Virus record (IMG/VR): IMGVR_UViG_2061766007_001805 | DNA length: 62,391 nt | Reading direction: 5' to 3' (one strand) | DNA from: an uncultured virus (IMG/VR IMGVR_UViG_2061766007_001805) | Taxonomy: Duplodnaviria; Heunggongvirae; Uroviricota; Caudoviricetes | The notes under the pieces: model-generated | Database searches by the model: none | The model's input: the letters and a program-made list of their open reading frames with translations, nothing else | Told to the model about the DNA's origin: nothing | Made by a program: the position numbers and the translations under genes | Shown: piece after piece, positions 1 through 62,391 of the stretch | How the letters are laid out: every line of letters begins with the position of its first letter | Numbering within the stretch: position 1 is the first letter of the stretch

Positions 1-244
1 ACCACCTGTATCATTTCAATTTTTGAAAATATAAATTTTCCATTTTATTGAAATTTTTCATATAGTCTGAATTATTACATACATTTTACTCATTTTACAA
101 TAATCTTTTATGAAAGTATTTATAAAAAATGCTCATTTTTTCATATTCATATAATAATAAAAATTTTCAAAAATAAATATTTTGGAACAGAAAGAGATTA
201 AGCTCGTTGTTAATTCTTGTTAAAGAAAATTAAAAAATATTAAT

Positions 245-320
245 TAGGACTATTTAACACAAATTAGGATTTTTTAGGATAGTTTAGGACTATTTAACAC
301 AATTTAGGATTTTTTAGGAT
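245..320. repeat. Two ~40-bp direct repeats (TTAGGACTATTTAACACAA.TTAGGATTTTTTAGGAT) in an AT-rich non-coding region
   Basis: Directly visible tandem duplication, with further ATTTAACA copies up to ~850. Confidence 0.8.
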
Positions 321-446
321 TTTCAAACATCAGATTTAACATAAATTAATCAATTTTTGGGTTTTCCAACATCATTTAACAAAAATTAATGCAAGTTGCG
401 TTATAAAATCGTTTTGCTGCGAAACAACTTGTCATCGGAGTGACTT

Positions 447-3400
447 ATGGGACAGAAAATAGAACATGGATTTAACAAAACTTAGGATGTTGGCACTCCA
501 ACATCATCACTGAACATACCGGCGTCGTCTATTATCATTCCTGCTCATCCAAAGAAGCGGGTGGAATCGGAAGATGCGGTTGGCGAGCCATTATCTGGAG
601 CATCTGAGCAGACAGAAAATTGTTTTGCTGCGAAACATTAGTTTAATTCGGATTTAACAAATGATGTTGGCAGTCCAACATCATCAACTTGTTTTGCTGC
701 GAAACAACAGGCTGGCACTTCAACATCATCTTCCGGAAATCAGAGGATGTCAGCCGGCAGTCCAACAGGAAATGCGGAGTCTGTGGTTGGTGAGCCTGGG
801 TTGTCAAGTTGTTTTGCTGCAGAACATTAGTTTAATTCGGATTTAACAAATGATGTTGGTGAGCCAACATCATCAAATCGTTCTGCAGCAAAACATCAAG
901 CTGACAGTATCCCAACATCGTCAACAAATTCTGTTGCATCACCCGTGTCTTGCGGAAGTCCAACGTCATTTCGCGGAACATCTGCATCATTTCGCGGAAC
1001 TATACAGTCGGAATCTTCAGCAGAGCAGTCATATTCCGGCACTCCAACATCATCTTACGGAAGTTCTATGGAATCTCGCGGAACCGGAACTGCATTTGGC
1101 GGAGCTGCAACATCATTTGGCGGAAGTTCATCATCATCGGCAGAGTCTGAAGCATCATTAGCAGACTCTGAAGCATCTGCACAGGTTAGTGATGACATTA
1201 CTGCGGATGATGTTGATAGTCCGGTGTCAGACAGTTCCGTATTAAAGCGTAAGCGTGGTCGTGTAAAGGGCAGTGTTTCGTCGAATAAGAGCAGTGGTGC
1301 ATCAAAGAAGATTGGAAAGTACGTATATAGTAAGGATGAAGCGGATGATGAGAAAAACAGTGTGTATGTCGATACAGAGAATTACTTTGACGCAGATCGT
1401 CTTGATGACAATCAGCCGATGAAGCAGGATCGCAAGTTATACAATGAGCCTATTGACATTCCGGATTGTTCTGAAGAGCGTTGGAAGTCTGTATGGAATG
1501 TCTCAGATGAGTACAAGTTGTACATTTCGAATCACGGAAGGGTCCGTATTATACCGGAAATCAAGACTAACAAGCACGGACGTCGTTTTCTCAACATACA
1601 TGGTGTTATGTATCCGATAGATGTGCTTGTAGCGTCTCTGTTCACTACGAATCCTACGAAGTCTGAGTTGGTTATTCACACGGACAGCAGTGTGGGCAAT
1701 GATCGTGCTGACAATCTGTGTTGGGTTCCGAACAAGACTGTTGATTATCCGGTCATCACTATGTGTAATATGACTACGAACACTTATCAGCACAAGTTGT
1801 ATCCGCGTCAGACTGTGGCGTTGATGAAGGATATGATGCACCGTATGATTCTGGACAAGATTCTGGTTCCTCTGATGCCTGGTTTGGCTCGTTGTCAGCG
1901 TCAGGTGATATATGACGGTATTTCTGAAGAGATGAACGATGAGGTTCTTGAGTACATAAGGGAGAAGTATCCGTATATGATGCCTGATGACATAGAGTGG
2001 TTGGGTGACAAGCCGGACAGGTTCAGGAGAAAGTGGAATCATGTGGTTAAGGGTAACAATGAGTACTTGTTGTCTGATGAGGAGTATGCAAGGGCGAAGG
2101 AGAACAAGGTTCAGCAGGTCAAGGACAGGGTGACTGCGTGGAACGAGTACCAGATTATGAGCAATTTGTATGACGGCGGTATAGACGGCGTGAAGTTGGG
2201 TGTGGATGTCGGTCCTTCCGGTGTGTATATGGATGACAGGCATGCGAGGGAGTATGTGGATGATTTGAGGAAGAGCGGTGAGAGCCGTTTGTCTTCGTTG
2301 CAGTACACGGATTTCAACAGGAGAATGAGAGAGCATAACGGTGCATAGCCTGCCAAGAGGTGGAATAACACGGATTTGGATAAAGGTTGTTACGGTGATA
2401 GTGTGAATCGTTCTGCTGCAGAACATCAGGCTGGTTCATCTCAGATGAGCAGTGAGTCTGGTAGCGGTTCGTCTCAGAAGAGCGGTGATTCCGGTCAGAA
2501 GCAGATGACAGCCGGTGACTGGTTCGGCAGTGCGTACGGTGCCGGCGGAATGAGCGGTGCGGTTGAGACTGTGGTGAAGAAGAAGGTGAGTGGTGTTCCT
2601 GATGTAGATGAGAATAATACGGATTTAACAAATGACAGTTATGGTATGTCACAAGCAAATCGTTCTGCAGCAAAACAATTGGCTGATTACTATTATGAAG
2701 ATGAGGATGAAGAAGATGATGATTCTTCTGAAGACAGTCCTGTGAATATCCACATTAATAGAGAAGATAATGAAGATGACAGTCTTGCCGGTCTGTATAG
2801 GGGCGGTAATACGAAGAAAGTGATAAAGATGAAAGAAGATGCTGTGAAGAGACAGCAATAGAGAGAGCAGGAGAATGTGAATTACAAGCGTTCTTCAGGG
2901 CGTGTTATGTTTGACGAATTCAAAGAGTACTTGGGTGGTAAACCTATGACAATGGAAGAGTACAAGAAGAAGCTGGAAGAGTATGAAGAGTTTAGAGAGC
3001 AGGGGTTCATGTATGCTAATTTTGACGAGAGTGTGTTTGAAGGCGGAGTGACTATGTTGGATCACGAGCCGTTGCTGACTCCGAATTAGAGACATGTGAG
3101 GTGGATGCGTGAGAACGGCAAGAGCATTAACGGCACTGTGGTGAAGAGAGACGACACCGGCATAAGATATTTCATTGATGAGAACGGTAAGTGGAGAGTG
3201 ATTATGGAGATTCCTGCGCCTGAGTTGCTGACAATCCGTGGAAAGTGGAATTTTGGCGGGGGAAGAAGGAGTCCGGTTCTGTGCACGTTCCCTAACGGCA
3301 AGGAGATGGTGTTCTGGAGTATAATATGTGCTGCTAAGTACTTGAATTTGGATATTGCGAATATAGTGAATTGTTGTCTTGGTAAGTCATCGATGACTGG

Positions 3401-3767
3401 TGGTATGAAGTTCAGGTATGTGGATGTCAAGGATGAGACGAGAGTCAATGATTTTTATGAAGCAAGATTGGAAGAAGACATAAGGGCATCTGAAGATGAT
3501 GACACTGACGATGAAGATTGCATATATGTTCTGAAACCTAAAATTGATGAGAATGGAAATACTGTGGATAGAAAGAAGGGACGTCCGAAGAAGAGTGAGT
3601 ACAGAAAGTTGTACAAGCCTAAGCAGACTGCCGGTGGTGTTCTGAATGTCATTGACAGAGCATTAGGTGACGTGTTTAGCACTGAAAAGAAGAAAAAGAT
3701 TAAACTGGATGACTATACTCCGACTGAATAGTAGATATAGGATATGCTGGACAGCAGTTTGGGGTGA
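447..3767 (+). CDS. ~1106 aa protein (code 15): Ser-rich repetitive N-terminus, NUMOD4 + degenerate HNH-like domain, acidic linker, NUMOD1-like HTH and AT-hook-like motifs
   Basis: ORFs 945-2348, 2376-2861, 2877-3089 and 3096-3731 share one frame and are separated only by TAG. The frame is open from ATG 447 to TGA 3765-3767. Motifs: ERWKSV...YISNHGRVR (NUMOD4), VLVASLFTTNP...IHTD...NDRADNLCWV (HNH_3-like), FWSIICAAKYL...IVNCCLGK...GGMKFRY (NUMOD1), KKGRPKK. The start codon is uncertain. Confidence 0.7.
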
Positions 3768-3870
3768 TATTCAAATATCCTGAGGAATATTTGAATATTG
3801 GTCGATATTTGAATATCTTGGGGGATATTTGAATATGGCAGGATATTTGAATATCAGATTGGGATATTTC
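3765..3870. repeat. Cluster of imperfect palindromes GATATTTGAATATC (similar clusters at ~13785-13890 and ~22825-22920)
   Basis: About 5 closely spaced copies in each of three non-coding regions. Confidence 0.7.
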
Positions 3871-4012
3871 TGGAGATGATATTTAAGAATCTGGAGATGA
3901 TAGTGAGAATGTGGTAGTCCAACAGTCCAACATCATCTCTTGAGTTTCATTTGATTAAATTGTTCTGCAGCAAAACAATAGGTTAATTTGGACTACCAGA
4001 TATCATCTGCAT

Positions 4013-4050
4013 AAAAAGAGAGCAACTATCGAGAAAGATAATTGCTCTTA
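4013..4050 (-). terminator. Intrinsic terminator AAAAAGAGCAACTATC-loop-GATAATTGCTCTT downstream of family genes (also ~5083, 6141, 8900, 15117, 17521, 19986)
   Basis: GC-containing stem followed by a U-run on the minus strand, just past TAA stops. Confidence 0.75.
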
Positions 4051-4057
4051 TTATATA

Positions 4058-4828
4058 TTAGTCCGGAAAACATTGATAAAGCTTTAACTGTAACTGTGTG
4101 TCATTATTCAGTTCATTGAATATCATAACTTTTGTTTTTTCAGGAAAGAAAAGAGAAATTATACTAACTACTATATTGTCCGGTACTATTGCATTTTTGT
4201 CTATCTTATATGAAGTGTATCTGTATGGATTATCTATATCCACATCTGAATGTTCTTCTGTTAATATATTGTTGATGTTATTAATCATTATATCGGTTAT
4301 ATAACTATTCTCATCTTTCCATAGATGTCTCATGATATTGCCTACAAATCTACATGCTGTTATATATGAATGTAGTTTGGGTAAATTAAAGAACAGCACC
4401 ATGTCGACTCTGCCGAATTCTCCACACGGAGATTGGATAAACTATTCTAATGAATTAGACCACCGTGTGATGAGTTTGTATTCATAGAAATCAATGAAAT
4501 TACATTCATTGTATTTGTCTTTAAGTAGCCACCATGCTGATTTTTCTACTACTGTTGGTTGTGAATACTCTATTCCGTACACATCAAACATATAAAGAAT
4601 GTTCTTGAATGTGTGTGGAATTTTAACAGTCCATATTTTACTCTATGTTAAACTATTATTACTGTCTACCTCAAAAATTATACAGTGTGTGTATCTGGAT
4701 GCCATTGCATCATAGTATTCAGCTGGTGTATCATAATATATGTCATCAGTGTTGAAATCACCAACTGAATTTCTCACATCCTCATCTGTCAGATCCAAGT
4801 CTTTGAAGTAGTCTTCTTTTAGTAGCAT
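4058..4828 (-). CDS. MILNE-family paralog, 256 aa (code 15)
   Basis: MLLKEDYF leader; frame open apart from 2 TAG; core YGIEYS..P / FFNLP / FFPEK / CFPD. Confidence 0.85.
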
Positions 4829-5119
4829 TAATATATAGAGATAATGTAGTTTCCTTATTTATTCTTGAGATGAGTCTGGACTATCAACCATATATTTAAA
4901 TACTGCGTTACAGGTTAAAAAACAGCAGTTTATTGCGGATATTTTGTTGGATTATATAAGATCTTTTATAGTTACTGTACCGGCAGTCCAACAGTCCAAC
5001 AACATCTCTTGGGTTTCATTTGATTAAGTTGTTCTGCAGCAAAACAACAGGTTAATTTGGAAATTCAACATCATAAAGAAAGAGAGCAACTATCGGGATA
5101 GATAATTGCTCTTGTACTA

Positions 5120-5887
5120 TTAATCATAGTCCGGAAAGCATTGATAAAGCTTTAACTGTAACTGTGTATCATTATTAAGTTCATTGAATATCATGTCATA
5201 TGTTTTTTCAGGAAAGAAAAGAGCAAGTAGTTCAAGTACTGTCTTGTCCGGTTCTATTGTTGTCTTGTTTATTCTATAAAACGAAGAAGGATTTGTCTAC
5301 GGATTATATAAATTAATTTCAACATATTGTCCTTTTAAATGTTTGATGACATCGAATATACTAAACCGATCTATAAATTTATTCTTCCATAAACACTTCA
5401 TAATATTACCGACGAACTTACATGCTGCTGTATATGACTATGTTTTTGGTAAATTAAAGAATATGATCATGTTGAGTAAGTTGCGTTTTTGGCACGGAGA
5501 TTTGGTAAACTCTTCTAATGAATCATACCGTGTGATGAGTTTGTATCCATAAAAATCAATGAATTTACAGTAGTTGAACTCATTTCTGAGACGGATTGTT
5601 GCTATGGGTTCTACTAATGTGAGTCGTGAATATTCTATTCCATATACATCAAACAACTAAGAAAGCTTCTTGTACATATGCGAGATTTCAACAGTCTTAT
5701 TGATAGTATGCATCGGAAAATCAGATATAGGTGTTGTAAAGATCAGACAGTGTGTAAATTTGGAGGTCATAGCATTATAGTAGTCAGCCGGTGTAGCATA
5801 ATCAATGTCATCAGCATCTGAATCTGAAGATGCTATATTGTCATCTGTTATTTCCAAGTCTTTGAAGTAGTCTTCTTTTAGTAGCAT
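5120..5887 (-). CDS. MILNE-family paralog, 255 aa (code 15)
   Basis: Fragments in one frame joined across TAGs; ends CFPDYD-TAA. Confidence 0.85.
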
Positions 5888-6177
5888 TGATATGAAGATA
5901 ATGTGATTTCCTTATTTATTCTTGAGGATGTGTTGAGGACTATCAACCACATATTTAAATACTGTGTTACAGGTTAAAAAACAGCAGTTTATTGCGGATA
6001 TTTTGTAGGATCATATTAGATCTTTGATAGTTGCTGTCCTGGTAGTTCAACAGTCCGGCATCATCTTTTGAATATACTTAATTAAATTGTTCTGCAGCAA
6101 AACAATTAGTTAGTCTGGAAATCCAACATCATAAAGAAAGAGAGCAACTATCAGGAGAGATAATTGCTCTTGTGCTA

Positions 6178-6951
6178 TTAATCAGGGAAGCATTTGTACA
6201 GTCTGGACAGCAGTTCACGATCACTGCTGAGTTCATCATATATTGTATCTTCATCCTTCTCCGGAAAGAACATACGGATGATTCCTGTTACTATATCATC
6301 AGGATGTACCAGGTCTTTATATACTGTATGTTTCACACCCCGGTAAGCATACGGATTGTACAAATGTAAGCCTTCATAGATTCTTCCCATAAGTGACCGA
6401 TCCTGTATGATTAACTTCTTCAAGTAACTATTATGGTTTCTGTTCTTCCACAGTTGTTTTACAATGTTGCCGATAAACCTGCATGCTGCTAAATATGTAT
6501 GGATTTTCGGTAGATTGAAGAACATCAGCATATTGATAGCACCGATTTTAATGTATGGGTTGTTGTCCTTGAGAGTAGTTAGTCCATTATACTTTGTAAT
6601 GAGTTTATATCCGTAGAAATCTATGAACTTGTACCGCTCATATCCTTCTGAGTGATGGATTTCCTGTACCATAGCAGTTGAATACCGGACTTCATACACA
6701 TCCAGTATATATTGTATATTCTTGAGCAAACGCGGAACATCATGATTCCATATCTTATCCTGTGTTAGAATGTCAGCATACTCAATATCGAAAGACATAC
6801 AGTGGGTGTATTCGGACTTCATGGAGTTAAACCACTCTTTCGGATTAGCATATGTCTTATCTGTGTCGGATATGTTGAAATCATCAATTGGATATTTCAG
6901 GTCATCATCAGTAATCTCTATGTCATCGAAGTAATTCTCTTTCAGTATCAT
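6178..6951 (-). CDS. MILNE-family paralog, 257 aa
   Basis: Intact ORF with family motifs and no internal TAG. Confidence 0.9.
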   Translation of the reverse strand: MILKENYFDDIEITDDDLKYPIDDFNISDTDKTYANPKEWFNSMKSEYTHCMSFDIEYADILTQDKIWNHDVPRLLKNIQYILDVYEVRYSTAMVQEIHHSEGYERYKFIDFYGYKLITKYNGLTTLKDNNPYIKIGAINMLMFFNLPKIHTYLAACRFIGNIVKQLWKNRNHNSYLKKLIIQDRSLMGRIYEGLHLYNPYAYRGVKHTVYKDLVHPDDIVTGIIRMFFPEKDEDTIYDELSSDRELLSRLYKCFPD

Positions 6952-7158
6952 TTAGTATGGATAATACAGTTTCCTTATTTATTCTTGGGAGATGAGTCGA
7001 TGTTCTCCGGACTGTCAATTAGCCTAACTGTGTTACCTGTTAAAAAATATGTAGTTTATTGCGGATATTTTGTATGATCATATAAGATCTTTAGTAGTTA
7101 CTGGACCGGCAGTCCAACATCATCTCCTGATAAATACATAAATTAAATTTCCATAATA

Positions 7159-7905
7159 ATGATACTGAACGAAGATTACTTCAATGACTTAGAGATAGAA
7201 GACAAAGATGTCATAGAAGATGTTGATGAACTCGACTATGAACTGACATTAGATGATGTTCAGAAGTTACCTGAACAATATAGTCATTTAATAAGATTTG
7301 AGATTGAGAATGCTGATGATAATAGGAATACAACATTTATTCAAACATCACTAATACCAAAATTATTCAAGAGACTTGATACCATATTCGAACTCTATGG
7401 TATTGAGCATTATGAATATGTACTTGCGTCAAGGCATGATGTGAAAATTTGTGAAACTGTAGTCAAATTCGGAGACTATCAGTTATTCTGCGAAGAAGAC
7501 AAGAAAGATAAATTTATAAACAACACATATGATTGTTTTTTCATCAATGTGTTTGTCAATTATCCTGAGTTTACTTATAAGAAAGCATTCCGTTTTCTAT
7601 ACACTATGCTTAATTTATATAAGAATAGTAAACTAATTAACCGGATGAGTTTTAATCTAAACACAACTAATGATTATTTTATAGAATTAGAATTTAGGAC
7701 TGAAAACAATCATATAAAATTTTATTAGTATAATACATATACATGTGGATATGACGCTATAATGTATTTATGTAATGAACTAACAGAAGAAAATAAGAGA
7801 GTATTCTACTTCTCTGTTTTCTATCATTTCTTCGGAGAAGGAGTAAGCGCACCATATAAGTTAATTGACAGGGATGTATCACTCAAACCCATTAGACCAA
7901 GATAA
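7159..7905 (+). CDS. MILNE-family paralog, subfamily B (LFKRLD..F/DRDVP), 248 aa (code 15)
   Basis: TAG at 7726 read through to the DRDVSLKPIRPR-TAA end shared with paralogs. Confidence 0.85.
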
Positions 7906-7998
7906 CATCTTGTTCTCCTGTAGAACAATAATAACTGCTGATGATAGTGGTAGTCCAACATCATTCCTGATAAATACATAAACTGAATTTCCATAATT

Positions 7999-8769
7999 AT
8001 GCTAATTAATGAAGATTATTTCAATGACTTAGAGATAGAAGACAAAGATGTCATAGAAGATGTTGATGAACTCGACCATGAACTGACAGTAGAAGAACTC
8101 CATAAGTTGCCTGAGCAATATAATCATAGCATAGCGATTGAAATAAAAAACCTTGATAAATGTAGAAGATGTACAACATTTTTCCAAACAACACTAATAC
8201 CGAAACTATTCAAGAGACTTGATGACATATTCGATATGTATGGTATTGAACATTCAGAGTATGTACTTACATCAGTTATGCAGAAATACTGTAACACTGT
8301 AGTCAAATTCGGAGATTATCAGTTATTTTGTGAAGAACATCTTAAAGACGAATTCATAAACGACACATATGAGTAGTTCTTCATTCAAGCGTTTGTCAAA
8401 TATCCGCAGTTTACTTATAAGAGAGCATTCCGTTTTATATACACATTAATTCCTAATCTATACAGAATGGACAGACATATCGGTTTTATGGGTTTTTATC
8501 CATCCGCTAATGATTATGCTACTACAACATTATATTTCTATTTTCAAAGGACACCAAATGATATAAGATTTGAATACTATGATGAAATAATTAAAAAAAT
8601 GGGACGTGGAATGTTTTTATGTGATGAAGATTATTTCACAAGTGAATATCTAAAGAAAGATTTCTACTATGCTGTTTTCCGTCATTTCTTCGGAGAGAAA
8701 GAAGTAAATAAGATAGATTATGAAGCAATTGATAGGGATGTACCACTCAAACCTATTAATCCAAGATAA
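7999..8769 (+). CDS. MILNE-family paralog, subfamily B, 256 aa (code 15)
   Basis: 7999-8376 and 8467-8769 in frame across a TAG. Confidence 0.85.
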
Positions 8770-8940
8770 CATCTTGTTCTCTTGTAGAACTATATAACCG
8801 CTGATGATAGTGGTAGTCCAACAGCATCTCTTGTGATGAAGATATTAAATTGTTCTGCAGCAAAACAATTAGTTAATTTGGAAATCCAACATATTAAAGA
8901 AAAAGAGCAACTATCGGGATAGATAATTGCTCTTGTGCTA

Positions 8941-9717
8941 TTAATCATAGTCCGGAAAGCATTGATAAAGTTTTAACAGTAACTATGTGTCATTATCAAG
9001 TTCATTGTATATCATACCATAAGATTTTTCAGGGAAAAAAAGAGAAATTGCACTAACTACTATACCATTGGGTACGATTGTACTTTTATCCATCTTATAT
9101 AAAGATGTCTTTGGATTACCTATGTCCACAACAGGATAATCTTCTGTTGATATATTGTTATTGTTATCAATCATTATATTGGATATATAACCTTTATGAT
9201 TCCCATCTTTCCACAGATGTCTCATGATATTACCGATGAACTTACATGCTGTTATGTATGAAGTTGCTTTTGGTAAATTAAAGAACATTACCATATCGAC
9301 ACTGCCAAGTTTTCCGCCCGGTGTTTGGATAAACTCTTCTAATGAATTACACCGTGTGATTAGTTTGTATCCATAGAAATCAATGAAGTTACAGTTGTTG
9401 AATTTGTCTTGAAATATCCAATATGCTGAACTTTCTACTACTGTTGGTTGTGAATACTCTATTCCGTATGCATCAAACATATAAAGAATGATCTTGAATG
9501 TGTGTGGAATTTTAACAGTCCAGTCATCACTCTATGTTAAACTATTATTACTGTCTACACTAAAAATTATACTGTGTGTAAATTTGGATGTCATAGCATT
9601 ATAATACTCAGCTGGTGTATCATAGTATATCTCATCAGAGTTGAAATCATCGACTGAAGATGCTATATCATCATCTGTTATTTCAATATCATCAAAGTAG
9701 TTTTCGTTCAGTATCAT
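8941..9717 (-). CDS. MILNE-family paralog, 258 aa (code 15)
   Basis: In-frame fragments joined across TAGs; close relative of 4058-4828. Confidence 0.85.
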
Positions 9718-9791
9718 CATCAGTGTATAATGTGGTTTCCTTATTTATTCTAACTTGCAATAGTAGGTAAAGTCCAATATCAGATTCTACC

Positions 9792-10571
9792 TTAATAGGC
9801 AACATAGTCATACAGTTTAGAGAGTAATTCTTCATTTTCCCGGAGTTCTTGTCTTATTTCCTCTGGAAATTTTTCCGGGAAGAAAGTGTTAATCAAATCA
9901 GTTAGTTTGTAATCCGGCGATGATGTTCTACGGATTGGCAATATATCTCTATACATTTGCACGCCGCATTGTTTCCGTTGCACGCCGCAATGTTCCTGTC
10001 TGCCATTAACCCATTCAAGTCTCCATATATAGAATTCGTTAATGTCCGCTTTATATTTTTTGTTTCCCCAGGGCCAGAGATATTTCTTAATACTGCCAGT
10101 AAATTTACATACGGTTTTATATGTATAGGTTTCCGGTAAATTGAAGAACATCACAAAATAAGCACCGATGTTTAAATTAATTGTCGTTTTTTCTAAAGAA
10201 TCGTGTAATGTGACTAACTTATAACTATAAAAATCAATAAAGTCATATGATTCATAGTTTGTTATAAAGCACTATTTAGGTTCTTCGTCTATTGTTTGAA
10301 TTATGGGTTTTGTGTATTCTGCTCCGTATAGATCGAATATGTCATAGATATGCTTGAATGTATTCGGTATTTCATGTTCCCATGTCTTAGACTCTGAAGA
10401 TATATCTCTCTTCTTAATGAAGAAGATCATGCTGTATGTGTATCTGGATTTTATATCCTAAAACCATTTCTCAGGATTATCACAGTTGTCATTAATAATG
10501 TGTTCGTCTGTGTCCGAAAAATCGTTATCAGTGAGTTCAAGGTCATTGAAATAATCTTCATTCAGTATCAT
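9792..10571 (-). CDS. MILNE-family paralog, ~259 aa (code 15)
   Basis: MILNEDYF start in frame with ORF 9792-10154; internal TAGs. Confidence 0.8.
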
Positions 10572-10777
10572 CATCAGTGTATAATGTGGTTTCCTTATTT
10601 ATTCTTGGGAGAATACTCAGTGATGTCTGGACTGTCAATTCACCCTAACTGCGTTACAGGTTAAAAACAGCAGTTTATTGCGGATATTTTGTATGATCAT
10701 ATAAGATCTTTGATAGTTGCTGAACCGGCAGTCCAACATCATCTCCTGATAAATACATAAACTAATTATCCGTACTG

Positions 10778-11527
10778 ATGATACTGAACGAAGATTACTT
10801 TGATGACTTGGAGATAAAGGATGAGGATATCATAGATGATGTTGAAGAACCAAAGCATGATCTGACAGTAGAAGAACTTCATAAGTTGCCTGAGCAATAT
10901 AATAATTTAATAAGATTTCGGATAGAAGTTGATGATAATGATAAGGATACAACATTTATTCAAACATCACTAATACCAAGATTATTCAAGAGACTTGATA
11001 CCATATTCGAACTCTATGGTATTGAACATTATGAATATATACTTGCGTCAAGGTATTATGTGTGTTATTGTGAAACTGTAGTCAAATTCGGAAACCATCA
11101 GTTATTCTGTGAAGAATACGAGAAATATAAATTTATAAATGGTAAATATGAATATTTCTTCATCCATGTGTATGTCAATTATCCTGAGTTTACTTATAAG
11201 AGAGCATTCCGTTTTCTATACACAGTGCTTAATCTATATAGAGATTGTAAACAAACTAATTAGATGATTTTTGAACCACTCACTGATGATTATGTTATAG
11301 AATTAGAATTTGGGACTGAATACAATCTTATAGAATTTTATTACTATAATAGAAAAATAGATGCAAGAGGAAATGTCATAAATTTAGGTAATGAACTAAC
11401 AGAAGAAGATAAGAGAGAATTCTACTACTCTGTTTTCTATCATTTCTCCAAACAAGGAGTAAGCGCGCCATTTAAGTTAATTGACAAGGATGTTCCGTTC
11501 AAACCTATTAGACCACTTGAATTCTAA
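10778..11527 (+). CDS. MILNE-family paralog, subfamily B, 249 aa (code 15)
   Basis: Two abutting in-frame ORFs separated by a single TAG. Confidence 0.85.
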
Positions 11528-11624
11528 TAATATATTGTTTCGCTGCAGAACAATATAACTGCTGTCGATAAGGTACTCCAACATCATTGTCTGCAATAAA
11601 TACATAAACTGAATTTCCATAATA

Positions 11625-12449
11625 ATGATNNNNNNNNNNNNNNNNNNNNNNNNNNNNNNNNNNNNNNNNNNNNNNNNNNNNNNNNNCTTGGAGATAACAG
11701 ATGATGATATTATAGTAGATAATCCGCTTGAGCAACCATATGATATAAATGCCGTTGATAAACATCTCACATCTTATTATGAACGCTGTCTATTATTAGC
11801 ATTGATATATGAAAAAGATATATATGCTTTAGATTCACATCCGCATATTATCAATTTGCTCAATAAAGTAAAACATTTCCTTGATGTTTACAACATAGAA
11901 TATGAATATGTATTCCGAGACAAATCAAAGGGAATTGGAAATCTGTACTTATATGATGTCGGCGACTTCAGTGTGATTTCATCATACTATCCAGAATCAT
12001 CGTTAAACTACAAAAGCAACAGATACTACAATGGTGTGACTATTGTCATATATATGAGGAAGATACCAAAGTTCACATATAAGGAATCATATCACTTCAT
12101 TCATAGATTATATAATACATTATGGAGATAGTATATGAATTATGATTCCATGAGAATCACAAAATATAAGAACTTATACACTTGGAATGAAATATGTGAT
12201 TTCATGAGAATCACAAATAAGCCGATTTCACTATATGGGGATATTCTGAATGATTCGTGGAAAGATACGTCAATAACATTAAGAGACCTTACAAATCGAC
12301 GAATAATATATAACTTGCCTTATAGGGATTATTTCAAAAAAGCATTACTGTGTTTCCATAACACAGACGAAGACATAATGATAATTGATGACATGTGTAG
12401 TAAACTCAAAAATGGTATTGACCCGTTCAAAAGCAGTAATGTGCATTGA
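11625..12449 (+). CDS. MILNE-family paralog, subfamily C (PY..FFKKA..DPF), spans an N gap
   Basis: In-frame fragments across a TAG; 5' part hidden by Ns. Confidence 0.75.
11630..11686. other. Assembly gap (N run)
   Basis: Run of n characters. Confidence 0.99.
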
Positions 12450-12509
12450 TAATAGCAGCACTCTAACATCATTGTCTGCAATAAATACATAAACTGAATT
12501 TCCATAATA

Positions 12510-13292
12510 ATGATACTGAACGAGGATTACTTCAAGGAACTTGACCTGACCGACGATGATGTGCATGTAAATGACACCCTTGGTGACGGATGTCCGGATT
12601 AGACAGATAATGTCAGGTCACTCTTCGAACATATGTTCTCCAGGTACTCGCACTGCATTGTCATTACCACCAATGAACTTGTCTATCCGTTTACTGACAC
12701 GAAACTGTGGATGACTATGATGCCGGCTCTGTTCAAGAGACTGAACTGTGTGTTGGAACTGTACGGAATACAGTATTCAGAGCCTGTCTTCATGTATGAG
12801 CATGACTGGAATGACCGTCTCTCGAACTATGACGACTGTGACAAATACAATATATACAATTATTACGGATACAAGATAATCAGCGAATATGATTCCGAAT
12901 ATGACTTTGAAGAGAGTATCCAGTATGATGAAGACGAACTGAAGATAATCATGTTCTTCGATATGCCTGAGTTCACATCACTCAGGAAAGCATACAGATT
13001 CATCTGCAATATAATCAGGAACGTATGGAAGTCCAAATACGAACAGGACATATATTGGTCAATATTTATATATAAGTCATAGGAAAAGAAATTCTATAAG
13101 AATGATATATACGATTGCATAACCGTATTCAGAAGGGAGATTAACGATATCATAGATATCAATAACTTGAAGCGCATACCTTTGTTGAACATACTCAAGT
13201 ATATGGCACCGACAGTCGGGCGCATAGTGTTTGACATGCCGTTTGACGAGTTGACTGATATTCTAAAGGGAAATAAAAAACAGCATCAGTAA
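12510..13292 (+). CDS. MILNE-family paralog, 260 aa (code 15)
   Basis: MILNEDYFKEL start; 2 TAG; TAA at 13290. Confidence 0.85.
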
Positions 13293-14006
13293 CAAGGTGC
13301 TGTTCTTTTTGTTGGATAATATGCAGTTTTACTGAAGAACAATGACAGATGATACCAGCACTCCAATATCATTCTTTTCAGATATTAATCAAATAGAAAA
13401 ACAGATACTAATCAGATACTACGGATACTGCTGGACTTCCAATATCAATCATCTGAACATTTCCCTGAACATTACCCTATTCATTACCCTGAACATTACC
13501 CTAAAGTATTTCCGAGATAAACTTCATTTTTCATACCTGTTTCTCATTTTCAAGATCTTTACGTCTTTATACACTTTTGAACATCCGGCTTCAACTAAAC
13601 AGATACTGCTGATGATAGTGGCAGTCCAACATCATCTCTTGTGATGAAGATATTAAATTGTTCTGTAGCAAAACAATAAGTTAGTTTGGACTGTCAAACA
13701 TCATTCTGCCAAGGTCTTGGGTAATATTCGGGTCGTATGCGGGTAATATTCGGGTCAGATTTGTTTTTTTATGGGTTTTAATAGAATATTTGAATATTAT
13801 GGACGATATTTGAATATTGTCGGATATTTAAATATCTTGGGAAATATTTGAATATTGCCAGATATATGAATATCGGATTTAGATATTTCCGGAGATGACA
13901 TTTCATTATAATTATATGAAAAAGACTGAAGATGAACAGTAGTTGGGCAATAGTATTGGTAGTCCAACAGTCCAACTTCTGCTTACAGCACAAGCAGTTT
14001 GTTGTT

Positions 14007-14903
14007 TCAATGTATAGTTTTACGGAATGTACATGTAGGATAATTACTGCATCCCAGGAAGGGACCGTACTGTCCGTGTTTCCTGATTAGCGTGCTTCCG
14101 CATTTCGGACAGATACCGGCATTGATTTTATCTTCTTTATCTTGTATGGTTGCGTGTATATTGTTGATATGGGTTTTCATAGAAACTTCATTTACAATAT
14201 TATTTGCAGTCAGTAACCGAGCAATCTCCTTTACATCTTCTGGTTGTATATACATTGCTCCATATTCTCTATATTCACGGAATATGTTCAATAATCCGAA
14301 GCCGTCTACGACATGGTATGCTGAACGTATGTTGCTTATGTCCGTATTGCCGACAAAACAGACAACTGGAATTACAGGCAGATTTTTCCAAGCTTTCAAT
14401 TTATTTTTTATAGCATATGTGTGCCCTATTGACTGTTTTACCGGGTTATAGAATTTGTATTTTGTTTTATAGGTATAAGTCTTGAATGGATTGCTTCTAT
14501 AATTCACATCAGTGAGTATTACCTGTGTCCATTCTTCTTGGTTGTCTTGACCGTATATAATTCCTCTGTAATTTTTTGTTTCTATTGCAAATATGCCGTA
14601 TTTTGAGACTACGATATGGTCGATCTGAGACGTAGTTCCATTATTAGTTAACAAGACTACATCATCCAGTATAATGAAACCATTTGGAAGATTCATCAGA
14701 ATGTTATGAACTTGTGCTTCACCGAGCTTGCCCCTGTATTGTGACAAATCAGTGCCAGATTCAGTTTTGGAACATTTATTAACCGATTTTCTCAGGTTAA
14801 AATATAAAATAACCGATAAGAGAAAGCCTATGAGTATTAGTATGTAAAAATACATAGGTATATAATCAAATAGAGCCATAATAGACATACAAATAGTAGA
14901 CAT
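14007..14903 (-). CDS. NERD-domain (nuclease-related) protein with N-terminal membrane anchor and C-terminal topoisomerase-type C4 zinc ribbon
   Basis: GKLGE, SQIDHIVVSKYGIFAIETKNY.G, FYNPVKQ, CPKCG...G.YG.FLGCSNYP.C; upstream TAnnTTTG promoter motif near 14922-14931. Confidence 0.9.
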   Translation of the reverse strand: MSTICMSIMALFDYIPMYFYILILIGFLLSVILYFNLRKSVNKCSKTESGTDLSQYRGKLGEAQVHNILMNLPNGFIILDDVVLLTNNGTTSQIDHIVVSKYGIFAIETKNYRGIIYGQDNQEEWTQVILTDVNYRSNPFKTYTYKTKYKFYNPVKQSIGHTYAIKNKLKAWKNLPVIPVVCFVGNTDISNIRSAYHVVDGFGLLNIFREYREYGAMYIQPEDVKEIARLLTANNIVNEVSMKTHINNIHATIQDKEDKINAGICPKCGSTLIRKHGQYGPFLGCSNYPTCTFRKTIH

Positions 14904-15157
14904 TATTGTTATTAATAGACTACAAAAGTATATAGATTATTTTACAAAAACAAAAATTCAGGAAATCATTATAGATTTTTAACAATATGATGAATATGTT
15001 CTGCAGCAAAACAATTAGTTAGTTTGGATTTCCAACATCATCTCTTGGGTTTCATTTAATTAAGTTGTTTTGCTGCAGAACAATTAGTTATTTCGGATTG
15101 TCAAACATCATTCATAAAAAAGAGCAACTATCAGGAGAGATAATTGCTCTTGTTGTA

Positions 15158-15919
15158 TTAGTCAGGGAAGTATCGATAAAGTCTAAGGAGTAGTTCAGTG
15201 TCTTTTCTAAGTTCTTTTTTTATATCATTATAATTATTTTCCGGAAAGAACAAGTTGATTATCTTGACTACCGTATAGTCTGGTTGTTCTATTGATGCTT
15301 TGTCAATTTTATAAAATGCACTACAGATGTCTGAGTTATATATATGCAGTCCGATATAGTTTTTATCCGAAAGTCTATAAAGATTATATATGGAGAACCG
15401 ATTAAGGAATCTGCTGTATTCTCCGTTTTTAAATAAACATTTTATGATCATACCGGCAAAATTACATGCGGCTATGTATGAATTTGCTTTTGGGAGATTG
15501 AAGAACAGTACCATGTTAAGTTTGTGTTTTGCAGTTGAAGTGTCACTGAACTCCGTCAAAGTGTTATAATGTGTGATTGCTTTATATCCATAGAAATCAA
15601 TGAACTTGCAGTTGTTGAATTTGTTTCTCAGCAAGACTGTCACCACTGTTTTTACTACAACGGGTTGTGAATACTCTATTCCATATACATCGAATAAGTA
15701 AAACAATTTTCTGTATATATGTGGAATTTCAACAGTCCATTTTGCAGTCTGTGTATAGATCATATGCGTTATTTCAAAGATCATACAGTGAGTATATCTG
15801 GATGACATAACATTATAGTACTCTGCCGGATTGGAGTATGTCTCGACTGTATTGAATGTATCTTCAGTCAATGACAAGTCATCTTCAGTTAGTTCAAGGA
15901 TTTTGAAATAATCTTCCAT
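15158..15919 (-). CDS. MILNE-family paralog, 253 aa (shortened leader MEDYF)
   Basis: Intact ORF with family motifs. Confidence 0.85.
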   Translation of the reverse strand: MEDYFKILELTEDDLSLTEDTFNTVETYSNPAEYYNVMSSRYTHCMIFEITHMIYTQTAKWTVEIPHIYRKLFYLFDVYGIEYSQPVVVKTVVTVLLRNKFNNCKFIDFYGYKAITHYNTLTEFSDTSTAKHKLNMVLFFNLPKANSYIAACNFAGMIIKCLFKNGEYSRFLNRFSIYNLYRLSDKNYIGLHIYNSDICSAFYKIDKASIEQPDYTVVKIINLFFPENNYNDIKKELRKDTELLLRLYRYFPD

Positions 15920-16208
15920 ATGGTTTTGTTATTTACTCTTGTGATTTCCGAAACAATGATGTCTGAAGCACCATAGTTTTTTCCTGACACTATGGAGCTG
16001 CTATAAAAACGGCAGTTTATTGCGGATATTGTCAAGAACATAGAAAAATATGAAAGATTTTAAAAAAATTTGGACTATCAAACATCATATCTTGAGTTGA
16101 GATTATCAAGTTGTTCTGTAATGAAACAAGTGGTTTTGTTTGGACTGTCAGACATCATCTGAATCCGGTTGCTGTCTGATGTGCTGTCTCTTTTTTTAGA
16201 CTAATATT

Positions 16209-16682
16209 TTGTTAAAGTTTCCTAATAATTCAACAGAAATTTTGTAGTTTGAAAAATTTCATATACCTTTGCACTCAGAGAAATGTTAAGTATTCGTATG
16301 TATTCTTTTTTTCCAATAGCACCCCTGCGTGAGCAACGGTGCTATTTTTTTATATTGGACTGTCAGACATCATCTGTTAAAGTTTTCAAATAATTCAACA
16401 GAATTTTTGTAGTTTGAAAAATTTTATATAACTTTGCACTCAGATAAAATACATCGTATTACTCATATGAATTGTTTGGTAGCACTCTTGCGTGAGCAAC
16501 GGTGCTATTTTTATTGGACCTGATATCATCTGTTAAAGTTTCCTAATAATTCAATAGAAATTTTGTAGTTTGTAAAATTTCATATACCTTTGTACTCAGA
16601 GACAGTTAAGTATTCATATGTTATGTTTATAATTTTTTGCTTGCAAATAGCACTCTTGCGTGAGCAACGGTGCTATTTTTTT
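16209..16682 (+). ncRNA. Three tandem small-RNA-like cassettes: Bacteroidetes promoter, ~40-55 nt variable segment, conserved hairpin TAGCAC..TGCGTGAGCAACGGTGCTA-Tn
   Basis: TAnnTTTG motifs at 16264, 16429 and 16585; hairpins at ~16317, 16480 and 16648; no convincing ORF. Confidence 0.55.
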
Positions 16683-17098
16683 ATATTGAACTGCCGGACA
16701 TCATCTGTTATCACTCATATCAGCAATAAGCAGTTTTAAGCAGTTATTTCTGTACTGAACTAACAACTATACTGTTTTCAGATAAAAACTCGACAGAGAG
16801 TGATTCTGTGCAGAAATACGGACTATCAACAGTTTTCCTGTAATGCTATGTAGTGTGTGCATATGCGGATGCATATATACGTATATACGTGTGTTATTAT
16901 TATATGGAATTTCAACACAAGTATCAAAATTAAGAAATTTCAAAAAAAAAAATTCATTCAGTAAATTTCTGGAATATAATGATTTACGGAAAGAAAAATA
17001 AAAAATTTGAAAAAAATTTGAGAAAATTTAAAACTAAATCAAAAACACTGAGTATAATAAATAGATAGGATATTAAGATTATTAGGTTTAAATTAGTC
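16531..17098. repeat. ~570-bp non-coding block duplicated at 61814-62391
   Basis: Long shared tracts, e.g. GCTATGTAGTGTGTGCATATGCGGATGCATATA and GAGTATAATAAATAGATAGGATATTAAGATTATTAGGTTTAAATTAGTC. Confidence 0.9.
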
Positions 17099-17561
17099 TT
17101 TCTTAAAGGAAAAATTCGATTTAGTTAACAAGAAGGGTAAAGAGTAAAGAGAGTTGGTAGAAAGAAGTAGAGAATGTTTTTCTTTGCTTCTTTCTTTTTT
17201 ATTGAAATTTTTTTGAATTTTTTTTCTTTTTGTTTCTTTTTCTTTGCTTCTTTCTTTTTTTTATTGAAAATGGATTTTAGTTAGAGAACTTGTGATTTGA
17301 AGATTCATAGATTCGAAGATGATGTTGGATGTCCGGTAATCTTCCATAACTACGCTTCAGGTTAAAAAACAGCGGTTTATCATGGATATTCTGATGATCA
17401 TAAATGATCATAGTATATAGTCCATTAGCAGTGTCTGTCTGGTAGTCTAACATCATATAGTTGTTCTGTAGCGAAACAAGTGGTTTTGTTTGGACTATCA
17501 GACATCATCTTTACAATAATAAAAAGAGCAACTATCTGGATAGATAATTGCTCTTGTGCTT

Positions 17562-18323
17562 TTAATAATCCGGGAAGCAGTTATATAGTTTGAGAAGCAG
17601 TTGGTTATTTACAGTGAGTTCTTTTTTTATATTATTATATTTCTTTTCCGGGAAGAACAGATTGACTATAGTAACTAATTTCCAGTTAGGTTCTACTATT
17701 GATGTTTTATCGATGTTATTTATTTTATTATTGTGGGTATATGGATTGACTATAGCAAATCCCATAACTGGCATAATGTTATAAACATACATTGAATCTA
17801 CGAATGTGTTATAATTTTTATTTCTCCATAATGTTTTCATAATATTACCGACGAACTTGCATGCTGCTGTATATGACTGTGTTTTTGGTAGATTAAAGAA
17901 CAATAATACACTCAACTCTTGATTTTCTAATGTATCATAATATGTGATCAATTTATATCCATGGAAATCAAAGAACTTACAGTCTTCTAATTTAGTTTTA
18001 ATAAGGTAACTTATATGGTAATCTTCTTCTGACACTACCGGTTTTGAATATTCCATTCCATATGAGTCAAACAGATAAAAGAGTTTCTTGAGCATACATG
18101 GTATTTTATTAGTCCATAGATCAGAGTCTGTTAGAATATGTTTATTTGTTTTTATACCTAAGGTTATATAATGACTGTATTTGGATGACATTGCATTATA
18201 ATACTCTTTTCCGTTAGCATACTCAAAAGAGTTGTAATTATTAGGTAACATACTGTCATCTGAAGATTTAATATCGTCATCAGTCAGTTTCAGATCATCA
18301 AAGTAACTTTCGTTCAATATCAT
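17562..18323 (-). CDS. MILNE-family paralog, 253 aa
   Basis: Intact ORF. Confidence 0.9.
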   Translation of the reverse strand: MILNESYFDDLKLTDDDIKSSDDSMLPNNYNSFEYANGKEYYNAMSSKYSHYITLGIKTNKHILTDSDLWTNKIPCMLKKLFYLFDSYGMEYSKPVVSEEDYHISYLIKTKLEDCKFFDFHGYKLITYYDTLENQELSVLLFFNLPKTQSYTAACKFVGNIMKTLWRNKNYNTFVDSMYVYNIMPVMGFAIVNPYTHNNKINNIDKTSIVEPNWKLVTIVNLFFPEKKYNNIKKELTVNNQLLLKLYNCFPDY

Positions 18324-18358
18324 CTGTATATGGATAAATCAGTTTCATTATTTATTCT
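18324..18358 (-). promoter_or_regulatory. Conserved 5' motif of family genes GAATAAATAATGAAACTGATTTATCCATATACAG-ATG, containing a T4-late-like ATAAATA box
   Basis: Nearly identical upstream of most paralogs. The variant ATAAATACATAAACTGAATTTCCATAATA-ATG precedes subfamilies B and C. The late-promoter role is inferred from T4 TATAAATA. Confidence 0.6.
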
Positions 18359-18650
18359 TCACCATAACTGCGTTCCAGGTTAAAAAACGGCAGTTTATCA
18401 CGGATTTCCTAATGATCATTGAAAGATCATAAATGTTATTGAGTCTATTAGCAGTGGCTGTCCGGTAGTCTGATAGTCCGATAGTCCGGTAATCTGGTAA
18501 TCTGGCACTTCAACATCATCTATCAAGTTGTTCTGTAGCGAAACAAGTAGTTTTATTTAGACTGCCAGATATCATCCATACAATTCCTCATGAACTGTGC
18601 TTTCTGTTTTTTATATAGTGATATAAATAAAAAAACACACAATATATAAT

Positions 18651-19421
18651 ATGTTCATAAATGAAGATTACTTCAATGATGTAGAAATAAATGATGAAGA
18701 TGTAACTGCTGATGACAATAATATAAATGACAAGATATACAATGATGCAAAAGCATTAAACAATCATCTGACATCCAAATATAAGCAATGTATAATAATC
18801 AAATTAAATACATTGTCGGATTATGATTTTGAAGAAATAGACAACCGATACATATCTCCGATAATCAAGCGACTGCAATATCTATTCAATGTGTATGATA
18901 TAGAATTTGAATATATTTTAAGAGATGAAACTAATCCGGATGATTTTATGTATAACAGAGCATATATATATGACCTGGGAAACCATAAAGTGTTTTCATT
19001 TTACAATAAGGAAGAATACTATGAAAGAGACTGTGATGAGTTGAACATAGTATTATATCTCAATCTGCCTGACTTTAATTATAAAGATTCATATAATTTC
19101 ATTAACAGAATATGCTATGCGGTATGGAAGAATGAACATGTTAATTATGAGGTAATATAGAAAATATACTTTACAGGGAAACCACGTTCATTATTTGAGT
19201 ATTTTTCTTATGGATTGAATTAGTTAAGTAATGATTTCTTTATTAATCCATACCAATATTGTGGTGTTATCGTACAAGGATTGCCATATAGAATATTCTT
19301 CAAGAAAGCACTTTGTTTCTTCAATAATACAGATAAAGATATACAGGCAATCGAAAGAATGTGGAAACAGATAGTAGTACAAGAGACCGATCCGTTCAAG
19401 TCTATAAGAAAAACGTTGTGA
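18651..19421 (+). CDS. MILNE-family paralog, subfamily C, 256 aa (code 15)
   Basis: 2 TAG read through to LPYRIFFKKAL...DPFK..TGA. Confidence 0.85.
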
Positions 19422-19518
19422 CAGTGACTGTTTGAAATTCCAACATCATTTCTCTTGGGTTTCATTTGATTAAGTTGTTCTGCAGCGAAACAAGTGGTTT
19501 TGTTTGGACTGCCAAACA

Positions 19519-19641
19519 TCATATATACAGTGGCGAAAAGTCAGTGACACACGCATTTAATGCATCTACAACAGTCTGTCGCTATTCGACTGCAATATTG
19601 GTGGAGTTGACCAAATCTCCTGTAATAACACCTTTAATCAT
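19519..19641 (-). pseudogene. Truncated SatD-like N-terminal fragment (MIKGVITGDLVNST...)
   Basis: Resembles the SatD-family start (VITGD[IL][VI]NS); TACCTTTG promoter motif at ~19664-19671; cut off at a cassette repeat. Confidence 0.45.
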
Positions 19642-20024
19642 AGATATAAACTATTTGTTGATGCAAAGGTAATACATTTTCTTAGTTAAGTCAAGCGATT
19701 ATGGTTGATTTTGCAAAATCAAGCTAATTTATTTGATTTTTTAACATATTATGATAGATCTATCTTGCACAACACAAGATTTATCATACAAAATCAAAGG
19801 ATTTTACTTGATTTCAAAGAATCAATGGAATTAAGTTGATTTGTACCGATAGTAAAATTTAAGGGAGAACATTTGAGTCCCCCCTTACAATGTGGCTTTC
19901 CTTAGCAATCTTCATAACTTCAGCACTTTAGTTAGAGTTGTTTTGTGTTATTCATGGTTATTTAGGTATTGCTACATACATTTATAAAAGAGCAAATATC
20001 AGGAGAGATAATTGCTCTTGTGTA

Positions 20025-20768
20025 TTAATCATCCGGGAAACATCTATATAATTTAAGAAGCAGTTGTTTATCTTTGATGAGTTCTTTTTTTATATCATTA
20101 CCATTCTTTTCCGGGAAGAACAGTTTGATTATATTAATTAATTTCGTGGAAGGTTTTTCTATTGATGTTTTATCAATGTTAACTAATTTATTGGTATATG
20201 GATTGACCATAACAAATATTATATCCATAAAATTATAAACACTAAATGAATTCACGAATATGTCATATAATTTATTTTTCCATAAACACCTCATCATATT
20301 ACCGACGAACTTACATGCTGCTGTATATGACTATGTTTTTGGTAGATTAAAGAACAGTAGCATACTCAACTTATTAAACCCATCTAATGTATCATACGTT
20401 GTGAACGCTTTATATCCATGGAAATCAAAAATCTTACAACCTTTAAATTTAGTTTTAATAAGGTAACTTACATAGTAATCTGGTTCTGTTACTACCGGTT
20501 TTGAATATTCTATTTCATATGTGTCAAATAGATAAAAGAGTTTCTTGAGCATATGTGGTATTTTATCAGTCCATAAATAAGAGTCTGTTAGAATATGTTC
20601 ATCTGTTTTTATACCTAAGGCTATATAATGACTGTATTTGGATGACATTTCATTATAGTATTCTTTTGGATTAGCATAGTCATCAGTGTTGAGATTAACA
20701 TCATCTGAAGATTTAATATCGTCATCAGTCAGTTTCAAATCATCAAAGAAGTCTCCGTTCAATATCAT
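20025..20768 (-). CDS. MILNE-family paralog, 247 aa (code 15)
   Basis: TAG at 20331 aligns with CAG (PKTQSY) in 17562-18323. Confidence 0.85.
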
Positions 20769-21010
20769 CTGTATATGGATAAATCAATTTCATTATTTAT
20801 TCTTCTGGAAGATGAAAAGCGGTAATCTTCCATAACTACGCTTCAGGTTAAAAAACAGCAGTTTATCACGGATGTGAACAGAAGCCGGTTTGGTAATACA
20901 GTAGTCCGGTAGTATAGTGCTTCAACAACAACTCTTGATAGTGATTATATTGTTCTGTAGCGAAACAAGTGGTTTTGTTTGGACTGCCAGACATCATCTG
21001 CATAATATAG

Positions 21011-21140
21011 AAAAAGAGCACTATCCTCACGGACAATGCTCTTAGAAATTTTTAAATTTAATCAAAATGAAAATAAAAATACACAGTTTCTATATATTAT
21101 ATTGCCGTTTTCTTGAATAGTTTTTAAAAATCCATGTTTT
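21011..21140 (-). ncRNA. Second small-RNA-like cassette family: conserved upstream motif, variable segment, hairpin GAGCA..GTCCGTGAGGATAGTGCTC-Tn (copies ~23008, 25946, 27019, 49289)
   Basis: Same flanks with different 50-60 nt interiors in 5 copies. Confidence 0.45.
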
Positions 21141-21167
21141 TATAATTTATTAACAATATTCATAACT

Positions 21168-22772
21168 TTAAAATAAGGATACTTGAAGTTGTTTAACATC
21201 GTCTATTCTATTTGATGCTTTCTTTACCGGTTTCGGCGACTCATAACATCCATCGCATTTGATTTTGAAATTATAATACTTGCCGGTTGATTCACTGATG
21301 ATGTTAAGATTCACATTATCTCCCAAATCGATTAAAGTGAGCAAGTGGTGTAATCTGTCTATTTCTTCAGGTGCTCTTAAAATCAAGTCCACGTTAATTC
21401 TGTCCACATGGGAAAAACATGTTGCAAACATAGGCATATACGTCACAAAAGAAGGTAAGGACTCTACTTCAACGCTAACAGTATCAAAGTCCGTATTCTT
21501 CTGCATAAGGTCATCAAAGACATTCTGCGGTTCTATTGCACAACCTTTATAGCCATTCGATGCAATGTAGAAATTCCCTTCAGTATTCTCCACATTTACA
21601 TTATTCATGAAATCTTCATAATCAAGCAATCTCTTTATCTTGCTTGCTATCGTATAGCCTATATGAGTAGGAACAGCTTCACCTATGCATCTCCTGATGT
21701 TTCCTTCATTTGCCTTCAAGTATTCGTCGGAGTTTTCAACAGTTAATTCAGCATCATGGTCTGTCCATTGAAATGTATTTGGAATTGTCATCAGAGTCAT
21801 AAGTTCCCTAATGCTGAGAACACGATTATCACATGGGTGAATTGTATCTTGCGATGACATAATATCACTCCTGGTTGCAATGCACGCACCGGGTCTGTTC
21901 CATATGAGTCTGCGATACTTATTTCCCATATATGCACCCTTATTGATAATACGATTACCATCTTTGTCAAAAGTACATGGCTTGGTATCGTCCGGATTAT
22001 CAAAGGCTGTCTCTCCTTCTTTTAAGTCCTTTATCCAGGCAAGCATATACTCAGGGAAAGGACGTGCAAAATGGAAAGGATCGTGTTTATCTTTCTCTCC
22101 AAAAGCAAGACGTGGAAAACTGCCAATGGAATCTCTGAGCAAAATCTCATTCTTTCTTGTCGGAAATAAATCAAGGGGCATAACATGGTGGAGTTCACGG
22201 CTTGTACCAATCACAAGTGTTCTTGGTCTGCTTGATGGAACGCCATAATCCTTGAAATTAATTATCTTCCAATAAATGTTATAATATTCAGACAGATTAT
22301 TAAATATGCAATCCCTTATAGTCATATCTTGACCGGATATGTCTGTGCAAATGGATTTCATAAATGCACGGACATTCTCGAACACAAAGACTTTAGGATG
22401 GATTGTCATAATCATCCTAATAGCTTCGACGACAAGAGAGTTTCTGATCTGCTCATGTTCATTCTTCTTATAGTTAGCCGTTGACATGCCTTGACATGGG
22501 GGTGTAGCGAACACTACATCAACTTGTTGTAGGTTATGCTTATCTCGCCACATCTGTATTTCATCCATAATCATTTGATGTGTTTCCGGAGATGTTGCAT
22601 CACCGCAGATATAACCGCTTTCGTAACGGCATTTGTGATTGGCACGTTGTACTGATATTCTGGATTCCTGTAATTCATTGGATGCTATGCACTCGAAATC
22701 GTTCATTTTGAAGCCGTAGCATCCTACACCGGCACAACTGAAAAGTGATATGTAAGTTCTTGTCATATACAT
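21168..22772 (-). CDS. C5 cytosine DNA methyltransferase (orphan; start may be 22766)
   Basis: Motif I SLFSCAGVG, catalytic PPCQG, FENV, RPRT, R.LS.RE, GEAVP. Confidence 0.92.
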   Translation of the reverse strand: MYMTRTYISLFSCAGVGCYGFKMNDFECIASNELQESRISVQRANHKCRYESGYICGDATSPETHQMIMDEIQMWRDKHNLQQVDVVFATPPCQGMSTANYKKNEHEQIRNSLVVEAIRMIMTIHPKVFVFENVRAFMKSICTDISGQDMTIRDCIFNNLSEYYNIYWKIINFKDYGVPSSRPRTLVIGTSRELHHVMPLDLFPTRKNEILLRDSIGSFPRLAFGEKDKHDPFHFARPFPEYMLAWIKDLKEGETAFDNPDDTKPCTFDKDGNRIINKGAYMGNKYRRLIWNRPGACIATRSDIMSSQDTIHPCDNRVLSIRELMTLMTIPNTFQWTDHDAELTVENSDEYLKANEGNIRRCIGEAVPTHIGYTIASKIKRLLDYEDFMNNVNVENTEGNFYIASNGYKGCAIEPQNVFDDLMQKNTDFDTVSVEVESLPSFVTYMPMFATCFSHVDRINVDLILRAPEEIDRLHHLLTLIDLGDNVNLNIISESTGKYYNFKIKCDGCYESPKPVKKASNRIDDVKQLQVSLF

Positions 22773-23118
22773 ACATTATGATTAATATCTAAAAATTATA
22801 TTTTTATTTATATAGTTTTTCTTTAATAATATCAGATATTTGGATATCCATAACAATATTTAAATATCTGGTAATATCTGAATATCTAATAATATCCGGA
22901 TATCAGATTCTGATATATTTGGACATAATATATCACGGTCTATTATTTCTGCAGCAAAACAAGTGGTTTTTGTTTGGACTGCCAGACATCATCTATACAA
23001 CAATAAGAAAAAGAGCACTATCCTCACGGACCGTGCTCCTCACTTTTTTAACTTCTAAATTTGAATATATATTTCAATCTTTTCTATATATTATACTGCC
23101 GTATTTCAAAAAAGTTTT

Positions 23119-23883
23119 TCAAATATCTGTGTTTTTATTCAAGCTGAAATACTTGTATAGTTTCTTGTACTCTGCTTTATTATTATCAAACAGTTCATCC
23201 TTTATTGTCTGTGTGTCTTTTTCCGGAAAGAACAGTCTCAGCCAGTCAAACAGCAAATCGGAGTTCTATGTCATTGTTATTCTCAGACCGGGATATTTGA
23301 TTGGATTGAAGATATAAGAACCCCAATTTGTATTATATGAGTTGATTCGTTTGAGCTCCCATATGTAGAAGCATTCGATTCGGTTTTCATACACACTGTT
23401 CCATAAGCATTTCATAATATTGCTGTTGAACACACATGCTGACTTATACGAGCGGATTACCGGAAGATTGAATAATATGACCGCTGTGTAAGTACTTAAA
23501 TATTTCAGTGCTTTAGCACCGCTGTCGCATCGGGTTGCCAACTTAAATCCGTAAAAGTCGAGGAAGTTGCAGTCTTTAAATGAATCCGAGAAATGATTTG
23601 AGACACCGTCCTGTAATATAGGCTCTGAGTAGTCTATTCCGTATGCATCGAACAGGTATTTGACTCGTTTCAATATGAACTGTATATATTCTACCGTCTC
23701 TTTTTCGTTTTCAGAGTTCACAAAATTGATGTTGATGCAGTGAGTGTACTTGATCTTCATATCAGCAAACCATTCTTCAGGAGTAACATACTTGTTGTTA
23801 TGAGATATGGCAATGCCGTCTGAAGATTCGATGTCTTCATCCTTTATCTCCAAATCATCAAAGTAGTCTTCATTTAATATCAT
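23119..23883 (-). CDS. MILNE-family paralog, 254 aa (code 15)
   Basis: TAG at 23266 read through to LFFPEKD...KLYKYF..TGA. Confidence 0.85.
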
Positions 23884-24269
23884 CTGTATATGGATAAATC
23901 GGTTTCATTATTTATTCTTAATTGACTGGTAAATGGCTTTTACTACGCTTCAGGTTTAAAAACGGCAGTTTATCACGGATATTCTGTAGAATCATATAAG
24001 AGCTTTGATAGTTGCTGTCCCGGTTCCAACATCATCTCTTGAGTTTCATTTGATTAAGTTGTTTTGCTGCAGAACAATTAGTTAGTTTAGAAATTCAACA
24101 TATTAAAGAAGGTAACGATATACGTGTTGACACATTTTAATTCATATATATTTGATTGACAACTGATTGTGTTGTATTTTGTATTTAATTATTCATATAT
24201 TTGATTTTCATATAAATTGTTTGTTGATTTCAGAATTTTTTTGTAACTTTGCCTGCAAATAAAATTTAT

Positions 24270-25385
24270 ATGATACAGGCTTACAGATATAAGATATTAC
24301 CTGATGCTCAACAGAAAGTTGTTTTATCTAACTTTTTCGGTTGTGCAAGATTCATATATAACTGGGGTTTGAATATAAAGACTAAAGAATACGAGACAAG
24401 CAAGAAAAGTGTCTCATATAATCAACTTGCTAAAGAACTCACTCAACTCAAGAAGAAAGAACAATATTCATGGTTGAATGATGTAACTGTAGAATCTCTA
24501 CAGCAGTCTTTACGGAATCTTGAAACTGCTTTTTCCAAATTCTTTAAGAAAGAAGCAGAATATCCTCAGAAGAAAAAGAAGAGAAAATGCAAAGACTCTG
24601 TGAAATTCATTAGGAATATCCATTTTGATTTCAATAAATGGATGGTTAAACTACCGAAGATTGGTTGGGTGAGTCTTTGCAAGAACAGGATGTTTGATAC
24701 AAACTCATGTAAAACCGGAACTTGTACTGTCAGCAGAGATGCTTGCGGTGAATATTGGTGTTCTATCTTAGTGGATGACAAGCATATTGCTCCGATGAAA
24801 GCCAAATTGGAGAAAGATAATGCAGTCGGCATCGATTTGGGCATCAAAGACTATGCTATACTCTCTGACGGTATCAAGTTCCATAATCCGAAATATCTTG
24901 AGAGAACAAGTCGGAAACTCACATGGACACAGAGGTCTTTTTCAAGAAAGACTAAAGGTTCAAAGAACAGAGAGAAACAGAAGACTAAACTCCTGAAGTA
25001 TTACAGACTTGTCACTAACCAGAGAATTGACTATCTTCATAAGGTTTCCACGGAAATTGTCAGAAATTACAATACAATATGTATTGAAGATCTGAATGTG
25101 GACGGTATGATGAAGAATCATAAACTGGCAAGAAGCATACAGTCTGCAAGTTGGAGTGAGTTCAGAAGGATGTTAGAGTATAAGTCTGAGTGGTATGGTA
25201 AAAATCTGCTTGTCATCGGCAGGTTTGAACCAAGCAGCAAGACTTGTAATAAATGCGGATACATCAAGAAAGACTTGACATTGAAAGACAGAGAATGGAT
25301 ATGTCCTGTATGCGGAGAACATCATGACAGAGATGTTAATGCTGCAAGAAATATCTTGGATATGTCTTTTAAAAATGTGAAATAA
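24270..25385 (+). CDS. tnpB: TnpB RNA-guided endonuclease (IS200/IS605 OrfB family), 371 aa
   Basis: AYRYKI.P...FGCARFIYNWGL HTH; RuvC GIDLG, IEDL and DRDVNAARNI; SSKTC..C / CPVCG zinc finger; TAACTTTG promoter motif at 24244. Confidence 0.95.
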   Translation: MIQAYRYKILPDAQQKVVLSNFFGCARFIYNWGLNIKTKEYETSKKSVSYNQLAKELTQLKKKEQYSWLNDVTVESLQQSLRNLETAFSKFFKKEAEYPQKKKKRKCKDSVKFIRNIHFDFNKWMVKLPKIGWVSLCKNRMFDTNSCKTGTCTVSRDACGEYWCSILVDDKHIAPMKAKLEKDNAVGIDLGIKDYAILSDGIKFHNPKYLERTSRKLTWTQRSFSRKTKGSKNREKQKTKLLKYYRLVTNQRIDYLHKVSTEIVRNYNTICIEDLNVDGMMKNHKLARSIQSASWSEFRRMLEYKSEWYGKNLLVIGRFEPSSKTCNKCGYIKKDLTLKDREWICPVCGEHHDRDVNAARNILDMSFKNVK

Positions 25386-25491
25386 AATGCCCATAGGTAA
25401 GTGGGATAAAGACTGTGGAGGGCAAGGTCACAAGACTCCCTATGAAGCAGTAAGATGTACAAGGCTTTGTGCCAACATGTATATCGTTACC
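25386..25491 (+). ncRNA. Putative omegaRNA/reRNA scaffold region 3' of tnpB
   Basis: GC-richer hairpin-forming segment after the stop codon, conserved in the MITE at 57503-57597; position matches known TnpB reRNAs. Confidence 0.5.
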
Positions 25492-25702
25492 TTTTATTAT
25501 TCCATAGATTAGAGTCTGTTATAATATGTTCATCTGTTTTTATACCTCCTAAGACTATATAATTGCTGTATTTAGATGACATGGCATTATAGTACTCTTC
25601 TATATTGGCATAGTCATCAGTGTTGTGATTAACATCATCTGAAGATTCAATATCCTCATCGGTCAGTTTCAGATCATCAAAATAGTCTTCTTTTAATATC
25701 AT
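25487..25702 (-). pseudogene. 5' remnant of a MILNE-family gene truncated by the TnpB element
   Basis: Similar to the N-terminus of 20025-20768, then runs into the TIR. Confidence 0.85.
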
Positions 25703-26087
25703 ATGGATATGGATAAATCAGTTTCATTATTTATTCTTCGGGAAGATGAAAAGCAATAATCTGCCATAACTGTGTTTCAGGTTAAAAAACAGCAGTTTAT
25801 CACGGATGTGAACAGAAGCCGGTTTGGTAGTCCAGCAGTCCGTTAGTATAGTGTTTCAACAACATCTCTTGATAGTGATTAGATGATATTGTTTTGTAAT
25901 GAAACAAGTAGTTGTTGTTTGGACTGCCAGACATCATATATACAATAAAAAAAAGCACTATCCTCGCGGACAATGCTCTCAGAAATTTTTAAATCTATAA
26001 AAAATGAAACAAAATAAAAACAAATCCTATATATTATAGAGTTGTTTTCTTGAATAGTTTTTTAAAAACTATGTTTTTTATATTTCA

Positions 26088-26780
26088 TTAACATAAAAAA
26101 TATCTTTGTTGTATTTTTTTGTATTCTGCTCTGTTGTTATTAAACAATTCGGATTTTATAGCATCCTTATTTTCCGGAAAAAATATTTCGATTATATTGT
26201 TTATATTGATTAGTATTTCGAATTTGCTGTCACAATTATTAAACAGATTTACTTCAGAGAGTTCTTGTATATTCCGTATAGTTACAATTCTACAATACTT
26301 ATTTTTCTTCCATATATATTTCATTATACTGCCCATGAACTATAAGACATTTTTATATGATTGTTTTTTTGGTATATTGATGAAAAACACTAAAGTCAAA
26401 TAATCAATATCTTTTTTATTTTCGTCTGAAATGATTTCTAATCCATTAACTTTAATGAGAGTACAAGTTTTGTAACCGGTTGCCATATCTTTGTCTGAAA
26501 CTGATTGCAATGTCACTTCTGAAGATTCTATTCCACATGCATTGAATATGTACTGTATTCTCTTTATGATTAATGATATGTTTTGTTTCCACTGATTATG
26601 TTTTATTTTCACTCCTTTCAACTAAATAATAACACTGTATGTGTATTTTGATTTAACATCCATATACCACTCTTGTAGATTAGGATATTCATTGACATGA
26701 GATGTGACGATGCCGTTTGAAGATTTTATGTCATCATCTGTTATTTCTATGTCATCAAAGTAGTTTTCATTTAGTATCAT
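26088..26780 (-). CDS. MILNE-family paralog, 230 aa (code 15)
   Basis: In-frame fragments joined across TAGs at 26340 and 26622. Confidence 0.8.
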
Positions 26781-27177
26781 CTGTATATGGATAAATCAGT
26801 TTTATTATTTATTCTTTATTGTCTGACAATTCACCCTAACTGCGTTACAGGTTAAAAAACAGCAATTTATTGCGGATATTCTGTAGGATCATATAAGAGC
26901 TTTGATAGTTGCTGTCCCGGTAGTCCAACATCATTTCTCTTGATTGAGTATTATCAAGTTGTTCTGCAGCAAAACAAGTGGTTTTGTTTGGACTGCCAGA
27001 CATCATCTTCATAATATAGAAAAGAGCACCATCCTCACGGACTGTGCTCTTTTCTGTAATAACAAATTTATATTTGAACTATTATCTATTATTTTATACT
27101 GCCGTTTTCTTGAATAGTTTTTAAAAATCCGTGTTTTTAATTTTTATTAACAGTCCGTCAAGTTGAAATGCTTATAA

Positions 27178-27933
27178 TCAATCCCAATACCGTTTGTTTA
27201 TCATATCGACTTCAAATTTCGGATAGAAATATTTCCACAACTTATACAGCAGTTGCTTGTCATCAGCAAACAACTCTTTTTTTATAGTCTGTTTGTCTTT
27301 TTCAGGAAAGGACAAATATAATATGTCTATTAAATTTGCTATTCTGACTGTATGGTGGTTATCGCTCTTATATAAATAACTGTATTCATTAACATTGATA
27401 TTACCTAAGAAAAAATCCTTATACTCTAACTGTTCAGAGGTTTTAGTATTCCACAGGCAGTTTATAATACTGCTGACAAACTTGCAGACACTTTTATATG
27501 ATTTCGCTTCCGAAAAATTGAAGAATACCGGCAAATAGACCGGCAATGATTTAATACTGTATTCCTATTTATTTTTCTTTGAGATTAATTTATAATCGTA
27601 GAAATCACGGAAGGTGCATCCTTCATATCCGCTCATATTATACAGGGTTGAATCTTGCAGTATTGCTGATTCTGAATAACATTCTGCACCGTATGCATCG
27701 AATACATACTGAAGATGTTTTATAATATAGTCGATAATCTATTTCCACTTTTGGTATTCTTCAGAAAATGTACCATTAGTTGTTAACATGATAAGCAGAT
27801 AATTATTATATCTTGACTTTATATATTCAAACCATTCTTCAGTGTTCTGTAGTACTGAAGGTGCAATATCATCAGTTGAGTCAGGTTCTGGTTCTATGTT
27901 CTGATCATCAAAAAAATCTTCGTTCAATATCAT
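27178..27933 (-). CDS. MILNE-family paralog, 251 aa (code 15)
   Basis: In frame across 2 TAG. Confidence 0.85.
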
Positions 27934-28130
27934 CTGTATATGGATAAATCGGTTTCATTATTTATTCTACATTGGACAGTAAAGTTACTCCTGTCAAAAA
28001 AACAGCGGTTTATCACGGTTTATTAATATGTTCATAAAAACCTTTGAGAGTTGCCGATCTGGTAGTCCAACATCATTATAGTTGTTCTGCAACAAAACAA
28101 TTTTTTTACTGCAGACTACCGTACATCATT

Positions 28131-28850
28131 TTATAAACTCTACCGCCAATAACTGAAACATCTAAGCAGTTTGTTCAGTAATGCAACATTATCAGCGTAC
28201 AGTTCCTGAGTTATGGTCGCGCTCTTTTCCGGAAAGAACAGATTGATTATCGATATTATGTCTGAAACGGCTATTACGGAGTCCCTGGAGAAATTCCAGT
28301 TATACACCACCGATTCGAACCCCCACACATTGAAGTCTCCGTAAGTATAATCCTTTATCGTGTCGTTCTGGATATAACCCAAGATACTGCTGATAAACAT
28401 ACATGCTCTTTTATATGTTTTCACTTCCGGAAGATTGAAGAATATAACTACGGAAATAGTATTGTTAGACCTATCTACAATTTCCGCCGTCTTGTAGTAG
28501 TTTGATATGAGCTTATACCCGTTATAGTCGATGAAGTTGTACTTGAAATAGCCATTCTATAAGTTTTGCTTTGTATATCTGTGTTCCTACAATGTAGGCT
28601 CTGAATATTCTATTCCGTATACATCGAACATATAGAACAGTCTTTTTATTATAGGCTTCGGTTTCAATTTCCACGAAATGTCCCGCTTCAGCGGTATCTC
28701 TATACAGTGAGCGTACTTAGACTTCATATCCATAAACCATTCTTCAGTAGTATCATACTCTTTGTTATGGGATACGGCAATGTCATCTGAAGATTCAATA
28801 TCCTCATTGGTCAGTTTCAGATCATCAAAGTAGTTTTCATTCAGTATCAT
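28131..28850 (-). CDS. MILNE-family paralog, 239 aa (code 15)
   Basis: EPTL-TAG aligns with EPTLQ in paralogs. Confidence 0.85.
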
Positions 28851-29037
28851 CTGTATATGGATAAATCGGTTTCATTATTTATACAGGGAGATGTAAATAC
28901 GGCGGTTTGACATGGATGTTCTTATGTTCATACAGAACCATTGAAAGTTGCCGGTCAGGTAGTCCAACATCATATAGTTGTTCTGTAGTGAAACATTTTT
29001 TACTATACCACCACACACATCATCTCGTTGAACTATA

Positions 29038-29769
29038 TCAATTGATATCATACGGTTCGGAACAGAAACACTTCAGCAGTTTGTTCAGCAATGTATTGTT
29101 ATCAGCATGCAGTTCTTGACTTATAGTCGAACTCTTTTCCGGAAAGAACATTTTGAGTATTATTTCTATGTCTGCTGCAGCATGATTTATATTACTCATA
29201 GAACTTATAGAGTATTGTCTCCCGTATATCTCCGGTTCAAAATCCCATATGTTAAAATATCCGTAATTCTAATCAATTATCTTGTAGTTCTATATACATC
29301 TCAAGATATTGCTGATAAAGACACACGCAGCTTTGTACGAGTGAACTTCCGGAAGATTGAAGAATATAACTACGGAAATATTATTGCAACTGTTATCCAC
29401 ATCTATCAGAGACTTGTAGTTTGATATGAGCTTAAAACCGTTATAGTCAATGAAGTTACACTTGGAATAGTTATTTCGGAAATTTTTCTATGTCTTTACA
29501 ATTTCTTGCAACACAGGCTCTGAGTATTCTATACTGTATGCATCAAATATATAGAACAGTCTTTTCAGTATAAGTGACAGATTCCATTTCCACTGATGTT
29601 TATGCCTCAGCGGTATCTCAATACAGTGAGCATACTTAGACTTCATATCCGTGAACATCTGCTCCGGATTGTCATACTCATTGTTATTGGATATGGCAAT
29701 GTCTTCTGAAGATTCAATATCCTCATCGGTCAGTTTCAGATCATCAAAGTAGTTTTCGTTCAATCTCAT
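29038..29769 (-). CDS. MILNE-family paralog, 243 aa (code 15)
   Basis: Frame open apart from 3 TAG. Confidence 0.85.
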
Positions 29770-29872
29770 CTGTATATGGATAAAGTAGTTTCATTATTTA
29801 TTCTTTATTGACCGACAAATCACTTTTACTGCGGACTACCGGACATCATCTCATTGAACTCTATCAATTGTC

Positions 29873-30067
29873 TTAAAAGCATCTCAGTCGCTTGTTCAGC
29901 AATGTATTGTCATCAGTGAAAAGTTTCTCTCTTATATTGGACCTCATATCCATAAACCAGTCTTCTGGAGTAGCATACTTGTTGTTATGAGATATGGTAA
30001 TGCCATCTGAAGATTCAATATCATCAGTCAGTTTCAGATTATCAAAGTAGTTTTCATTCAATATCAT
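29873..30067 (-). pseudogene. Internally deleted family gene (64 aa; N-terminal leader fused in frame to the C-terminal helix)
   Basis: MILNENYF...DMRSN joined directly to IREKLF...LRCF. Confidence 0.8.
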
Positions 30068-30278
30068 CTTGTATATGGATAAATCAATTTCATTATTTAT
30101 ACTATATGTCAGCTGGTGAGACACCCTTGTCAAAAAACAAAACAGTAGTTCATCATGATCATAAAAGAACATCCAAAGATTTGACGGTTTATCAGTCCAA
30201 CATCATATAGTTGTTCTGTAACAAAACATTTTTACTGCGGACTATCATACATCATCTCATTGAACTATATCAATTGTC

Positions 30279-30977
30279 TTAAAAGCATTTCAGCAGCTTG
30301 TTCAGCAATGCATGGTCATCAGCGAACAGTTCATCTCTTATATCACCCTTTTCCGGAAAGAATATTCTGATTATCGATATTATGTCTATGACTCCCATTG
30401 AATTTTTAAACATGGTAATATTTCTCTTATCCGCTATCGATTCAAAATTCCAGATATTGAAATCTTTGAAATGCAAATCCCTTATCTTGTCATTCAATAA
30501 ACAATTTATTATACTGCTGATGAAGGTACATGTTGCCTTGTATGAGTAGTCTTTTGGAAGATTGAAGAATATAACTACGGATATAGTAATGCTACTATTA
30601 TCCACATCTTCTACCGTCTTGTGCCTTGATGATATGAACTTATATCCGTTATAGTCGATGAAGTTACACTGGGAATAACCATTATCTAAGTTGTTTTCTA
30701 CATTTATGAGTTCCTGTAATGTAGGCTCTGAGTATTCCATTCCATATACATCAAATACATAGAATAACCTTTTTATTATAAGTTTCGGGTTCACTTTCCA
30801 CTGAACATCTCGCTTTAGCGGTATATCAATACAGTGGATGTACTTGGACTTTATGTCAGCAAACCATTCTTCAGGAGTAGCATACTCATTGTTATTGGAT
30901 ATGGCAATGCCATCTGGAGATTCAATATCTTCATCGGTCAGTTTCAGATCATCAAAGTAGTTTTCATTCAATATCAT
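30279..30977 (-). CDS. MILNE-family paralog, 232 aa
   Basis: Intact ORF. Confidence 0.9.
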   Translation of the reverse strand: MILNENYFDDLKLTDEDIESPDGIAISNNNEYATPEEWFADIKSKYIHCIDIPLKRDVQWKVNPKLIIKRLFYVFDVYGMEYSEPTLQELINVENNLDNGYSQCNFIDYNGYKFISSRHKTVEDVDNSSITISVVIFFNLPKDYSYKATCTFISSIINCLLNDKIRDLHFKDFNIWNFESIADKRNITMFKNSMGVIDIISIIRIFFPEKGDIRDELFADDHALLNKLLKCF

Positions 30978-31175
30978 CTGTGTATGGATAAATCAGTTTC
31001 ATTATTTATTCTATGACGGACAGTAAAGTCACTCCTGTCAAAAAAACAGCGGTTTATCACGGATTAAAAAACATAGATGACATCAAGTTCATTGGCAGTG
31101 ACTGTTCGGTAGTCCAACATCATATAGTTGTTCTGTAATGAAACAATGTTTTACTGCATACTACCGCACAACATC

Positions 31176-31904
31176 TTATGAGAATTTATATGGTTTGATG
31201 TATTTCAGCAGTTTGTTCAGCAATGCATTGTCGTCAGTGTGCAGTTCCTCTCTTATAGTCTCACTCTTTTCCGGAAAGAACATAGTGATTGCTGATTCTA
31301 TGTATGATGCGATGGTTCTCTTATAATTCATATAATTCGCGGAGAAGCTTCTCTTCTGCGGCACCGGATCGAAATACCGTATAATGAAATAACCTGAAGT
31401 CATATGCTTTATGCTGTTATTCTGGATACAACTAAAGATATTGCTGATGAAGACACATACTGACTTGTACGAGCGGATTTCCGGAAGATTGAAGAATACA
31501 ACTAAGGAAATAGTATTTTTAGCCCTATCCACAATTTCTTGAGTCTTGTAGTGGTTTGATATGAGCTTATACCCGTTATAGTCAATGAAGTTGCACTTAG
31601 AATAGTCATTCTATAAGTTTTGCTCTATATATATATGTTCCTGCAATGTAGGTTCTGAGTATTCTATTCCGTATGCATTAAACATATAGAGCAGTCTTTT
31701 TATTATAGGCTTCGGATTCAATTTCCACGAAATGTCCCGCTTCAACTGTATCTCTATACAGTGAGCATACTTGGACTTCATATCCACAAACCAGTCTTTA
31801 GGAGTAGCATACTCATTGTTATGAGATATGACAATGTCATCCGAAGATTTTATGTCGTCATCTGTCAGTTTCAGATCATCAAAGTAGTTTTCATTCAGTA
31901 TCAT
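31176..31904 (-). CDS. MILNE-family paralog, 242 aa (code 15)
   Basis: One in-frame TAG at 31611. Confidence 0.85.
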
Positions 31905-32145
31905 CTGTATATGGATAAAGTGGTTTCATTATTTATTCTCTATGTATGATGTCCGGCAAGTCCAGATCATGCATACATGAATAAAAAACAGCAGTTTATT
32001 GTGGATAACCTGATGATTAATTGAGAGTTCTTCAGAGATACTGGTTTGGCAGTCCAACATCATATAGTTGTTCTGTAGTGAAACAATGTTTTAGACTACC
32101 GCACATCATTTTATGAAACTCTACCACTAATTGTCGTTATACTAT

Positions 32146-32853
32146 TCAAAAACGGAAGCATTTAAGCAGCTTGTTCAGCAATGCATAGTCGTCAGCATAC
32201 AGTTCCTGAGTTATGGTCGCCCTCTTTTCAGGGAAGAACAAATTGATTATCGTTATTATGTCTGACACAGTTATCATACAATTCCCGAAGAATTTTCTTT
32301 TATATGCCACCGGTTCGAAATTCCATACATTGAAATAACTGTAAATCAAATCTTCTATCCTGTCATTCTGGATATAATTCAAGATATTGCTGATAAAGAC
32401 ACATGCAGCCTTGTATGAGTGAATAACTGGAAGATTGAAGAATATAACTATGGAAATAGTAATATTATTGCAACTGCTATTCACCTCTTCCAGAGTCTTG
32501 AAGTCTGATATGAGCTTAAAACCATTATAGTCGATGAAGTTGCAATCGGAATAGTTATCATGTAAAAAATTCTATATCTTTACGGTTTCCTGTAACACAG
32601 GCTCCGAGTATTCTATACTGTATACATCAAACACATAGAATAGATTTTTTAGTATAAGTGTCAAGTCCCATTTCCACTAATATTTCTGCTTCAGCGGTAT
32701 CTCAATGCAGTGAGCATACTTGGACTTTATGTCCATGAACATCTGTTCCGGATTATCATACTTGTTGTATGAAGACGAAGCATTAACTTCTGAAGATTCA
32801 ATATCGTCATCTGTGATTTCAATGTCCTTAAAGTAGTCTTCGTTCAAGATCAT
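32146..32853 (-). CDS. MILNE-family paralog, 235 aa (code 15)
   Basis: Frame open apart from 2 TAG. Confidence 0.85.
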
Positions 32854-33063
32854 ATGTATAGTAGTTTAATATGGTTTCCTTATTTATTCTCTATGTATAA
32901 CATCCTATAATTTTCCATAACTACGCTTCAGGTTAAAAAACAGCAGTTTATCACGGATATCCTGATGAGCAGGAGATTTACCGGTTTGGTAGTCCAACAT
33001 CATATAGTTGTTCTGTAGTGAAACAATGTTTTAGACTATCACACATCATCTAATTGAACTCTA

Positions 33064-33768
33064 TCAATTGTCGTTATACTGTCCGAAGCATCTCAGCAGT
33101 TTGTGCATCAATGCCTTGTTATCAGCATACAGTTCCTTTTCTATATCATCATATTTCTTTTCCGGGAAGAATAGTTTGATTATTGTTTCTATCATCCTAT
33201 AATTCATATATTTACTGGGGAGGAATTTCCTTCCATACGGCACCGTGTTTGAATCCCATATAAGGAAAGAACCTAAAGTCATATCCCTGATACAACTCAA
33301 GATATTGCTGATGAAGAGACATGCTGCTTTGTATGAGTGAACTTCCGGAAGATTGAAAAATATAACTATGGATAAAGTATTGTAATTCTTATCCATATCT
33401 TCTATAGTCTTGTACTTTGATGATATGAGCTTATAGCCGTTATAATCGATGATGTTACACTGGGAATAGCCACTCATTAAGTTGTCCTCCACATGTATGA
33501 AATCCTGCAATGTAGGCTCTGAGTATTCCATTCCGTATGCATCAAACATATATAACAGTCTTTTCAGTATAAGTGGAAAATTCTATTTCCATTGATATTC
33601 CTGACTCAGTGGTATCTCAATGCAGTAAGTGTATCTGGACTTCATGCCGGCGAACCATTCTTCAAGAGTAGCATACTTGTCATATGAAGACAGAACATCA
33701 TCTTCTGAAGAGTTTATGTCGTCATCTGTGATTTCAATGTCCTTAAAGTAGTCTTCGTTCAGTATCAT
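33064..33768 (-). CDS. MILNE-family paralog, 234 aa (code 15)
   Basis: One TAG at 33583. Confidence 0.85.
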
Positions 33769-33932
33769 CTGTATATGGATAAATCAGTTTCATTATTTAT
33801 ACTTTATGTCGGCTGAAGCATTCATCCTTGTCAAAAAACAAAACAGCAGTTCATCGCGTTCATAAAGGAATATCAAAGTTTTTACCGGTTTGTCAGTCCA
33901 ACATCATATAATTGTTCTGTAACAAAACAATT

Positions 33933-34652
33933 TTACTGTGGACTACCAGACATCATCTCATTGGACTATACGTTCCGGAAACATCTAAGCAGCTTGTTCA
34001 GCAATGCATTGTTATCAGCCAGTTCCTCTTCTATATCATCATATTTCTTTTTCGGAAAGAACAGTTTGATTATTCTTTCTATCATCCAATTATCTATATT
34101 TTTCCTGGTGAAAGTCCTTGCATACGGTACCGGTTTGAACTCCCATATAATGAAATTTCCATAAGTCATATCCTTTATGCTGTTATTCTGGATACAACTA
34201 AATATATTGCTGATGAAGAGACATGCAGCTTTGTATGAGTGGATTTCCGGAAAATTGAAGAATATAACTACGGATATATCAGTGTCACTCTTATTCACAT
34301 CTTCTATAGTCTTGTACTTTGATGATATGAGCTTATAGCCGTTATAGTCGATGAAGTTACACTGAGAATAGCCATTCTCTAAGTTGTTCTGCAATGTAGG
34401 CTCTGAATATTCCATTCCGTATGTATCAAATATATATAACAATCTTTTCAGTATAAGCGGAAGATTCCATTTCAACTTACAGTTCAGATTCAGCAGTATC
34501 TCAATGCAGTGAGTGTACTTAGACTTCATATCAGCAAACCATTCTTCAGGAGTAGCATACTTGTTGTATGAAGACGGAACATCATCTTCTGAAGATTCAA
34601 TATCCTCATCTGTGATTTCAATGTCCTTAAAGTAGTCTTCGTTCAATATCAT
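33933..34652 (-). CDS. MILNE-family paralog, 239 aa (228 aa if the TAG at 33966 terminates)
   Basis: Intact family ORF. Confidence 0.85.
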
Positions 34653-34826
34653 CTGTATATGGATAAATTAGTTTCATTTATATCGGCTGGTGAGCCATCA
34701 CAGCAGTTCATCGTGGTCATAAAAGAACATCCAAAAAGTTGTCGGTTCGGTAGTCCAACATCATATAATTGTTCTGTAACAAAACAATTTTACTGCGGAC
34801 TATCAGACATCATCTCATAATTGCCG

Positions 34827-35537
34827 TTATATGTTCCGAAGGAAGCATCTCTGCAGTTTGTTCAGCAATGCATTGTCGTCAGCGTACAGTTCCTCTTCTA
34901 TATCACTATATTTCTTTTCCGGGAAGAACATTTTGATTATCGGTATTATATCTGCCGTGGATATTACACGATTCCTGGAGAAGCTCTTCGCATATGGCAC
35001 TGTTTTAGAAATCCATATAATGAAATAACTTGCAGTCATATTCTTTATGCTGTTATTCCGGATACAACTCAAGATCTTGCTGATGAAGAGACATGCTGAC
35101 TTGTACGAGTGGACTTCCGGAAGATTGAAGAATATAACTATGGAAATATCATTGCTACTGTTATCCACCTCTTCCAGAGTCTTACGCTTTGATATGAGCT
35201 TATAACTGTTATAATCGATGAAGTTACATTGAGAATATCCATTCTATAAGTATTGCTCTAATTTTATGTATTCCTGCAATGTAGGCTCTGAATATTCCAT
35301 TCCGTATGCATCGAATACATAGAACAGTTTTTTCAGTATAAGTACCAGGTTCCATTTCCACTGATATTCCCGACTCAGCGGTATCTCAATGCAGTAAGTG
35401 TATCTGGACTTCATGTCAGCAAACCATTCTTCAGGAGTATCATACTTGTCATATGAAGACGAAGCATTGGCTTCTGAAGATTCAATATCTTCATCGGTCA
35501 GTTTCAGATTATCAAAGTAGTCTTCGTTCAGTATCAT
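34827..35537 (-). CDS. MILNE-family paralog, 236 aa (code 15)
   Basis: In frame across the TAG at 35244. Confidence 0.85.
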
Positions 35538-35667
35538 CTGTATATGGATAAAGCGGTTTCATTATTTATTCTATATGATGTATGATGTCCTGTAATCTTC
35601 CGTAAATACGCTCCAGGGTAAAAAACTACAGTTTATCACGGATATCTTGATGATCATTGAAAGATCT

Positions 35668-36453
35668 TCAGAGATACTTAACATCTACCCATTTCGGGTG
35701 TTTCGGACGCAGATACTTCAAATCAGGATAAAAGTATTTCCATATTTTGCACAGCAGTTCTCTGTTGTTAGCATACAGTTTGTCTTCTATGACATCTGTA
35801 TCTATTCCCAAAGCCGAATGGATGATTTCTACTATGTCGTTTATATTGACTATGCGATTTTTCTACTTGTAATAGCTTCTCTGATAATACTGCGTTACAA
35901 GGACGATATGATGCATATCTATATAATCAAACATCTTGCCTTTCCACAAGAATTTCAGTATGATGCTGATTAATTTGCATACTACTCTGTATGACTGTGT
36001 TTTCGGAAAATTAAAGAAGACAGGCATATAGATGCCCCAGTGACGCCGGCTGACTTCCTCAATGGTAGTTTTCGATATGATTTTATAATCATGGAAATCA
36101 TTGAACACACATCCTTCGTAGTCTTTCCCGTATGTAAAAATATAGACTGTATCTTCAAGTATTACTTGTTCTGGACTGTAATACTCCACTTCGTATTCTG
36201 TGAATATATAGCCGAGTCTTTTCTGTATATACGGTACCATCCATTTCCACTTATTGTAGTTATCCTATATTGTGCCGTTATAATTTTTGTCTGTATTTAT
36301 CGGAATGTGCAAGACTGCAGAGTATTTACCTTTAATCTCATTGGCAAACCATTCTTCAGGAGTAGCATACTTGAATGTTGTGTCTTCTTCTGAAGAGTAT
36401 ATGTCGTTATCTGTTATTTCAATATCATCAAAGTAGTCTTCGTTCAGTATCAT
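35668..36453 (-). CDS. MILNE-family paralog, 261 aa (code 15)
   Basis: 2 TAG; C-terminus WKYFYPDLKYLRPKHPKWVD shared with the next gene. Confidence 0.85.
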
Positions 36454-36583
36454 CTGTATATGGATAAAGTAGTTTCATTATTTATTCGGTAACATGCATC
36501 CTGTATAAAAAACAGCAGTTTATTGCGGATAACCCAATGAACATTGAAAGATCTTCAGAGATGCCGGTTTGACAGTCCAGCAA

Positions 36584-37381
36584 TTATGACATCCAGTAGT
36601 TAATCTCATCTACCCATTTCGGGTGTTTTGGGCGCAGATACTTCAAATCTGGATAAAAGTATTTCCATATTCTACACAACAGTTCTCTGTTATTAGCATA
36701 CAGTTTATCTTTTATGACATCTTTATCTATTCCCAAAGACAAGTGAATGATGTTTACTATATCGTTTATATTAACTATACGATTCTTCTTCTTTTCTATG
36801 TAATGACCGCCATACTGTGATCTAAGAACGATTTCCTGCTGTTGCAAATAATCAGCCGGCTTGCCTTCCCACAGGAATTTCAGTATGCTGCTGATTAATT
36901 TGCATACTACTCTGTATGACTATGTTTTCGGGAAATTAAAGAAGACAGGCATGTAGATGAGAAAATCATGATAGTTGTTTATATCTATAGCATCTTCTGA
37001 TATGGATATGATTTTATAATCATGGAAATCATTGAACATACATCCTTTGTAGCCGTTATTGTAATGATAAATCAAGTCTTGCAGTATTACTTGTCCGGGA
37101 TTGTAATACTCCGCTCCACATTCCGTGAATATATAGCCGAGTCTTTTCTGTATATATGGCACAATCTATTTCCAATTATTGTAGTTATCTTGCATTTTGC
37201 AGTTATATTCCTCGTCTGTGTTTATTGGAATGTACAAGACTGTGTATTTACCTTTAATCTCATTGGCAAACCAGTCAGACGGATTGTCATACTTGAATGT
37301 TGCAACAGCACTGTCTTCCGGAGATTCTATATCTTTATCTGTTATTTCAATGTCATCAAAGTAGTCTTCGTTCAGTATCAT
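36584..37381 (-). CDS. MILNE-family paralog, 265 aa (code 15)
   Basis: Three in-frame fragments; PKT-TAG-SY aligns with PKTQSY. Confidence 0.85.
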
Positions 37382-37559
37382 CTGTATATGGATAAATCAA
37401 TTTCATTATTTATTCTATATTGAGCGGTAAATTACCGTTACTACGCACATGTCAAAAAAAACAGCGGTTTATTGCGGATGTCCTGATGTTCATAAAAACC
37501 TTTGGTATTTGTCGGTCCGGTAGTCCAACATCATATAGTTGTTCTGTAACAAAACAATT

Positions 37560-38276
37560 TTACTGCAGACTACCGGACATCATCTCATTGGACTATATCA
37601 ATTGCCGGAAGCATCTAAGCAGCTTGTTCAGCAATGCATTGTTATCAGCGTACAGTTCTTCTTTTATATCATTATATTTCTTTTCCGGGAAGAACATTCT
37701 GATTATTCTTTCTATCATCTTATTATCCATATATTTCCTGGAGATGTTCCACCCATACGGCACCGATTTAAAATCCCATATAATAAAATAACCTGAAGTC
37801 ATATCCTTTATGCTGATACAACTCAAGATATTGCTGATGAATACACATGCTGCTTTGTATGAGTGAATGACTGGAAAATTGAAGAATATAACTACGGATA
37901 TATTAGTGTTAGTCTTATACACAGCTTCCATAGTCTTGTACTTTGATGATATTATCTTATAGCCGTTGTAATCAATAAAGTTACACCGGGAATAGCCATT
38001 CTCTAAGTGGTTATCTACATGCATGAAATCCTGTAATGTAGGCTCTGAGTATTCCATTCCGTATGCATCGAACACATAGAACATCCTTTTCAGTATAAGC
38101 GGTAAGTCCCATTTCCACTTACAGTCTATATTCAGCGGCATCTCAATGCAGTGAGTGTATCTGGACTTCATATCAGCGAACCATTCTTCAGGAGTAGCAT
38201 ACTTATTGTTATTGGATATGGCAATGTCGTCATCTGTTATTTCAATGTCATCAAAGTAGCTTTCGTTCAGAATCAT
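37560..38276 (-). CDS. MILNE-family paralog, 238 aa (227 aa if the TAG at 37593 terminates)
   Basis: Intact family ORF. Confidence 0.85.
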
Positions 38277-38377
38277 CGGTATGGATAATTAGTTTATGTA
38301 TTTATTTCCTGAGAGGTAATGATGTTGGACTGCCTATCATCAGCAGTTATGTAGTTCTGCAGCAGAATGATATGTTA

Positions 38378-39121
38378 TTAAAAACTAAGAGGTTTAAGTG
38401 GCACATCTCTGTCAATTAACTTATATGGCACTTTTACTCCTTCTCCGAAGAAATGACAGAAAACAGATTTGTAGAAATATTTCTTATGATATTCACTTAG
38501 TTCCTTAGATGAAAATATTACAGTTCCACGATGATATTTAGTCTCGGAAAAAAAACTTATATAATTAGATTCAATCGAAAATTCTAATTGTACATAATAA
38601 TCCTTATCTGTGATGGGTTTAAAACTCATCTAATCAATTTGTTTACCAATCTTGTATAGATTAAGCATAGTGTATAGAAAACGGAATGTCCTCTTATAAT
38701 TATTAAACTTAGGATAATTGACATACACTTGAATGTAAAAGCGATTATATGTGTCGTTTATGAATTCTTCTTCTTCACATTCATCACAAAAAAACTGATA
38801 GTCTCCGAATTTAACTAAAGTGTCACATTCTTCCGCATCATAATTTAATGTAAGTATATACTATGAATGCTCAATACCATAGTATTCGAATATGGTATCA
38901 AGTCTCTTGAATATTCTTGGTAATAGTGACGTTTGAATAAATGTTGTATTCTTATCTGTACTATCATCAATATATATTCTAATTTTTATCTCTTGATTAT
39001 ATTGTTTAGGTAACTTCTGAACATCTTCTAATGTCAGTTCATGTTTTGGTTTCTCAACATCATCTATGATGTCTTCATCCTTTATCTCCAAGTCATCAAA
39101 GTAATCTTCGTTCAGTATCAT
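38378..39121 (-). CDS. MILNE-family paralog, subfamily B, 247 aa (code 15)
   Basis: Frame open apart from TAGs at 38630 and 38861. Confidence 0.85.
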
Positions 39122-39221
39122 CAGTACAGAATGTATAGTTTATGTATTTATTGCAGGCAATGATGTTGGAGTGCCGGGTATCATCAGCAGTTATATCGTT
39201 CTGTAGCAGAATGATATGTTA

Positions 39222-39989
39222 TTAAAATCTAAGAGGTTTGATATGAACATCTCTGTCAATTGCTCCATAATCTATATTCTTTACTTTCTTCTCTCCGAAG
39301 AAATGACGGAAAACAGAGTTGTAGAAATATCTCTTATCTTCTTCTGTTAGTTTATTACCTAAATTTATTTCTGGTCCATATCCACATGCTTTTGTATTAT
39401 AGTAATAAAATCCTATATGTTTTGATTTAATCCAAAAATTTAATTCTATAACATAATCATTAGTTGTGTTTAGATTAAAACTCATCCTGTTAATTAGTTT
39501 ACTATTCTTATATAAATTAAGCATAGTGTATAGAAAACGGAATATTCTCTTATAAGTAAACTCAGGATAATTGACAAACACATTGATGTAGAAGAAAATA
39601 TATCTGTTGTTTGTGTATTTGTCTTTTAAATATTCTTCACAGAATAACTGATATTCTCCGAATTTGACTACAGTGTTACAATTTTCCATACAACGTGATG
39701 ATACAAGTACATACTATGAATGTTCAATACCATAGTATTCGAATATGGTATCGAGTCTCTTGAATAGTCTTGGTAATACTGATGTTTGAATAAATGTTGT
39801 GTCACTATCCGTATTATCATCAGCCTCTATCTGAAATCTTATTAAATTATTATATTGTTCAGGTAACTTATGGAATTCATCTAATGTCAGTTCATGTTTT
39901 GGTTCATCAACATCAGGCATTGTATCATCAGACAGAATATCTTCATCTGTTAGCTCTAAGTCCTTGAAATAGTCCTCGTTTATTATCAT
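39222..39989 (-). CDS. MILNE-family paralog, subfamily B, 255 aa (code 15)
   Basis: One TAG at 39714. Confidence 0.85.
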
Positions 39990-40226
39990 TATTACGGAAA
40001 TTCATTTATGTATTTATCAGGAATGATGTTGGAATACCACTATCATAAGCAGTTATATAGTTCTGCAGCAGAACGACAGATTAATTAAATAAAGCAGTTC
40101 CTGCTGATGAAACAGGTGTGTTTTTAGGAGTTTAGCACGGACTGCTGTCTGGTGTCATCATAAAAAAGTAGGTTTATCTTGGACTACTAACATCATTATA
40201 TTGTTCTGCTGCATAATGATATGTTA

Positions 40227-40961
40227 TTAAAATCTAAGAGGTTTGAACGGAACATCCCTTTCTAATGCATCATATGGTACTTTTACACTATCTCCGAAGA
40301 AATGACGGAAAACATATTTATAGATTTCTCTCTTATCTTTTTCTGTTAGTTCTATATCTAAAAATATATTAGTTTCACTTTGTCCTGTTCTTAAATTATA
40401 GTAATTAAAATGTATATGATTTATAAAATGCCCAAATTGTAATAAATCAGTTGTGAATGCTTCAAATCTCATCCAGGTAATTTGTTTATAATACTTATAT
40501 AAATTAAGCACTGTATATACAAAGCGGAATGCTCTCTTATAACTAAACTTGGAGTAATTGACATACACATAGATATAGAAGTAACTATATCTGTCATCTT
40601 TCTTGTATTCTGCACAGAATAACTGATAGTTCCCGAATTTGACTACAGTGTTACAATCTTTCACATAATACGCTGATGTGAGTATATATTCAGAATGTTC
40701 AATGCCATATAATTCGAATATGGCATCAAGTCTCTTGAATAGTTTCGGTATTAGTGTTGTTTGAAATAATTTTGTTGTATCAGGATTTTCACAATCATTA
40801 GCTATCTGAAACTATATACAATGTTCATATTGTTTAGGTAACTCCTTTGCTTCTTCTAATGTCAGCCTATGCTCAGGTTCTCCAACATCATTAATATCAT
40901 CTTCTATGATATCCTCGTCTTTTATCTCTAAATCATCGAAGTAATCCTCGTTCAGTATCAT
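40227..40961 (-). CDS. MILNE-family paralog, subfamily B, 244 aa (code 15)
   Basis: MILNEDYF start in frame; one TAG. Confidence 0.85.
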
Positions 40962-41070
40962 CTGTATATGGATAAATCAATTTCATTATTTATTTAGTTA
41001 ACGATGATATACAGTGCCTTGTGAACAGAGTTGTTTTGTTATGAAATATAATAATATCTGACATCATTCA

Positions 41071-41225
41071 TTTGTTAAAGTTTCCTAATAATTCAATAGA
41101 AATTTTGCAGTTTAGAAAATTTCATATACCTTTGCACTCAGAGAAATATCAATTACTTTTTGTGTTATATACATTTTCAAACATCAAATTAGCACTCTTG
41201 CGTGAGCAACGGTGCTATTTTTTTA
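41071..41225 (+). ncRNA. Small-RNA-like cassette (same family as 16209-16682)
   Basis: TACCTTTG at 41127; conserved hairpin 41190-41224. Confidence 0.55.
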
Positions 41226-41359
41226 TTGGACTAACAGACATCATTTGTTATGTTAAAGTTTCCTAATAATTCAACAGAAATTTTGCAGTTTATAAAATTT
41301 CATATATCTTTGCAGTAGAAATAACAAACAAGAAGTTTAATGCTAAAAAAGAACTTACT

Positions 41360-42112
41360 ATGACAACTAAAAGGAAATTCAAGACAGCATTGGAGTTCAT
41401 CGAGTTCTGTCATGAGAACTATACTGACAAGATTGAGATTTCTACTCCGTGCCCGGCAGACAAATTAGTCAAGCCACATGCAATGAAGAAACTCATCGGT
41501 GAAATCAAGAAGGTCTTCAACAAGTACGGCATAGACAACTTCGAAGTGGTAATCAGGCAAGATTCGGACAACTACGACTATGACCACCATACCATTGAAT
41601 ATCATGGTAGAACCATAACCGACTACAAGTTGTTCGACTACGGATTCTACAAGCATCTGTCATCAGAAGACCCAGAGAATATCCAGAAAGAATACCTTGA
41701 AGAAGATAATACTACAGCATGGGGTTACATAAACGTGTGCTTCAATATGCCTAAGCTCAACAAGCAGGACGGTTTCATGTTCATGTTCCGTCTGATGAAG
41801 GCAGTATATGGAAGGTCTAATGCCTACAATATCAACAGAATGGAGTTGAGTGACCTGAATGATTATTTCTGCGGAACCGGTTTCGAGCATATAAAGAAAA
41901 TGCAAATCCATGACTACTGTGCGGAAACTACACGTAAATTCTATGATGAAGCATGCCGGAAGGACTTCAACTACTTCATGGACACGCTGAAGGCAAAAGA
42001 AGAGCCTTGGCTATATCACGAGATTCACGGATGCACTTGTAAACGTGACATCAGGGGTCCTGAATACCTCAAGTACATAGGCACTGCCTCGTTTAAATAT
42101 CCGCCGTTCTGA
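41360..42112 (+). CDS. Divergent family member, 250 aa, without the acidic leader, behind a host-type promoter
   Basis: Core similarity (KKVFNKYGID, INVCFNMPKL..GFMFM..LMKAVY); TATCTTTG at 41305; no TAG; terminator ~42137-42168. Confidence 0.8.
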   Translation: MTTKRKFKTALEFIEFCHENYTDKIEISTPCPADKLVKPHAMKKLIGEIKKVFNKYGIDNFEVVIRQDSDNYDYDHHTIEYHGRTITDYKLFDYGFYKHLSSEDPENIQKEYLEEDNTTAWGYINVCFNMPKLNKQDGFMFMFRLMKAVYGRSNAYNINRMELSDLNDYFCGTGFEHIKKMQIHDYCAETTRKFYDEACRKDFNYFMDTLKAKEEPWLYHEIHGCTCKRDIRGPEYLKYIGTASFKYPPF

Positions 42113-42266
42113 TGATTTGGAAATAGCAATAATAAGGTTCCGTATTTATTATAATGCGGAACTTTTTTGTATTAGCAGTAGAATAACGACAGGTTCTCCA
42201 ACAAAAAGAGCACTATCTGTTGCAGACAGTGCTCTCTTTAATTTAATATTTGGTTTTTGAAAAACC

Positions 42267-43031
42267 TTATTTTTTCTTCAATAATAAGAAAGGGTCGTTG
42301 CCGTTTAATATCTCAGTGTACAGATATGGAACCGTATTAAAGTCGTCAGTAGTATTATTAAATGCATATATAGCATTTTTGAAGAAGGTCTTATAAGGCT
42401 AAGTATTCCTGATTAAGTCATTCCTATGCTGTCTCTATATAGACAATGAAATCTCTTTGTTTCCGTATGTATATGAGTACAGATCTGCAAAATTCATCAA
42501 ATCACACGGGCTGGTAGTAATTTTCAGGTTGTCGAATACAGTGGAACTTTCTGTTCTCCATAATGCATTTTGAAGTCTGTCTACAAAGTAATATGATTCC
42601 TTATATGTGAAATGCGGCATATTGCAGTAGAAGATTATATATGCATTGTCTAATGAATCTACATTAAAAAACCTCCAGTCTTCATACTTGGAGAGTACAT
42701 TACAACTCCCTACTTCATAACTATACATTATGTGTGAGCCTCTGCATCCTGAGAGGTCGCGAAAAACAACTTCATGTTCCACACTGTATGCATCAAGCAG
42801 CCGATTTACTCTGTTCACCATATCTGGAATCGTCTGCTTCCATAAAACAGTGTCGTGAAACAGATTGTTAAAGAAATCGGTAACGACAATTATACATCGG
42901 GAGTAGTGTGTCGAGAGATACTTCTGATATGTTTTGAAGTCTACGGGTTCTTCAACATCAAGATTATTATCTTCTATGATGTCTTTATCTTCTATTTCTA
43001 AGTCCTTGAAATAATCTTCATTAATAAGCAT
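42267..43031 (-). CDS. MILNE-family paralog, subfamily C, 254 aa (code 15)
   Basis: TAGs read through to PYKTFFKNA...NDPF..TAA. Confidence 0.85.
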
Positions 43032-43200
43032 AATTATGGAATGCATAGTTTAAGTATTTATTTCCTGAGAGGCAATGATGTTGGACTGCCACTATCATCA
43101 GCGGTTATATTGTTCTGCAACGAAACGATAGGTTATCTTCGGTTTCTTGAAGAATATGATGTTGATGATTTATTTTTGAGATTAGTTCAAGTTCACAATA

Positions 43201-43956
43201 TTATGGATAATTGCTCTTATCAAATGGATTATTCCCGTGCTTAATCATACGGTATAGTTTTTCGACATTCGCTTCATCTTGTTTTGTGTTATGGAAACTT
43301 AATATTGCTGCCTTGAAGAATGTCTTATACGGTTGCTTGTAGTGAATCACATCATCATTCTTTCCTCTGAGTAACTATCCACCGTGTAATATAATTGAAG
43401 AAGGTTCTTGTTCATAATAATATGAATTGAGATTACACGGTTTGATAGTGATCTTAAATAGACTGAATTCAATAGAGTCTTCTGTTTTCCACAGTGTGCT
43501 TTGTAGTCTGTCAATGAATTTGTATGATTCCTTATAAGTGAACTTAGGGAAGTTGCAGTAGATTATAATGTATATTCTGTTTATTATCTATGAATTGAAG
43601 AATCTCTGACTATTATATTGAGAGAACACATCATAGTTTTCCACTTTATGCTTATACATTGATTTCTCGTCTCCTGTGAGATCACGGAAAACAATTTCGT
43701 ATTCCACGTTATATATATCAAGCACACTGCTCACTCTGTTCAGCATATTCGGGATAGTATGGTTCCATATCTTCTTGTCATGGAAGAAATCTTTCTGAAA
43801 TGATGTTTCTATTACTATACAGCGTTGATAGTCTGACATAAGATGTCTATTATATGACTCAAAATCTGGATACTACTGCAGCACTTCAGCATCATTATCT
43901 GTTATGTCTTCATCTTCTATTTCTAAATCCTTGAAGTAATCTTCATTCAGTATCAT
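43201..43956 (-). CDS. MILNE-family paralog, subfamily C, 251 aa (code 15)
   Basis: Frame open apart from TAGs. Confidence 0.85.
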
Positions 43957-44059
43957 TATTATGGAAATTCATTTTAAGTATTTATTTCCTGAGAGGTAAT
44001 GATGTTGGAGTGCCACTATCATAAGTAGTTATATAATTCTGCAGCAGAACAATAGGTTA

Positions 44060-44827
44060 TTAGAATCCAAGCAGCTTAATAGGAACATCTCTTTCAAGTA
44101 ACTTATATGGCACTTTTACACTATCTCCGAAGAAATAACAGAAAACAGATTCATAGAATTCTCTCTTATCTTCTTCTGATAGTTCTTTTTCATCACATAA
44201 AGATATTTTACGTCCCAATTTTTCTGTTATTTTATCAATATTATCATAGTATTGAAATCTTATATCATTTGATTTCCGGTAAAACAAGAAATATAATGTT
44301 CTAACATAATCACCTAATGGTTCAAAAAGTATATAACGAATATGTCTGTCTATCCTGTATAGATTAGGAAATAATGTGTATAGAAAATGGAATGCTCTCT
44401 TATAAGTGAACTTGGGGTAATTGACATATGCATAAATGTATAGTTCCTTATATGTGTCGTTTATGAATTTGTCTTTCTCATAGTCTTCACAGAATAACTG
44501 ATAGTCTCCGAATTCGACTATGGTGTCACAGTCTTTCATACGCCCCCATGATGTGAGTACATATTCAGAATGCTCAATATCATAGAGTTCGAATATAGTG
44601 TCAAGTCTCTTGAATAGTCTCGGTATTAGTGATGTTTGGAAAAATGTCGTATCCCTATTAATTATTTTTTTTATTACAATCGCTATGCAATGATTATATT
44701 GTTCAGGTAGCTTCTTTGCTTCTTCTAATGTCAGTTTATGCTTTGGTTCATCAACATCATTAATATCATCTATGATGTGCTCATCCTTTATCTCTAAGTC
44801 ATTGAAGTAATCCTCATTTAAAATCAT
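44060..44827 (-). CDS. MILNE-family paralog, subfamily B, 255 aa
   Basis: Intact ORF. Confidence 0.9.
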   Translation of the reverse strand: MILNEDYFNDLEIKDEHIIDDINDVDEPKHKLTLEEAKKLPEQYNHCIAIVIKKIINRDTTFFQTSLIPRLFKRLDTIFELYDIEHSEYVLTSWGRMKDCDTIVEFGDYQLFCEDYEKDKFINDTYKELYIYAYVNYPKFTYKRAFHFLYTLFPNLYRIDRHIRYILFEPLGDYVRTLYFLFYRKSNDIRFQYYDNIDKITEKLGRKISLCDEKELSEEDKREFYESVFCYFFGDSVKVPYKLLERDVPIKLLGF

Positions 44828-45533
44828 TTTGAATGGAAATTCAGTTTATGTATTTATCAAGAATGATGTCGGATAGCCATTCTCATCAATAGTTATGTAG
44901 TTCTGCTGCAGAACGACAGTTATCTGAAAAGAAGATAGGAATGCTGACAGTGTTGATGAATATAATAAAAAGTCCCACATTATTTTAATAATATGGGACA
45001 CACATACATTTGGATGTACGTGAAAGCAAAAATGCTACGGCTTTACTGCCTTGTTGTGAATAGGAAACAAAAAATAAAGTTTATTTTAAACTCTATCTTC
45101 CTGATATATAATTTATTATATACAGAATGATGTCAGTGACATTGATTTGCAACCAGTTCACAACAATCTGACATGACGGATGGGCATCAGAGGGATGTTG
45201 TTGACCTGTTTTTGATTGGCTTTCTAAAAATTATAGAGAGAGAAATGAAAAAAGTCTGGCAAAACCGATATTCTTTAACATTCATTAACAATATCAAATT
45301 TCTAAATATTAAAGTAATCCTCTTTAAGTAACATTAATCCAGATTAATAATGGTTTATGTATTTATCAGGCAATGATAACGTTCTGCAGCAGAATGATAG
45401 GTTATCTCTTATCTGTGTTTTTAAGTTCTGTTAATAAGTATTGATGAGCTAATGTAGATTCTGAGTGTTTGGTATCATTATTTGATGGATATACCTTGAA
45501 ACATCAGTAATTACAAATGAAATTGTTTCCAGT

Positions 45534-46313
45534 TTATTTTAGAGTGAAATAGCCATACAGTTTATTGCGAGCTGTATCGTCATTTTTTAATTCTTCATAT
45601 ATGTCATTTTCATCTCTTTCCGGAAAGAATAACTTGATTGTCTGGATTATAGCATCGTCAGGCACTTTTAGTTTCATTACTCTCGATTCCGGATATATGA
45701 TAGGATTCCACAATTCCACATCACACTTGACTGTATTAATCCTGTCCACTGATACATCATAGTTCCATATCATAAATCTCTCATAGTCTGTTCCTACTGC
45801 AGCGTTGTGCCACAGGCATTTCATTATATTGCCGACAAGCCTGCACGGAGATGCATATGAACTGAACACAGGTGATTTGAAGAATATCAATACAAATATA
45901 TGATATCGGGTGGGTTCGTACATTTTCTTTACGGAATCATCCCTTGTTAACTGTTTGAAATATTTATGGAAATCTTTAAGTTTGCAATTCTTGACCGGTA
46001 ATAACATATCATTGAATGGCACAAAAGGACCGTCTGTTAAAACAGGTTCACTGTACTCTATTCCGTATATATCAAATATTGTCTTGAGTTTCTTGAGCAA
46101 ATGCGGAACTTGGTGGTCCCAAAGATAATCGTTCAGGAGAATGTCTTTTCTCTTTATTTCAATGAACAGGCATCGGTCATATACAGACTGTATCATACGA
46201 TACATATCTTCTATATTATTGAAAGTGCCTGAGAGTGCTATATCATTGTCCGGAGATATGATGTCGTCATCAGTAATTTCTATGTCATCAAAGTAGTTTT
46301 CATTCAGTATCAT
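45534..46313 (-). CDS. MILNE-family paralog, 259 aa
   Basis: Intact ORF. Confidence 0.9.
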   Translation of the reverse strand: MILNENYFDDIEITDDDIISPDNDIALSGTFNNIEDMYRMIQSVYDRCLFIEIKRKDILLNDYLWDHQVPHLLKKLKTIFDIYGIEYSEPVLTDGPFVPFNDMLLPVKNCKLKDFHKYFKQLTRDDSVKKMYEPTRYHIFVLIFFKSPVFSSYASPCRLVGNIMKCLWHNAAVGTDYERFMIWNYDVSVDRINTVKCDVELWNPIIYPESRVMKLKVPDDAIIQTIKLFFPERDENDIYEELKNDDTARNKLYGYFTLK

Positions 46314-46457
46314 CTGTGTATGGATAAATCGGTTTCATTATTTATTCTTCTGGAGCATGATGTCCGGTACTTCAACATCATCTCACTTGAGTAAGTATCA
46401 TCAAGTTGTTCTGTAGTGAAACAAGTAGTTTTTTGTCTGGACTGCCAACATAACCTG

Positions 46458-47180
46458 TCACTACTATTCATTCTTCAACTTAAACATCTCTTTTAGTTTG
46501 TTAAACATATCGGCATCTATGCTTTCCATGTCTTCATCTGGAAAGAACATGGTGATTATGTTAAATATATGGTGTATTGATATTTTCAGTCCGGGATAAA
46601 AGATAGGGTTGTACACGTTAAGCAAGTTGAATTCTTTGGAGTTTATTCTCTGTATGAAGAATGCCCTGAAGTATTTATGACTGCTATTGTTCCACAGACA
46701 TTTCATTATATTGCTGACGAACTTACATCCGGCAATATATTTCCGTACACTTGGTAGGTTGAAGTAAATGACAAGGTAGATAGAGCATCGCGGTATCATG
46801 TCATTGAGACCGATGACTTCTTCTATGGTCTTGTACCTGGAAATCAGTGTATAACCGTGTATATCTATAGCTGTACAATCCTTGTAATTGTTGAGATATG
46901 TGATTGTCTGGACTTGCAGTACAGGTTCTGAATATTCTACTCCGTATGCATCGAATATGTACTGTAGTTTCTTGAGCATATGCGGAATTTGATTGTCCCA
47001 TATTTCATTATCCCTTATGATGTCTTGTTTCTCTATCTTTATAGTCAGGCAATGTGAATAGGTTGATGTCATTTGATTGAACAACTGTTCCGGGTTGACG
47101 TGAGAGTTATACGGAAAATCATTCTCTGAATCAACTATGTCATCATTCATATCTTTGAAGAAGTCTTCGTTCAGTATCAT
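46458..47180 (-). CDS. MILNE-family paralog, 240 aa (ends TAG TAG TGA)
   Basis: Intact ORF. Confidence 0.9.
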
Positions 47181-47391
47181 CTGTATATGGATAAATCGGT
47201 TTCATTATTTATTCTCTTGTATGATGACAGGCAAGTCCAGATCATGCATACATGAATAAAAAACATCAGTTAATTGCGGATGTGAACAGAAGCTGGTTCG
47301 GTAGTCCGTTAGTCCAGTAGTCCGGTGTTTCAATGATATTGTTCTGTAATGAAACAAGTGGTTATCTTATCTGAACTGCCAACATAACCTG

Positions 47392-48129
47392 TCACTATTC
47401 ATTCTTCAACTTAAACATCTTTTTTAGTTTGTCGAACATATCGGTATCTATGCTTTCCTTGTCTTTATCAGGAAAGAACAAGGTCATTATGTTAAACATC
47501 TGACTCATTGATATTCTCAGTCCTGGATATAAGATAGGGTTGTACACGTTAACCGTGCAGATTGCTTTGTAATCTGCTCTCTGTTTGAAGAATGCCGTGA
47601 ACTGTATAAAGAATGCCGTGAAGTATTCATGACTGCTATTGTTCCACATACATTTCATTATATTGCTGATGAACTTGCATCCGGCAACAAATGTCCGTAC
47701 ATTCGGCAGGTTAAAGTACATGACAAGTAAGATAGATTGTCGCGGTGTTATGTCATCAATGCTGATGACTTCTTCTATGGTCTTGTACTTGGAGATTAAT
47801 GTATATCCATGGATGTCTATGGATGTACATTCTTTGTAATTGAGATATGTGATTGTCTGGACTTGCAGTACGGGTTCCGAGTATTCTACTCCGTATGTGT
47901 CGAATATGTATTTGAGCTTCTTAACCAAATGCGGAATTTGATTGTTCCATATCTCATCATCCCTTATAATATCATGTTTCTCTATCTTTATGGTCAGACA
48001 ATGCGAATAGGTTGATGTCATTTGATTGAACAACTATTCCGGGTTGATGTGAGAGTTGTCCGGAAAATCATTCTCAGAATTCACTATGTCATCACTCAAG
48101 TCTTTGAAGAAGTCTTCGTTCAGTATCAT
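47392..48129 (-). CDS. MILNE-family paralog, 245 aa (code 15), recent duplicate of 46458-47180
   Basis: TAG at 48034 aligns with CAG (PEQLF) in its neighbour. Confidence 0.88.
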
Positions 48130-48400
48130 CTGTATATGGATAAATCGGTTTCATTATTTATTCTTCTGGAATATGAAAAGCAGTAATCTGCCATAACTGT
48201 GTGACAGGTTAAAAAACAGCAGTTTATTGCGGATTGGAAAAGAAGCCGGTTTGGTAGTCCAGTAGTCCGGCAGTCCGGTAGTCCGGTGCTTCAACCACAT
48301 CTCTTGATAGTGTTCCGATGATATTGTTCTGTAGTGAAACAAGTGGTTAGAGAATCTCTGACCTGAGAATAAATAAGGAAACCATAATATCTATATACAG

Positions 48401-49162
48401 ATGCTATTAAAGGAAAACTACTTTGATGACATAGAAATCACTGATGATGACATTAAAACTCAGGACAGTCACATAGAGAGTCCGGAGAGTTCAATTACCG
48501 GCACATATGCTAATCCACAAGAGTGGTTTAATGATATGAAGAGTAAGTATTCTCATATCATGGTAATAGTCTTGCAGAAAGATGAAATCATGTCACAAAC
48601 CGATTTATGGGAAACCAAAATACCCGGTATGTTCAAAAGACTCAAATACATATTCAATGCATACGGAGTAGAATATTCGGAACCGGTAATACAGGACACA
48701 TGGCAGGACTATTTATAGAGTAAATACAGACATTGCAAATACTTCGACTGGTACGGCTATAAGTTGATTTCAGTGTTCGATAGCATTTCCATGATTAATA
48801 TGAAGCACTTTAACGTCGGCATATCCAACTTATGTGTGGTACTGTATTTCAATAAGCCGGATAATTATACATACACAAGAGCGTGCAAGTTCATTAGAGA
48901 CATCAAGAATTATTTCTGGAAAGATGACTTATACAGAAATATTATTATAAACAATACGATAAACTTCGACTCATACAAAGTAAAATACGGACTGAAGTTG
49001 AGGAATCCGGCTTATTACACTATTAATAATTCACCAAGCGGTAGAATTAGCCAGATGTTTGATATAATCAGATACTTCTTCCCTGGAACAGACGAAGATG
49101 AACTTTTACAGGAATTATAGAATAACTACGATCTTGTCGAGAAAATCTCCAAGTATGTCTGA
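48401..49162 (+). CDS. MILNE-family paralog, 253 aa (code 15)
   Basis: 2 TAG; TGA at 49160. Confidence 0.85.
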
Positions 49163-49386
49163 ACAGTCTCAATCACGGTATGGCAAGACTATGTGTCAGA
49201 ACAACCAGCATTAAGTCGGTTACTGTTAGGTATCATCAAGTTGTTTTGCAGCAAAACTATTGGACTGCCAGACATCATCTGCATAATATAAAAATAGAGC
49301 ACTATCCTCACGGACCGTGCTCTCTAATAGTTAAGATAGAAATATAAACATCTTTATAAATTAAACTGCTGTTTTCTCATTTGGTT

Positions 49387-50118
49387 TTAAAATAATAATA
49401 TGCTTTTCGATAACTTCTTGTACAGTTTTTTATCATTATCAACTTCGTACTTTAATATCTCTTTGTCTTTTTCCGGAAAGAACATATGGAGTGTGTCGAA
49501 TATTTTCATTTTTATAGTTCTTCTGTCTGATGTTGCTTCATGTATAGTAAGACGGTTTATTCGAACATCCGGTTGTATGGATTTCTTGCTAATGTTCCGT
49601 ATATAGAACTGGATAAAGTAATTGTTATAACCGTTGTTGGACCAAATGCATTTTGTAATATTCCTGATGAAATTGCAGGCTGCGGTATATGAATGTGCTT
49701 TCGGAAGATTGAAATATATAAAAATGAACATGTACTCATAATTTTTCAGTTCTTCCTGAGTGATCATTTTGAATCCGTGATAGTCAAGGAAATAAGATTT
49801 TCTGTATTTTTCCAAAATGTTATCAACTGCGTAGTGATAATAATCATCCTCATCCTGGAATACCGGCTCAGAATGCTCGATACCGTACATGTCGAACATA
49901 TACCGGAGTTTCTTGAAGACATTCGGGACTTTAACACTAAGTGTGTCCAGTTCAGTCAGTTCGCATACGGATATTTCCAAACAATGAGTGTATTTGGATT
50001 TCATATCTATGTACCATTCTTCTGGACTGTGATACTCATCACCGGCAATGCCGTCTGAAGTTTCGATGTCTTCATCAGTCAGTTTCAAATCATCAAAGTA
50101 GTCTTCGTTTAATCTCAT
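49387..50118 (-). CDS. MILNE-family paralog, 243 aa
   Basis: Intact ORF. Confidence 0.9.
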   Translation of the reverse strand: MRLNEDYFDDLKLTDEDIETSDGIAGDEYHSPEEWYIDMKSKYTHCLEISVCELTELDTLSVKVPNVFKKLRYMFDMYGIEHSEPVFQDEDDYYHYAVDNILEKYRKSYFLDYHGFKMITQEELKNYEYMFIFIYFNLPKAHSYTAACNFIRNITKCIWSNNGYNNYFIQFYIRNISKKSIQPDVRINRLTIHEATSDRRTIKMKIFDTLHMFFPEKDKEILKYEVDNDKKLYKKLSKSILLF

Positions 50119-50234
50119 CTGTATATGGATAAATCAGTTTCATTATTTATTCTCTGGTAAGATGATGTTCGGTACTTCAAGCATCTCTTGAAAGTGATTT
50201 GATAATATTGTTCTGTAATGAAACTATTGGCTTG

Positions 50235-50452
50235 TCAGTTAAATAAACTTAAATAATTGTGTGAATTATTGTATTGTGGTTTATTATTCATACCTTTGTA
50301 TCAGCAAAAGCAACGAACCTCAGTCTATACACATCGGCTGATTAAGTCTAAGATACTGGAACTGATGCAGTTAAGTGTGGAATAAAGAAACTGGTTGGTG
50401 AAAGTTGCTGAATTGAATGTACTGTTATTCAATTATATAGTGATATATTGGA
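50235..50452 (+). promoter_or_regulatory. CRISPR leader with Bacteroidetes promoter (TACCTTTG at 50291); homologous leaders at ~52778-52998, 54681-54893 and 56303-56520
   Basis: Four alignable copies, each directly 5' of an array. Confidence 0.8.
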
Positions 50453-51966
50453 GTCTATACAGTGTCATTATTTCTACTTTATGTAGATTCTTCGAGTACT
50501 TCGAACAACAAACGGAGTCTATACAGTGTCATTATTTCTACTTTATGTAGATATGATTGTATTTTGTTTAAGTTGTTTCAAGTCTATACAGTGTCATTAT
50601 TTCTACTTAAATGCCTACTTCCGTAGGTTGTAGATTCTGCAAGAAGCCTCTTTACACGATTCGTCTATACAGTGTCATTATTTCTACTTTATGTAGATCC
50701 GCAAACAACACATCTGTACAGACCGAGTATATACAGTGTCATTATTTCTACTTCATGTAGATCAATAAGATCTTCCATAGAGACTGTGGAAGTATATACA
50801 GTGTCATTATTTCTACTTTATGTAGATGAAAACCAAACTTAAAAAATAGAGTATAAAGTATATACAGTGTCATTATTTCTACTTTATGTAGATGAATATC
50901 TCTATGAGAGCCGGTCTATACAGTATCATTATTTCTACTTCATGTAGATCTGTGATATTCGCCTTGTATGGTGAATGTAGTTTATACAGTATAATTATTT
51001 CTACTCAAATGCCTACTTCAGTAGGTTGTAGATGTGGCATTGGTTGCCGTTTTCTGTATGTGTCTATACAGTATCATTATTTCTACTTCATGTAGATATG
51101 AGCAATGACATCACTGTACCAATTAAGTCTATACAGTGTCATTATTTCTACTTCATGTAGATGCAAGTGATATGGTTATCTTGATTTGTGAGTCTATACA
51201 GTGTTATTATTTCTACTTAAATGCCTACTTCCGTAGGTTGTAGATGCAATGTAAAGATTGTATCAGACTCTAACGTCTATACAGTATCATTATTTCTACT
51301 TCATGTAGATATATTGACTTCTCGCAAAACAAATTATGTCTATACAGTGTCATTATTTCTACTTAATGCTCACTTCCGTGGGTGTGTAGATCAGTACGGT
51401 CATGACTTGACAGAAGAAGGTATCCTACAATATCATTATTTCTACTTCATGTAGATTATAATATTATATAGCGTCTATACAGTGTCATTATTTCTACTTA
51501 ATGTAGATAAAAAATGCTAGTATAATTTTCAGAAGAGTCTATACAATATCATTATTTCTACTTAATGCCTATTTCCGTAGGTTGTAGATGTCGTCATTAT
51601 ATCACTCACTCTGGTCTTCAGATCTATATAATATCATTATTTCTACTTCATGTAGATCATTGTCCTTTGATTCCAGCAAGATGACCGAATTCTTTAAGAA
51701 TATATACAACAGTATAATTATTTCTACTTAATGCCTATTTCCGTAGGTATGTAGATGTGGGCACTTATCCTGAGAAAGTAGCGGTGTCTATACAGTGCCA
51801 TTATTTCTACTTCATGTAGATTTCTGCTTTCTTTCCGTTGAATATCCTTTGTATATACAGTATCATTCATTTCTACTTAAATGCCTACTTCTGTAGGTAT
51901 GTAGATATGTAATATTCGCCGCCTTTGTGTGAGAACTCAAGACAATATCATTCGTTTCCACTTAAT
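50453..51966 (+). CRISPR. CRISPR array 1, Cas12a-type repeat GTCTATACAGTGTCATTATTTCTACTTTATGTAGAT; 22 repeats / 21 spacers; 7 long-loop repeat variants
   Basis: 36-nt repeats with mostly 27-30 nt unique spacers; 3' ATTTCTAC-loop-GTAGAT matches the type V-A crRNA handle. Confidence 0.93.
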
Positions 51967-52591
51967 GCTGGCACTACCATAAGTCACGTACTAATGCTTC
52001 CTTCCGTAGATAAGGATACTTAAGGAAATCGGTTACATCTGCTATATAGAACCCCCAGTTCGTAAGGTTATAATGTTTTTTTATCAATTCGAGATTAGAA
52101 ATATTCAAGTCGGTGTTCCTGTTAATCTTAGCTATCTGTTGGGCGATGTTGCTGATGAATCTACAAGCAAAACTATATGAATGGGCTGTCGGGAGATTGA
52201 GAAATATCACCATTCTCAGATTGTTACTGATTTCATTCAAATCCCTATACTTCGTTATCAACTTATAACCATACAGGTCAAATAAATTACAAGATTTGTA
52301 TCTTTCTTTAATACATATATACGAATGTGTCTGCAGAGTAGGCTATGAGTATTCTATTCCGTATACATTGAATATGTATTGAAGTCTCTTGACGATATGT
52401 GATATTCTATCTACCGAGTGCTTGTCTTTTATTTTAACATCAAAACCCAAACAATGACTGTACTTTGACTGCATGTCTATGTACCATTCTTCCGGACTGT
52501 TATACTCATTACCGACAATGTCGTCATCATGAGTTATAATGTCGTCATCGGTCAGTTTCAAATCATCAAAGTAGTCTTCGTTCAATCTCAT
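51962..52591 (-). CDS. MILNE-family paralog, 209 aa (code 15); stop codon lies inside the last CRISPR repeat
   Basis: TAGs at 52343 and 51974; TAA at 51962-51964. Confidence 0.8.
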
Positions 52592-52998
52592 CTGTATATG
52601 GATAAAGTATTTTCATTATTTATTCTTCAGTAGGATGATGCCCGGTAATTTACCATAACTGCGTTAGCTGCTATAAAAACAGCAGTTTATTATGGAAGAC
52701 AAAAAAACGGTCCGGCACTTCAACTACATCTCTTGATAGTGATTTGATGATATTGTTCTATAACAAAACGATTGAATTGTCAGTTAAATAAACTTAAATA
52801 ATTGTGCAATGTTATTGTATTGTGGTTTATTATTCATACCTTTGTAGCATCAAAAGCAATGAACCTCAGTCTCTACATAATTGCTGAATTCAGATAAGAT
52901 AATGAAACTGAATGAGTTAATTAAAAATGTGGAAAATCAGCAGGTAAAAGTTGCTGAAGATGATGTGCTGTTATTCAATTATATAGTGATATATTGGA

Positions 52999-53767
52999 GT
53001 CTATACAGTGTCATTCATTTCTACTAATGTAGATCGGGATTGTCGCCCCATACACGTGATGTAGTCTATACAGTGTCATTCATTTCTACTAATGTAGATA
53101 TTGATGAAATAATAATACAGATTCATGTCTATACAGTGTCATTCATTTCTACTAATGTAGATTGAGAATTCTTAATGAGTTTGCCCTCAAGTCTATACAG
53201 TGTCATTCATTTCTACTAATGTAGATGGTTTGTTAATTATGTCTATACAGTGTCATTATTTCTACTTTATGTAGATACAACGGAATAATCCTTAATGTGA
53301 ATTGTTAAGACAGTGTTATTATTTCTACTTAATACCTACTTCCGTAGGTTGTAGATACCTATTCATCTCCATGTACGTTATTTAGTCAAGACAGTATAAT
53401 TATTTCTACTAATGTAGATGAATTGAATAGTCTATTGATACGTCTATGCAGTATAATTATTTCTACTTAATGCCTACTTCCGTAGGTATGTAGATACAAC
53501 GGAATAATCCATAATGTGAATTGTTAAGACAGTGTTATTATTTCTACTTAATACTTACTTATGTATGTTGTAGATAAGCATCACCTTGAAATCGTGTCTA
53601 TACAGTATCATTATTTCTACTTCATGTAGATGCGGTTATGATAGTCAAATGATGACATTGTCTATACAGTATCATTATTTCTACTTAATGCCTACATCCG
53701 TAGGTTGTAGATTGGTACCACAAAACGCTCATGACACATGTATATACAGTATCATTATTTCCACTTA
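52999..53767 (+). CRISPR. CRISPR array 2, 12 repeats / 11 spacers
   Basis: Repeat GTCTATACAGTGTCATTCATTTCTACTAATGTAGAT and variants, 4 of them long-loop. Confidence 0.92.
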
Positions 53768-54517
53768 TTGCTCAATTCCATAAGTAGTTCTCTGATTCTT
53801 TGCAAATAGACATCCGAGTACACAATCTCTATCGTGCTCATTCAACACTTGCTTGTAGAAACTGTTATAGTCATTGAATGATTTAGCATCACTGCCGTAC
53901 ACATTTATCTCTTCTTCATATGTACTGTAATAATAACCGCCGTCTATGGAAAAGAGGTTTACAAGGAAATCATCACGTTTGAAGATAGTCTTTGTTAGAT
54001 AGTAAAGAAATTTCATTCCCTGCTGTATTGTATTGAAATCAGGCATATTGAAATGCATATAAAGTACATACCAGCGTGATTCATATTCCCCATTAGTTCT
54101 CTTGATTTGAGTATCTTTACATGCAAGGTGTATGTATCCGTAGTCATATATGTTGTAATTCGGTATGGAATGACCATCTATTTCAACCGTGTTGTCATAA
54201 TCTTCTTCATACGTGTCTATCAAGAATAGTTCGGAGTGTTCTATTCCGTATGTGTCGAACAGATTGTATAGCATAGTCTATATCTTCTTTACAGTGACCG
54301 GATTTATATCATGGCTTAACGCTTCACGATTTGAAATTTTGAAATCAATACACAATCTGTCAGTGTAATGTTTCTCACAGTACAGAATATATTCATATCC
54401 GGACTGGAAGTTTTTATGTGATTTAATAAACATATCTTCACCAACAGTGCTGTCTGAAGACGTAATGTCGTCATCAGTCAATTTCAAATCATTAAAGTAG
54501 TCTTCTTTTAATATCAT
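53765..54517 (-). CDS. MILNE-family paralog, 250 aa (code 15); stop codon inside the last repeat
   Basis: One TAG at 54278. Confidence 0.85.
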
Positions 54518-54893
54518 CTGTATATAGATAAAGTGGTTTCATTATTTATTCTCTCTGTATGATGTCCGGTAATTTTCCGTAACTACGCTTCAGGTTAAAA
54601 AACAGCAGTTTATTGTGGAAACATAAAAGAAGCCAGTCCGGTAATTTGGCTACATATATTCTGTAATGAAACAATTGGCTTGTCAGTTAAATAAACTTAA
54701 AATATTATCCAATAATATTATATTGTGATTTTATATTTGTACCTTTGTAACAGCAATAGCAACAAACATCAGTCTATATACATCGGCTGATTAAGCCTAA
54801 GATACTGGGACTGACACAGTTAAGTGTAGAATAATGGAACTGGTGAATAAAAGTTGCTGAATCGAATGTGCTGTTATTCAGTTACTTAGCAGT

Positions 54894-55230
54894 ATTCTGA
54901 CAGTATCATTATTTCTACTTAAATGCCTACTTCCGTAGGTATGTAGATTAAATCTCTGTCTTTTTGCAGAATCTTCTGTCAAGACAGTATCATAATTTCT
55001 ACTTAAATGCTTACATTCGTAGGTCGTAGATACTTACTCGTCGCCATGCACGTCATTTAGTCAAGACAGTATAATTATTTCTACTTAATGTAGATCTTTG
55101 GGCGAACTCATCAAGAAAGCCTTTGTCAAGACCGTATCATTATTTCTACTTAATGTAGATAACAACGTTTAATAAAAACTTCAGTCAAGACAGTATCATT
55201 ATTTCTACTTAATGCCTACTTCCGTAGGTC
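54894..55230 (+). CRISPR. CRISPR mini-array 3, 5 repeats / 4 spacers
   Basis: GTCAAGACAGTATCATTATTTCTACTTAATGTAGAT variants, 3 of them long-loop. Confidence 0.88.
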
Positions 55231-55274
55231 GGAAAACAGTTCTTCAGTTTCATATGATGTTGTCCATGAGTTCA

Positions 55275-55997
55275 TCAATTATCTGATGTGAATTGATCGG
55301 AGATGAACATATTAAGTCTTCTTAGTATGGTTTCATCCGGTGCGATTGAAGTATAGTTCATATATTCTTTTTGGTTTATATGAAAACCGTACTGCGACTC
55401 TGGTTGAAAAATGTTATTAACAACCATCTTATTCGGATCCTGTATATAAAGTGTGTACATATTGAAAATTTTTCTATATGATTCGTTGTTCCATAAACAT
55501 TTCATAATGGCATTGATGAACTTGCATGCTTCTGAATACTTATGTACTTTGGGCAAGTCTAAGAACATCATAACACACATCTCCCATTGTGTGATGCAGT
55601 TGCGTTTGTATTCTTCCATACTATTGTATGGCGTAACGAACTTGTAACCGCGGAAGTCGATAAAGTTACAATGGGCATAATCTTCATCCCTTCTCAAATA
55701 ATAATGCCGTAGTACTGGTTCAGAGTAATCTATTCCGTATACATCGAATATATAGTGAAGCTTCTTGAGAATAGACGGTATCACATTATCCCATATGTAA
55801 TATTGTTTTTCCGATAAGATTTTGTTGCCGTCTTTCTCTAACCTGATAAGCAGACAGTGGCTGTACTTGGATTTCATATCCCTGTACCATTTTTCCGGAT
55901 TCCTGTATTCGACAGCAACAGGCAGGTTGTCTGATGAAGACTCTATGTCATCGTCAGTGATTTTATTGTCATCAAAGAAATCTTCGTTCAATCTCAT
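55275..55997 (-). CDS. MILNE-family paralog, 240 aa
   Basis: Intact ORF; the family C-terminal remnant (KLKNCFP) continues past TGA into the last repeat. Confidence 0.85.
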   Translation of the reverse strand: MRLNEDFFDDNKITDDDIESSSDNLPVAVEYRNPEKWYRDMKSKYSHCLLIRLEKDGNKILSEKQYYIWDNVIPSILKKLHYIFDVYGIDYSEPVLRHYYLRRDEDYAHCNFIDFRGYKFVTPYNSMEEYKRNCITQWEMCVMMFLDLPKVHKYSEACKFINAIMKCLWNNESYRKIFNMYTLYIQDPNKMVVNNIFQPESQYGFHINQKEYMNYTSIAPDETILRRLNMFISDQFTSDN

Positions 55998-56072
55998 CTG
56001 TATATGGATAAAGTAGTTTCATTATTTATTCTTCAGTAAGATGATGTCAGGTACTTCAACTGCATCTCCCTA

Positions 56073-56182
56073 TACCATATTTCCGGATTAGTGCATTCGA
56101 CAGCAGTAGTCTGGTTGTCTGATGAAGACTCAATGCTATCGTCAGTGATTTTATTATCAAATAGGTATTCGTTCAATAACAT
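56073..56182 (-). pseudogene. Degraded 5' fragment of a family gene (copy of the start of 55275-55997)
   Basis: MLLNEYLFDNKITDD-like start with the conserved upstream motif, then breaks off. Confidence 0.7.
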
Positions 56183-56520
56183 CTGTATATGAATAAAATA
56201 TTTTCATTATTTATTTTTCGGTAATATGATATCAGGTACTTCAACCGTATCTCTTGATAGTGAATCGGTGATATTGTTCTGTAATAAAACAATTGGCTTT
56301 AAGAGTTAAATAAACTTAAATACTTGTGTGATGTTATTGCATTGTGGTTTTATATTTGTACTTTTGTATCAGCAAAAGCATCAAGCCTTAGCATCTACAC
56401 AATTGCTTGAGTATGTTTAATATATTAAGACTGAAAGAGTTAATTGGAAATGTGGAAAACTGGTGAGTAAAAGTTGCTGAATAGAGTGTACTGTTATTCA
56501 GTTACTTAGCAGTATTCTGA

Positions 56521-56848
56521 GTCAATATAGTATAATTATTTCTACTTTATGTAAATCGAGAATCCGTTCCAACCACTACGGCGAGTCAAAATAGTATAAT
56601 TATTTCTACTTAATACCTACCTCCATAAGTGTAGGTCGTAGATAGGTCCTCAATGCACTTGTGGTCAGTAATGTCTATACAGTGTTATTATTTCTACTTC
56701 ATGTAGATTATCGATGATAATCATCTTCTATAAGTCTATACAGTATAATTATTTCTACTTAATGCCTACATCCGTAGGTTAGGTATGTAGATGAAAGGTG
56801 ATTGGTGAAGCATATGTACTGTCTATACAATATCATTATTCTTACTTA
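56521..56848 (+). CRISPR. CRISPR mini-array 4, 5 repeats / 4 spacers
   Basis: Same handle; 2 long-loop variants. Confidence 0.85.
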
Positions 56849-57451
56849 AAAGTCTTCTTCAGTAAGATCCACTCTCATTGAATATACTCCGACTGTTTGA
56901 ATTTCCTGAGTTGCATATGACTCAAACTGGTAAACTGGTTCAGTTTCGGAATCAGCACCCATAATGTATGTCACAAGACCTTCAGTGAAATAACTGTCAT
57001 CCGACTTGCTATCACGTAATGCGGATAGTGCGAGAGATGCACTGTGTGGCGGGAAATCTCCAGGGAATACACATCCGAAGAACGGACTATCCGTAACATC
57101 AACTGTTATATCACTGAGACTTGAGTCAGAGAACCAGACGAACAGTGTAGGTGCATTCATATATCCTTCACCGTCATGCTGAAGGATTGTGTACACACCG
57201 TGACACTCTTTTCCGTGTTCTTTGTCTATCAGGACAGATACAGTGCCGTCTTCTTCAGAGTCCTGCTTTACGTACCAGCCTTGAAACTCATACAGCAATA
57301 CAAGTTGTCCCGGATAATTGTCATTTGCCCAGCGACGTACCATGACATTCATTTTGTAAAGCAGGTCATTGAAATCAGCAGTGACCGGTGTGTCATAGTG
57401 CAGTTCAGGTTCATTGTCTGTGCCTAATACAAGATGATTGTTAGCTTCCAT
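56846..57451 (-). CDS. Hypothetical acidic protein, 201 aa (MEANNH...), unrelated to the family; stop codon inside the last repeat of array 4
   Basis: ATG at 57451 after an A-rich leader; the extra 48 aa in the ORF track come from the MITE and UTR. Confidence 0.75.
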   Translation of the reverse strand: MEANNHLVLGTDNEPELHYDTPVTADFNDLLYKMNVMVRRWANDNYPGQLVLLYEFQGWYVKQDSEEDGTVSVLIDKEHGKECHGVYTILQHDGEGYMNAPTLFVWFSDSSLSDITVDVTDSPFFGCVFPGDFPPHSASLALSALRDSKSDDSYFTEGLVTYIMGADSETEPVYQFESYATQEIQTVGVYSMRVDLTEEDF

Positions 57452-57502
57452 TGTGTATAGTATTTTATTTTTGATGTGAATTGATGTAATTGTAAAAAGT
57501 AT

Positions 57503-57715
57503 GGTAATGATATACATGTTGGCACAAAGCCTTGTATATCTTACTGCTTCATATGGTTGCCCTCCACAGTCTTTATCCCACTTACCTATGGGCATTTGAT
57601 ATATGTTTATTTATGAGCGAAGTTACAAAAAAATTCTGAAACCAACAAACATTTTCATAATAAATTATTAATCTAATTATTATGACTAAATTGTGCCAAC
57701 ATATATATTGTTACC
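57503..57715 (-). mobile_element. 213-bp MITE of the TIR-TnpB element (promoter plus putative omegaRNA region, tnpB deleted)
   Basis: TIRs GGTAATGATATACATGTTGGCACA / TGTGCCAACATATATATTGTTACC; 8-bp duplication AAAAGTAT at 57495-57502 and 57716-57723; interior matches 24218-24250 and 25385-25491. Confidence 0.88.
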
Positions 57716-57793
57716 AAAAGTATAACAACATGCTGTTGCTCTTGTCATAGTTCTGCTCTGAAATTTATATCTTGAAGCATTTGTTCTGGCATA

Positions 57794-58561
57794 TTATGAA
57801 GAGAAGCATCTGAATACTATACTGAACAACTCCTATTTGTCAAATACTTCCTGATGTATTGTTTCCAAATCTTTTTCAGGAAAGAACATATTAATCATAA
57901 AAATCACATTCCTATCATCATTAATCACATTCCTATCATCATTGAGATTCCTATGTTTCATATAATAATTATATTCCGAAGAGCTGAATCCATGCATTAA
58001 TGCTTGATAATTATTATCAATGCTCCGAATTTCGAAGTTAGGCACAACTGCTCTGTAATCATCATTAGCTAATATCGTTTTCATTATACTGCCTATAAAC
58101 TGGCATGCTTCCTTATACGAGCGGACTTTTGGTAAATTAAAAAAAATCACTATATATAAATAGTAGCACGGCTGGTCGGGACTGCGCTTAAATTCTTCCA
58201 ATGACTTTCTGAAGGAAATCAATTTATAATCATGTAAATCAATGAAATTGCATGCTCTGTAATTATCACCACAATACATGATGGTATAGTCTTGTATTGT
58301 TGGTTGAGAATACTCTATATCATATACATCCAATACATATTGAAGATTCTTGATCAGATGCGGAACTTTAGTTTTCCAAATATAATCCTTGTGTATGATA
58401 TCACTCTCTTCTATCCTGATGCGGAGAAAGTGACCATACTTGCTCTTCATGTCAGCGAACCATTCTTTCGGATTTGCATATTCGGCAGTGTCACTGTCCG
58501 GAGAAGTGATATCATCATCAGTAATCTCTATCTTATCAAAGTAGTCTTCGTTTAATAGCAT
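57794..58561 (-). CDS. MILNE-family paralog, 255 aa (code 15)
   Basis: TAG at 57833 read through to VFRCF..TAA, as in its neighbour. Confidence 0.85.
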
Positions 58562-58758
58562 TTGTATATGGATAAAGTAGTTTCATTATTTATTCTTTCT
58601 GACTATGATATCCGCCATAACTACGTTACATGTTAAAAAATCTACAGTTTATCACGGATGAAAAAAGCCGGTTTGTTAGTCCGACACTTGATTGGTTCAA
58701 TGATATTGTTCTGTAGTTGCTCTTGTCAGAGTTCTGCTCTGGAGTTTGTACAGTTTGA

Positions 58759-59499
58759 TTACTTTCTGAAGCATCTGAATACCACATCGGTCAAGTTCTC
58801 TTTGCTGTCAAGTAATTCCTGACGTATTGTTTCCGAATATTTTTCAGGATAAAATATATTGATTAAATTGATTACTTCATTAGGGATATTTTGATAGTTT
58901 ATAAAATTCTGTTCCAAAGTGTTGAAGCCATGTATTATCATTTTAGGAGTATCGTCAATACTATGAATGCAGAAAGCAGGCACGAATACTTTGTAATCAT
59001 CATTAGCCAATATCGGTTTTATTATATTGCCTGTGAACTGACATATTTCCTTATATGAGCGGACTTTCGGTAAATTGAAAAACACCACTATATATAAATA
59101 GAAGCGATGTTTGAATTCTTCCAATGACTTTCTGTACGTAATCAATTTATAGTCATAAAAATCAATGAAATTGCATGGTCTGTAATTATCGTCACAATAT
59201 GTACAGTCTTGTATTGTGGGTTGAGAATAGTCTATATCATATACATCCAATACATATTTAAGATTCTTGAGCAGATGTGGGGCTTTGGATTTCCAAATAT
59301 AATCATTATGTATGATATCGATATCACTCCCTTCTATCCTGATGCGGAGAAAGTGTCCGTACCTGCTCTTTATATCGTTGAACCATTCTTCCGTACTTGC
59401 ATATTCGACAGTATCAGTGTATGAAGAATCAATGTCCGGAGAAGTGATATCATCATCAGTAATCTCTATCTTGTCAAAGTAATCTTCGTTTAATAGCAT
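58759..59499 (-). CDS. MILNE-family paralog, 246 aa
   Basis: Intact ORF. Confidence 0.9.
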   Translation of the reverse strand: MLLNEDYFDKIEITDDDITSPDIDSSYTDTVEYASTEEWFNDIKSRYGHFLRIRIEGSDIDIIHNDYIWKSKAPHLLKNLKYVLDVYDIDYSQPTIQDCTYCDDNYRPCNFIDFYDYKLITYRKSLEEFKHRFYLYIVVFFNLPKVRSYKEICQFTGNIIKPILANDDYKVFVPAFCIHSIDDTPKMIIHGFNTLEQNFINYQNIPNEVINLINIFYPEKYSETIRQELLDSKENLTDVVFRCFRK

Positions 59500-59727
59500 T
59501 TGTATATGAATAAAGTATTTTCCTTATTTATTATTGAAAATGTCATATGGTAGTCTAACTGTGTTATCTTGAGTATTATCATATAGTTGTTTTGTTACAG
59601 AACAACCGGTAATATACTCAGCAGATGATGAAGCGTCGGTCTGCTTATGATGTTTGGACTGCCGGACATCATATTACTGGAAAAATGAGTAAAATGCCTA
59701 TTTCCATAAGTCAAGTACTTCCGTAGG

Positions 59728-60465
59728 TCAAGCACCATATATGCTCTATATTACCTGATTGAATTTTTTTGACAATGCTTCTCTTATCGCAAATGGATTA
59801 TGATTCGTAAAAAACATATGAATTAATTCAACCAATTCATTGATTGACATTGTAAGTTGGGGATGCTGATATGTATTGTAAATAATTGCAGAATCAAGGT
59901 ATTTGTCATATTTTTCTGTAAAAAGACATACGTTCAAGTCATTGTAATATTCTCCAAAGAACTCATTCTTCCATAGTTGCTTAGTGATATTGTGGATGAA
60001 CAGGCATGCTGCATTATATGTTTTCAACTTTGGCAAATTAACGAAGTACACTATCTTTATATAAGTGGTTGCAAGATTATACTTACTGAGTTCCGGTATT
60101 GTTTTATACTCTGTAATCACTTTATATTGGTGGAAATCGATGAAATTACAAGATTTGTATTTGTCAAGTATATACCAGGCCGGAGCGTCTTGAATAGTCG
60201 GTTCTGAATAATCCATTCCGTATGTGTCTAAAATGTATTGGAATCTCTTGATAAGCTGCTATATTTGTTGGCTCCATAATCTGTCATCAGTTAGGATTGG
60301 GATGTCTTTCTTCTTTATGTTTATCGACAGGAAACAGTTGTACTTAGTCTATATATTTTTGAACCAGTCTTCCGGACTTGCATACTCGGCAGTATCACTG
60401 TCCGAAGAAGTGATGTCATCATCAGTAATCTCTATCTTGTCAAAGTAGTCTTCGTTTAATAGCAT
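59728..60465 (-). CDS. MILNE-family paralog, 245 aa (code 15)
   Basis: MLLNEDYF start in frame; 3 TAG. Confidence 0.8.
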
Positions 60466-60688
60466 TTGTTGTGTGGCAATACAGTTTCATTATTTATTCT
60501 CTGAGTAGATGCCCGATAATCTTCCATAACTGCATGACAGGTTAAAAAACAGCCGTTTATCACGGATATTCTGATGATCATAAAAAGACCACAACTGGCG
60601 TGCGGAGAGCCGGTATCATCTCCTGTCAGACTATGCTTGTAGTATCTTTAGTGTCATCTAAAAGAAGCAATGTCAATGTCAATCAAGT

Positions 60689-61585
60689 TCAGGTTTTGGG
60701 GAATGGTTTTTCATTCAATGATATGCTAAACACCCTACACTGAGTTATGTATTCCTTAGCATCATCATTGTTCCATGTAATATGATGCTTTTTTAGCTAT
60801 TCTGCCGGATAAATGCATTCGAACAGTGCAGGCAGTATGGTAAAGACATGTGTGTTTAGTTTTTCGAAGAATTCTTTTCTCACCATTGTTTTTTCCGGAA
60901 AGAATAACTGGACTATCTTGAGTATCATCTTGATTCTCTCTCTGGTCACAAGCAAATCGGTTCTTTTCAGAGAATCAGGGTTCGGCAGGAACACTCCCCA
61001 GTATTTCTGGTTTGATGACTTTATCTGTTTGAGATTCCATATATGGAAGCAGTAGTCTTCAGAGTTGCTGTTGTTGTTCCATATGGTTTTAACGATTCTG
61101 CCTACAAACTTGCATTCCGATACATATGAGCGAATATCCGGCAAGTTCAGGAATATGATGATGTCGATTTCATAGTACAGTCCGCGCTTACATTCTTCCA
61201 TAGAATCATACTATGTAATCAGCTTGTATCCGTGGTAGTCGAAGAATTTGCACGATCTGAACTTAAACAGCAAGTTATCTTGGGTTTCGTCGATACTGCA
61301 CATCAGCACCGGCTCCGAGTATTCCATCCCGTATGTGTCGAACATATACTGGAGTTTCTTAATCATCTGCGGTATGCCGTGGATGCCCGGTGGTTCATTA
61401 AAGTCCTGAGTTTTGAAAAAATGCTCGATACATATGCAGGTACTATACTTGGACTGCATATCCGCATACATCTGCTCCGGACTGGAATATTCATTGTCAG
61501 ATAAAGCTGTATAGATATTATCGGATGTCTGAATGTCATCATCAGTCAGTTTCAAATCATCAAAGTAGTCTTCTTTTAATAACAT
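60689..61585 (-). CDS. MILNE-family paralog, ~298 aa (code 15)
   Basis: TAGs at 61211 and 60797; TGA at 60689. Confidence 0.8.
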
Positions 61586-61812
61586 CTGCATATGGATAAA
61601 GTAGTTTAATTATTTATTCTATAATGAAACAATGTATGAATCTATTGGATTACCATTGTGTATAGTTCCGTATGTTTGCAATCCGGACTGCCGGATAATC
61701 CAGTAACTACCTTTCAGGTTAAAAAACTGCAGTTTATCACGGAAGAATGAAATACCATAGAGTATCTGATTGGTATCTGTTCAGTATCTCTTCAGTATCT
61801 GAGTGGTTAGAA

Positions 61813-61972
61813 TTGTTAAAGTTTCCTAATAATTCAACAAAAATTTTGTGGTTTGGAAAAAATCATATACCTTTGCACTCAGTATCATTTTTGTATAATA
61901 ATTACATTATTTTAGGTTTTTTGTTCTTCATGATAGAATAGCACTCTTGCGTGAGCAACGGTGCTATTTTTT
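61813..61972 (+). ncRNA. Small-RNA-like cassette (same family as 16209-16682)
   Basis: TACCTTTG at 61868; hairpin 61939-61972. Confidence 0.55.
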
Positions 61973-62391
61973 ATATTGGATTACCAGACATCATCTATTA
62001 ATACACACATCAGCAATAAGCAGTTTTAAGACATTATTTTCAATAGAGACTGACAACTATACTAATCTCATATAAAAACTCAACAGAGATTGATTCTGAG
62101 TAGAAACACGGCTTATCAACAGTTATCATCCGGACATATGTATGGCTATGTAGTGTGTGCATATGCGGATGCATATACGTACATATGTGTTATTATTATA
62201 TGGAATTTCAACACAAGTATCAGAAACAGGAAATTTCAAAAAATTTTCATTCAGTAAATATCTGGAATATAATAATTTACGGAAAGAAAAATAAAAAAAT
62301 TTGAAAAAATCTCTGAAAATTTAAAACTAAACAAAAATCTTTGAGTATAATAAATAGATAGGATATTAAGATTATTAGGTTTAAATTAGTC

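Follow-up and report, generated by a model that had tools for sequence, protein, structure and literature searches.

Arrays of small genes separated by recurrent DNA elements have been described in several genetic systems. In integron arrays, such as the chromosomal super-integrons, attC sites separate promoterless, unrelated cassettes which depend on a common promoter. Large DNA viruses carry multigene families in their terminal regions, while in the host-takeover module of SPO1 every small gene carries a promoter and a terminator of its own. In addition, phages such as the Lak megaphages and the crAss-like phages have recoded TAG to glutamine (code 15). In T4-type phages, composite promoter-terminator cassettes called PeSLs (promoter-early stem-loop), located in hyperplastic regions, have been reported to mediate gene shuffling (PMC2839356, PMC4122927).

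Here, we analyzed one stretch of 62,391 nucleotides (IMGVR_UViG_2061766007_001805; hereafter "the window"), in which a gene array fills ~58 kb. The reading which we hold to be rather probable is that of a hyperplastic, phage-like region using TAG as a sense codon, whose boundary motifs are the co-duplicated control modules of a tandem array of ~47 diverged paralogues of one ~250-residue protein. This locus is reminiscent of PeSLs in having short, putatively promoter-plus-terminator motifs repeated dozens of times among small genes of a plastic region, the T4-type motifs being homologous exchange points which give unrelated genes the same flanks. It differs in that its genes are nearly all paralogues of one family, its repeat is longer and multipartite (motifs A, B, C and D, a terminator and a leader), and the region upstream of the family genes departs from the host-type promoter consensus. 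The promoter and terminator roles, as well as exchange between genomes at the motifs and mini-circles, are putative here.

A family of paralogues readable with TAG as a sense codon

In the initial annotation, some of the genes flanked by the motifs were described as unrelated. Most flanked genes are neither unrelated nor broken: once TAG is read as sense, the apparent "fragments" become 47 intact paralogues of 230-300 residues from a single family, which represent 47 of the 52 array ORFs according to TAG-sense ORFs, alignment and a tblastn map.

4058-61591, mostly minus strand: array of 47 paralogues
25490-25717, 29876-30202 and 56036-56203: three truncated family remnants

The family has the consensus N-terminus MILNEDYFDDLEITDDDI and matches no Pfam or PHROG entry. 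Its 47 ORFs (~11700 codons) contain 64 in-frame TAG codons, with at least one in 37 of them, and every reading reaches TAA or TGA at 230-300 residues, without frame shift or read-through of TAA or TGA. The family hence displays what identifies recoding, namely in-frame TAG, and no other stop, in intact and conserved genes. TAG is absent from five further genes (~1700 codons together), which encode a NERD protein, a methyltransferase, TnpB and the products of ORFs 41360 and 56846. Three standard-code ORFs located at 945-3731 are also linked in one frame by TAG.

447-3767, plus strand: 1106-residue TAG-joined reading of these three ORFs, with HNH-like and NUMOD-like endonuclease domains

Its first part (447-944) contains repeated copies of motifs B and C and may be non-coding.

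Like code-15 phages, the window combines in-frame TAG in otherwise intact genes with a gut or rumen source and hints of a Bacteroidota host. Unlike them, it has no suppressor tRNA, nor indeed any tRNA within its limits, and comparison at the DNA and protein levels gave no match to any of 50,697 phage records, among which are those of Lak phages. The window is also devoid of virion or other hallmark phage genes, which counts against a phage nature; we read it as part of a probable rumen phage-like element with a putative Bacteroidota host. Some 47 copies of one family are unusual in such an element. As in viral multigene families and the SPO1 module, many small tandem genes appear individually controlled within a variable region, and expansion driven by duplication would suit an arms-race function, but these systems are unrelated in sequence to the array family.

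An ordered series of boundary motifs

Motif matches were counted under a mismatch limit specific to each motif and compared with the expectation from shuffled sequences. Motif A (21-mer, at most three mismatches) has 18 matches, all on the plus strand (0.00 expected), and motif D (17-mer, at most two mismatches) has 19, also on the plus strand only (0.00 expected). Palindrome C has 48 matches, both strands counted (0.01 expected), and motif B (12-mer, at most one mismatch) has 37, of which 31 are on the plus and six on the minus strand (0.73 expected). All four are thus far above chance and the plus-strand order A, B, C, D, followed by a hairpin T, is recurrent, so that the boundary series noticed initially is real. 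The constant plus-strand polarity noted for the series holds for A (18/18) and D (19/19). Of the A copies, 17 of 18 are found at a distance of 49-125 nt ahead of the ATG of a family gene, or of its truncated remnant, on the minus strand; the polarity of A therefore reflects the mostly minus-strand orientation of the family. Minus-strand B copies are found at 38319, 39160, 40023, 43075 and 43999, in agreement with the reversed motif noted at ~38300-44900; B flips together with the genes of one subfamily (L2), which explains this block.

An ACATCAT box, present as B or D, also forms two perfect palindromes.

661-684 and 850-873: perfect 24-bp palindromes, each composed of two boxes

Each contains two half-sites, suggesting that the box could be the half-site of a palindromic protein-binding site. 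More generally, the motifs likely are functional conserved sites and probably bound by protein, as had been proposed. Within the block at 27.9-38.3 kb, the conservation of spacer motifs (0.48-0.62) does not exceed that of coding sequence (0.55-0.75); selection on these motifs is clearer across distant units than inside the block.

Together, B, C and D form an imperfect composite palindrome of ~75-85 nt, with arms GGYAGTCC and GGACTRCC surrounding palindrome C. A small mobile palindromic element of the REP/BIME, Correia or MITE type, spread independently of the genes, would have such terminal inverted 8-mers. It would also account for the tandem runs in which the 8-mer occurs and for copies in unrelated contexts, including four to five box-plus-C units within 360-1050 and a doubled C-B-C-B at 14996-15111, upstream of the NERD gene. 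However, B-C-D is fixed in place and orientation within the unit and diverges with it, its parts also stand separately in functional positions (C and B at a fixed distance from the L2 ATG), and no transposase acting on it is present in the window, which makes such an origin unlikely.

The composite palindrome also recalls the attC sites of integrons. Six single-stranded DNA folds from three elements gave z-scores of -2.3 to -3.5 in four cases and of only -1.1 and -1.3 in the two others, the longer stretches including a terminator hairpin. As in integrons, single-gene units follow one another in the same direction over a long array, with a repeated and partly palindromic element between them, B-C-D being located between nearly all genes in one orientation; several rearrangement end points fall on B, C or D, as a site-specific model predicts, and cassette content varies between sequencing runs. 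A recombinase encoded outside the window could then move single-gene cassettes by an attC-like B-C-D. Against this, inspection of the element ends revealed no RYYYAAC or GTTRRRY core, and the arms do not covary (complementarity of 6.40 out of 8 within elements versus 6.47 between elements; permutation p 0.84). Pfam scans of 15 + 33 window ORFs revealed neither an integrase nor any other recombinase family, the 33 having been picked by eye, mostly for length or location in long spacers, from 96 extragenic or unexplained ORFs of at least 50 codons; these 33 also contain no SatD family, of which a fragment had been annotated. Furthermore, the cassettes are not promoterless but bring their own upstream regions and, in many cases, terminators, the 47 ORFs are duplicated paralogues rather than captured unrelated genes, with flanks which track the gene tree, and both the strain difference and the promoter swap described below break outside B-C-D. 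The integron-like capture of unrelated genes advanced in the initial annotation is therefore very unlikely.

Organization of the repeat unit

The layout was compared over 27 spacers between minus-strand genes and over the upstream regions of all genes. In gene direction, a unit starts with a stop codon and, except in some units, a hairpin terminator; D', palindrome C, B', A', a conserved leader and the ATG come next. Units are 0.9-1.05 kb long and duplicated in tandem, the motif series being their conserved non-coding part.

26781-27177, plus strand: complete example spacer between two minus-strand genes, with L1 leader 26799-26814, A 26850-26870, B 26923-26934, C 26959-26977, D 26990-27006 and a T2 terminator hairpin matched from 27024
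4829-5119, plus strand: example spacer of the T1 type, with A 4913-4933, B 4994-5005, C 5029-5047 and a degenerate D
5083-5112: T1 hairpin; a T-run comes after it on the minus strand
7910-7998, plus strand: L2-type upstream region, with C 7910-7928, B 7953-7964 and 34 nt to the ATG at 7999
Ahead of minus-strand genes 38276, 39121, 39989, 43046, 43956 and 44827: reversed L2 layout

All units share a conserved upstream region with a leader, the motifs lie ahead of the ORFs, and stem-loops with T-runs behind them are present in the array. Within a unit, conservation is highest over the leader and first codons (pairwise identity 0.84-0.91), the conserved leader itself measuring 38 nt and being preceded by a variable spacer. 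All 34 matches of the L1 leader are in sense ahead of its gene. A sense-oriented box is exact in only nine of the L1-leader genes, which, with the variable distance between A and the ATG, leaves the core L1 promoter imprecisely placed. Of the 11 L2-type genes, 10 have a B box at 28-42 nt ahead of the ATG, whichever strand they are on, and C plus an ACATCAT box is also found upstream of the plus-strand gene 18651. Hairpin terminators were identified in 12 units (seven T1 and five T2), and the T2 module is common to unrelated genes, the methyltransferase included.

The block at 27.9-38.3 kb has no T1 or T2 hairpin, and D' is located there 1-52 nt after the stop codon. This would suit a role at the RNA level, D'-C-B' folding in the minus-strand transcript as a terminator, stabilizer or processing site between cistrons, and the minus-strand folds of the element (z -2.3 to -3.3) point in the same direction. 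The arms, however, lack covariation, no U-run follows the element, the same boxes stand in the opposite sense ahead of L2 genes and sRNA units, and the two-box palindromes suit a double-stranded DNA site, so that we regard this role as quite improbable.

From the sequence, we infer promoter, operator and terminator activities as follows. In the favored reading of co-duplicated control modules, A' and the leader would act, for the main subfamily L1, as an upstream and 5'UTR signal proper to the element. Palindrome C with one ACATCAT box (B or D) would be a second promoter or operator module facing the opposite way and the true upstream region of the L2 subfamily and of gene 18651; the same module also stands ahead of the sRNA units and, with a leader replacing D, of the CRISPR arrays. 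In many of the spacers that separate minus-strand genes, B and D are directed at the neighboring gene's 3' end; only short or antisense RNA would arise from a promoter located there, which counts against a promoter function.

Foreign genes within the array

A NERD gene, a methyltransferase gene, a TnpB element, sRNA units and four CRISPR arrays occupy the same slots as the family genes. The protein-coding foreign occupants are TAG-free, and most of these slots have host-type (Bacteroidota) promoters.

14007-14903, minus strand: NERD nuclease-related gene with a topoisomerase-type zinc ribbon, TAG-free; Bacteroidota-type promoter at 14923-14954, unique DNA at 13906-14984
21168-22772, minus strand: C-5 cytosine DNA methyltransferase gene, TAG-free; unique DNA at 21156-22835
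24078-25491, plus strand: IS605-type element with TnpB only (24270-25385) and a host-type promoter at 24220-24251
56846-57720, minus strand: foreign TAG-free ORF; unique DNA at 56865-57502

The motif series reported around foreign genes is partly present but incomplete: the NERD gene lacks A, and the methyltransferase gene is preceded by C and D and followed by a terminator module. Unique DNA of the latter starts 12 nt beyond the stop codon, and its 3' flank is the T2 module found in four other cassettes. The IS605-type element, whose left bound is approximate, cuts a family gene short at its right end (25491). While the reported lack of a recombinase stands for the scanned ORFs, the window does contain this element's TnpB gene. 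The first ~30 codons of ORF 56846, along with its promoter, stem from a mini copy of this element that lacks TnpB and has the left-end promoter joined to the right end.

Duplication, mosaic units and breakpoints

Whole tandem units, gene plus spacer, are 70-76% identical (70-78% in the block at 27.9-38.3 kb), and larger segments have also been duplicated.

27899-38306, minus strand: block of ~12 tandem units of ~0.82-1.24 kb each, most of 0.84-0.98 kb
7113-8827, plus strand: two-gene segment, inverted at 40033-38319 (75.8% identity over 1761 nt)

Genes and flanks were co-duplicated. On the protein tree, leader type changes four times versus 9.9 times in shuffles, none of the 500 shuffles being as low; flank types mostly track the gene tree, and the seven T1-flanked genes cluster at its base. 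A few mosaics depart from this rule. Gene 37560 belongs to the L1 clade and carries an L2 upstream region, the switch being located inside 38224-38295 (leader and first 17 codons), and gene 40227 is the reverse mosaic.

Some rearrangements do end at motifs. Both ends of the inverted duplication fall exactly on B copies, in three cases a distance of 8-12 nt separates D or C from the start of unique DNA, and a contig from another run diverges 1 nt past D at 13705. Foreign DNA had been noted near an ACATCAT box at 19519, and unique DNA indeed starts 8 nt after the D copy ending at 19522. By contrast, the promoter swap and the one strain difference have no breakpoint in B-C-D. The latter, which the strain comparison proposed initially did reveal, is supported in run X4 by one 2161-nt contig joining 25491 to 27169, the intervening 1.68 kb being absent there; it is bounded by the end of the insertion element and the end of a terminator module. 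The comparison contigs are short and none spans more than ~2 cassettes, so that the reliability of the cassette order depends on how well the window itself was assembled.

Conserved modules show some visible re-assortment, as with the T4-type PeSL cassettes. The array probably expanded through duplication, both tandem and segmental, as well as through inversion, its conserved stretches (boxes, terminator modules, leader and first ~17 codons) providing the substrate for ordinary homologous recombination. The latter would occasionally re-assort promoters, ORFs and terminators and leave foreign genes in standard slots, with further rearrangements contributed by the IS605-type element.

sRNA-like units, CRISPR arrays and short repeats

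The remaining occupants of the slots are sRNA-like units and CRISPR arrays.

16142-16704, plus strand: three tandem sRNA-like units, each with a D box, a Bacteroidota-type promoter and a hairpin terminator
Near 41104-41245 and 61814-62000: related single sRNA-like units
50452-51975, plus strand: CRISPR array 1, with Cas12a-like repeats
52998-53789, 54893-55229 and 56520-56830: CRISPR arrays 2-4

Each CRISPR array is preceded by a ~230-nt leader, itself located after B-like and C-like motifs, and no cas gene is present in the window. Bacteroidota promoters follow the consensus TTTG-N17-21-TAnnTTTG. Nine such sites occur in the window versus 2.4 expected. Eight of them precede the NERD gene, TnpB, gene 41360 and five sRNA units; canonical family genes have no such site ahead of them. 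This distribution suggests two expression classes, the family genes on one side and the TAG-free or sRNA occupants with host-type promoters on the other.

A bolder reading, to which we give little credence, is that of a new kind of phage-borne cassette platform. A slot bounded by ACATCAT boxes and B-C-D, served by an unseen recombinase or nuclease encoded elsewhere, would load and reshuffle family variants, defence-type genes (NERD and methyltransferase), sRNAs and entire CRISPR arrays. If so, the family would consist of rapidly diversifying host-takeover or anti-defence proteins, and TAG recoding would gate their expression but not that of the TAG-free captured genes.

Short repeats form three further clusters.

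3766-3855: cluster of ~5 copies of GATATTTGAATAT, ~19 nt apart
13785-13873: similar cluster of the GATATTTGAATAT type, 3' of the NERD gene
22835-22885: similar cluster, 63 nt upstream of the methyltransferase ATG

Recoding and a Family of Uncharacterized Proteins

Under the standard genetic code, the window appears as a mixture of ORFs of ~250 aa and fragments. Translation of three 'broken' copies gave one continuous frame each, in which the only interruptions were stop codons, all of them TAG in the DNA. When TAG is read as sense, 47 ORFs of 230–300 aa fill positions 4058–61591, without any frame shift being required and all terminating at TAA or TGA. These paralogues contain 64 in-frame TAG, with at least one in 37 of the 47 ORFs; about 7 of the 64 coincide with the natural C-terminus or fall close to it, and could serve as stops. 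Three ORFs at 945–3731 also share one frame, joined through TAG. At the TAG columns, Glu, Gln and Lys are enriched in the paralogues, a count which is partly circular and which does not fix the residue encoded. Our conclusion is that TAG is a sense codon for this element, as it is in recoded gut phages. Standard-code gene callers stop at TAG in 37 of the 47 genes and truncate them, and such regions thus stay invisible.

Directly after the ORF 3096–3731, positions 3732–3743 read TAG TAG ATA TAG (three TAG within four codons), which looks like a reinforced stop in an otherwise TAG-reading element. TAG is also found at the 3' ends of four family genes (33966, 37593, 46464 and 47395), exactly at the paralogue ends; it may still terminate in some contexts, or these four proteins may bear short read-through tails.

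In alignment, the ORFs form a single family whose consensus N-terminus is MILNEDYFDDLEITDDDI. This alignment (A1) has 47 rows, namely 46 of the 47 family ORFs and the unrelated ORF 56846, ORF 11625 being excluded because it contains an N run (57 N at 11630–11686, within the 5' end of family gene 11625–12449). The family has no match in Pfam or PHROG. An AlphaFold model built on A1 was confident (pLDDT 88.8, pTM 0.87), and Foldseek searches of PDB and BFVD with this model gave no match at E ≤0.001. The best VIA-align matches (Z 6.6), small ribosomal-protein-like alpha/beta sandwiches, were dismissed as non-specific, since this Z falls in the range of common arrangements, and ESM Atlas scores (≤0.79) provide leads only.

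When 1.84 billion representatives were searched with a profile of the family, at least 208 clusters were retrieved at E ≤0.001 (142 at 1e-10), many of them fragments, a cluster being a representative at 50% identity from public metagenomes. The 10 clusters examined all derive from ENA/Logan metagenome contigs, mostly of 1–10 kb, and none is named. Neither the family protein nor its alignment found a relative in IMG/VR or in GTDB species genomes, nor did tblastn and blastn searches against INPHARED, whose 50,697 phage records include Lak phages. The runs containing 13001–23000, from 14 studies, are labeled as bovine gut or as unspecified gut or other metagenomes, and none of the listed runs is recorded as RNA. 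Despite its clusters in public metagenomes, the family is without a name, a Pfam or PHROG family or a recognizable fold. A tandem family of ~47 copies across 58 kb is unusual in a phage-like element and recalls those multigene families that large eukaryotic viruses carry.

Anatomy of the Repeat Unit

Four boundary motifs (A, B, the palindrome C, and D) recur in the spacer DNA, as the initial annotation had claimed, and the counts of A, B and C far exceed shuffle expectation. Motif A (a 21-mer, ≤3 mismatches) occurs 18 times, on the + strand only (expectation 0.00), and B 37 times (31 on +, 6 on −) versus 0.73 expected. The palindrome C has 48 matches, both strands counted, versus 0.01 expected, and D has 19, on the + strand only. 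Along the combined map, the + strand order A, B, C, D, then the T1 hairpin (12-bp stem), is repeated. Motif A has no match in IMG/VR, and 14 JGI metagenome loci with motif A were set aside as chance, none of the 14 carrying the family and two carrying one other motif match.

The layout of the unit was derived from 27 spacers between minus-strand gene pairs, aligned in the direction of transcription, and from a listing of the 150 nt upstream of each gene. In gene direction (primes denoting the minus-strand reading), a stop codon is followed by a hairpin with a T-run, D' (ATGATGTCTGGCAGTCC), the palindrome C, B', A' (ATAAACTGCTGTTTTTTAACC), a variable spacer and the leader GAATAAATAATGAAAC-N-TTTATCCATATACAG, which precedes the ATG. 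Two hairpin types were distinguished, T1 (7 complete copies) and T2 (5 copies), neither of which is found in the block at 27.9–38.3 kb. All 34 leader motifs are sense-oriented and precede a family gene or a truncated remnant, and the leader with the first ten codons is the best-conserved part of the unit (pairwise identity 0.84–0.91). In L2, the second of two subfamilies (L1, L2), the upstream region differs: the palindrome C is followed by ~25 nt, a B box, 28–42 nt and the ATG, in an orientation which follows the gene.

Motif polarity had been described as constantly + even for + strand genes. All 18 A copies do lie on the + strand, which merely reflects gene orientation, because 17 of them precede, by 49–125 nt, the ATG of a minus-strand family gene or a truncated remnant. 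The reversed block reported for motif B was recovered, with 5 of the 6 minus-strand copies at 38319–44010; because the L2 upstream region flips with its gene, B is in sense before the + strand genes 7159–12510 and reversed at 38.3–44.9 kb.

The core CCRRACATCAT (17 exact matches on both strands versus 0.21 expected) is common to B, to D and to a sense copy ~40 nt before some L1 genes. Two facing boxes make up the perfect 24-bp palindromes at 661–684 and 850–873, and near-palindromes of two boxes occur at 46357 and 59647. Such an arrangement has the form of a dimeric-protein binding site. A role mainly at the RNA level, which we consider quite unlikely, can be weighed on the B-C-D segment, an imperfect palindrome in which the arms GGYAGTCC and GGACTRCC flank C. 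Across 15 elements, arm complementarity within an element (6.40 of 8) does not exceed that between elements (6.47; permutation p 0.84), and a hairpin maintained by base-pairing is therefore unsupported.

The palindrome C was also considered as a parS-like centromere or iteron, an idea dropped given its ~47 copies at a fixed promoter-proximal position. Immediately upstream of a B box, the 8-mer of the arms (GGTAGTCC) also occurs in tandem at 18460–18520, 47290–47330 and 48253–48287, repeated every 8 bp as many as 6 times.

Two Putative Classes of Expression Signals

Several genes and non-coding units unrelated to the family lie within the array or next to it.

Non-family features of the window
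13906–14984, unique DNA with the NERD gene; its end falls 12 nt short of a C copy
21156–22835, unique DNA with the methyltransferase gene; begins 12 nt beyond the stop codon of this gene
24078–25491, + strand, TnpB element (IS605-type)
19530–19955, unique non-coding stretch of 426 nt; begins 8 nt after D at 19522
44926–45297, unique non-coding stretch of 372 nt; begins 10 nt after C at 44916
16142–16704, ~41104–41245 and 61814–62000, sRNA-like units of ~165 nt with a D box, a Bacteroidota-type promoter and a strong hairpin terminator
50452–51975, 52998–53789, 54893–55229 and 56520–56830, four CRISPR arrays, ~45 repeats
3766–3855, 13785–13873 and 22835–22885, clusters of GATATTTGAATAT, ~5 copies at ~19 nt spacing

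The pattern TTTG-N17-21-TAnnTTTG, the consensus of Bacteroidota-type promoters, occurs 9 times in the window versus 2.4 expected. Eight of these sites precede NERD, TnpB, gene 41360 and five sRNA-like units, and the ninth lies inside gene 45534; across the whole window, no canonical family gene is preceded by one. TAG is absent from the ~1700 codons of the non-family genes NERD, methyltransferase, TnpB, 41360 and 56846, as against 64 in ~11700 codons of the family. We infer from these patterns two putative classes, one a host-polymerase class compatible with the standard code, the other element-specific and including the signals A, box, C and leader.

Array Growth, Possible Exchange and Comparison With Known Systems

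Self-comparison of the window revealed ~12 tandem units at 27.9–38.3 kb, 70–78% identical over gene and spacer, and duplicated divergent pairs (6907–8001 versus 10527–11627, 81.9%). In a maximum-likelihood tree of 47 proteins, leader type changes 4 times versus 9.9 in shuffles (none of 500 shuffles being as low) and the seven T1-flanked genes cluster at the base; the flanks therefore mostly move together with the genes. Self-comparison also showed an inverted two-gene duplication (7113–8827 versus 40033–38319, 75.8%), both ends of which fall exactly at B copies. That the repeats constitute a mobile palindromic element is an unlikely alternative.

Mosaic genes also occur. Gene 37560 belongs to the L1 clade and carries an L2 upstream region, its two homologies overlapping at 38224–38295, which corresponds to the leader and the first 17 codons; gene 40227 is the opposite mosaic. 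The T2 module is found 3' of unrelated genes, the methyltransferase among them. These three cases are consistent with homologous exchange at any conserved stretch.

The initial annotation had proposed comparing cassette order between strains, and Logan contigs of four runs were compared over 9001–29000. Contigs of X1, which is probably the source sample, match perfectly, interrupted at the repeated motifs; most of their 'joints' were rejected as rearrangements, having short sides (20–35 nt) on repeated motifs, and are probably cross-matches from other cassettes of the same array. In X4, a single 2161-nt contig fuses 24055–25491 to 27169–27918, and the missing 1.68 kb comprises a gene fragment, A, D, gene 26088 and a complete A-B-C-D series. 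Both break points, one at the insertion-element end and one where a T2 module ends, lie outside B-C-D. One X6 contig departs 1 nt past D at 13705, and the remaining loose ends fall within genes. Cassette content thus differs between strains, while the contigs are too fragmentary to give a rule or to confirm the cassette order of the window. Short-read assemblies are broken at every conserved spacer, so that relatives are represented by contigs of roughly one cassette.

Collectively, we regard as probable that the array is a tandem family whose members carry regulatory cassettes. The motifs had been interpreted as recombination or protein-binding sites driving integron-like gene capture. What is retained from this proposal is that the motifs are conserved modules, probably protein-binding or regulatory, which would also serve as recombination substrates; a site-specific cassette system of the integron type is very improbable. 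Integrons have a recombinase, attC cores and signal-less cassettes with unrelated genes. Here, no recombinase was found among the scanned ORFs and no attC cores were seen by inspection, the B-C-D arms lack covariation, and the cassettes are paralogous and bear their own signals.

The nearest described system is that of the promoter-early stem-loop (PeSL) cassettes of T4-type phages. PeSLs are described as repeated promoter and stem-loop motifs of hyperplastic regions, which mediate modular shuffling and are able to form mini-circles (PMC2839356, PMC4122927). In contrast to PeSLs, the repeat is multipartite here, the putative family promoter departs from the host type, a single family has undergone massive expansion, and activity and exchange are putative. 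The passages searched of a preprint on the crAss-like virion RNA polymerase yielded no promoter motif for comparison. Should the modules be what their sequence suggests, the region would be a Bacteroidota-phage counterpart of PeSL-driven modular evolution, and host-type and element-specific expression classes would parallel TAG use.

Inserts, CRISPR Arrays and Non-Coding Units

The two unique non-coding stretches (19530–19955 and 44926–45297) have no Pfam match in any ORF, and they are possible additional genes for non-coding RNA. At gathering thresholds, Rfam gave no match in the window, sRNA-like units included, and ARAGORN found no tRNA gene in it. The GATATTTGAATAT clusters adjoin three non-family genes (an HNH-like ORF, NERD and the methyltransferase); matches number 29 window-wide versus 10.9 expected, and a role as operator or iteron-like sites is possible.

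The four CRISPR arrays and the sRNA units are placed after B-like and C-like motifs, in the position of a + strand gene. The repeats are Cas12a-like, ending ...ATTTCTACT-loop-TGTAGAT, and alternate between a 36-nt form and a form of 47–55 nt whose loop contains an extra hairpin (…AATGCCTACTTCCGTAGGT…). No cas gene lies within the window. Spacers are ~26–29 nt long, with a nearly duplicated pair at 53277 and 53496. A search of the window with 25 spacers gave no target, and one searched against IMG/VR had no match. In GTDB genomes, the repeat pattern gave one match, within a coding region, which was discarded as chance. CRISPR arrays carried as cassettes between genes link the region to mobile-element conflicts.

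The end of the TnpB element at 25491 truncates a family gene; the fragment 25492–26093 matches 20561–21155 at 85.6%. A TnpB-less mini copy gives the foreign ORF 56846–57595 its promoter and first ~30 codons. In this mini copy (~57500–57720, − strand), a left-end promoter is fused to the right end of an IS605-type element, and its right end and that of the 24078–25491 element both finish ...GTTACC.

Follow-up and report, generated by a model that had tools for sequence, protein, structure and literature searches.

The 62,391-nucleotide stretch of DNA analysed here (the window), from an uncultured member of the Caudoviricetes (IMG/VR IMGVR_UViG_2061766007_001805), raises the question of what a phage does with about fifty diverged copies of one protein family. 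Its source is best explained as an uncultured cattle-gut phage with recoded TAG and a rumen Bacteroidota host. With TAG read as sense, positions 4058-61591 harbor 50 family elements, namely 46 full-length copies (ORFs of 209-300 aa under translation table 15), one divergent leaderless relative and three remnants (Table 1), in line with the 47 near-full-length genes and three remnants counted in a first-pass annotation of the sequence. ORF calling over the window yields frames of ~250 aa with table 15 and mostly broken ones with table 11. Elements were identified by searching a profile of the 46 full-length ORFs over the six frames of the window; since the profile derives from these very ORFs, their E-values are circular and independent support comes from the alignment. 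Its consensus displays Y.HC, FD.YGIEYSEP, F.DF.GYKLI, FFNLP and FFPEK together with the acidic leader MILNEDYFDDLEITDDDI, as the first-pass annotation had described. In the leaderless relative, where hhalign pairs residue 5 with column 31 of the profile, the promoter is host-type and TAG codons are absent. The family had been said to fill ~58 kb, which overstates its share: its coding sequence covers 34,572 of the 57,534 bp of the span (60%), the remainder being taken up by five other genes, four CRISPR arrays and two kinds of cassette, promoter and small-RNA-like. Likewise, the end once placed at 61585 is the second Met of the last gene, whose ORF begins at 61591. Searches of Pfam, PHROGs, NCBIfam, PADLOC and the PDB gave no match, so that the family, described from the start as lacking a known domain, corresponds to no well-characterised one in these libraries.

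Table 1. Family elements, CRISPR arrays, neighbouring genes and an example promoter cassette in the window (E-values from the in-window profile).
Positions	Strand	Element	Length (aa)	In-frame TAG	Basis
447..3767	+	flanking ORF; low-complexity N-terminus, HNH/NUMOD-like stretches	1106	9	
4058..4828	-	family copy	256	2	ORF; E 1e-86
5120..5887	-	family copy	255	3	ORF; E 3e-86
6178..6951	-	family copy; structure model 1	257	0	ORF; E 9e-86
7159..7905	+	family copy, subfamily B	248	1	ORF; E 4e-59
7999..8769	+	family copy, subfamily B	256	1	ORF; E 1e-57
8941..9720	-	family copy	259	2	ORF; E 3e-88
9792..10574	-	family copy	260	2	ORF; E 7e-75
10778..11527	+	family copy, subfamily B	249	1	ORF; E 1e-55
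11625..12449	+	family copy; N run 11630-11686 masks leader	274	1	ORF; E 2e-36
12510..13292	+	family copy	260	2	ORF; E 2e-63
14007..14903	-	NERD nuclease domain + Top1-type zinc ribbon gene; host-type promoter		0	
15158..15919	-	family copy; shortened leader (MEDYF...)	253	0	ORF; E 2e-81
17562..18323	-	family copy	253	0	ORF; E 1e-84
18651..19421	+	family copy	256	2	ORF; E 3e-54
20025..20768	-	family copy	247	1	ORF; E 5e-85
21168..22772	-	C-5 cytosine DNA methyltransferase gene		0	
23119..23883	-	family copy	254	1	ORF; E 2e-82
24270..25385	+	TnpB/OrfB_IS605-type gene; host-type promoter		0	
25490..25717	-	remnant: leader + first ~68 profile positions; adjoins TnpB gene			E 7e-21; promoter cassette with 2 mismatches at 25700-25734
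26088..26780	-	family copy	230	2	ORF; E 1e-64
27178..27933	-	family copy	251	2	ORF; E 5e-65
27931..27965	-	promoter/5'-leader cassette, example: ATAAATAATGAAAC.GATTTATCCATATACAG-ATG			cassette search, <=3 mismatches
28131..28850	-	family copy, subfamily A	239	3	ORF; E 8e-82
29038..29769	-	family copy, subfamily A	243	3	ORF; E 4e-84
29876..30202	-	remnant, internal deletion: profile 1-43 joined to 233-254			E 7e-15
30279..30977	-	family copy, subfamily A	232	0	ORF; E 3e-82
31176..31904	-	family copy, subfamily A	242	1	ORF; E 4e-81
32146..32853	-	family copy, subfamily A	235	2	ORF; E 7e-81
33064..33768	-	family copy, subfamily A	234	1	ORF; E 2e-82
33933..34652	-	family copy, subfamily A	239	1	ORF; E 4e-83
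34827..35537	-	family copy, subfamily A	236	1	ORF; E 1e-85
35668..36453	-	family copy	261	2	ORF; E 9e-66
36584..37381	-	family copy	265	2	ORF; E 1e-62
37560..38276	-	family copy, subfamily A	238	1	ORF; E 2e-79
38378..39121	-	family copy, subfamily B	247	2	ORF; E 6e-56
39222..39989	-	family copy, subfamily B	255	1	ORF; E 7e-61
40227..40961	-	family copy, subfamily B	244	1	ORF; E 5e-57
41360..42112	+	divergent leaderless relative; host-type TTTG/TAnnTTTG promoter	250	0	E 6e-10; hhalign 93%, E 3e-7
42267..43046	-	family copy	259	2	ORF; E 4e-49
43201..43956	-	family copy	251	3	ORF; E 1e-55
44060..44827	-	family copy, subfamily B; structure model 2	255	0	ORF; E 1e-60
45534..46313	-	family copy	259	0	ORF; E 3e-79
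46458..47180	-	family copy	240	2	ORF; E 2e-77
47392..48129	-	family copy	245	2	ORF; E 2e-74
48401..49162	+	family copy	253	2	ORF; E 4e-76
49387..50118	-	family copy; divergent to CRISPR array 1	243	0	ORF; E 4e-73
50452..51906	+	CRISPR array 1: 21 Cas12a-type repeats, spacers mostly 26-29 nt			
51962..52591	-	family copy; short C-terminus, divergent to CRISPR array 2	209	2	ORF; profile 1-195, E 5e-65
52999..53712	+	CRISPR array 2: 11 repeats			
53765..54517	-	family copy; divergent to CRISPR array 3	250	1	ORF; E 3e-43
54893..55160	+	CRISPR array 3: 4 repeats			
55275..55997	-	family copy	240	0	ORF; E 8e-76
56036..56203	-	remnant: leader + ~45 profile positions			E 1e-8; promoter cassette at 56180-56214
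56584..56792	+	CRISPR array 4: 3 repeats			
56846..57595	-	context ORF; no family match	249	0	
57794..58561	-	family copy	255	1	ORF; E 4e-87
58759..59499	-	family copy	246	0	ORF; E 1e-78
59728..60465	-	family copy	245	3	ORF; E 7e-76
60689..61591	-	family copy; C-terminal extension	300	2	ORF; E 6e-79

The copies are old and under selection. Pairwise identity ranges from 16 to 78% (median 31%), and single-linkage clustering at 50% identity sorts 45 copies into 23 clusters, the three large ones with 9, 7 and 6 members, where at least three subfamilies had been proposed. Pooled dN/dS amounts to 0.47 and lies below 1 in all 34 pairs analysed, in agreement with the earlier argument that frames open under code 15 imply selection. 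Since neighbouring copies share 41% identity compared with 31% (0 of 5000 permutations), the array probably grew by tandem duplication, in which whole promoter-gene cassettes would have been copied before a long divergence. Independent Logan contigs of run X1 reproduce the gene bodies with 0 differences at a depth of 18-28, and runs of three other studies contain orthologs of single copies at 88-99% identity; unitigs break at the conserved cassettes, and this independent support therefore stops short of gene order. At least 70% identical counterparts exist among stored database proteins for 34 of the 46 copies. Given these contigs and orthologs, and with no pair of copies above 78% identity, the array is not an assembly artefact. 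More generally, selfish cassette amplification or a pseudogene graveyard would account for the three remnants, and a gene order resting on one assembly could suit misassembly, but a non-functional array is highly improbable and largely refuted by the same evidence, by 46 open ORFs of 209-300 codons in which TAG is never a stop, and by a dN/dS below 1 in every pair.

Regulatory signals set the family apart within the window. A promoter/5'-leader cassette was matched 26 times (<=3 mismatches) compared with 0 in 100 shuffles, 24 times at full-length copies and twice at remnants. Its non-host ATAAATA box precedes 44 of the 46 copies at a distance of 26-34 nt, and these account for 44 of the window's 68 sites. 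By analogy with the late-gene motif of T4, ATAAATA may mark late genes here. Canonical terminator hairpins show no enrichment (7 versus 5.4 expected). The composite TTTG/TAnnTTTG, described in the cited part of PMC4747536 as a Bacteroidota-type promoter motif, is found upstream of no family start, and eight of its ten occurrences precede non-family units. Codon usage follows a similar division: family genes contain 64 in-frame TAG in 11,478 codons, distributed over 37 of 46 genes that end in TAA (32) or TGA (14) and never in TAG, while five neighbouring genes have 0 TAG in 1,702 codons (9.5 expected, P 7.6e-5). A survey of jumbo phages places recoded stops mainly in regions of viral hallmark genes, according to its cited sections (PMC13037316). 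Because the ATAAATA promoter is non-host and most copies need TAG suppression, expression of the proteins would fall in the middle or late phase, while production at the very start of infection is unlikely. Two observations run against these classes. The methylase gene has TATAAATA ~40 nt upstream, at odds with the promoter split, and the TAG-free TnpB, methylase and NERD genes are typical of recently acquired genes, so that the missing TAG codons may be a matter of origin instead of timing.

Both AlphaFold models show the same layout: an acidic leader of 18 residues that is disordered (pLDDT 49-68), then a core of generic ferredoxin-like fold, and a beta segment that varies between copies. 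The leader, with a net charge of -4 to -7, has the lowest entropy (0.6-1.4 bits compared with 1.3-3.2 elsewhere) and is the most constrained part of the protein, with a dN/dS of 0.15 at the highest pS (0.45), which indicates protein-level constraint and not gene conversion. It is retained in remote relatives with diverged bodies. The variable segment, residues 171-220, by contrast evolves near neutrality or above (dN/dS 0.85, >1 in 14 of 33 pairs). The diversified effector arsenal once proposed is supported in part, as it fits a constrained scaffold with one fast segment, while its targets and anti-defence role stay putative. No catalytic-type invariant residues occur in the family alignment, and comparison with solved proteins, anti-CRISPRs included, gave no significant hit by fold or by sequence. 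We picture ~47 working genes of one new family of presumably non-enzymatic binding proteins, in each of which a flexible linker would join the acidic peptide to a ferredoxin-like scaffold, followed by the fast-evolving beta segment and C-terminal helices.

If such proteins act early in infection, they must arrive pre-made, and the conserved leader then points to an address tag that would dock all paralogs to one shared partner. We tentatively favor, at a probability of about 0.35, a repertoire of middle- or late-expressed binding proteins routed by this common N-terminal tag, most likely into the virion, as are the internal proteins of T4. The latter are diverse small proteins with a short conserved N-terminal peptide, encoded at a polymorphic locus and delivered with the DNA as counter-defence factors, as the cited portions of PMC3012670 and PMC7411985 put it. 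As with the capsid targeting sequence of IPI, IPII, IPIII and Alt, conservation here is highest in the leader; the two groups show no sequence or fold relation. T4 has few, unrelated folds; the array has ~50 copies of one fold, a strongly acidic leader and a putative packaging route. The leader matched eight proteins, all family members and none longer, and is thus found on one fold only, unlike the T4 tag. In 43 of 45 leaders [LI]-x-E, which we take to be a site of the T4 protease type, occurs at residues 3-5, so that cleavage at this sole site would take off only 5 residues. The bodies (pI 4.6-9.2) are not basic, unlike the T4 internal proteins, which contact DNA and are basic in the cited part of PMC3012670. 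Structural genes, a protease and a suppressor tRNA are absent from the window.

Several of these features would sit equally well with effectors that are not packaged and act, at middle or late times, in the very cell that makes them, where they might counter late-acting abortive infection, exclude superinfecting phages or work against competitors; we consider this possible, if on the unlikely side. The leader would then dock to a common phage or host hub (protease adaptor, polymerase, chaperone) or set turnover. Selection pattern and promoter/codon class fit this reading equally, a leader bound to one fold is no portable tag, acidic to neutral bodies are unexpected beside packaged DNA, and CRISPR arrays, NERD nuclease, methylase and TnpB make a conflict island of the region. 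However, defence inhibitors are usually needed early and 37 of 46 copies need TAG suppression, and we know of no described precedent for ~47 different late-made cytoplasmic proteins sharing one terminal peptide. A conserved N-terminal peptide, a varied body, a repeated promoter module, late-class features and a fastest-evolving beta segment would also suit exchangeable modules on the virion surface, docked by the leader on capsid or tail and binding host surface variants or rumen substrates. This is doubtful, as the small bodies share one globular ferredoxin-like fold instead of the lectin, Ig or propeller folds typical of adhesins, and 47 kinds per particle would leave each at very low copy number. 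Still less probable is an internal structural filler, in which proteins of the inner capsid or inner body would help to pack or eject a very large genome, lack specific targets and drift under weak constraint. Giant phages do contain large masses of internal and ejection proteins, in the cited portion of PMC7411985, and few phage genes would be expected to reach a dN/dS as high as 0.47, but orthologs of single copies stay 85-97% identical from sample to sample while paralogs share ~31%, the scaffold is well constrained with divergence focused on one segment, and the proteins are not basic.

Four Cas12a-type CRISPR arrays with 39 repeats in total lie inside the gene array, and in three super-units a family gene, an array leader and an array were duplicated together. 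Both facts could suggest that the proteins modulate Cas12a, as anti-CRISPRs or accessory factors, in concert with the embedded arrays. We regard this as very unlikely, since an array adjoins only 4 of the 46 copies, genes and arrays fall into different promoter classes, and solved anti-CRISPRs were among the proteins that gave no significant match.

Comparable expansions are known from large eukaryotic DNA viruses. The ASFV MGF and the poxvirus ankyrin/BTB families likewise form dozens of diverged tandem paralogs in a variable genome region and are thought to counter host defences; unlike the present array, they are built from repeat folds already known and lack a common tag at one end. Among phages, the expansion is unusually large and exceptional, as first suspected: the ~35 Zn-ribbon copies of Bacillus phage G, a similarly lineage-specific expansion in a giant phage, are called "unprecedented" in the cited passage of a comparison of 224 jumbo phages (PMC7824862), and concern a small domain of known fold, whereas here more copies of a ~250-aa unannotated family each carry a promoter cassette. 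Repeated regulatory cassettes beside variable small genes also characterize the hyperplastic regions of T4-type phages, where PeSL promoter-terminator cassettes are proposed to drive modular shuffling (cited parts of PMC2839356 and PMC4122927). Those combine early promoters with stem-loops between unrelated ORFs, in contrast to the non-host promoter before paralogs without hairpin enrichment seen here.

Taken at the strength of the favored packaging reading, every gene would form a separate transcription unit behind a phage-specific ATAAATA promoter, and the tag would load the paralogs into the virion. The next infection may then start with a varied, pre-made set of proteins that inhibit or bind targets in host defence or takeover. 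The gene stock is probably one of varied binding proteins for conflicts with the host.

Under the standard code, ORFs of the window appear broken; re-calling with translation table 15, in which TAG is sense, resolved a dense series of ORFs of ~250 aa. A family profile made from 46 full-length ORFs and run across the six frames of the window returned 50 elements, comprising the 46 full-length copies, one divergent copy and three remnants, in exact agreement with the 47 plus three copies counted in the first-pass annotation. Profile E-values for the 46 copies are circular, since the same ORFs built the profile, and independent support comes from the alignment, whose consensus contains the acidic leader MILNEDYFDDLEITDDDI and the motifs Y.HC, FD.YGIEYSEP, F.DF.GYKLI, FFNLP and FFPEK; the divergent, leaderless copy joins the family by hhalign (93%, E 3e-7). 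Median protein length is 250 aa (range 209-300 aa), most copies (39) are encoded on the minus strand and 7 on the plus strand, and family CDS fill 60% of positions 4058-61591 (34,572/57,534 bp). One copy has its leader-coding part masked by a run of 57 N. In-frame TAG codons, 64 altogether, occur in 37 of the 46 family genes, which stop at TAA (32) or TGA (14) and never at TAG. Glutamine is doubly enriched in alignment columns holding TAG (5.8% vs 2.8%), and these columns otherwise contain E, K and Y, one-step neighbours of TAG, making glutamine the best-supported reading of the recoded codon. Neither a suppressor tRNA(CUA) nor any other tRNA was found within the window.

Positions of features in the window, and of protein segments in the family alignment
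Feature	Position	Strand	Details
Family copy with masked leader	11625-12449		N run at 11630-11686
Divergent family copy	41360-42112		leaderless
Family remnant	25490-25717	-	six-frame profile search; cut to first ~70 residues
Family remnant	29876-30202		six-frame profile search
Family remnant	56036-56203		six-frame profile search
TTAGGA(T/C)T.TT copies	244-330		at least 6, 10-nt spacing
1106-aa ORF	447-3767	+	9 in-frame TAG
NERD gene	14007-14903	-
Methylase	21168-22772
TnpB gene	24270-25385	+	OrfB_IS605-type
249-aa ORF	56846-57595
Small intergenic frames	19361-19522, 26845-27012		read ...SGSPNKTTCFAAEQ...
ATATTTGAATAT clusters	3766-3869, 13786-13874, 22851-22904		period 18-20
Junction element GGACTGYCAGACATCAT, examples	16142-16158, 20981-20997, 26990-27006, 49262-49278
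Tandem mini-cassettes	16201-16700, 41073-41250, ~61845-61990	+
Super-units	50100-52570, 52573-54498, 54499-56200		~2-2.5 kb each
CRISPR arrays 1-4	50452-51906, 52999-53712, 54893-55160, 56584-56792	+	39 repeats
Long-form repeats, examples	50582-50635, 50979-51033, 51191-51245, 53441-53495, 54893-54948, 56584-56643
Leader	residues 1-18		pooled dN/dS 0.15; 0/29 pairs >1
Linker	residues 19-36		pooled dN/dS 0.59
Core	residues 37-170		pooled dN/dS 0.38
Variable segment	residues 171-220		pooled dN/dS 0.85; 14/33 pairs >1; indel-rich
C-terminal helices	residues 221-257		pooled dN/dS 0.61

Copy-to-copy identity is low (median 31%, range 16-78%), which argues against collapsed or duplicated assembly products. 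Together with orthologs recovered in other studies, it does not bear out the assembly artefact that the first-pass annotation had considered. The stretch is present, wholly or in part, in 20 public runs of 12 studies, and the runs containing it carry a bovine gut label; two runs from one bovine-gut sample, possibly the source, contain 0.92-0.94 of the window words and the remaining runs 0.10-0.27. Contigs were compared for 4 of the 20 listed runs over 20 kb of the window. The pieces listed for run X1 show no differences to the gene bodies at a depth of 18-28, and contigs from runs X4, X5 and X10, which belong to three other studies, cover single paralogs at ~88-99% identity (for example, 10 differences in 648 nt and 9 in 738 nt). 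The set of copies is thereby supported; because unitigs stop at conserved cassettes, with alternative joins there, the order of copies stands without independent confirmation. At 50% identity, the 45 alignable copies form 23 clusters, the biggest of 9, 7 and 6 members, and physically adjacent copies are more similar than random pairs (0.413 vs 0.314; 0/5000 permutations), a signature of tandem duplication. Pooled whole-gene dN/dS is 0.47 and exceeds 1 in none of the 34 pairs with at least 60% identity; that these genes serve no function is the least probable of all explanations weighed here.

Relatives exist well beyond the window. A word-indexed search of 5.8 billion proteins yielded 16 family matches, and an exhaustive search of 1.84 billion representatives with the family profile yielded 211 proteins at E <=1e-3, 142 at E <=1e-10 and 42 at 1e-30. 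Many of these relatives are short, consistent with gene callers halting at TAG. Among 169 stored relatives, 48 are at least 70% identical to some window copy, covering 34 of the 46 copies, and 94 are less than 50% identical to every one of them, which indicates that single paralogs are kept as orthologs across related phages and that the pan-family is much larger than the array in the window. Neither the family profile nor the promoter-cassette pattern matched IMG/VR or JGI metagenome contigs, and GenBank phages gave no match to a single family copy used as tblastn query.

Database comparison gave the protein no name. Pfam and PHROGs searches with eight representatives found no family match, including none to IPI, IPII, IPIII or Alt, and a Pfam search with all 45 members at E <=1 found no consistently recurring family, the commonest name matching four of the 45 members, none of them better than E 0.02. 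PADLOC and NCBIfam likewise gave no family-level match, so that none of these four libraries linked the protein to a curated anti-defence or anti-CRISPR family, a PDB sequence profile search gave no match at E <=10, and the ESM Atlas contained nothing usable for a typical or the leaderless copy; the earlier statement that no known domain is recognizable holds in every library searched. Two AlphaFold2 models agree, though their subfamilies are only ~20% identical (pLDDT 86.7 and 86.4, pTM 0.85 each). Both predict ~30 disordered N-terminal residues, a helix and a beta-alpha-beta-beta-alpha-beta core, followed by another beta segment and two to three C-terminal helices. Foldseek against PDB and BFVD found no match at E <=1e-3 for the models searched. 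The wide VIA search returned S6-like chains at Z 6.2 (rmsd 4.7, 95 aligned) and Z 5.8 (rmsd 5.9, 101 aligned), values under the 7-8 typical of chance-level best hits, and the predicted resemblance to ferredoxin-like folds (S6, ACT, palm-like) appears generic only. A phage SAM lyase, the top weak Foldseek row for model 2 (E 1e-2, VIA Z 4.6), was not credited. Positions that hardly vary hold aromatic or structural residues (M1, F8, Y, K, N, P), and no catalytic-looking conserved set was found among the aligned copies, so a binding protein seems likelier than an enzyme.

Constraint is distributed unevenly along this scaffold. The leader displays low entropy (0.6-1.4 bits), a net charge of -4 to -7 and the highest pS of all segments (0.45); since its synonymous divergence is high, gene conversion is discounted as the cause, and the leader is conserved at the protein level. 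The most distant relatives in the databases retain it as F-x-D-[IL]-T-[DE]-[DE]-D-[IV]. All eight near-length leader matches are family members (family profile E 2e-51 or better), and leader words were not found on proteins of 407-2000 aa, a weakly informative negative. A conserved, disordered, tethered peptide on ~47 late-class proteins would act as an address tag, and a shared scaffold differing most in one segment would act as a recognition module. By analogy, the paralogs would be loaded into the virion via the leader and then injected, our first-ranked reading, to which we assign a probability of roughly one in three.

The closest documented system are the T4 internal proteins. According to PMC7411985, the T4 capsid targeting sequence is an N-terminal peptide of 10-20 residues; it attaches to the core of the prohead, and gp21 removes it. 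The family likewise carries a short conserved N-terminal peptide (leader dN/dS 0.15 vs 0.38-0.85 for the body); unlike T4 internal proteins, its bodies are mutually homologous. Several observations weigh against virion loading: the leader is bound to one fold, the bodies are not basic (pI 4.6-9.2), and structural genes are absent from the window. Moreover, the T4 tag is cut at [LI]-x-E after 10-20 residues, whereas the sole such site within the first nine residues of the family sits at residues 3-5 (43/45 copies). No protease gene was found within the window. The same leader could instead be a common docking peptide of effectors that act late inside the cell, a tentative alternative that we rank second. 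That the scaffold with its variable segment is mounted on a surface as a module is doubtful, and that bodies with this pattern of constraint are structural filler is quite improbable.

The regulatory layout bears on when these proteins would be made. Each family gene forms its own transcription unit by promoter layout. The cassette ATAAATAATGAAAC.GATTTATCCATATACAG-ATG occurs 26 times at <=3 mismatches vs none in shuffles, and in other subfamilies the 5' leaders differ and the ATAAATA box is retained. In all but two of the 46 copies this box lies 26-34 nt ahead of the start codon (exactly -32 in 26), and these 44 boxes are among 68 ATAAATA sites of the window. T4 late transcripts have the box TATAAATA at about -10, and the family box may mark a late unit of this kind; a caveat is that the methylase, a TAG-free neighbour, also has TATAAATA ~40 nt upstream. 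PeSL-type cassettes place a promoter and a terminator stem-loop between variable ORFs; the family keeps the promoter cassette, but terminator-like hairpins are not enriched (7 vs 5.4 expected intrinsic terminators in 19 kb). Sigma-70-type promoters are not enriched either (109 vs 106.8 expected in 26-45 kb). A 17-nt junction element, GGACTGYCAGACATCAT, has 27 sites at <=4 substitutions vs 0.7 in shuffles, 25 of them on the plus strand regardless of adjacent gene orientation, and may be a recombination or regulatory site.

A second promoter class serves the neighbours of the family. TAnnTTTG is the Bacteroides -7 consensus, as given in PMC4747536. In the window it stands ahead of TnpB, the NERD gene and all four CRISPR leaders, mostly with an upstream TTTG, and promoters of this type are also present before the leaderless copy of the family and a number of small cassettes. 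The TTTG/TAnnTTTG composite was found 10 times vs 4.3 +/- 2.0 expected in the window, 8 of them ahead of units outside the family and none ahead of a family start. Five non-family genes contain no TAG in 1,702 codons, with 9.5 predicted from the family rate (P 7.6e-5). Host-type promoters and standard-code compatibility thus seem to mark early units, expressible by unmodified host machinery; as a caveat, the neighbours lacking TAG belong to gene types that are typically mobile and may just have been acquired recently. A jumbo-phage survey reports that recoded stops cluster in regions of hallmark (structural) genes (PMC13037316), and PMC7824862 describes jumbo phages of Group 2, among them a Prevotella megaphage, as lacking their own polymerase and encoding sigma factors and a T4 gp33 ortholog. 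Since it would need a phage-directed promoter and TAG suppression, we infer that the family is made in the middle or late phase. Such timing is rendered plausible by the recoding survey, the Group 2 sigma factors and gp33, and the T4 late box.

TAG recoding, an HNH/NUMOD-like ORF, the methylase and the lack of cellular genes led us to read the element as a phage, and its promoter type points to a Bacteroidota host. Best matches of the methylase are unclassified gut "Bacteriophage sp." records (42-50% identity). The 1106-aa protein has no match among GenBank phages; its ORF has a G+C content of 42% vs ~33%, a long low-complexity N-terminus, CFAAKHQ and NDVG.PTSS repeats and two HNH/NUMOD-like stretches. 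Small intergenic frames within the gene array resemble these repeats, and one DNA element may recur in both. TTAGGA(T/C)T.TT copies lie upstream of this ORF. Near-palindromic ATATTTGAATAT clusters flank it, the NERD gene and the methylase promoter, and may be operator-like sites. The NERD gene product combines a NERD nuclease domain with a Top1-type C4 zinc ribbon and an N-terminal hydrophobic stretch, and weakly resembles the N-terminal NERD-like parts of the defence kinases PglW and MAD6 (E 3e-5 to 3e-9, far under cut-offs). TnpB (PHROG transposase, E 2e-121) adjoins a truncated family copy, as if its insertion had destroyed that copy. Each tandem mini-cassette joins a promoter of host type (TTTG..TAnnTTTG) to a variable segment of 45-55 nt and to a strong terminator hairpin common to all (TAGCAC..GGTGCTA and a T run; folding z ~-3.2); the set resembles a small group of short RNAs that differ in their bodies. 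Rfam found no family at gathering score in the window, mini-cassettes included, with one chance-level row at E 0.81.

Four CRISPR arrays stand within the gene array. Their ~36-nt repeats end in the handle TCTACT-loop-GTAGAT (UCUAC-loop-GUAGA), found 39 times vs 0.04 expected, and the spacers, mostly 26-29 nt, are unique save for one near-duplicate pair. The 5-bp handle stem is present in the predicted repeat fold and is reportedly shared with the LbCas12a scaffold. By repeat, handle and spacers, the arrays match Type V-A (Cas12a). Every array is preceded by a conserved ~330-nt leader with a Bacteroides-type TAnnTTTG box. No Cas domain, hence neither cas12a nor adaptation genes, was found in window ORFs of at least 150 aa, TnpB only. 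Spacers had no match of more than 16 nt elsewhere in the window, chance-level rows only against GenBank phages (E 0.1) and none in IMG/VR for the 3 of 39 tried; neither the full repeat nor its 3' handle was found in GTDB representative genome contigs. About 15 of the 39 repeats, interspersed among normal ones, are a long form with an extra 6-bp hairpin (CCTAC-TTCC-GTAGG) inside the handle loop. This form is predicted to fold into a nested stem (-9.7 kcal/mol) and may be a Cas12a substrate or decoy. In each of three super-units, a minus-strand family gene with its promoter stands together with a plus-strand CRISPR array and a spacer/leader of ~400 nt that is conserved; families D5, D9 and D10 in these units are 69-90% identical, indicating joint duplication of gene and array. 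A CRISPR-linked role of the family proteins themselves, which this joint duplication might suggest, is highly unlikely in our judgement.

All layers could be combined into one megaphage conflict armoury, a joint reading that we hold to be unlikely. Its first layer, early Cas12a-type arrays and small RNAs driven by host promoters, would turn host machinery on competitors. The second would consist of ~50 late binders on one scaffold, varying mainly in one hypervariable segment and forming a germline-encoded recognition repertoire. The acidic tag would send all binders to the virion for joint injection, and each infection would open with a broad-spectrum inhibitor mix against many rumen Bacteroidota defence variants; over related phages, the specificities of the pan-repertoire would number in the hundreds (211 clusters at 50% identity).

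This family is undescribed in the literature searched on phage paralogs, recoding, rumen, Cas12a and phage arrays, and megaphages including Lak, and the relevant passages of the Lak megaphage paper mention no such array. A ~35-copy Zn-ribbon expansion in phage G is called unprecedented among 224 jumbo phages in PMC7824862; compared with it, the present family has 50 elements and a larger, unannotated protein. The architecture of tag, cassette and varied body has T4 precedent, and what is new is the protein family and its unusual scale. If our reading is true, the array would be the largest paralog repertoire described in any phage and a new fold family outside annotation libraries, and the T4 principle of one tag on many injected counter-defence proteins would be widened from a few genes to a library of 50 members. 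The split between TAG-free genes with host promoters and TAG-containing genes with phage promoters within 60 kb is a clean natural test case, bearing on the proposal that early and late gene expression are kept apart by stop-codon recoding. Cas12a-type arrays without nearby cas genes, together with the extra-hairpin repeat, bear on how phages use or jam host CRISPR. The leader could serve as a cargo-loading tool for such phages, and the family would offer a natural panel of binders or inhibitors for discovering new defence systems in Bacteroidota of the rumen and gut.

Follow-up and report, generated by a model that had tools for sequence, protein, structure and literature searches.

The element at positions 24111-25491 of the window, that is, of the whole 62,391-nucleotide stretch of viral DNA that was analysed, is very probably a non-autonomous IS1595-type tnpB cassette that is moved in trans. 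Since it carries only tnpB and no transposase, it is a non-autonomous derivative and not an insertion sequence proper. The pairing of tnpB with IS1595-type ends is a property of a whole clade present in rumen bacteria and giant phages, and the association is old and lineage-level, not a one-off capture.

An intact tnpB lies between 24-bp inverted ends

The window element spans 1381 bp and consists of an intact tnpB enclosed by 24-bp inverted ends matching at 22 of 24 positions, an arrangement that the original prediction had described and that the end search, the ORF and the profile matches bear out. The left terminal inverted repeat, of IS1595 type (24111-24134, plus strand), has the sequence GGTAACGATATACGTGTTGACACA and starts with GGTAACGATATAC, while the right one (25468-25491, minus strand) is the reverse complement of the same sequence with 2 mismatches. 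When the window was searched with the left repeat allowing up to 3 mismatches, 3 matches were obtained against 0.00 expected from 100 shuffles, and a degenerate end pattern recovered all four ends, namely two of the tnpB element and two of a related MITE. According to the ORF list of the window and Pfam, tnpB (24270-25385, plus strand) is the sole gene of the element. It is preceded by a left subterminal non-coding region (24135-24269, plus strand), mostly kept in ORF-less MITEs, in which TAACTTTG at 24244-24251 resembles what we take to be the Bacteroidota -7 promoter motif; a scan for sigma-70-type promoters found no more sites than in shuffled sequences. From the end of the stop codon (25385) there are 82 nt to the right inverted end and 106 nt to the element end (25491).

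The tnpB gene encodes an RNA-guided nuclease of 371 aa. The protein matched the Pfam families OrfB_IS605 (2.6e-26), Cas12f1-like_TNB (2.7e-24) and HTH_OrfB_IS605 (1.2e-15) and scored 336.9 bits with the NCBIfam model guided_TnpB (NF040570, cut-off 100), while staying under the cut-offs of the IS200/IS605 TnpB model NF038281 (407.5 bits, cut-off 425) and the IS607 model NF038280 (220.8 bits, cut-off 350). Residues 4-362 aligned to the solved structure of ISDra2 TnpB with an E value of 1.7e-76. The motifs GIDLG, IEDLN and DRDVNAA, which presumably carry the RuvC D, E and D residues, were invariant in four relatives. The protein is under purifying selection, with dN/dS values of 0.12 and 0.16 when compared to the L002 and L027 copies, respectively, and of 0.05-0.16 overall. 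A family-level genome search found TnpB at E ≤ 1e-60 in only 4 out of 401 genomes, and blastn and tblastn searches of phage records with the element returned only relatives of about 42% protein identity, Lak megaphages among them. Megablast of window positions 15000-24110 against phage records gave no match, and alternative stop-codon readings of the window did not clearly gain long ORFs. The Pfam scan covered window ORFs of at least 140 aa (33 plus tnpB, a methylase and the neighbouring family gene), a size limit that a small TnpA could escape. Only two of the 33 ORFs gave matches, one to a NERD domain plus a Top1-type zinc ribbon and the other to an I-HmuI-like domain; the methylase is of the C5 type.

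The second member of the family in the window is a 213-bp ORF-less MITE (57503-57715, minus strand), recognised by its end pattern and flank comparison. As originally noticed, it is bounded by an 8-bp target-site duplication, with perfect copies of AAAAGTAT at 57495-57502 and 57716-57723. Its order is left part, CATATATC, the omegaRNA region that follows the stop codon, and right end, and it is devoid of one 12-nt hairpin of the RNA scaffold. The identical ORF-less joint (24263 to 25385) was also found in DNA contigs from two other studies.

The tnpB copy of the window carries no duplication, having TTAAAGAA on its left and TTTTATTA on its right. Both flanks are homologous to paralogous units and the homology stops exactly at the inverted ends. 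On the left, the flank (23884-24110) lies upstream of the next family gene (23266-23883, minus strand), and its homology to a paralogous unit extends to the very base that precedes the left end. On the right, a family gene beginning MILxEDYFDD (25487-25702, minus strand) is truncated to 71 codons by the element and takes its stop codon from inside the right inverted end. A paralogous, unoccupied version of the right-flank site, GGTA|TTTTATTAGTCCATAGATCA, lies at 18100-18123 (plus strand), and a second intact one is present in a DNA contig of another sample. The missing duplication is best explained by the loss of roughly 650-700 bp beside this copy. The original prediction, which had correctly described the absent duplication and the replaced 3′ part of the family gene, invoked an adjacent deletion; the missing duplication is compatible with this route and, to the same degree, with recombination between two nearby copies.

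Elements with the same ends encode an IS1595-family transposase

IS1595 had been proposed among the candidate families for the inverted ends, and searching with the terminal repeat for an autonomous partner pointed to this family. Autonomous elements with matching 24-bp ends (0-2 mismatches) and 8-bp duplications encode an IS1595-family DDE transposase. One of them, L006, measures 2863 bp, is flanked by the duplication ATTATTTA and encodes a 310-aa IS1595 transposase; its left end is identical to the right end of the window element (24/24). Transposases of this type matched the Pfam profile DDE_Tnp_IS1595 (PF12762, 4e-44) together with its zinc ribbon (PF12760), and scored 208.9 bits with NCBIfam NF033547 (cut-off 75). 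By tblastn, transposases 84-95% identical to that of L006 were found at L011, L012/13, L020, L024-26, L030, L032/33, L035/36 and L037/38. The outer motif of the window element's left end also opens the autonomous elements L006, L011, L012, L020, L032, L035 and L037, and the outer motif GGnAAynATATAC accompanied by 8-bp duplications also characterised autonomous IS1595 elements of viral contigs (L123, L130 and L133).

Perfect 8-bp duplications flanked 13 out of 17 distinct complete end pairs of the window subtype, as counted by hand with L037/38 merged into L012/13 (same site); the four exceptions were the window tnpB copy, L005, L014 and L024/25. Other tnpB copies also stop exactly at the inverted ends and show 8-bp duplications, so that the outcome named in the original prediction as refuting it did not occur. 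Among them, L002, which is 92% identical to the window tnpB, could be compared with its empty site: in another genome, the L140 locus has ATAATTTA only once, at the point where the L002 element is flanked by two copies of it, and represents the unoccupied version of the same site. The left flank of L043, used as an empty-site query in the same way, returned only L043.

Regarding the source of the transposase, tblastn found no IS1595 transposase in the 62-kb window. Among the five MAGs behind L001-L006, the transposase was present only in G002, that is, in L006 itself; the MAG that contains both L002 and a MITE gave no match to the transposase query, a weak negative because the MAGs are incomplete. 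The Ga0247610 metagenome, as identified by contig name, contains a 94% tnpB copy, a MITE and autonomous copies. None of the loci examined had tnpB and a transposase inside one end pair. At L134 the two genes are adjacent, but a separate left end belonging to the IS1595 gene lies 62 bp past the right end of the tnpB element.

The pairing of tnpB with IS1595-type ends is clade-wide

We identified 24 distinct tnpB elements with both a left and a right end (the left ends of L051, L060, L075 and L134 being doubtful), whose TnpBs are about 49-100% identical to that of the window. Perfect duplications were seen in only 7 of these 24. In a tree of 77 TnpBs, 34 out of the 36 rows with IS1595-type ends sat in two clades, one of 25 TnpBs (SH-aLRT 99) with 22 such rows and one of 15 TnpBs (SH-aLRT 98) with 12, while the 37 rows outside both clades included between 0 and 2. 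The IS1595-end label required 4 changes on this tree versus about 26 in shuffles, and the ends diverge in step with the tnpB lineages. The original prediction that tnpB had been captured by a DDE-type transposon and mobilised in trans is supported, with IS1595 as the partner family, and refined in that the tree shows an old, clade-wide pairing and not a single capture.

Elements of this kind are also present in giant phages. Four phage genomes of 351-393 kb, rated 100% complete, hold 10 TnpB matches in total, and neither the IS1595 profile (PF12762, 0/4) nor the Y1 profile (PF01797, 0/4) was found in them. An end-sequence scan of viral contigs yielded 0 matches.

The right inverted end may form part of the guide RNA

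Past the stop codon, a conserved omegaRNA scaffold (25375-25491, plus strand) was delimited by its fold (z = -2.19) and by RNAalifold; its 5′ end may lie inside the tnpB ORF. RNAalifold on 15 elements gave 10 pairs, 7 of them with compensatory changes, and the scaffold is structurally conserved. In most of 21 elements the spacer and the inverted end were predicted to fold into a terminal hairpin, which left a 6-nt tail in every case; its closing pair across 20 elements was G-C in 8, U-A in 4 and G-U in 3. The spacer is not alignable, and RNAalifold therefore missed the hairpin. When the pairing between scaffold and inverted end was scored, 98 out of 140 cells were paired, a modest excess given that 46 out of 2000 shuffles reached that value. 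From these folding models, the right inverted end appears to be the pairing partner in the last omegaRNA stem, and 25468-25491 is predicted to play a double role, providing also the 3′ arm and the 6-nt tail of the last hairpin. We somewhat favour this architecture, in which the right inverted end is part of the omegaRNA.

If the right inverted end does form the stem and tail of the omegaRNA, the guide would be transcribed from the variable 8-bp duplication and the flank beyond it. By its position, the predicted guide-templating flank of the window copy is TTTTATTATTCCATAGATTA (25492-25511, plus strand), and this putative guide matches 18 out of 20 bases of the unoccupied paralogous site at 18100-18123. 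A T directly follows the right end in 29 out of 32 distinct junctions, and an A precedes the left 8-mer in 20 out of 24 elements. This A|T pair is the sole enriched signal at the 5′ edge of the duplication, and no TAM could be derived. Transcript evidence consisted of assembled contigs covering parts of tnpB and the right end, in which starts, ends and strand are not visible; one RNA-library contig extends past the right end and into flanking sequence of the L003 site, which may reflect DNA carry-over. Rfam searches of the window region and of L007 returned nothing credible.

Possible contribution of TnpB to the spread of the cassette

The strongest of the competing explanations is that tnpB is mere cargo playing no role in spread, either as a decaying relic or through a phage or host use such as defence or gene regulation. 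IS1595-type cassettes carry many different unrelated cargoes, including a 187-aa ORF (L006), a GIY-YIG-like ORF (L045) and a 142-aa ORF (L043), and it has been argued, in the part of the review available, that TnpB offers little benefit to DDE elements of the cut-and-paste type (PMC13565253). However, the low dN/dS and intact catalytic motifs, the scaffold kept with compensatory changes, the old and clade-wide association and an A|T signal specific to the right-end orientation all speak against an inert passenger, which we consider improbable, even if a function unrelated to mobility stays compatible with every one of these observations.

A different possibility concerns the guide itself. The scaffold could stop at a conserved ...CAAGAUAGUAAAUCC-like motif before the right end, so that the guide would be the inverted-end sequence and TnpB would be hard-wired to IS1595 ends; such a nuclease might aid excision or be directed against IS1595 copies that compete with the element or belong to the host. 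Several observations point in this direction: scaffold conservation falls past the motif and a variable-length spacer comes next, the motif is also present in distant relatives that do not have these ends (L085/L087), and the L007/L058 locus has the scaffold with unrelated sequence at the position of the right end. Yet L058 is sister to L044, whose right end is intact, so it looks like a decayed copy, and this counts against a fixed guide. Canonical relatives have a terminal hairpin and a short tail at this place, and the spacer with the inverted end folds alike, with a covarying closing pair. In addition, the T that follows the right end lies outside the element and would be hard to explain if the RNA ended inside it. 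Fanzor and IS607 scaffolds also incorporate inverted-end, duplication or flank bases, according to the accessible part of PMC10711439. Taken together, we regard a guide fixed on the inverted end as unlikely.

Finally, that an IS605-type tnpB moved by a Y1 TnpA landed in an IS1595 MITE, with its own hairpin ends inside and the inverted ends being incidental, is highly improbable: the score close to the IS200/IS605 model NF038281 and a phage fragment (G409) with a canonical Y1 TnpA adjoining a distant tnpB would suit it, but the pairing spans two clades of about 50-100% identity with ends diverging along the tnpB lineages, the 82 nt between stop codon and right end correspond to the RNA scaffold pairing with that end, the MITEs are exactly the element minus the ORF, and the four complete phage genomes have 10 TnpB matches and no Y1 transposase.

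In the mechanism that we propose for the trans-mobilised IS1595-type cassette, an IS1595 transposase encoded elsewhere, probably in a Bacteroidales host, would move the cassette in trans, and the right inverted end would have been turned into the final omegaRNA stem together with its tail. The identical ends, the 8-bp duplications, the empty site and the occurrence of insertions at multiple sites lend indirect support to mobilisation by an IS1595 transposase. TnpB could then cut the unoccupied allele, after which recombination would copy the cassette in. Such homing would count most among co-infecting giant phages devoid of any transposase, and the window copy would have subsequently lost its duplication along with the 650-700 bp of the repeated gene unit. 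A homing role for TnpB is plausible, although we place it somewhat below an even chance. The complete scenario, in which a TnpB lineage swapped its IS605 chassis for IS1595 ends, adapted its stem, took its guide from the flank and gained two routes of spread, is put forward only tentatively. If correct, the host IS1595 transposase acting in trans would generate new insertions, and TnpB homing would spread existing ones among giant rumen phages that have no transposase. In that case, any ORF-less MITE retaining the guide-RNA module would ride on both enzymes as a 'guide-only' hitch-hiker.

Comparison with known systems

Cas12 descends from TnpB, which is also a compact genome editor and whose accepted role, worked out for IS605 and IS607, is to restore the transposon after scarless excision. 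DDE-associated TnpBs have been described by Altae-Tran et al. (2023, PNAS, PMC10691335), who, in the available portion of their article, reported the branches DDE-1 to DDE-6 together with solo TnpBs having the same ends; TnpBs with inverted ends moved in trans are thus already published for other DDE families. The tnpB genes of those branches likewise lie between inverted terminal repeats, with the 3′ end less than 250 bp from the transposon end, compared to 106 nt in the window element (PMC10691335, same portion). There as here, the ends of solo tnpB copies recur in elements that bear a transposase, implying mobilisation in trans. As far as the accessible text of that study goes, our lineage differs in that the transposase is never co-encoded with tnpB in the loci examined and that the duplication is 8 bp and variable in sequence. 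In the excerpts at hand, IS630 is named in the text of Altae-Tran et al. (PMC10691335), a 2026 review lists ISL2, IS630 and IS1031 (PMC13565253), and IS1595 is mentioned only within a profile list for mobility comparison (PMC10691335/PMC13565253). Our literature search returned no paper naming IS1595 as a TnpB partner.

The same review states, in the part consulted, that associations of TnpB with DDE transposons are rare in prokaryotes, since the nuclease is of little use to cut-and-paste elements and is inflexible in its target recognition (PMC13565253). The present lineage bears on this argument, as it combines stable IS1595 ends, no cis transposase in the loci examined and a variable duplication, and these three properties make it a natural case of how a TAM-dependent nuclease copes with the target choice of a DDE transposase. 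It also allows testing whether homing alone maintains cassettes in giant phages, and it supplies TnpBs of roughly 370 aa with defined RNA scaffolds and element ends.

Guide RNAs of Fanzor and TnpB adapted to other transposons were described by Yoon et al. (2023, NAR, PMC10711439). Judging from the sections available, both systems have transposase-recognised ends and a duplication or flank base in the guide-RNA scaffold, here by prediction only, and the T enrichment that follows the right end recalls the 'right-flank nucleotide' of IS607 (PMC10711439). The cases in those sections concern IS607 or eukaryotic transposons whose short duplications are fixed, whereas the present one is prokaryotic and phage-borne, has an IS1595 chassis and shows a variable 8-bp duplication.

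With the IS200/IS605 elements (IS1341 group), the window element has in common the TnpB protein family and the presence of a structured RNA, which overlaps the tnpB 3′ end or lies after it. IS605 elements have no inverted ends, make no duplications and insert beside a fixed TAM, as stated in the accessible part of PMC13565253; in contrast, inverted ends of 24 bp bound the window element, and 8-bp duplications of variable sequence flank its relatives. The same inverted ends and duplications separate it from IS607, which uses a serine recombinase and has neither.

The IS1595 family, treated by Siguier, Gagnevin and Chandler in 2009, reportedly includes passenger-carrying 'transporter IS' members and derived MITEs. 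The present elements resemble this family in their inverted ends starting with GG, which fall in its range of about 20-30 bp, their 8-bp AT-rich duplications, their passenger genes and MITE derivatives, and in having autonomous relatives whose DDE transposase bears a zinc ribbon at its N terminus. They depart from its usual members in that the window element carries as cargo an RNA-guided nuclease and the corresponding guide RNA, in a cassette devoid of transposase, and in that the right inverted end appears, from the predicted folds, to double as a part of the RNA.

Inverted ends and coding content of the tnpB element

The element occupies window positions 24111-25491 (1381 bp), starts with GGTAACGATATACGTGTTGACACA and terminates in the reverse complement of GGTAACGATATACATGTTGGCACA, the left and right ends being identical at 22/24 positions. 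The window contained three matches to the end sequence (up to 3 mismatches), for which 100 shuffles gave an expectation of 0.00, and a degenerate end pattern recovered all four ends present. The single ORF inside, tnpB (24270-25385, plus strand), encodes 371 aa with the Pfam domains OrfB_IS605, Cas12f1-like TNB and OrfB HTH. Its product scored 336.9 bits against the NCBIfam guided_TnpB profile (cut-off 100) and aligned over residues 4-362 to the solved ISDra2 TnpB (E 1.7e-76). The tnpB gene within 24-bp inverted ends, as described in the original prediction, is real. The motifs GIDLG, IEDLN and DRDVNAA, in which we take the catalytic residues to lie, were invariant across four relatives, and dN/dS was 0.12 between the window and L002 copies, 0.16 between window and L027, and 0.05 between L002 and L027. 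The sequence TAACTTTG (24244-24251), 18 nt upstream of the tnpB ATG, is nearly conserved in the ORF-less MITEs and resembles the Bacteroidota -7 promoter motif, TAnnTTTG; a sigma-70 promoter scan was uninformative.

The second end pair in the window bounds a 213-bp MITE (57503-57715) between two copies of AAAAGTAT, bearing out the predicted sister MITE with an 8-bp duplication. By alignment, it joins the left portion of the element through eight bases, CATATATC, to the entire post-stop region and the right end; it is the element without the ORF. The same joint (24263 to 25385) occurs in DNA contigs from two other studies. Both the window MITE and the metagenomic MITE L022 are missing a 12-nt RNA-scaffold hairpin. 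Another ORF-less MITE (L003:3001-3225, duplication CAAACTTT) was found in one MAG. In a sheep-gut sample (RNA-library contig X19 record 2), this same insertion site, recognised by its identical 30-nt flank, is occupied by an element that retains 120 nt or more of the tnpB 3′ end. The comparison suggests that loss of the ORF in situ produced the L003 MITE.

Identification of the partner transposon family

The degenerate end pattern matched 6 loci in Bacteroidales, Prevotellaceae and Muribaculaceae MAGs and 32 in metagenome contigs, and gave no match in the viral contigs scanned with it. Perfect 8-bp duplications were present at 13 of the 17 distinct complete end pairs, counted by hand with L037/38 merged with L012/13 (same site, reversed); the remaining four were the window tnpB copy, L005, L014 (an 84-bp pair) and L024/25. 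One 2863-bp element, L006, has a left end identical at 24/24 positions to the right end of the window element and is flanked by the duplication ATTATTTA. Its 310-aa protein matched Pfam DDE_Tnp_IS1595 (4.1e-44) and Zn_ribbon_IS1595, and scored 208.9 bits against NCBIfam NF033547 (cut-off 75). By tblastn, transposases of this type (84-95% identity) lay inside the end pairs of L011, L012/13, L020, L032/33, L035/36 and L037/38, and were also matched in L024-26 and L030. Among the same loci, tnpB appeared only in the window, L002 (92%), L027 (94%, cut by the contig end), L007 (64%) and L028 (59%), and none of the end pairs searched by tblastn enclosed both genes.

The search for an autonomous partner with the end sequence therefore led to L006-type IS1595 elements. 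As these share their ends with the tnpB element and carry a DDE transposase, we assign its partner family, on sequence grounds, to IS1595; judged by the ends, the predicted capture of tnpB by a DDE-type transposon was right. Ends beginning with GG and duplications of 8 bp are characteristic of the IS1595 family, and both were seen directly at loci of this subgroup. Autonomous IS1595 elements in viral contigs encode transposases 39-62% identical to that of L006, share the outer end motif and are flanked by 8-bp duplications (TTTTTTTT in L123/124, TAATAAAA in L130 and AAAATTAA in L133).

Insertion history

The 1335-bp tnpB element of L002 is flanked by the duplication ATAATTTA. When its left flank was used as query against 201 genomes of the genus of the L002 MAG, the same site was found unoccupied (L140): the left and right flanks of L002 overlap there by exactly eight bases, a single ATAATTTA. 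This empty-site comparison, a check proposed in the original prediction, supports a duplicating insertion whose borders are precisely the inverted ends. The 190 bp adjoining the cassette (L002:2810-3000) are a repeat with several copies per genome, with matches at 71-88% identity in 123 of the 201 genomes.

The window copy presents a different picture. Its right flank (from 25492) is 85.6% identical over ~600 bp to the paralogous unit 20561-21155, and its left flank aligns to the unit at ~26666-26983 up to the final base before the left end. Because family-gene starts are normally ~1.1 kb apart and only 438 bp apart across the element (element subtracted), ~650-700 bp, namely the 3′ portion of a gene plus the sequence beyond it, appear to be missing. 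An intact right-flank site is present in the window at 18100-18123 (GGTA, then TTTTATTAGTCC...) and another in a DNA contig from another sample. The original prediction considered the missing duplication consistent with an adjacent deletion, which would leave exactly this picture; recombination between two inserted copies in the same orientation would leave it equally.

The family genes form a tandem array (window ~15000-40000) with conserved N-termini (MILNEDYFDD...) and upstream regions, examples being 17565-18323, 20334-20768, 23266-23883, 25487-25702, 26340-26780 and 27739-27933. The array gave dozens of blastn matches at 69-91% identity, several gene copies are in pieces, and the genes matched no Pfam family. 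Elsewhere, the window encodes a 534-aa C5 cytosine DNA methylase (21168-22772), a NERD nuclease with a Top1-type zinc ribbon (14010-14903) and an ORF with an I-HmuI-like NUMOD domain (3096-3728); most other ORFs had no family assignment. G+C content was 31-42% across 3-kb windows (~34% overall), and the window sequence derives from bovine gut metagenome runs.

A tnpB lineage with IS1595-type ends

Searching with a profile built from four TnpBs gave 80 viral loci, many with TnpBs of 49-65% identity lying between divergent versions of the IS1595-type ends (GGnAAynATATAC...). We compared 32 distinct right junctions, 24 of them with the left end too (assignments at L051, L060, L075 and L134 being doubtful). 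Perfect 8-bp duplications flanked 7/24 elements (L002, L043, L044, L045, L046, L048 and L078), and several further ones matched at 6/8 positions. In a tree of 77 distinct TnpBs (IQ-TREE quick mode, end labels assigned by hand), a clade of 25 including the window protein (SH-aLRT 99) contained 22 rows with IS1595-type ends, the rest being L058 (left end only), L059 (none) and one row truncated by its contig. In a second clade, of 15 (SH-aLRT 98), 12 rows had such ends and three did not (L040, L083 and L087), and none occurred in the other 37 rows. The end label requires 4 changes on the tree compared to ~26 in shuffles. Judging from these sequences, the association of tnpB with IS1595 ends is not a one-off.

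Some cassettes carry additional material. In L045, a 251-aa ORF with a GIY-YIG-like N-terminus (1680-2435) lies upstream of tnpB within the same end pair, bringing two different nucleases together; its match to TIGR01453 (group I intron endonuclease) was weak (36 bits, below cut-off). The second passenger of the L043 cassette is a 142-aa ORF. In L007 (= L058), which has lost its right end, ~230 nt of G+C-rich, structured-looking sequence (3225-3450) without an Rfam match separate the IS1595-type left end from tnpB. In L134 (827-3439), 62 bp separate a tnpB cassette's right end (2018) from an IS1595-type left end, GGCACTGATATAC (2081), which precedes a transposase gene (2513-3439); these are two adjacent elements and no composite.

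Probable mobilisation in trans, and giant phages

These elements would be moved in trans by an IS1595 transposase, in line with the original prediction. One metagenome, Ga0247610 (by contig name), contains a tnpB copy (L027, 94%), the MITE L022 and autonomous copies (L024-26). The MAG of L002 gave no IS1595 transposase match, and repeats are often absent from MAGs. Four phage genomes of 351-393 kb (CheckV 100% complete) had 10 TnpB matches in total, with an IS1595 DDE domain in 0/4 and a Y1 transposase in 0/4. A fifth phage record, G409 (a 29% fragment), carries a canonical IS605-type pair (L152, G409:C1:9488-12850), in which a Y1 TnpA (128.6 bits) adjoins a distant tnpB, together with three inverted-end-type cassettes, and so offers a useful contrast inside the same phage group.

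Guide RNA and proposed position of the guide

The post-stop region of the window element folds better than shuffles (z = -2.19), and RNAalifold on 15 elements predicted 10 pairs, 7 with compensatory double changes. Scaffold conservation falls after a ...CAAGAUAGUAAAUCC-like motif, followed by a spacer of variable length. At the same place, distant relatives without IS1595-type ends have a terminal hairpin and a short tail (...AGnnGUCAR). For most of the 21 elements compared, pairing is predicted between the 7 nt that follow a TGAAnCnnnAA anchor and GUAUAUC of the inverted end; it encloses the spacer and always leaves a 6-nt tail. The closing pair, in the 20 elements with the anchor found, was G-C in 8, U-A in 4, G-U in 3 and other in 5; the statistics are modest, with 98/140 cells paired, a value reached by 46/2000 shuffles.

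At 29/32 distinct junctions, tnpB cassettes are followed by T immediately outside their right end, and the base 5′ of the left 8-mer was A in 20/24. No such bias was seen at the mirror positions, with A 11, T 11 and C 2 for the base adjoining the left end, and A 12, T 8, G 3 and C 1 at the ninth position past the right end. T adjoined an end in 11/20 cases in ten autonomous IS1595 elements (hand count), and in 1/4 oriented MITEs. Because the bias is orientation-dependent, which a symmetric transposase should not cause, it may reflect a TAM-related constraint or a flank base in the scaffold. The text of Yoon et al. (PMC10711439) describes such a flank base as shown for IS607 and proposed for inverted-end Fanzor elements.

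The relatives' terminal hairpin, the anchor/end pairing and the right-junction T together favour a guide read from the duplication and flank. A guide position filled by the inverted end itself, which the fall in conservation after the CAAGAUAGUAAAUCC-like motif and the variable spacer would suggest, is less likely on these three grounds. With the guide in the flank, the inverted end would be built into the guide-RNA scaffold, and the predicted guide of the window copy (TTTTATTATTCCATAG...) matches the paralogue 18104-18123 at 18/20 positions. A 637-nt sheep-gut RNA-library contig covers 25265-25491 and continues into the L003-site flank, which is only a hint of a flank guide, DNA carry-over being possible.

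Comparison with known TnpB systems

The principle of DDE-associated tnpB moved in trans is already published. The text of a 2023 survey (Altae-Tran et al. 2023, PMC10691335) describes six TnpB branches that are associated with DDE transposases and bounded by inverted terminal repeats, tnpB lying at most 250 bp from an end, and solo tnpBs that share those ends, implying mobilisation in trans. IS630 is the only DDE family named in that text, and in its SI IS1595 figures solely within a profile list for mobility comparison; the text of a 2026 review (PMC13565253) lists ISL2, IS630 and IS1031 as DDE partners. Full-text searches found no literature linking TnpB to IS1595. For the present elements, the guide-RNA architecture, a TAM and actual transposition are predictions from sequence, and TnpB may have a homing role. 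Compared with the published systems, the IS1595 chassis, the trans-only mobilisation, the variable 8-bp duplication, the predicted inverted end in the guide RNA and the abundance in giant phages without IS1595 or Y1 transposase appear to be new.

Follow-up and report, generated by a model that had tools for sequence, protein, structure and literature searches.

What can four CRISPR arrays do on a phage-like element in which no cas gene accompanies them? This question is raised by the window, that is, the whole 62,391-nucleotide (62-kb) stretch of DNA from an uncultured virus that was analyzed. Handle parsing delineates four CRISPR arrays in it, all on the plus strand, with 42 repeats (21+12+5+4) plus degenerate tails. 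With a probability of roughly 0.6, we regard them as working type V-A arrays directed against rival mobile elements, with Cas12a acting in trans; within this whole reading, their carrier is best explained as a phage-like element from the cattle gut that has recoded TAG.

The genes of the window are readable only when TAG is translated as glutamine (Q), a reading that lifts the ORF cover from 0.60 to 0.77. In-frame TAG codons number 63 across 46 family genes, the TAG-aligned columns of the family alignment are 2.4-fold enriched for Q, and the recoding of TAG to Q in the window is supported. The window is packed with approximately 46 paralogs of an uncharacterised family of about 250 amino acids (aa); zero matches in Pfam or PHROG were obtained for the family gene at 49387..50118. 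A TnpB gene (24249-25385) was identified by a Pfam search, while virion and replication genes were not found within the 62-kb window, and the window itself had no match in INPHARED or IMG/VR. Bacteroidota-type promoters, absent Shine-Dalgarno motifs and the cattle-gut habitat of the element only point to a host from the Bacteroidota and do not single out Prevotella.

Each array forms a module with a leader and a minus-strand family gene. The first of these genes (49387..50118, 243 aa) is divergent from leader 1, and the others lie between arrays 1 and 2 (51962..52591, minus strand, 209 aa under TAG=Q), between arrays 2 and 3 (53765..54517, minus strand, 250 aa under TAG=Q) and between arrays 3 and 4 (55275..55997, minus strand, 240 aa). 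Array 1 (50453..51906, plus strand) comprises 21 repeats and 20 spacers in the order ssLsssssLssLsLssLsLsL, where s denotes the 36-nt form of the repeat and L its hairpin-extended form; its degenerate terminal repeat or repeats (~51936..52012, plus strand) overlap the 3' end of the family gene at 51962-52591. Array 2 (52999..53789, plus strand; 12 repeats, sssssLsLLsLL, the last degenerate) begins at its leader end with four repeats that are identical variants (CATTTCTAC, loop TAAT). Array 3 (54894..55229, plus strand) has five repeats (LLssL, the last truncated), and array 4 (56521..56792, plus strand) has four (sLsL), followed by a degenerate terminal repeat (56821..56874, plus strand) with the stem TCTTAC/GTAAGA. 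Degenerate repeats terminate all four arrays, a feature that counts in favor of working arrays. The sequence-only reading had given 22, 12, 5 and 5 repeats and had described the arrays as alternating with family genes; its counts agree with the parsed arrays plus their degenerate tails, and the alternation is borne out. The four modules of family gene, leader and array may be products of tandem duplication, with spacer content that would have changed since.

The leaders, one for each array and approximately 270 nt long, are homologous to each other with a mean column identity of 69%. Each contains a single aligned TAnnTTTG box 147-155 nt ahead of repeat 1, which varies among the four leaders at an n position only. 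All leaders lie on the plus strand: leader 1 (50182..50452) carries the -7 box TACCTTTG at 50291-50298, 155 nt before repeat 1, leader 2 (52727..52998) and leader 3 (54630..54893) carry the same box at 52837-52844 and 54740-54747, and leader 4 (56248..56520) has TACTTTTG at 56359-56366. In leader 1, an ATTG is located at 50268-50271, 19 nt upstream of the -7 box. Furthermore, all four leaders possess an invariant GTTAAATAAACTTAAA (at 50238 in leader 1), for which the remainder of the window has no exact match. For the composite promoter motif, 18 occurrences were counted, as compared with 9.6 +/- 3.0 in shuffles. The earlier proposal of a homologous leader with its own TAnnTTTG promoter for each array is thus upheld by the leader alignment and by four boxes out of four. 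Terminators after the array units are no more frequent than chance would give (one found, 2.2 expected).

The repeats carry the handle that Cas12a would recognize. TTTCTAC is present in 41 of the 42 repeats and GTAGAT in 39, and at the 18 positions upstream of the handle the commonest base is held in only 21-42 of 42; the handle is conserved while the part that processing would discard varies, which speaks for working arrays. Handle conservation, together with an architecture shared with reference V-A arrays, supports the assignment of the repeats to the Cas12a type; the reference sample is small (n=3), with L010 and L011 placed beside cas12a (TIGR04330 hits) and L022 assigned by the same architecture. 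A 36-nt V-A repeat, as originally described, holds for 25 of the 42 repeats (loops of 4-5 nt) but not for the other 17, which reach 47-60 nt through an additional hairpin, overlooked at first, in the loop of the handle (loops of 15-28 nt). The short repeat folds into a 5-bp stem. The nested hairpin of the long form has 6-8 bp and resembles the handle itself; covariation within it is not above that of shuffles, an outcome that weighs against working arrays. As both the 5-bp base stem and the bases that flank the loop are retained in the hairpin-extended repeats, these would be expected to load Cas12a still. The handle loop of Cas12a guides is reported to be free of protein contact, and a structured aptamer placed there can yield an active guide (PMC11760950). 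Two positions ahead of TTTCTAC, 36 repeats have a T, five a C and one an A. The expected mature handle starts with T or C and not with A, again a point against the working-array reading. No solitary handle exists elsewhere in the window outside the arrays.

Where, then, would the nuclease come from? A tblastn search that used the complete set of 33 ORFs from three genuine V-A loci found no cas12a, cas1, cas2 or cas4 in the 62 kb (best E 0.13), and a Pfam analysis of 10 window proteins yielded zero cas genes. The statement that the 62 kb lack a cas gene therefore stands, TnpB being all that was seen, and a cas neighbor is absent beside all four arrays, over as much as 50 kb in one direction. 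When 185,579 species, each represented by one genome, were searched for the exact handle with an ATT prefix, a pattern that is blind to host repeats with an A at that position, no array was found and the single match was a lone one, so that no cognate Cas12a is known; this, too, counts against the working-array reading.

The same results can be read differently: the arrays might be part of a full V-A or Cas12a-like system encoded by the element itself outside the 62-kb window, in which case the crRNAs would load its own effector and no hijack would take place. The visible 62 kb are part of a probably much larger genome, class 2 effectors have been reported in huge phages (PMC7162821), and a private effector would fit a handle that occurs in no array of the species representatives and departs from the three reference arrays in its first mature base as well as in 17 of 42 loops. 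We nevertheless judge this explanation unlikely in view of the missing cas genes beside every array, and of a second element, described below, that has the same handle and no cas gene in 7.2 kb. Moreover, phage CRISPR systems are reported to lack adaptation genes in almost all cases (PMC7162821), yet the spacers here differ between populations. Supply of Cas12a by the host cell is likely, if unproven.

The targets of the arrays provide the most direct evidence. Spacer A1s12 (51246..51274, plus strand), which follows the long-loop repeat at 51192-51245, has a protospacer on the contig L006 (3312-3340) with 27 of 29 bases identical, and a TTTG, which conforms to the TTTV PAM, lies directly 5' of it (3308-3311) in the orientation that Cas12a requires. 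The two mismatches, at spacer positions 16-17, change an Ala codon to a Val codon at a site where homologs have Ala or Thr. With a blastn-short E value of 7e-7 over 190 kb of loci, this was the sole full-length match among 42 queries (38 internal spacers and the four stretches after the last repeats), with a score that 100 shuffled spacer sets all failed to attain; L006 had been retrieved through a handle match and not through the spacer. It is an unrelated metagenome contig of 7.2 kb with an IS1595 transposase, RtcB and an ORF that is open only under TAG=Q, and is probably also TAG-recoded. It bears a V-A mini-array of its own (repeat, 27-nt spacer, degenerate repeat, terminator), and no cas genes were seen in its 7.2 kb. 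The suggestion that such arrays attack competing elements thereby gains direct evidence, and the proposed check for a 5' TTTV PAM turned up one TTTG-flanked protospacer. TTTV thus stands beside the one protospacer found, and a target, with its two mismatches, is known for one of 38 spacers; searches of all arrays against INPHARED and of five spacer patterns against IMG/VR returned no target, and this scarcity of targets counts against working arrays. Since A1s12 matches a rival element beside the correct motif, it is probable that the arrays direct a borrowed Cas12a at competing elements.

The other spacers bear on whether targeting is their main role. Of the 38 internal spacers, 30 measure 27-30 nt; seven are only 14-25 nt long (six of them 14-23 nt) and one has 45 nt, and these off-size spacers weigh against working arrays. 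Spacer GC (36.5%) is no different from the window null (34.2 +/- 1.5%). Some spacers resemble each other (A2s5 and A2s8 in 26 of 27 bases, A3s2 and A2s6 in 22 of 28), and A1s15 has ATTATATAG in common with the leader end, so that array 1 encloses a leader-like fragment. In cattle-gut metagenomes of other origin, these repeats are joined to different spacers: two repeats flank a spacer-length stretch of other letters in at least 8 of the 12 listed joints. Pieces from the trailer half of array 1 recur unchanged in three other studies (163 nt and 194 nt, 0 differences). Short contigs with other spacers could derive from host arrays of the same repeat, a caveat to the working-array reading. A single RNA library, in which DNA may also be present, yielded contigs that do not show ends or strand; they cover array 1 at 50920-50998, 51013-51097 and 51133-51304 with 1-2 differences; no such contigs lie over the flanking genes at 49300-50423.

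The arrays could instead act mainly as an RNA anti-CRISPR, with some 42 handles and four promoters that flood host Cas12a in a Racr-like manner or redirect it in a Cracr-like manner, and with spacers that are mostly filler. Precedents exist in two reports, in which solitary V-A repeats (RacrVA1-3) inhibit Cas12a (PMC10651486) and a viral V-A crRNA-like RNA represses cas12a (preprint 10.1101/2024.10.29.618823). The high copy number with four promoters, selection that is visible on the handle only, the six spacers of 14-23 nt and a spacer GC like that of the window would all suit such a role. It is nonetheless quite improbable as the main one, given the PAM-flanked protospacer in a rival element, the spacer length kept in 30 of 38 cases, spacers that turn over between populations while trailer pieces stay unchanged, units without a terminator, and a window whose seed-plus-PAM matches consist of one low-complexity 10-mer and nothing more. 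The anti-CRISPR and targeting roles do not exclude each other. That the arrays are functionless, decaying relics of a host CRISPR locus, passively copied with the gene family, merits very little credence: heterogeneous repeats, some truncated spacers, the leader-like fragment in A1s15 and the missing cas genes nearby fit decay, but the handle is near-perfect despite drifting flanks, the promoter box is retained in leaders that are only 69% alike, and array pieces are identical in several studies and present in an RNA library.

Under the preferred reading of working arrays served in trans, each array would be transcribed rightwards from its own Bacteroidota-type leader promoter. A Cas12a encoded outside this 62 kb, most likely that of the host, would bind the conserved handle of each repeat and, judging from what is established for Cas12a, cut just upstream of it. 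The 27-30-nt spacer would then direct the enzyme to cut DNA bearing a 5'-TTTV. Rival mobile elements would be the targets, with A1s12 against L006 as the case in hand.

The locus thereby offers a testable pair, a Cas12a-type spacer and a TTTG-flanked protospacer on a second, mini-array-bearing element, whereas few of the known phage arrays that borrow a host nuclease have a concrete target. This pair fits a phage-versus-phage conflict in the rumen that is fought through one nuclease. Natural handles whose loop carries a structured insertion are also present at the locus, among them the handle of the spacer that has a known target. If such extended guides work, a site that engineers began to exploit only recently is already in use in nature, and the guides could indicate an undescribed Cas12a variant or a competition strategy. 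Only tentatively do we go further and suggest that the hairpin-extended repeats are a natural, phage-evolved working class of Cas12a guide, by which the element, through four promoters and 42 handles, both re-arms and saturates the Cas12a of the cell, and that TAG-recoded rumen phages, L006 among them, fight each other via one borrowed nuclease. If so, an extended guide might prevail over host crRNAs in the competition for Cas12a, withstand the anti-CRISPRs of rival phages, whether based on RNA or on protein, or suit a divergent Cas12a as yet undescribed.

In comparison with L010, L011 and L022, the 36-nt repeats likewise start with GT and end in TTTCTAC-loop-GTAGAT, the units are spaced at 61-66 nt, transcription runs from the leader, and the handle precedes the spacer. 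The repeats of these three arrays are uniform (10/10, 8/8 and 22/23), whereas those of the window are far more heterogeneous, a difference that counts against working arrays; TTTCTAC is preceded by AA in the reference arrays and by TA or CA in the window, and their loops have 4 nt as against 4-5 or 15-28 nt here.

The idea that cas-less phage arrays use host Cas proteins has already been published (Al-Shayeb et al. 2020, PMC7162821). Like the cases in that study, the present arrays reside on a phage-like carrier where neither interference nor adaptation genes lie nearby, one spacer or more matches another mobile element, and Cas proteins are proposed to act in trans. The huge-phage arrays, for which likeness to host repeats is the defining trait, are compact, with a median of six repeats; here, one array has 21 repeats, four modules lie in tandem, the repeats are of type V-A, and 17 of 42 carry a hairpin in the handle loop. 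These hairpin-extended handles and the fourfold module appear to be new.

As described in a preprint, CracrVA1 is a virus-borne V-A repeat with a spacer-like segment that host Cas12a processes (10.1101/2024.10.29.618823). The mini-array of L006 resembles it in layout; the arrays of the window differ in that they are long, have full-length spacers and consist of units without terminators beyond chance. With RacrVA1-3 (Camara-Wilpert et al. 2023, PMC10651486), they share repeats of the Cas12a type and a location on a mobile element without cas genes, and the expected first step is in both cases the binding of the repeat hairpin by Cas12a. RacrVA1-3 are, however, solitary repeats without spacers, whereas the element studied here carries arrays of 4-21 repeats with spacers of normal length, one of which has a PAM-flanked target.

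A scan for the Cas12a-type handle (the 3' end of the repeat, TTTCTAC-loop-GTAGAT), combined with a parse of each unit, yielded 42 repeats on the plus strand of the window. They form the four arrays described in the sequence-only reading: array 1 (50453-51906; 21 repeats, with a degenerate tail reaching approximately position 52012), array 2 (52999-53789; 12 repeats), array 3 (54894-55229; 5 repeats), and array 4 (56521-56792; 4 repeats, and a further degenerate copy at 56821-56874). No handle was found in the window outside these arrays, and the four-array pattern cannot be a product of chance. The commonest repeat unit is 36 nt long (GTCTATACAGTGTCATTATTTCTAC-TTyAT-GTAGAT); TTTCTAC is present in 41 of the 42 repeats and GTAGAT in 39, two of the three deviating copies being terminal repeats, while at the 18 positions 5' of the handle the commonest base is found in only 21-42 of the 42 repeats. 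Among the 38 internal spacers, 30 are 27-30 nt long, seven measure 14-25 nt, and one has 45 nt; their GC content does not deviate from that of the window, in which no self-targets were detected. The fifth and eighth spacers of array 2 (A2s5 and A2s8; other spacers are named accordingly) are duplicates (26/27 bases), A2s6 and A3s2 are diverged copies (22/28 bases), and a leader-like fragment is located within array 1; these features indicate that the arrays are also shaped by recombination. Five of the six differences between A2s6 and A3s2 fall on every third base, a hint only (p ~0.05 by our own estimate). An opposite-strand likeness of A2s3 and A3s3 (18/28) equals the level of shuffled sequences and was dropped.

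Each array is preceded by a homologous leader of approximately 270 nt (mean column identity 69%), and the leader copies are spaced 2546, 1903, and 1619 nt from start to start. Homologous leaders at these spacings indicate the tandem duplication of a unit consisting of leader, array, and one of the family genes, paralogs of an approximately 250-aa protein that alternate with the arrays on the minus strand. GTAAATAAACTTAAA following GT, i.e., GTTAAATAAACTTAAA, is kept in all four leaders and has no other exact match in the window. That every array possesses its own leader and TAnnTTTG promoter box was borne out by the alignment: a single aligned box is present in each of the four leaders, 147-155 nt 5' of the first repeat, and it varies only in leader 4, at an n position; in leader 1, the box is preceded by ATTG at a distance of 19 nt. 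The window contains 18 copies of the composite motif TTG-N17-22-TAnnTTTG (9.6 ± 3.0 in shuffles), and terminators show no excess over chance. Just two of 49 family genes carry a TAnnTTTG box within 120 nt upstream, and a Shine-Dalgarno-like motif was found in none of the 49. The box is not employed by the family genes; a different 5' region is conserved among them, which is near-identical in approximately 35 genes (AGAATAAATAATGAAACyGATTTATCCATATACAG-ATG) and has no match in IMG/VR. Bacteroidota typically have promoters of this type and lack Shine-Dalgarno motifs.

The earlier description of a 36-nt repeat with a Cas12a handle stands with respect to the handle, found in nearly all copies, and fails with respect to the length, since 17 of the 42 repeats, overlooked in the first reading, measure 47-60 nt. 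These long repeats carry 15-28 nt in place of the 4-5-nt loop, typically TTAA(A)TGCCTACTTCCGTAGGT(A)T, and their predicted fold (-7 to -14 kcal/mol) leads from a 5-bp base stem via an internal loop to an inner hairpin of 6-8 bp; the bases adjoining the base stem are the same in both forms. Short (s) and long (L) repeats are interspersed in the order ssLsssssLssLsLssLsLsL, sssssLsLLsLL, LLssL, and sLsL in arrays 1 to 4. The inner stem is paired in about 96-98% of cells and contains one compensatory pair, no more than shuffles do, so that the hairpin is considered conserved on the strength of its pairing and not as proven by covariation. In AsCas12a, the handle loop is described to sit in an open pocket free of protein contacts, and an engineered guide with a folded aptamer in this loop can be active (PMC11760950); by analogy, Cas12a plausibly tolerates a stable natural hairpin at this position. 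These exact handle strings were not found in any paper text in a narrow search, and long-loop Cas12a repeats may already have been described elsewhere; PMC7968991 was set aside because the loop it treats is a different one. No Rfam family was matched.

Matches to the Cas12a model TIGR04330 (cas_Cpf1) were obtained in only two of 401 genomes around an unrelated one, G001 (829 and 735 bits). The arrays beside both matches, as well as another reference type V-A array (L022), consist of uniform 36-nt repeats that end in AATTTCTACT-N3-GTAGAT and are spaced 61-64 nt apart. The repeats of the window are built in the same way and likewise begin with GT, which upholds their assignment to the Cas12a type. 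They differ from the reference arrays in their loop lengths, in the hairpin insertion, in the strong heterogeneity among copies, and in the base two positions before TTTCTAC, which is T in 36, C in five, and A in one of the window repeats and A throughout the reference arrays. A pattern survey of the 401 genomes returned mostly chance single matches, and a search of genome contigs gave one lone match with nothing array-like adjoining. The absence of cas genes from the 62 kb was corroborated by tblastn with 33 ORFs from three reference loci (best E 0.13) and by Pfam; with the Cas12a protein itself as query, nothing but the TnpB gene was touched (E 0.84).

A search of metagenome contigs with the repeat produced two matches. 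One lies within a coding sequence and is due to chance; the other is on L006, a 7.2-kb contig that was chosen for its single handle copy alone and not for a spacer match. At 4374-4475 (region 4340-4580), L006 carries a cas-less V-A mini-array, in which a promoter-like stretch is followed by one repeat bearing the same handle, a spacer of 27 nt that has no match in the window, a degenerate repeat that still forms a hairpin, its stem being compensated (TCTC/GAGA), and finally a terminator. Spacer A1s12 (51246-51274) is identical to L006 positions 3312-3340 at 27 of 29 bases, with the mismatches at spacer positions 16-17, and TTTG directly precedes the protospacer on the spacer-sense strand, in the place and form of a Cas12a PAM. 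No other spacer matches at full length anywhere in the 190 kb of loci compared (E 7e-7 for A1s12), and none of 100 shuffled spacer sets attained the A1s12 score. The protospacer is located inside a 263-aa ORF whose relatives, a small family, lie on other metagenome contigs; this protein was also considered as a member of the window family and rejected. Through the two mismatches an Ala codon becomes a Val codon; in the relatives this site is occupied by Ala or Thr, and A1s12 therefore looks as if a different allele of this gene had been its source. Since A1s12 is preceded by a long-loop repeat, its guide would possess an extended handle. The proposed 5' TTTV PAM was found at the one protospacer detected. 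The database searches gave no target: all arrays against INPHARED produced merely six weak matches (E 0.2 or worse), and five spacer patterns had none in IMG/VR.

L006 has a GC content of 32.5% (window, 34%) and encodes an RtcB ligase, an IS1595 transposase, and one ORF that is open only when TAG is read as glutamine. In the window, a 33-nt inverted repeat stands at either end of the TnpB cassette (24102-25500; TnpB gene 24249-25385), and terminal repeats of this type are present in L006 at 126-166 and 2692-2725, where they flank the IS1595-type transposase element; this common terminal repeat suggests that the window element and L006 draw on a common mobile-element pool. Further copies are found near array 4 (57487-57528 and 57691-57718), one of them within the ORF 56846-57595.

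We envision that array transcription would begin at the leader promoter. It is established that Cas12a binds the handle, cuts upstream of it, and retains handle and spacer; in the same way, each handle of the array transcript would be bound and cut at its 5' side, and DNA carrying a protospacer that matches, next to TTTV, would then be cleaved, a step for which the L006 target is the one case in support. The nuclease would be supplied from outside the 62 kb. It may be encoded by a cas locus that lies on the replicon of the element but beyond the window; because no cas gene neighbours any of the four arrays or the L006 mini-array, a Cas12a provided by the host is the simpler, if unproven, reading. 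The array observation of the sequence-only reading is confirmed. Its interpretation, that the crRNAs load host Cas12a, either to attack competing elements or host genes or to saturate it as an RNA anti-CRISPR, is partly supported, the A1s12 protospacer with its TTTG being evidence for the attack on competing elements. An adaptation module, likewise supplied in trans, would add spacers at the leader end; the four identical repeats that open array 2, the degenerate trailer ends of all four arrays, and spacers that vary among populations fit acquisition at this end.

The stretch is present in cattle-gut metagenomes (20 runs, 11 studies), and contigs from one RNA run and three DNA runs of other studies were compared with region 49300-57700. 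Two segments from the trailer-side half of array 1 recur in two studies with no differences (51340-51502 in X4 and X5; 51553-51746 in X4), and in at least eight of the 12 repeat-to-repeat contig joints listed (38 more exist), other letters of spacer length lie between the repeats. Populations consequently vary in spacer content but retain old spacers, as is the case in active arrays; the short DNA contigs with other spacers could also stem from host arrays bearing the same repeat. RNA-run contigs cover array 1 at 50920-50998, 51013-51097, and 51133-51304 with one or two differences, and none covers the flanking genes at 49300-50423, contig-free parts being no proof of silence. Contigs of this run elsewhere in the stretch show 8-15 differences and hence come from relatives. 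RNA libraries may contain DNA, and neither the ends nor the strand of an RNA can be read from contigs, so that these matches hint only weakly at transcription of array 1.

In the standard code, ORF cover is 0.60 and the longest frame has 535 aa, so that the window seems poor in coding sequence; when TAG is read as a residue, these values are 0.77 and 1107 aa. The family genes contain 63 in-frame TAG codons in aligned columns 2.4-fold enriched for Gln, and they end in TAA (33) or TGA (16). Reassigned stop codons are a known phage trait (PMC11210395), and on this ground we term the element phage-like. Most of the window (4058-61591) is taken up by approximately 46 family paralogs of 230-300 aa (MILNEDYFDDLEITDDDI..., mean column identity 31%), with a divergent member at 41360-42112 and an assembly gap (a run of N, 11630-11686) within one of the genes. 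Neither Pfam nor PHROG matched the family, an Atlas search gave no usable match, and only five relatives were found among 5.8 billion protein clusters; a confident structure model (pLDDT 84.5) retrieved no convincing fold (best Foldseek E 0.096, best VIA Z 5.7, all matches being to common ferredoxin-like folds). Pfam further identified a C5 DNA methylase, a NERD protein, a large HNH/NUMOD protein, and TnpB; tRNAs and virion genes were not found in the window. INPHARED contains no match to the locus or to the family protein, the repeat pattern had none in IMG/VR (a looser pattern, three lone chance matches), and, according to the Lak megaphage paper, Lak genomes gave no repeat hits.

Several other features of the window were recorded. 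The frame 447-3767 (1106 aa), open only with TAG as glutamine (nine TAG), has a long, low-complexity N-terminus rich in Ser/Thr/Gly and matches HNH and NUMOD-like endonucleases. Within a 1.6-kb gene-free gap, three tandem units of approximately 165 nt (16201-16710) look like small-RNA genes: each is headed by the composite promoter-like motif (TTG-N-TAnnTTTG), two include a strong hairpin terminator with its run of T residues, and none has a Cas12a handle or an Rfam match. Their promoter-like motif (TTGyAGTTTr-AAAATTTCATATAyCTTTG) recurs at 41105-41312 and 61846-61875, two of these copies lying upstream of the divergent family member. Two short intergenic tandem arrays of an 18-20-nt unit with the palindromic core ATATTTGAATAT are present at 3766-3869 and 13786-13874.

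Phages without cas genes have been described whose compact arrays combine host-like repeats with spacers against other phages and which may use host Cas proteins (PMC7162821), and the same idea has been put forward for jumbo phages (PMC13037316). Other roles are reported for related RNAs: solitary V-A repeats inhibit Cas12a (PMC10651486), and a viral V-A crRNA-like RNA represses cas12a (preprint 10.1101/2024.10.29.618823). By its probable way of working, the locus studied here belongs with the cas-less phage arrays of PMC7162821, a membership that is provisional as regards its phage nature and the likeness of its repeats to those of the host. It differs from those arrays in the size and number of its own, in the first base of the handle, which is not A, and in the hairpin extension of its handles.

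Follow-up and report, generated by a model that had tools for sequence, protein, structure and literature searches.

Cas12a-type repeats with a hairpin nested in the handle loop in four cas-less arrays of a phage-like element

In four CRISPR arrays of an element from cattle gut, some Cas12a-type repeats carry a second hairpin within the loop of their handle, raising the question whether these repeats form a functional class of their own, are disabled, or are working handles that tolerate an insert. We addressed this question in the window, that is, the whole analyzed stretch of 62,391 nucleotides, which is itself part of a larger element. The element is phage-like, reads TAG as a sense codon, contains about 50 paralogous genes and probably infects Bacteroidales. 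None of the window's 53 open frames (at least 120 amino acids, TAG read as Q) matched a cas family, TnpB being the sole family of the kind that was hit, and no cas12a, cas4, cas1 or cas2 gene adjoins the arrays within these 62 kb.

Arrays of short and long repeats

All four arrays run on the plus strand, each with its leader:

Array 1, 50453..51984, plus strand: 14 short and 7 long complete repeats (21 in total), closed by a long-type terminal repeat that has decayed (51936-51984)
Array 2, 52999..53785, plus strand: 7 short and 4 long complete repeats (11 in total), closed by a long-type terminal repeat that has decayed (53740-53785)
Array 3, 54894..55229, plus strand: 2 long repeats followed by 2 short ones, all 4 complete, and last a long-type terminal repeat (55184-55229)
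Array 4, 56521..56867, plus strand: short and long complete repeats in alternation (4 in total, the first one short), closed by a terminal repeat that has decayed (56821-56867)
Leaders 1 and 2, within 50225..52998 (about 50225-50452 and about 52772-52998), plus strand
Leaders 3 and 4, about 54667-54893 and about 56294-56520, plus strand

Over 250 nt, the leaders are on average about 82% alike, and every one contains TAC(C/T)TTTG, a motif consistent with the -7 box of Bacteroides promoters. The arrays hold 44 repeats, 40 complete and four terminal copies that are degenerate or truncated. The 25 complete short repeats (35–36 nt; loop of 4–5 nt including the first U) carry the type V-A repeat-end motif UCUAC-N(3-5)-GUAGAU, with the handle UCUAC-N(4-5)-GUAGAU exact in 24 of them and the copy at 56521 ending in GUAAAU. 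Lengths likewise agree with type V-A (repeats of about 36 nt, spacers of about 26–30 nt): spacers are mostly 27–30 nt long, with outliers of 14, 16, 20, 20, 22, 25, 32 and 45 nt. The 15 complete long repeats (53–59 nt) keep both arms of the motif but depart from its loop length, with 22–28 nt between the arms:

50582..50635, plus strand: long repeat, consensus form (inner stem GCCTAC/GTAGGT, loop TTCC)
50980..51033, plus strand: long repeat, inner loop TTCA
51192..51245, plus strand: long repeat, consensus form
51338..51391, plus strand: long repeat, compensatory U-A to C-G change plus C-G to U-G; exact in contigs of X4 and X5
51537..51589, plus strand: long repeat, C-G to U-G at the pair closing the inner loop
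51703..51756, plus strand: long repeat, same U-G variant at the closing pair as in 51537
51851..51906, plus strand: long repeat, inner loop TTCT, one additional C ahead of the handle
53304..53356, plus strand: long repeat, outer pair of the inner stem A-U rather than G-U
53442..53495, plus strand: long repeat, consensus form; handle ahead of the second anti-tracrRNA spacer copy (see below)
53523..53575, plus strand: long repeat, inner hairpin decayed (one U-U mismatch, altered loop), outer handle intact
53660..53712, plus strand: long repeat, inner loop ATCC
54894..54948, plus strand: long repeat, leader-end repeat of array 3
54978..55031, plus strand: long repeat, C-G to U-G, inner loop ATTC
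56585..56643, plus strand: extra-long repeat, old 3' arm decayed to ATAAGT; a second GTAGGT pairs instead, leaving a 10-nt loop
56734..56792, plus strand: extra-long repeat, partial additional copy of the inner 3' arm (TAGGTA)

A preliminary description of this DNA had counted a nested stem in 16 of 44 repeats, a figure recovered here as the 15 complete copies plus the truncated terminal repeat of array 3 at 55184, which keeps the inner hairpin while lacking the outer 3' arm. That tally of the long type is nevertheless too narrow, as the terminal repeats at 51936, 53740 and 56821 also align with it; because the terminal repeats of all four arrays are thus of the long type, the long form appears to be old. 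Similarly, long repeats do start at 50582, as had been reported, but the arrays themselves begin at 50453.

Long and short copies are intermixed within each array, with long ones making up about one in three. This interspersion had been presented as something that simple leader-end duplication does not predict; the pattern holds in all four arrays, but it is accounted for by segmental duplication and recombination visible in the arrays, as in the duplicated unit 53277-53356/53496-53575. In array 2, the four leader-end repeats are mutually identical and represent a separate variant. The discarded 5' portions of repeats differ as much within the short and long classes (divergence 0.34–0.37) as between them (0.35), so that the two classes do not represent separate lineages.

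Fold and variation of the nested hairpin

The insert comprises 17–23 nt, lies inside the handle loop and pairs with itself, forming its own 6-bp stem. It is a diverged near-copy of the handle palindrome (AAUG-CCUAC-UUCC-GUAGG-U), which explains why it self-folds. In all seven long handles that were folded, the nested hairpin is part of the minimum-energy structure (-7.1 to -12.9 kcal/mol; z -2.3 to -3.75), in line with the layout first proposed; for the decayed copy at 53523, the predicted fold contains just a shorter inner stem. The outer stem of these Cas12a-type repeats is kept, as had been stated: among the 13 long repeats that were aligned, all have the same outer handle, and it is intact in all 15 complete ones. 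Each long repeat retains all handle parts read by Cas12a, namely AUUUCUACU on the 5' side, the initial U of the loop and, as the 3' arm, GUAGAU.

Variation in the inner stem mostly preserves pairing. Across the window's long repeats, pairing is kept in 98.6% of its alignment cells; one pair shows a compensatory change and three show wobble-preserving ones. The copy at 51338-51391 indeed reads CTCAC-TTCC-GTGGG, combining the reported U-A to C-G double change with a further C-G to U-G change. A second compensatory variant, CATAC...GTATG, occurs outside the window in another sample, X6. The expected covariation was thus found in individual pairs, both in the window and in X6, but is statistically weak, as the observed score was reached in 42 of 500 shuffles. 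Within the handle, variation is highest in the inner loop (three of four columns vary among 13 copies), and one further copy, the ACCTAC-(10 nt)-GTAGGT repeat already noted in array 4 (56585-56643), has a 10-nt loop. Such variability argues against a sequence-specific aptamer loop and weakens the earlier suggestion of one. The AAU immediately 5' of the inner stem is invariant; its sequence conservation beside a variable inner loop hints at constraint beyond that required of a mere passenger. The copies at 56585 and 56734 represent further slippage products of the inner 3' arm.

Contigs assembled independently in three other studies (X4, X5 and X6) contain parts of these arrays. Positions 51340-51502 are found exactly in X4 and X5 and with three differences in X6, and positions 56490-56683 are present in X5 with four differences. 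A relative of the terminal repeat at 55184 in X6 also retains the inner hairpin without the outer 3' arm, and carries a compensatory change. The preliminary description had known of no natural repeat with this layout, and none has come to light: the available text of the type V-A survey describes none (PMC7757703), and neither 802 sampled genomes nor two collection scans yielded a long-loop Cas12a repeat. The closest repeat encountered has the first 10 nt and the handle arms in common with the element's repeats. Host repeats nearly identical to these did not emerge from a search with a 20-nt repeat pattern in one genome each of 185,579 species, which returned just 20 single chance matches.

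A guide behind both repeat forms

One spacer has a recognizable target and is present in two copies, one behind each repeat form:

53277..53303, plus strand: spacer after the short repeat at 53241; 26 of 27 bases match the tracrRNA gene of Bacteroidales type II-C Cas9 loci
53496..53522, plus strand: second copy of this spacer, after the long repeat at 53442; one more mismatch (25 of 27), positions 1–15 intact

The protospacer lies in the tracrRNA gene of the type II-C locus, 60–150 nt upstream of cas9, and is preceded by TTTC in 28 of 29 fetched loci, agreeing with the TTTV PAM of type V-A for this, the sole spacer with a known target. PAM and protospacer (24-nt target core) were found in 99 of 401 Bacteroidales genomes, while a reversed-pattern control gave none. 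Judged by this match, at least one guide is a counter-defence guide aimed at the tracrRNA gene of a host type II-C CRISPR-Cas9 system.

Apart from this duplicated guide, spacers after long repeats are unique, and median spacer length is 28 in both repeat classes. G+C content is 0.41 behind long versus 0.33 behind short repeats (Mann-Whitney p = 0.022, one of four tests), a difference that is lost on correction for the four tests.

Readings of the long repeats and known systems

We favor, with about even confidence, the reading that long repeats, in arrays without cas genes, work as handles compatible with Cas12a, their self-folding loop insert being tolerated. That long units look functional is suggested by the guide common to a short and a long repeat and by its protospacer with a TTTC PAM. 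A Cas12a supplied by the host, or by a gene elsewhere in the phage, would process and load both kinds of units; we infer this loading, as no effector was seen in the window, and likewise the origin of the insert and the absence of a separate role for it. The insert would project from the handle loop, which is solvent-exposed in Cas12a complexes, and long-handle crRNAs would guide as short ones do, perhaps less efficiently. It probably arose by palindrome expansion via slippage or template switching, and recombination together with segmental duplication probably carried it into all four arrays. Selection would then mainly keep the insert self-paired, leaving the handle pseudoknot undisturbed. 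According to the available text of a study of engineered guides, ErCas12a tolerates the addition of 5 nt, of 10 nt or of a complete MS2 hairpin to the handle loop because this loop is solvent-accessible, but with lower activity (PMC11031708), so that a costless passenger is not assured.

Several observations run counter to the tolerated-insert reading: long and short forms coexist in all four arrays, the inner hairpin outlives the outer 3' arm in the repeat at 55184 and its relative in X6, the AAU before the inner stem is invariant, and spacers after long repeats are richer in G+C. The persistence of the hairpin at 55184 would also suit the view that the nested hairpin marks a second functional crRNA class, serving to dock a phage protein, to sort guides between two effectors (which may be, for example, a host Cas12a and a phage-encoded type V nuclease), or to favor binding over cutting. 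We regard such a class as possible but not probable. It would accommodate the pairing kept through change in the inner stem (one compensatory and three wobble-preserving pairs, and the further variant in X6), one-sided changes that are all tolerated only in plus-strand RNA, the invariant AAU, a roughly 1:2 mix maintained in all four arrays and in other samples, and the higher G+C of spacers after long repeats; moreover, some type V-A loci are described, in the available text, as encoding a second type V effector with a common crRNA motif (PMC7757703). However, the G+C difference fails correction and the covariation score is matched in 42 of 500 shuffles, the inner loop varies more than any other handle part and reaches 10 nt in one copy, and neither a partner protein nor a second effector for this role was identified. 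The proposal of two functional crRNA classes loses further ground in that the same guide stands behind both repeat kinds, the inner stem has decayed at 53523, and the 5' parts do not divide by class. Doubtful in our view is the bolder version, in which a recoded Bacteroidales phage wields a CRISPR-against-CRISPR weapon, Cas12a-type arrays that include the guide against the host Cas9 system's tracrRNA gene, with deliberately two kinds of handles, the nested hairpin giving one guide in three another fate; that fate would be a different effector, recruitment of a phage protein, or binding without cutting.

Long units might instead be dead or decoys, the insert blocking Cas12a, or Cas12a binding the inner pseudo-handle, so that they act as a sponge like RNA anti-CRISPRs. 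Use of the inner handle would yield a guide beginning with the constant UGUAGAU and hence without a target, and the inner unit does keep the layout of a handle (AAU, a 5-bp stem with one covarying pair, a first loop U). Cas-inhibiting repeat mimics of phages are known from the accessible accounts (PMC10651486; review PMC11656645), and engineered loop extensions, as far as reported, reduce activity (PMC11031708). We nevertheless consider this unlikely, because spacers after long repeats are of normal length and unique, one of them copies a guide with a bona fide PAM-flanked target and positions 1–15 intact, and the outer handle, needless for a decoy, is intact in 15 of 15 complete long repeats. 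In addition, an inner-handle RNA from 53442 would match the element's own array beside TTTA at the repeat at 53241, amounting to self-targeting. That the long repeats are an assembly artefact, or the region not a CRISPR array, is scarcely credible: the DNA is of metagenome origin, positions 11630-11686 are an N run, and Logan contigs from repeat arrays are fragmented, with many fitting two places, but in runs of three other studies exact contigs extend across long repeats and their flanking spacers, the 16 copies have individual differences, spacing is regular, leaders are conserved, and one spacer has a PAM-flanked protospacer.

If Cas12a accepts the long units, they represent a natural structured insert at the one guide site that engineers use for aptamers, and the 16 natural variants show what this handle-loop site tolerates. 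The mixed arrays amount to a natural experiment, with one guide on both handles, on the effect of loop inserts on processing, loading and cutting. The anti-tracrRNA spacer offers a concrete case, open to testing, in which a phage directs one type of CRISPR at another; its target core is conserved in a quarter of the sampled Bacteroidales genomes, and the spacer also gives a clue to the host range of this uncultured rumen lineage of recoded phages.

Compared with canonical type V-A systems (motif UCUAC[N3-5]GUAGAU), as described in the available text of the survey (PMC7757703), the element has the same 36-nt repeat with a 3'-end hairpin, identical stem arms, first loop U and A upstream of the stem, 27–30-nt spacers and, at one protospacer, a TTTC PAM, and its short repeats are ordinary members. 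It differs in that 16 of 44 repeats have a 22–28-nt loop with its own 6-bp stem and in lacking a cas12a or adaptation gene in 62 kb. That survey limited its loop search to N1-8 in 69,117 arrays and found loops of 3–5 nt (PMC7757703). Engineered ErCas12a crRNAs (5-nt, 10-nt, MS2) likewise have a hairpin added in the handle loop with the stem kept but, in the part of the report available, are synthetic and edit less well (PMC11031708), whereas the insert here is natural, a copy of the handle palindrome and intermixed with short repeats.

Cracr arrays, in the text available (bioRxiv 10.1101/2024.10.29.618823), are also cas-less repeat-spacer units on mobile elements with guides against a host CRISPR-Cas locus, and include a type V-A example, CracrVA1. 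They have 2–3 spacers per array, and their guides match the cas promoter of the same system partially and over a short stretch, whereas here arrays have up to 21 spacers and a 26/27 match in a system of another CRISPR type, in the tracrRNA gene that accompanies Cas9; a guide with a Cas12a-type handle and this target does not show the short PAM-proximal match to a cognate cas promoter that defines Cracrs. Racr RNA anti-CRISPRs are phage-encoded repeat mimics engaging host Cas proteins as well but, in the accounts available (PMC10651486; PMC11656645), are single repeats without functional spacers, unlike the four full arrays here (4–21 spacers), with unique spacers and a PAM-flanked target. Arrays of huge phages are similarly phage-borne, often cas-less and thought to use host Cas proteins; their accessible description gives a median of six repeats per array, mentions neither an anti-tracrRNA spacer nor a two-form repeat, and reports that some spacers match host intergenic regions, with silencing of host CRISPR systems or non-coding RNAs being suggested (PMC7162821).

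Four arrays and the element that carries them

Direct reading and script parsing of the region delimited four repeat arrays:

50453–51984, + strand: array 1, 21 complete repeats, terminal repeat at 51936
52999–53785, + strand: array 2, 11 complete repeats, terminal repeat at 53740
54894–55229, + strand: array 3, 4 complete repeats, terminal repeat at 55184
56521–56867, + strand: array 4, 4 complete repeats, terminal repeat at 56821

Together they hold 44 repeats, 40 complete and four terminal ones that are degenerate or truncated. The 25 complete short repeats, of the ordinary Cas12a (type V-A) kind, measure 35–36 nt and end in TCTAC, a 4–5-nt loop and GTAGAT (GTAAAT in one). The 15 complete long repeats (53–59 nt) share the 5' part, ATTTCTACT and GTAGAT with the short ones, and carry an insert of 17–23 bases after the first loop T and before the last loop base. 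Among the terminal repeats, that at 55184 has the insert and lacks the outer 3' arm, while in alignment those at 51936, 53740 and 56821 follow the long form up to the end of the insert, where the outer arm is lost. As the terminal repeats follow the long form, the long form is as old as the arrays. The 16 nested-hairpin repeats counted among 44 in the preliminary description are thus borne out, as 15 complete repeats and terminal repeat 55184, and exceed chance.

The spacers are unique except for one duplicate and mostly 27–30 nt long, with a median of 28 nt behind short and long repeats alike. Spacer G+C content (50453–56820) averages 0.41 behind long and 0.33 behind short repeats (Mann-Whitney p = 0.022, one of four tests). 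A leader of about 225 nt lies 5' of each array and nowhere else, with a mean likeness of about 82%, and contains a TAC(C/T)TTTG motif, which we take to fit the Bacteroides -7 promoter box. A promoter and terminator consensus scan gave signal no higher than in shuffled sequences, Rfam yielded no match over 50300–57000 at E values up to 1, and there was no RNA run among the listed runs matching the region. The four leader-end repeats of array 2 (52999–53226) are mutually identical and distinct from all older repeats in that the loop has 4 nt and an additional C precedes the handle, as recent acquisition at the leader end would predict. The arrays are situated between genes of a paralog family, and their terminal repeats extend over the 3' ends of opposite-strand genes.

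Under translation table 11 the window looks poorly coding, while reading through TAG opens 57 frames of 150 aa or more, the majority about 250 aa long and many with one to three in-frame TAGs. Judged by these frames, TAG is read as a sense codon. The window yielded no tRNA, suppressor or other. The TAG recoding leads us to infer that the element is phage-like; the window contains no structural gene, and none of 53 frames matched a cas family. The paralog family comprises about 48 genes (4058–61609; for example 55275–55997, - strand) for proteins of about 250 aa that start M-(I/L/R)-L-(N/K)-E-D-Y-F-D-D, each with a conserved upstream region. It has no match in Pfam, PHROG or NCBIfam; its relatives form 33 unnamed clusters, which come without exception from ENA or Logan metagenomes, and searches of IMG/VR with a single protein and with a profile returned no locus. 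Further features of the window are:

444–3767, + strand: HNH/NUMOD low-complexity protein, 1107 aa, with 9 in-frame TAGs and open only under TAG read-through
3766–3869 and 13786–13874: two arrays of an 18–20/38-nt repeat built on ATATTTGAATAT
11630–11686: run of 57 N, an assembly gap
14007–14936, - strand: NERD nuclease-like protein with a topoisomerase-type zinc ribbon
16210–16600: tandem repeat, 165-bp unit, 2.4 copies
21168–22775, - strand: C5 DNA methylase with a long C-terminal extension
24228–25385, + strand: IS200/IS605-type TnpB (NCBIfam, 407 bits), without in-frame TAG, unlike most neighbours

The TnpB gene may have come recently from a genome with the standard code.

Parts of the region are present in 20 bovine-gut runs of 12 studies, and contigs of four runs were compared with the window: X1, which may be the source sample, and X4, X5 and X6 from other studies. 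The stretch 51340–51502, with the long repeat at 51338 in which a compensatory change had been noticed, shows no difference in the X4 and X5 contigs and three in X6, so that this repeat is real. Likewise, the longer-loop copy described in array 4 (56585) has a counterpart in X5, with four differences over 56490–56683. In X4, long repeat 51851 is followed by a different spacer, and an X1 contig contains a long repeat, a new 29-nt spacer and a second long repeat. The inner stem of a long-type repeat in X6 reads CATAC...GTATG, a second two-sided change by which pairing is preserved. At position 56615 the window has A, and X4, X5 and X6 have G (A-U versus G-U).

Form and constraint of the nested hairpin

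Written as RNA, the outer handle is A-UUUCUAC-loop-GUAGAU and the insert AAUG-CCUAC-UUCC-GUAGG-U. Both have an AAU lead and a five-pair stem, in which one pair is changed on both sides (U-A to C-G), and the insert also keeps a first loop U and a closing U. Two array 4 copies show further slippage in the inner 3' arm, ATAAGT-GTAGGT (56585) and GTAGGT-TAGGTA (56734). Given its likeness to the handle and these slippage copies, the insert reads as an expansion of the repeat's own palindrome, not as foreign sequence. A likeness of the insert to the tracrRNA nexus was also considered, and came down to one common hexamer that we judged to be chance.

When seven long handles were folded alone, the nested hairpin within an intact outer stem was the minimum-energy structure in all of them (-7.1 to -12.9 kcal/mol; z -2.3 to -3.75 relative to shuffled sequences). 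For the decayed copy at 53523 the predicted inner stem is shorter; this copy is a duplicate of 53304, and its four differences all lie inside the 16-nt hairpin, with the loss of one pair. In natural context, the predicted outer-stem probability is lower for long than for short handles (0.72 versus 0.89), and the two show no clear difference in arm-guide mispairing (p = 0.09). The idea that the hairpin insulates the handle against spacer mispairing found no support, in a test that was not decisive.

Pair counts were based on an alignment of the 13 regular long repeats. The outer helix does not vary at all in this alignment, in keeping with the earlier remark that long repeats retain the outer stem. 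Across the inner helix, 98.6% of cells are paired and one cell is not; one base pair has changes at both partners, and three have a change at only one partner, by which a wobble is gained or lost. Each of these single-partner changes, C to U opposite G or G to A opposite U, preserves pairing solely in RNA of the + strand, which is the crRNA strand. The covariation score lies above that of 458 of 500 column shuffles, and since the other 42 reach it, the in-window covariation signal is weak.

Mean pairwise difference by part of the long repeat
Discarded 5' part of repeat: about 0.35
5' handle: 0
5' linker: 0.035
Inner 5' arm: 0.18
Inner loop: 0.25
Inner 3' arm: 0.05
3' linker: 0.18
Outer 3' arm: 0

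In this profile the Cas12a handle is strictly conserved, the inner stem moderately so, and the inner loop is free to vary. A self-pairing loop insert is present in a third of the handles and leaves the parts read by Cas12a untouched. In the discarded 5' parts, differences within the short and long classes are as large as those between them, which indicates that recombination has mixed the two forms and that they do not constitute separate lineages.

A spacer matching a putative tracrRNA gene

Targets were sought by blasting the arrays first against the family that includes the Bacteroidales genome with the most similar repeat, and next against 401 Bacteroidales genomes. One recurrent spacer hit emerged, that of 53277–53303. 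In 24 of 29 fetched loci it matches at 26 of 27 bases and in the other five at 25 of 27, with identity over positions 1–18 throughout, and TTTC directly precedes the protospacer in 28 of the 29. The PAM plus the first 24 bases (host version, at most one mismatch) occurs in 99 of the 401 genomes, the reversed control in none. The protospacer belongs to type II-C loci and lies 60–150 nt upstream of an ORF with a Cas9-like start (MKKILGLDLGTNSIGWA); a Cas9 bridge helix or alpha-helical lobe was recognized by Pfam in three of six N-terminal pieces, and the full downstream ORF in one locus (L100) matched TIGR01865 with 470 bits. In all five loci with an array, a tracrRNA-like element is complementary to the CRISPR repeats of its own locus (duplexes of -25 to -28 kcal/mol); in alignment it lies on the strand opposite cas9, with a G+C-rich hairpin and then a T run after it. 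On the same strand and at the same place the Rfam tracrRNA model matched weakly; its 18.6 bits (E 2.4) fell far short of the gathering score. From the site upstream of cas9, the repeat complementarity and the hairpin with T run, we conclude that the target is a putative tracrRNA gene, covering the end of its anti-repeat and the hairpin after it.

The guide has the sequence of the cas9-sense strand and is also complementary to the tracrRNA itself; its orientation, with the PAM on the right side, would fit DNA targeting by Cas12a. The spacer occurs twice, behind short repeat 53241 (53277–53303) and behind long repeat 53442 (53496–53522), the latter copy with one more mismatch, at position 16. 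The arrays are of Cas12a type: they have a leader, their spacers are unique, and for at least one of these a host defence locus contains a PAM-flanked protospacer. At least three Cas12a-type repeats were found in 19 of the 401 genomes, and the target is present in a similar share of genomes with V-A arrays (5 of 19) and others (94 of 382), so that hosts with both exist; cas12a adjoins the V-A arrays in four of five genomes checked. A Bacteroidales genome (G376, contig 14; loci L100 and L108) has the order tracrRNA-cas9-(RAYT-like gene)-cas1 and, about 700 nt further on, a five-repeat Cas12a-type array, with no cas12a within 12 kb on either side or found anywhere in the genome. In another (G362; locus L056), from the family of the genome with the most similar repeat, a tracrRNA-like element without a following cas9 has an rRNA operon (23S, 5S) on one side and a tyrosine integrase gene on the other, and may be an orphan remnant.

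Two spacer pairs, the members of each from different arrays, map to a common site in diverged targets. Spacers 53357–53384 and 55032–55059 have six differences, five of which fall on every third base like synonymous changes in codons, and 53163–53190 and 55096–55124 overlap on opposite strands at 16 of 18 positions; both pairs indicate that spacers were genuinely acquired from diverged alleles of coding targets. No target of either pair turned up in cultured phages, Bacteroidales genomes or type II-C loci, nor, for 53357/55032, in IMG/VR, where a degenerate pattern for this pair also gave nothing. No spacer matched the window outside the arrays or, except for 53277/53496, ten type II-C loci (5–12 kb), and none of 183 spacers from Bacteroidales V-A arrays hit the window (longest match, 16 nt). 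The other array hits in the 401 genomes were single, at chance level, or in AT-rich leader or gene-start DNA.

Readings of the long units and known systems

The best reading as a whole, to which we give about an even chance, is that long units are working Cas12a guides with a tolerated self-folding loop insert. Cas12a would bind the transcript and cut upstream of every handle, short or long; the nested hairpin would project from the solvent-exposed loop, and the guide would work as usual, perhaps less well. The insert would have arisen by palindrome expansion and spread by recombination and segmental duplication, and selection would mostly keep it self-folded and so prevent competition with the outer stem. 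Cas12a might come from the host or from elsewhere on the element, the latter being slightly favoured because this repeat is in no species-representative genome.

The preliminary description had instead proposed two functional classes of crRNA, with the nested hairpin as the mark of the second. The kept inner-stem pairing leaves room for this, as do the invariant AAU before that stem, the survival of the inner hairpin in terminal repeats that have lost the outer arm, the long-term coexistence of both forms and the spacer G+C difference (0.41 versus 0.33, p = 0.022, one of four tests). However, the free inner loop, the decayed copy and the guide common to a short and a long repeat speak against it, and we regard a second class as rather unlikely. 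That long units are decoys or dead units is more doubtful still: the inner unit is handle-like, but the outer handles are intact and the spacers normal and unique, and use of the inner handle would yield from 53442 an RNA matching the phage's own array beside TTTA. An artefactual origin of the long repeats is contradicted by contigs of other-study runs that span them and has a negligible probability.

The anti-tracrRNA guide, which came from asking whether long units look functional, is notable in its own right and looks like CRISPR turned against CRISPR. Phage CRISPR directed at host defence islands (PMC11656645), phage crRNA-like RNAs acting on cas promoters (10.1101/2024.10.29.618823) and the idea of silencing host CRISPR RNAs (PMC7162821) are already in print; a Cas12a-type guide against a Cas9 tracrRNA gene was not found in our literature searches.

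As to the long repeat, the pattern had no match in IMG/VR and two in JGI metagenomes, both within unrelated coding DNA and neither a long repeat. In 401 Bacteroidales and 401 Clostridia genomes, long-gap repeats gave single scattered matches at the level of the reversed-pattern control. A 20-nt repeat pattern had no match in IMG/VR and 20 single matches in species-representative genomes, none in an array, and blastn of the arrays against cultured phages gave nothing at E 1e-5 and chance pieces only at E 10. Within the set of papers covered by the literature search there were engineered loop extensions and no natural one. The earlier statement that no natural repeat of this layout is known to be described agrees with the literature searched, the 802 sampled genomes and the IMG/VR and JGI scans.

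In 15 fetched Bacteroidales arrays, all 187 repeats have a 4-nt loop. A survey of 69,117 arrays with the pattern TCTAC-N(1-8)-GTAGA gives loops of 3–5 nt, most commonly 4 (PMC7757703); longer loops are outside the reach of that pattern. The handle loop of Cas12a is solvent-accessible, and ErCas12a tolerates 5-nt, 10-nt and MS2 extensions, with lower editing (PMC11031708). The nested-hairpin layout is a new natural variant of the Cas12a-type repeat.
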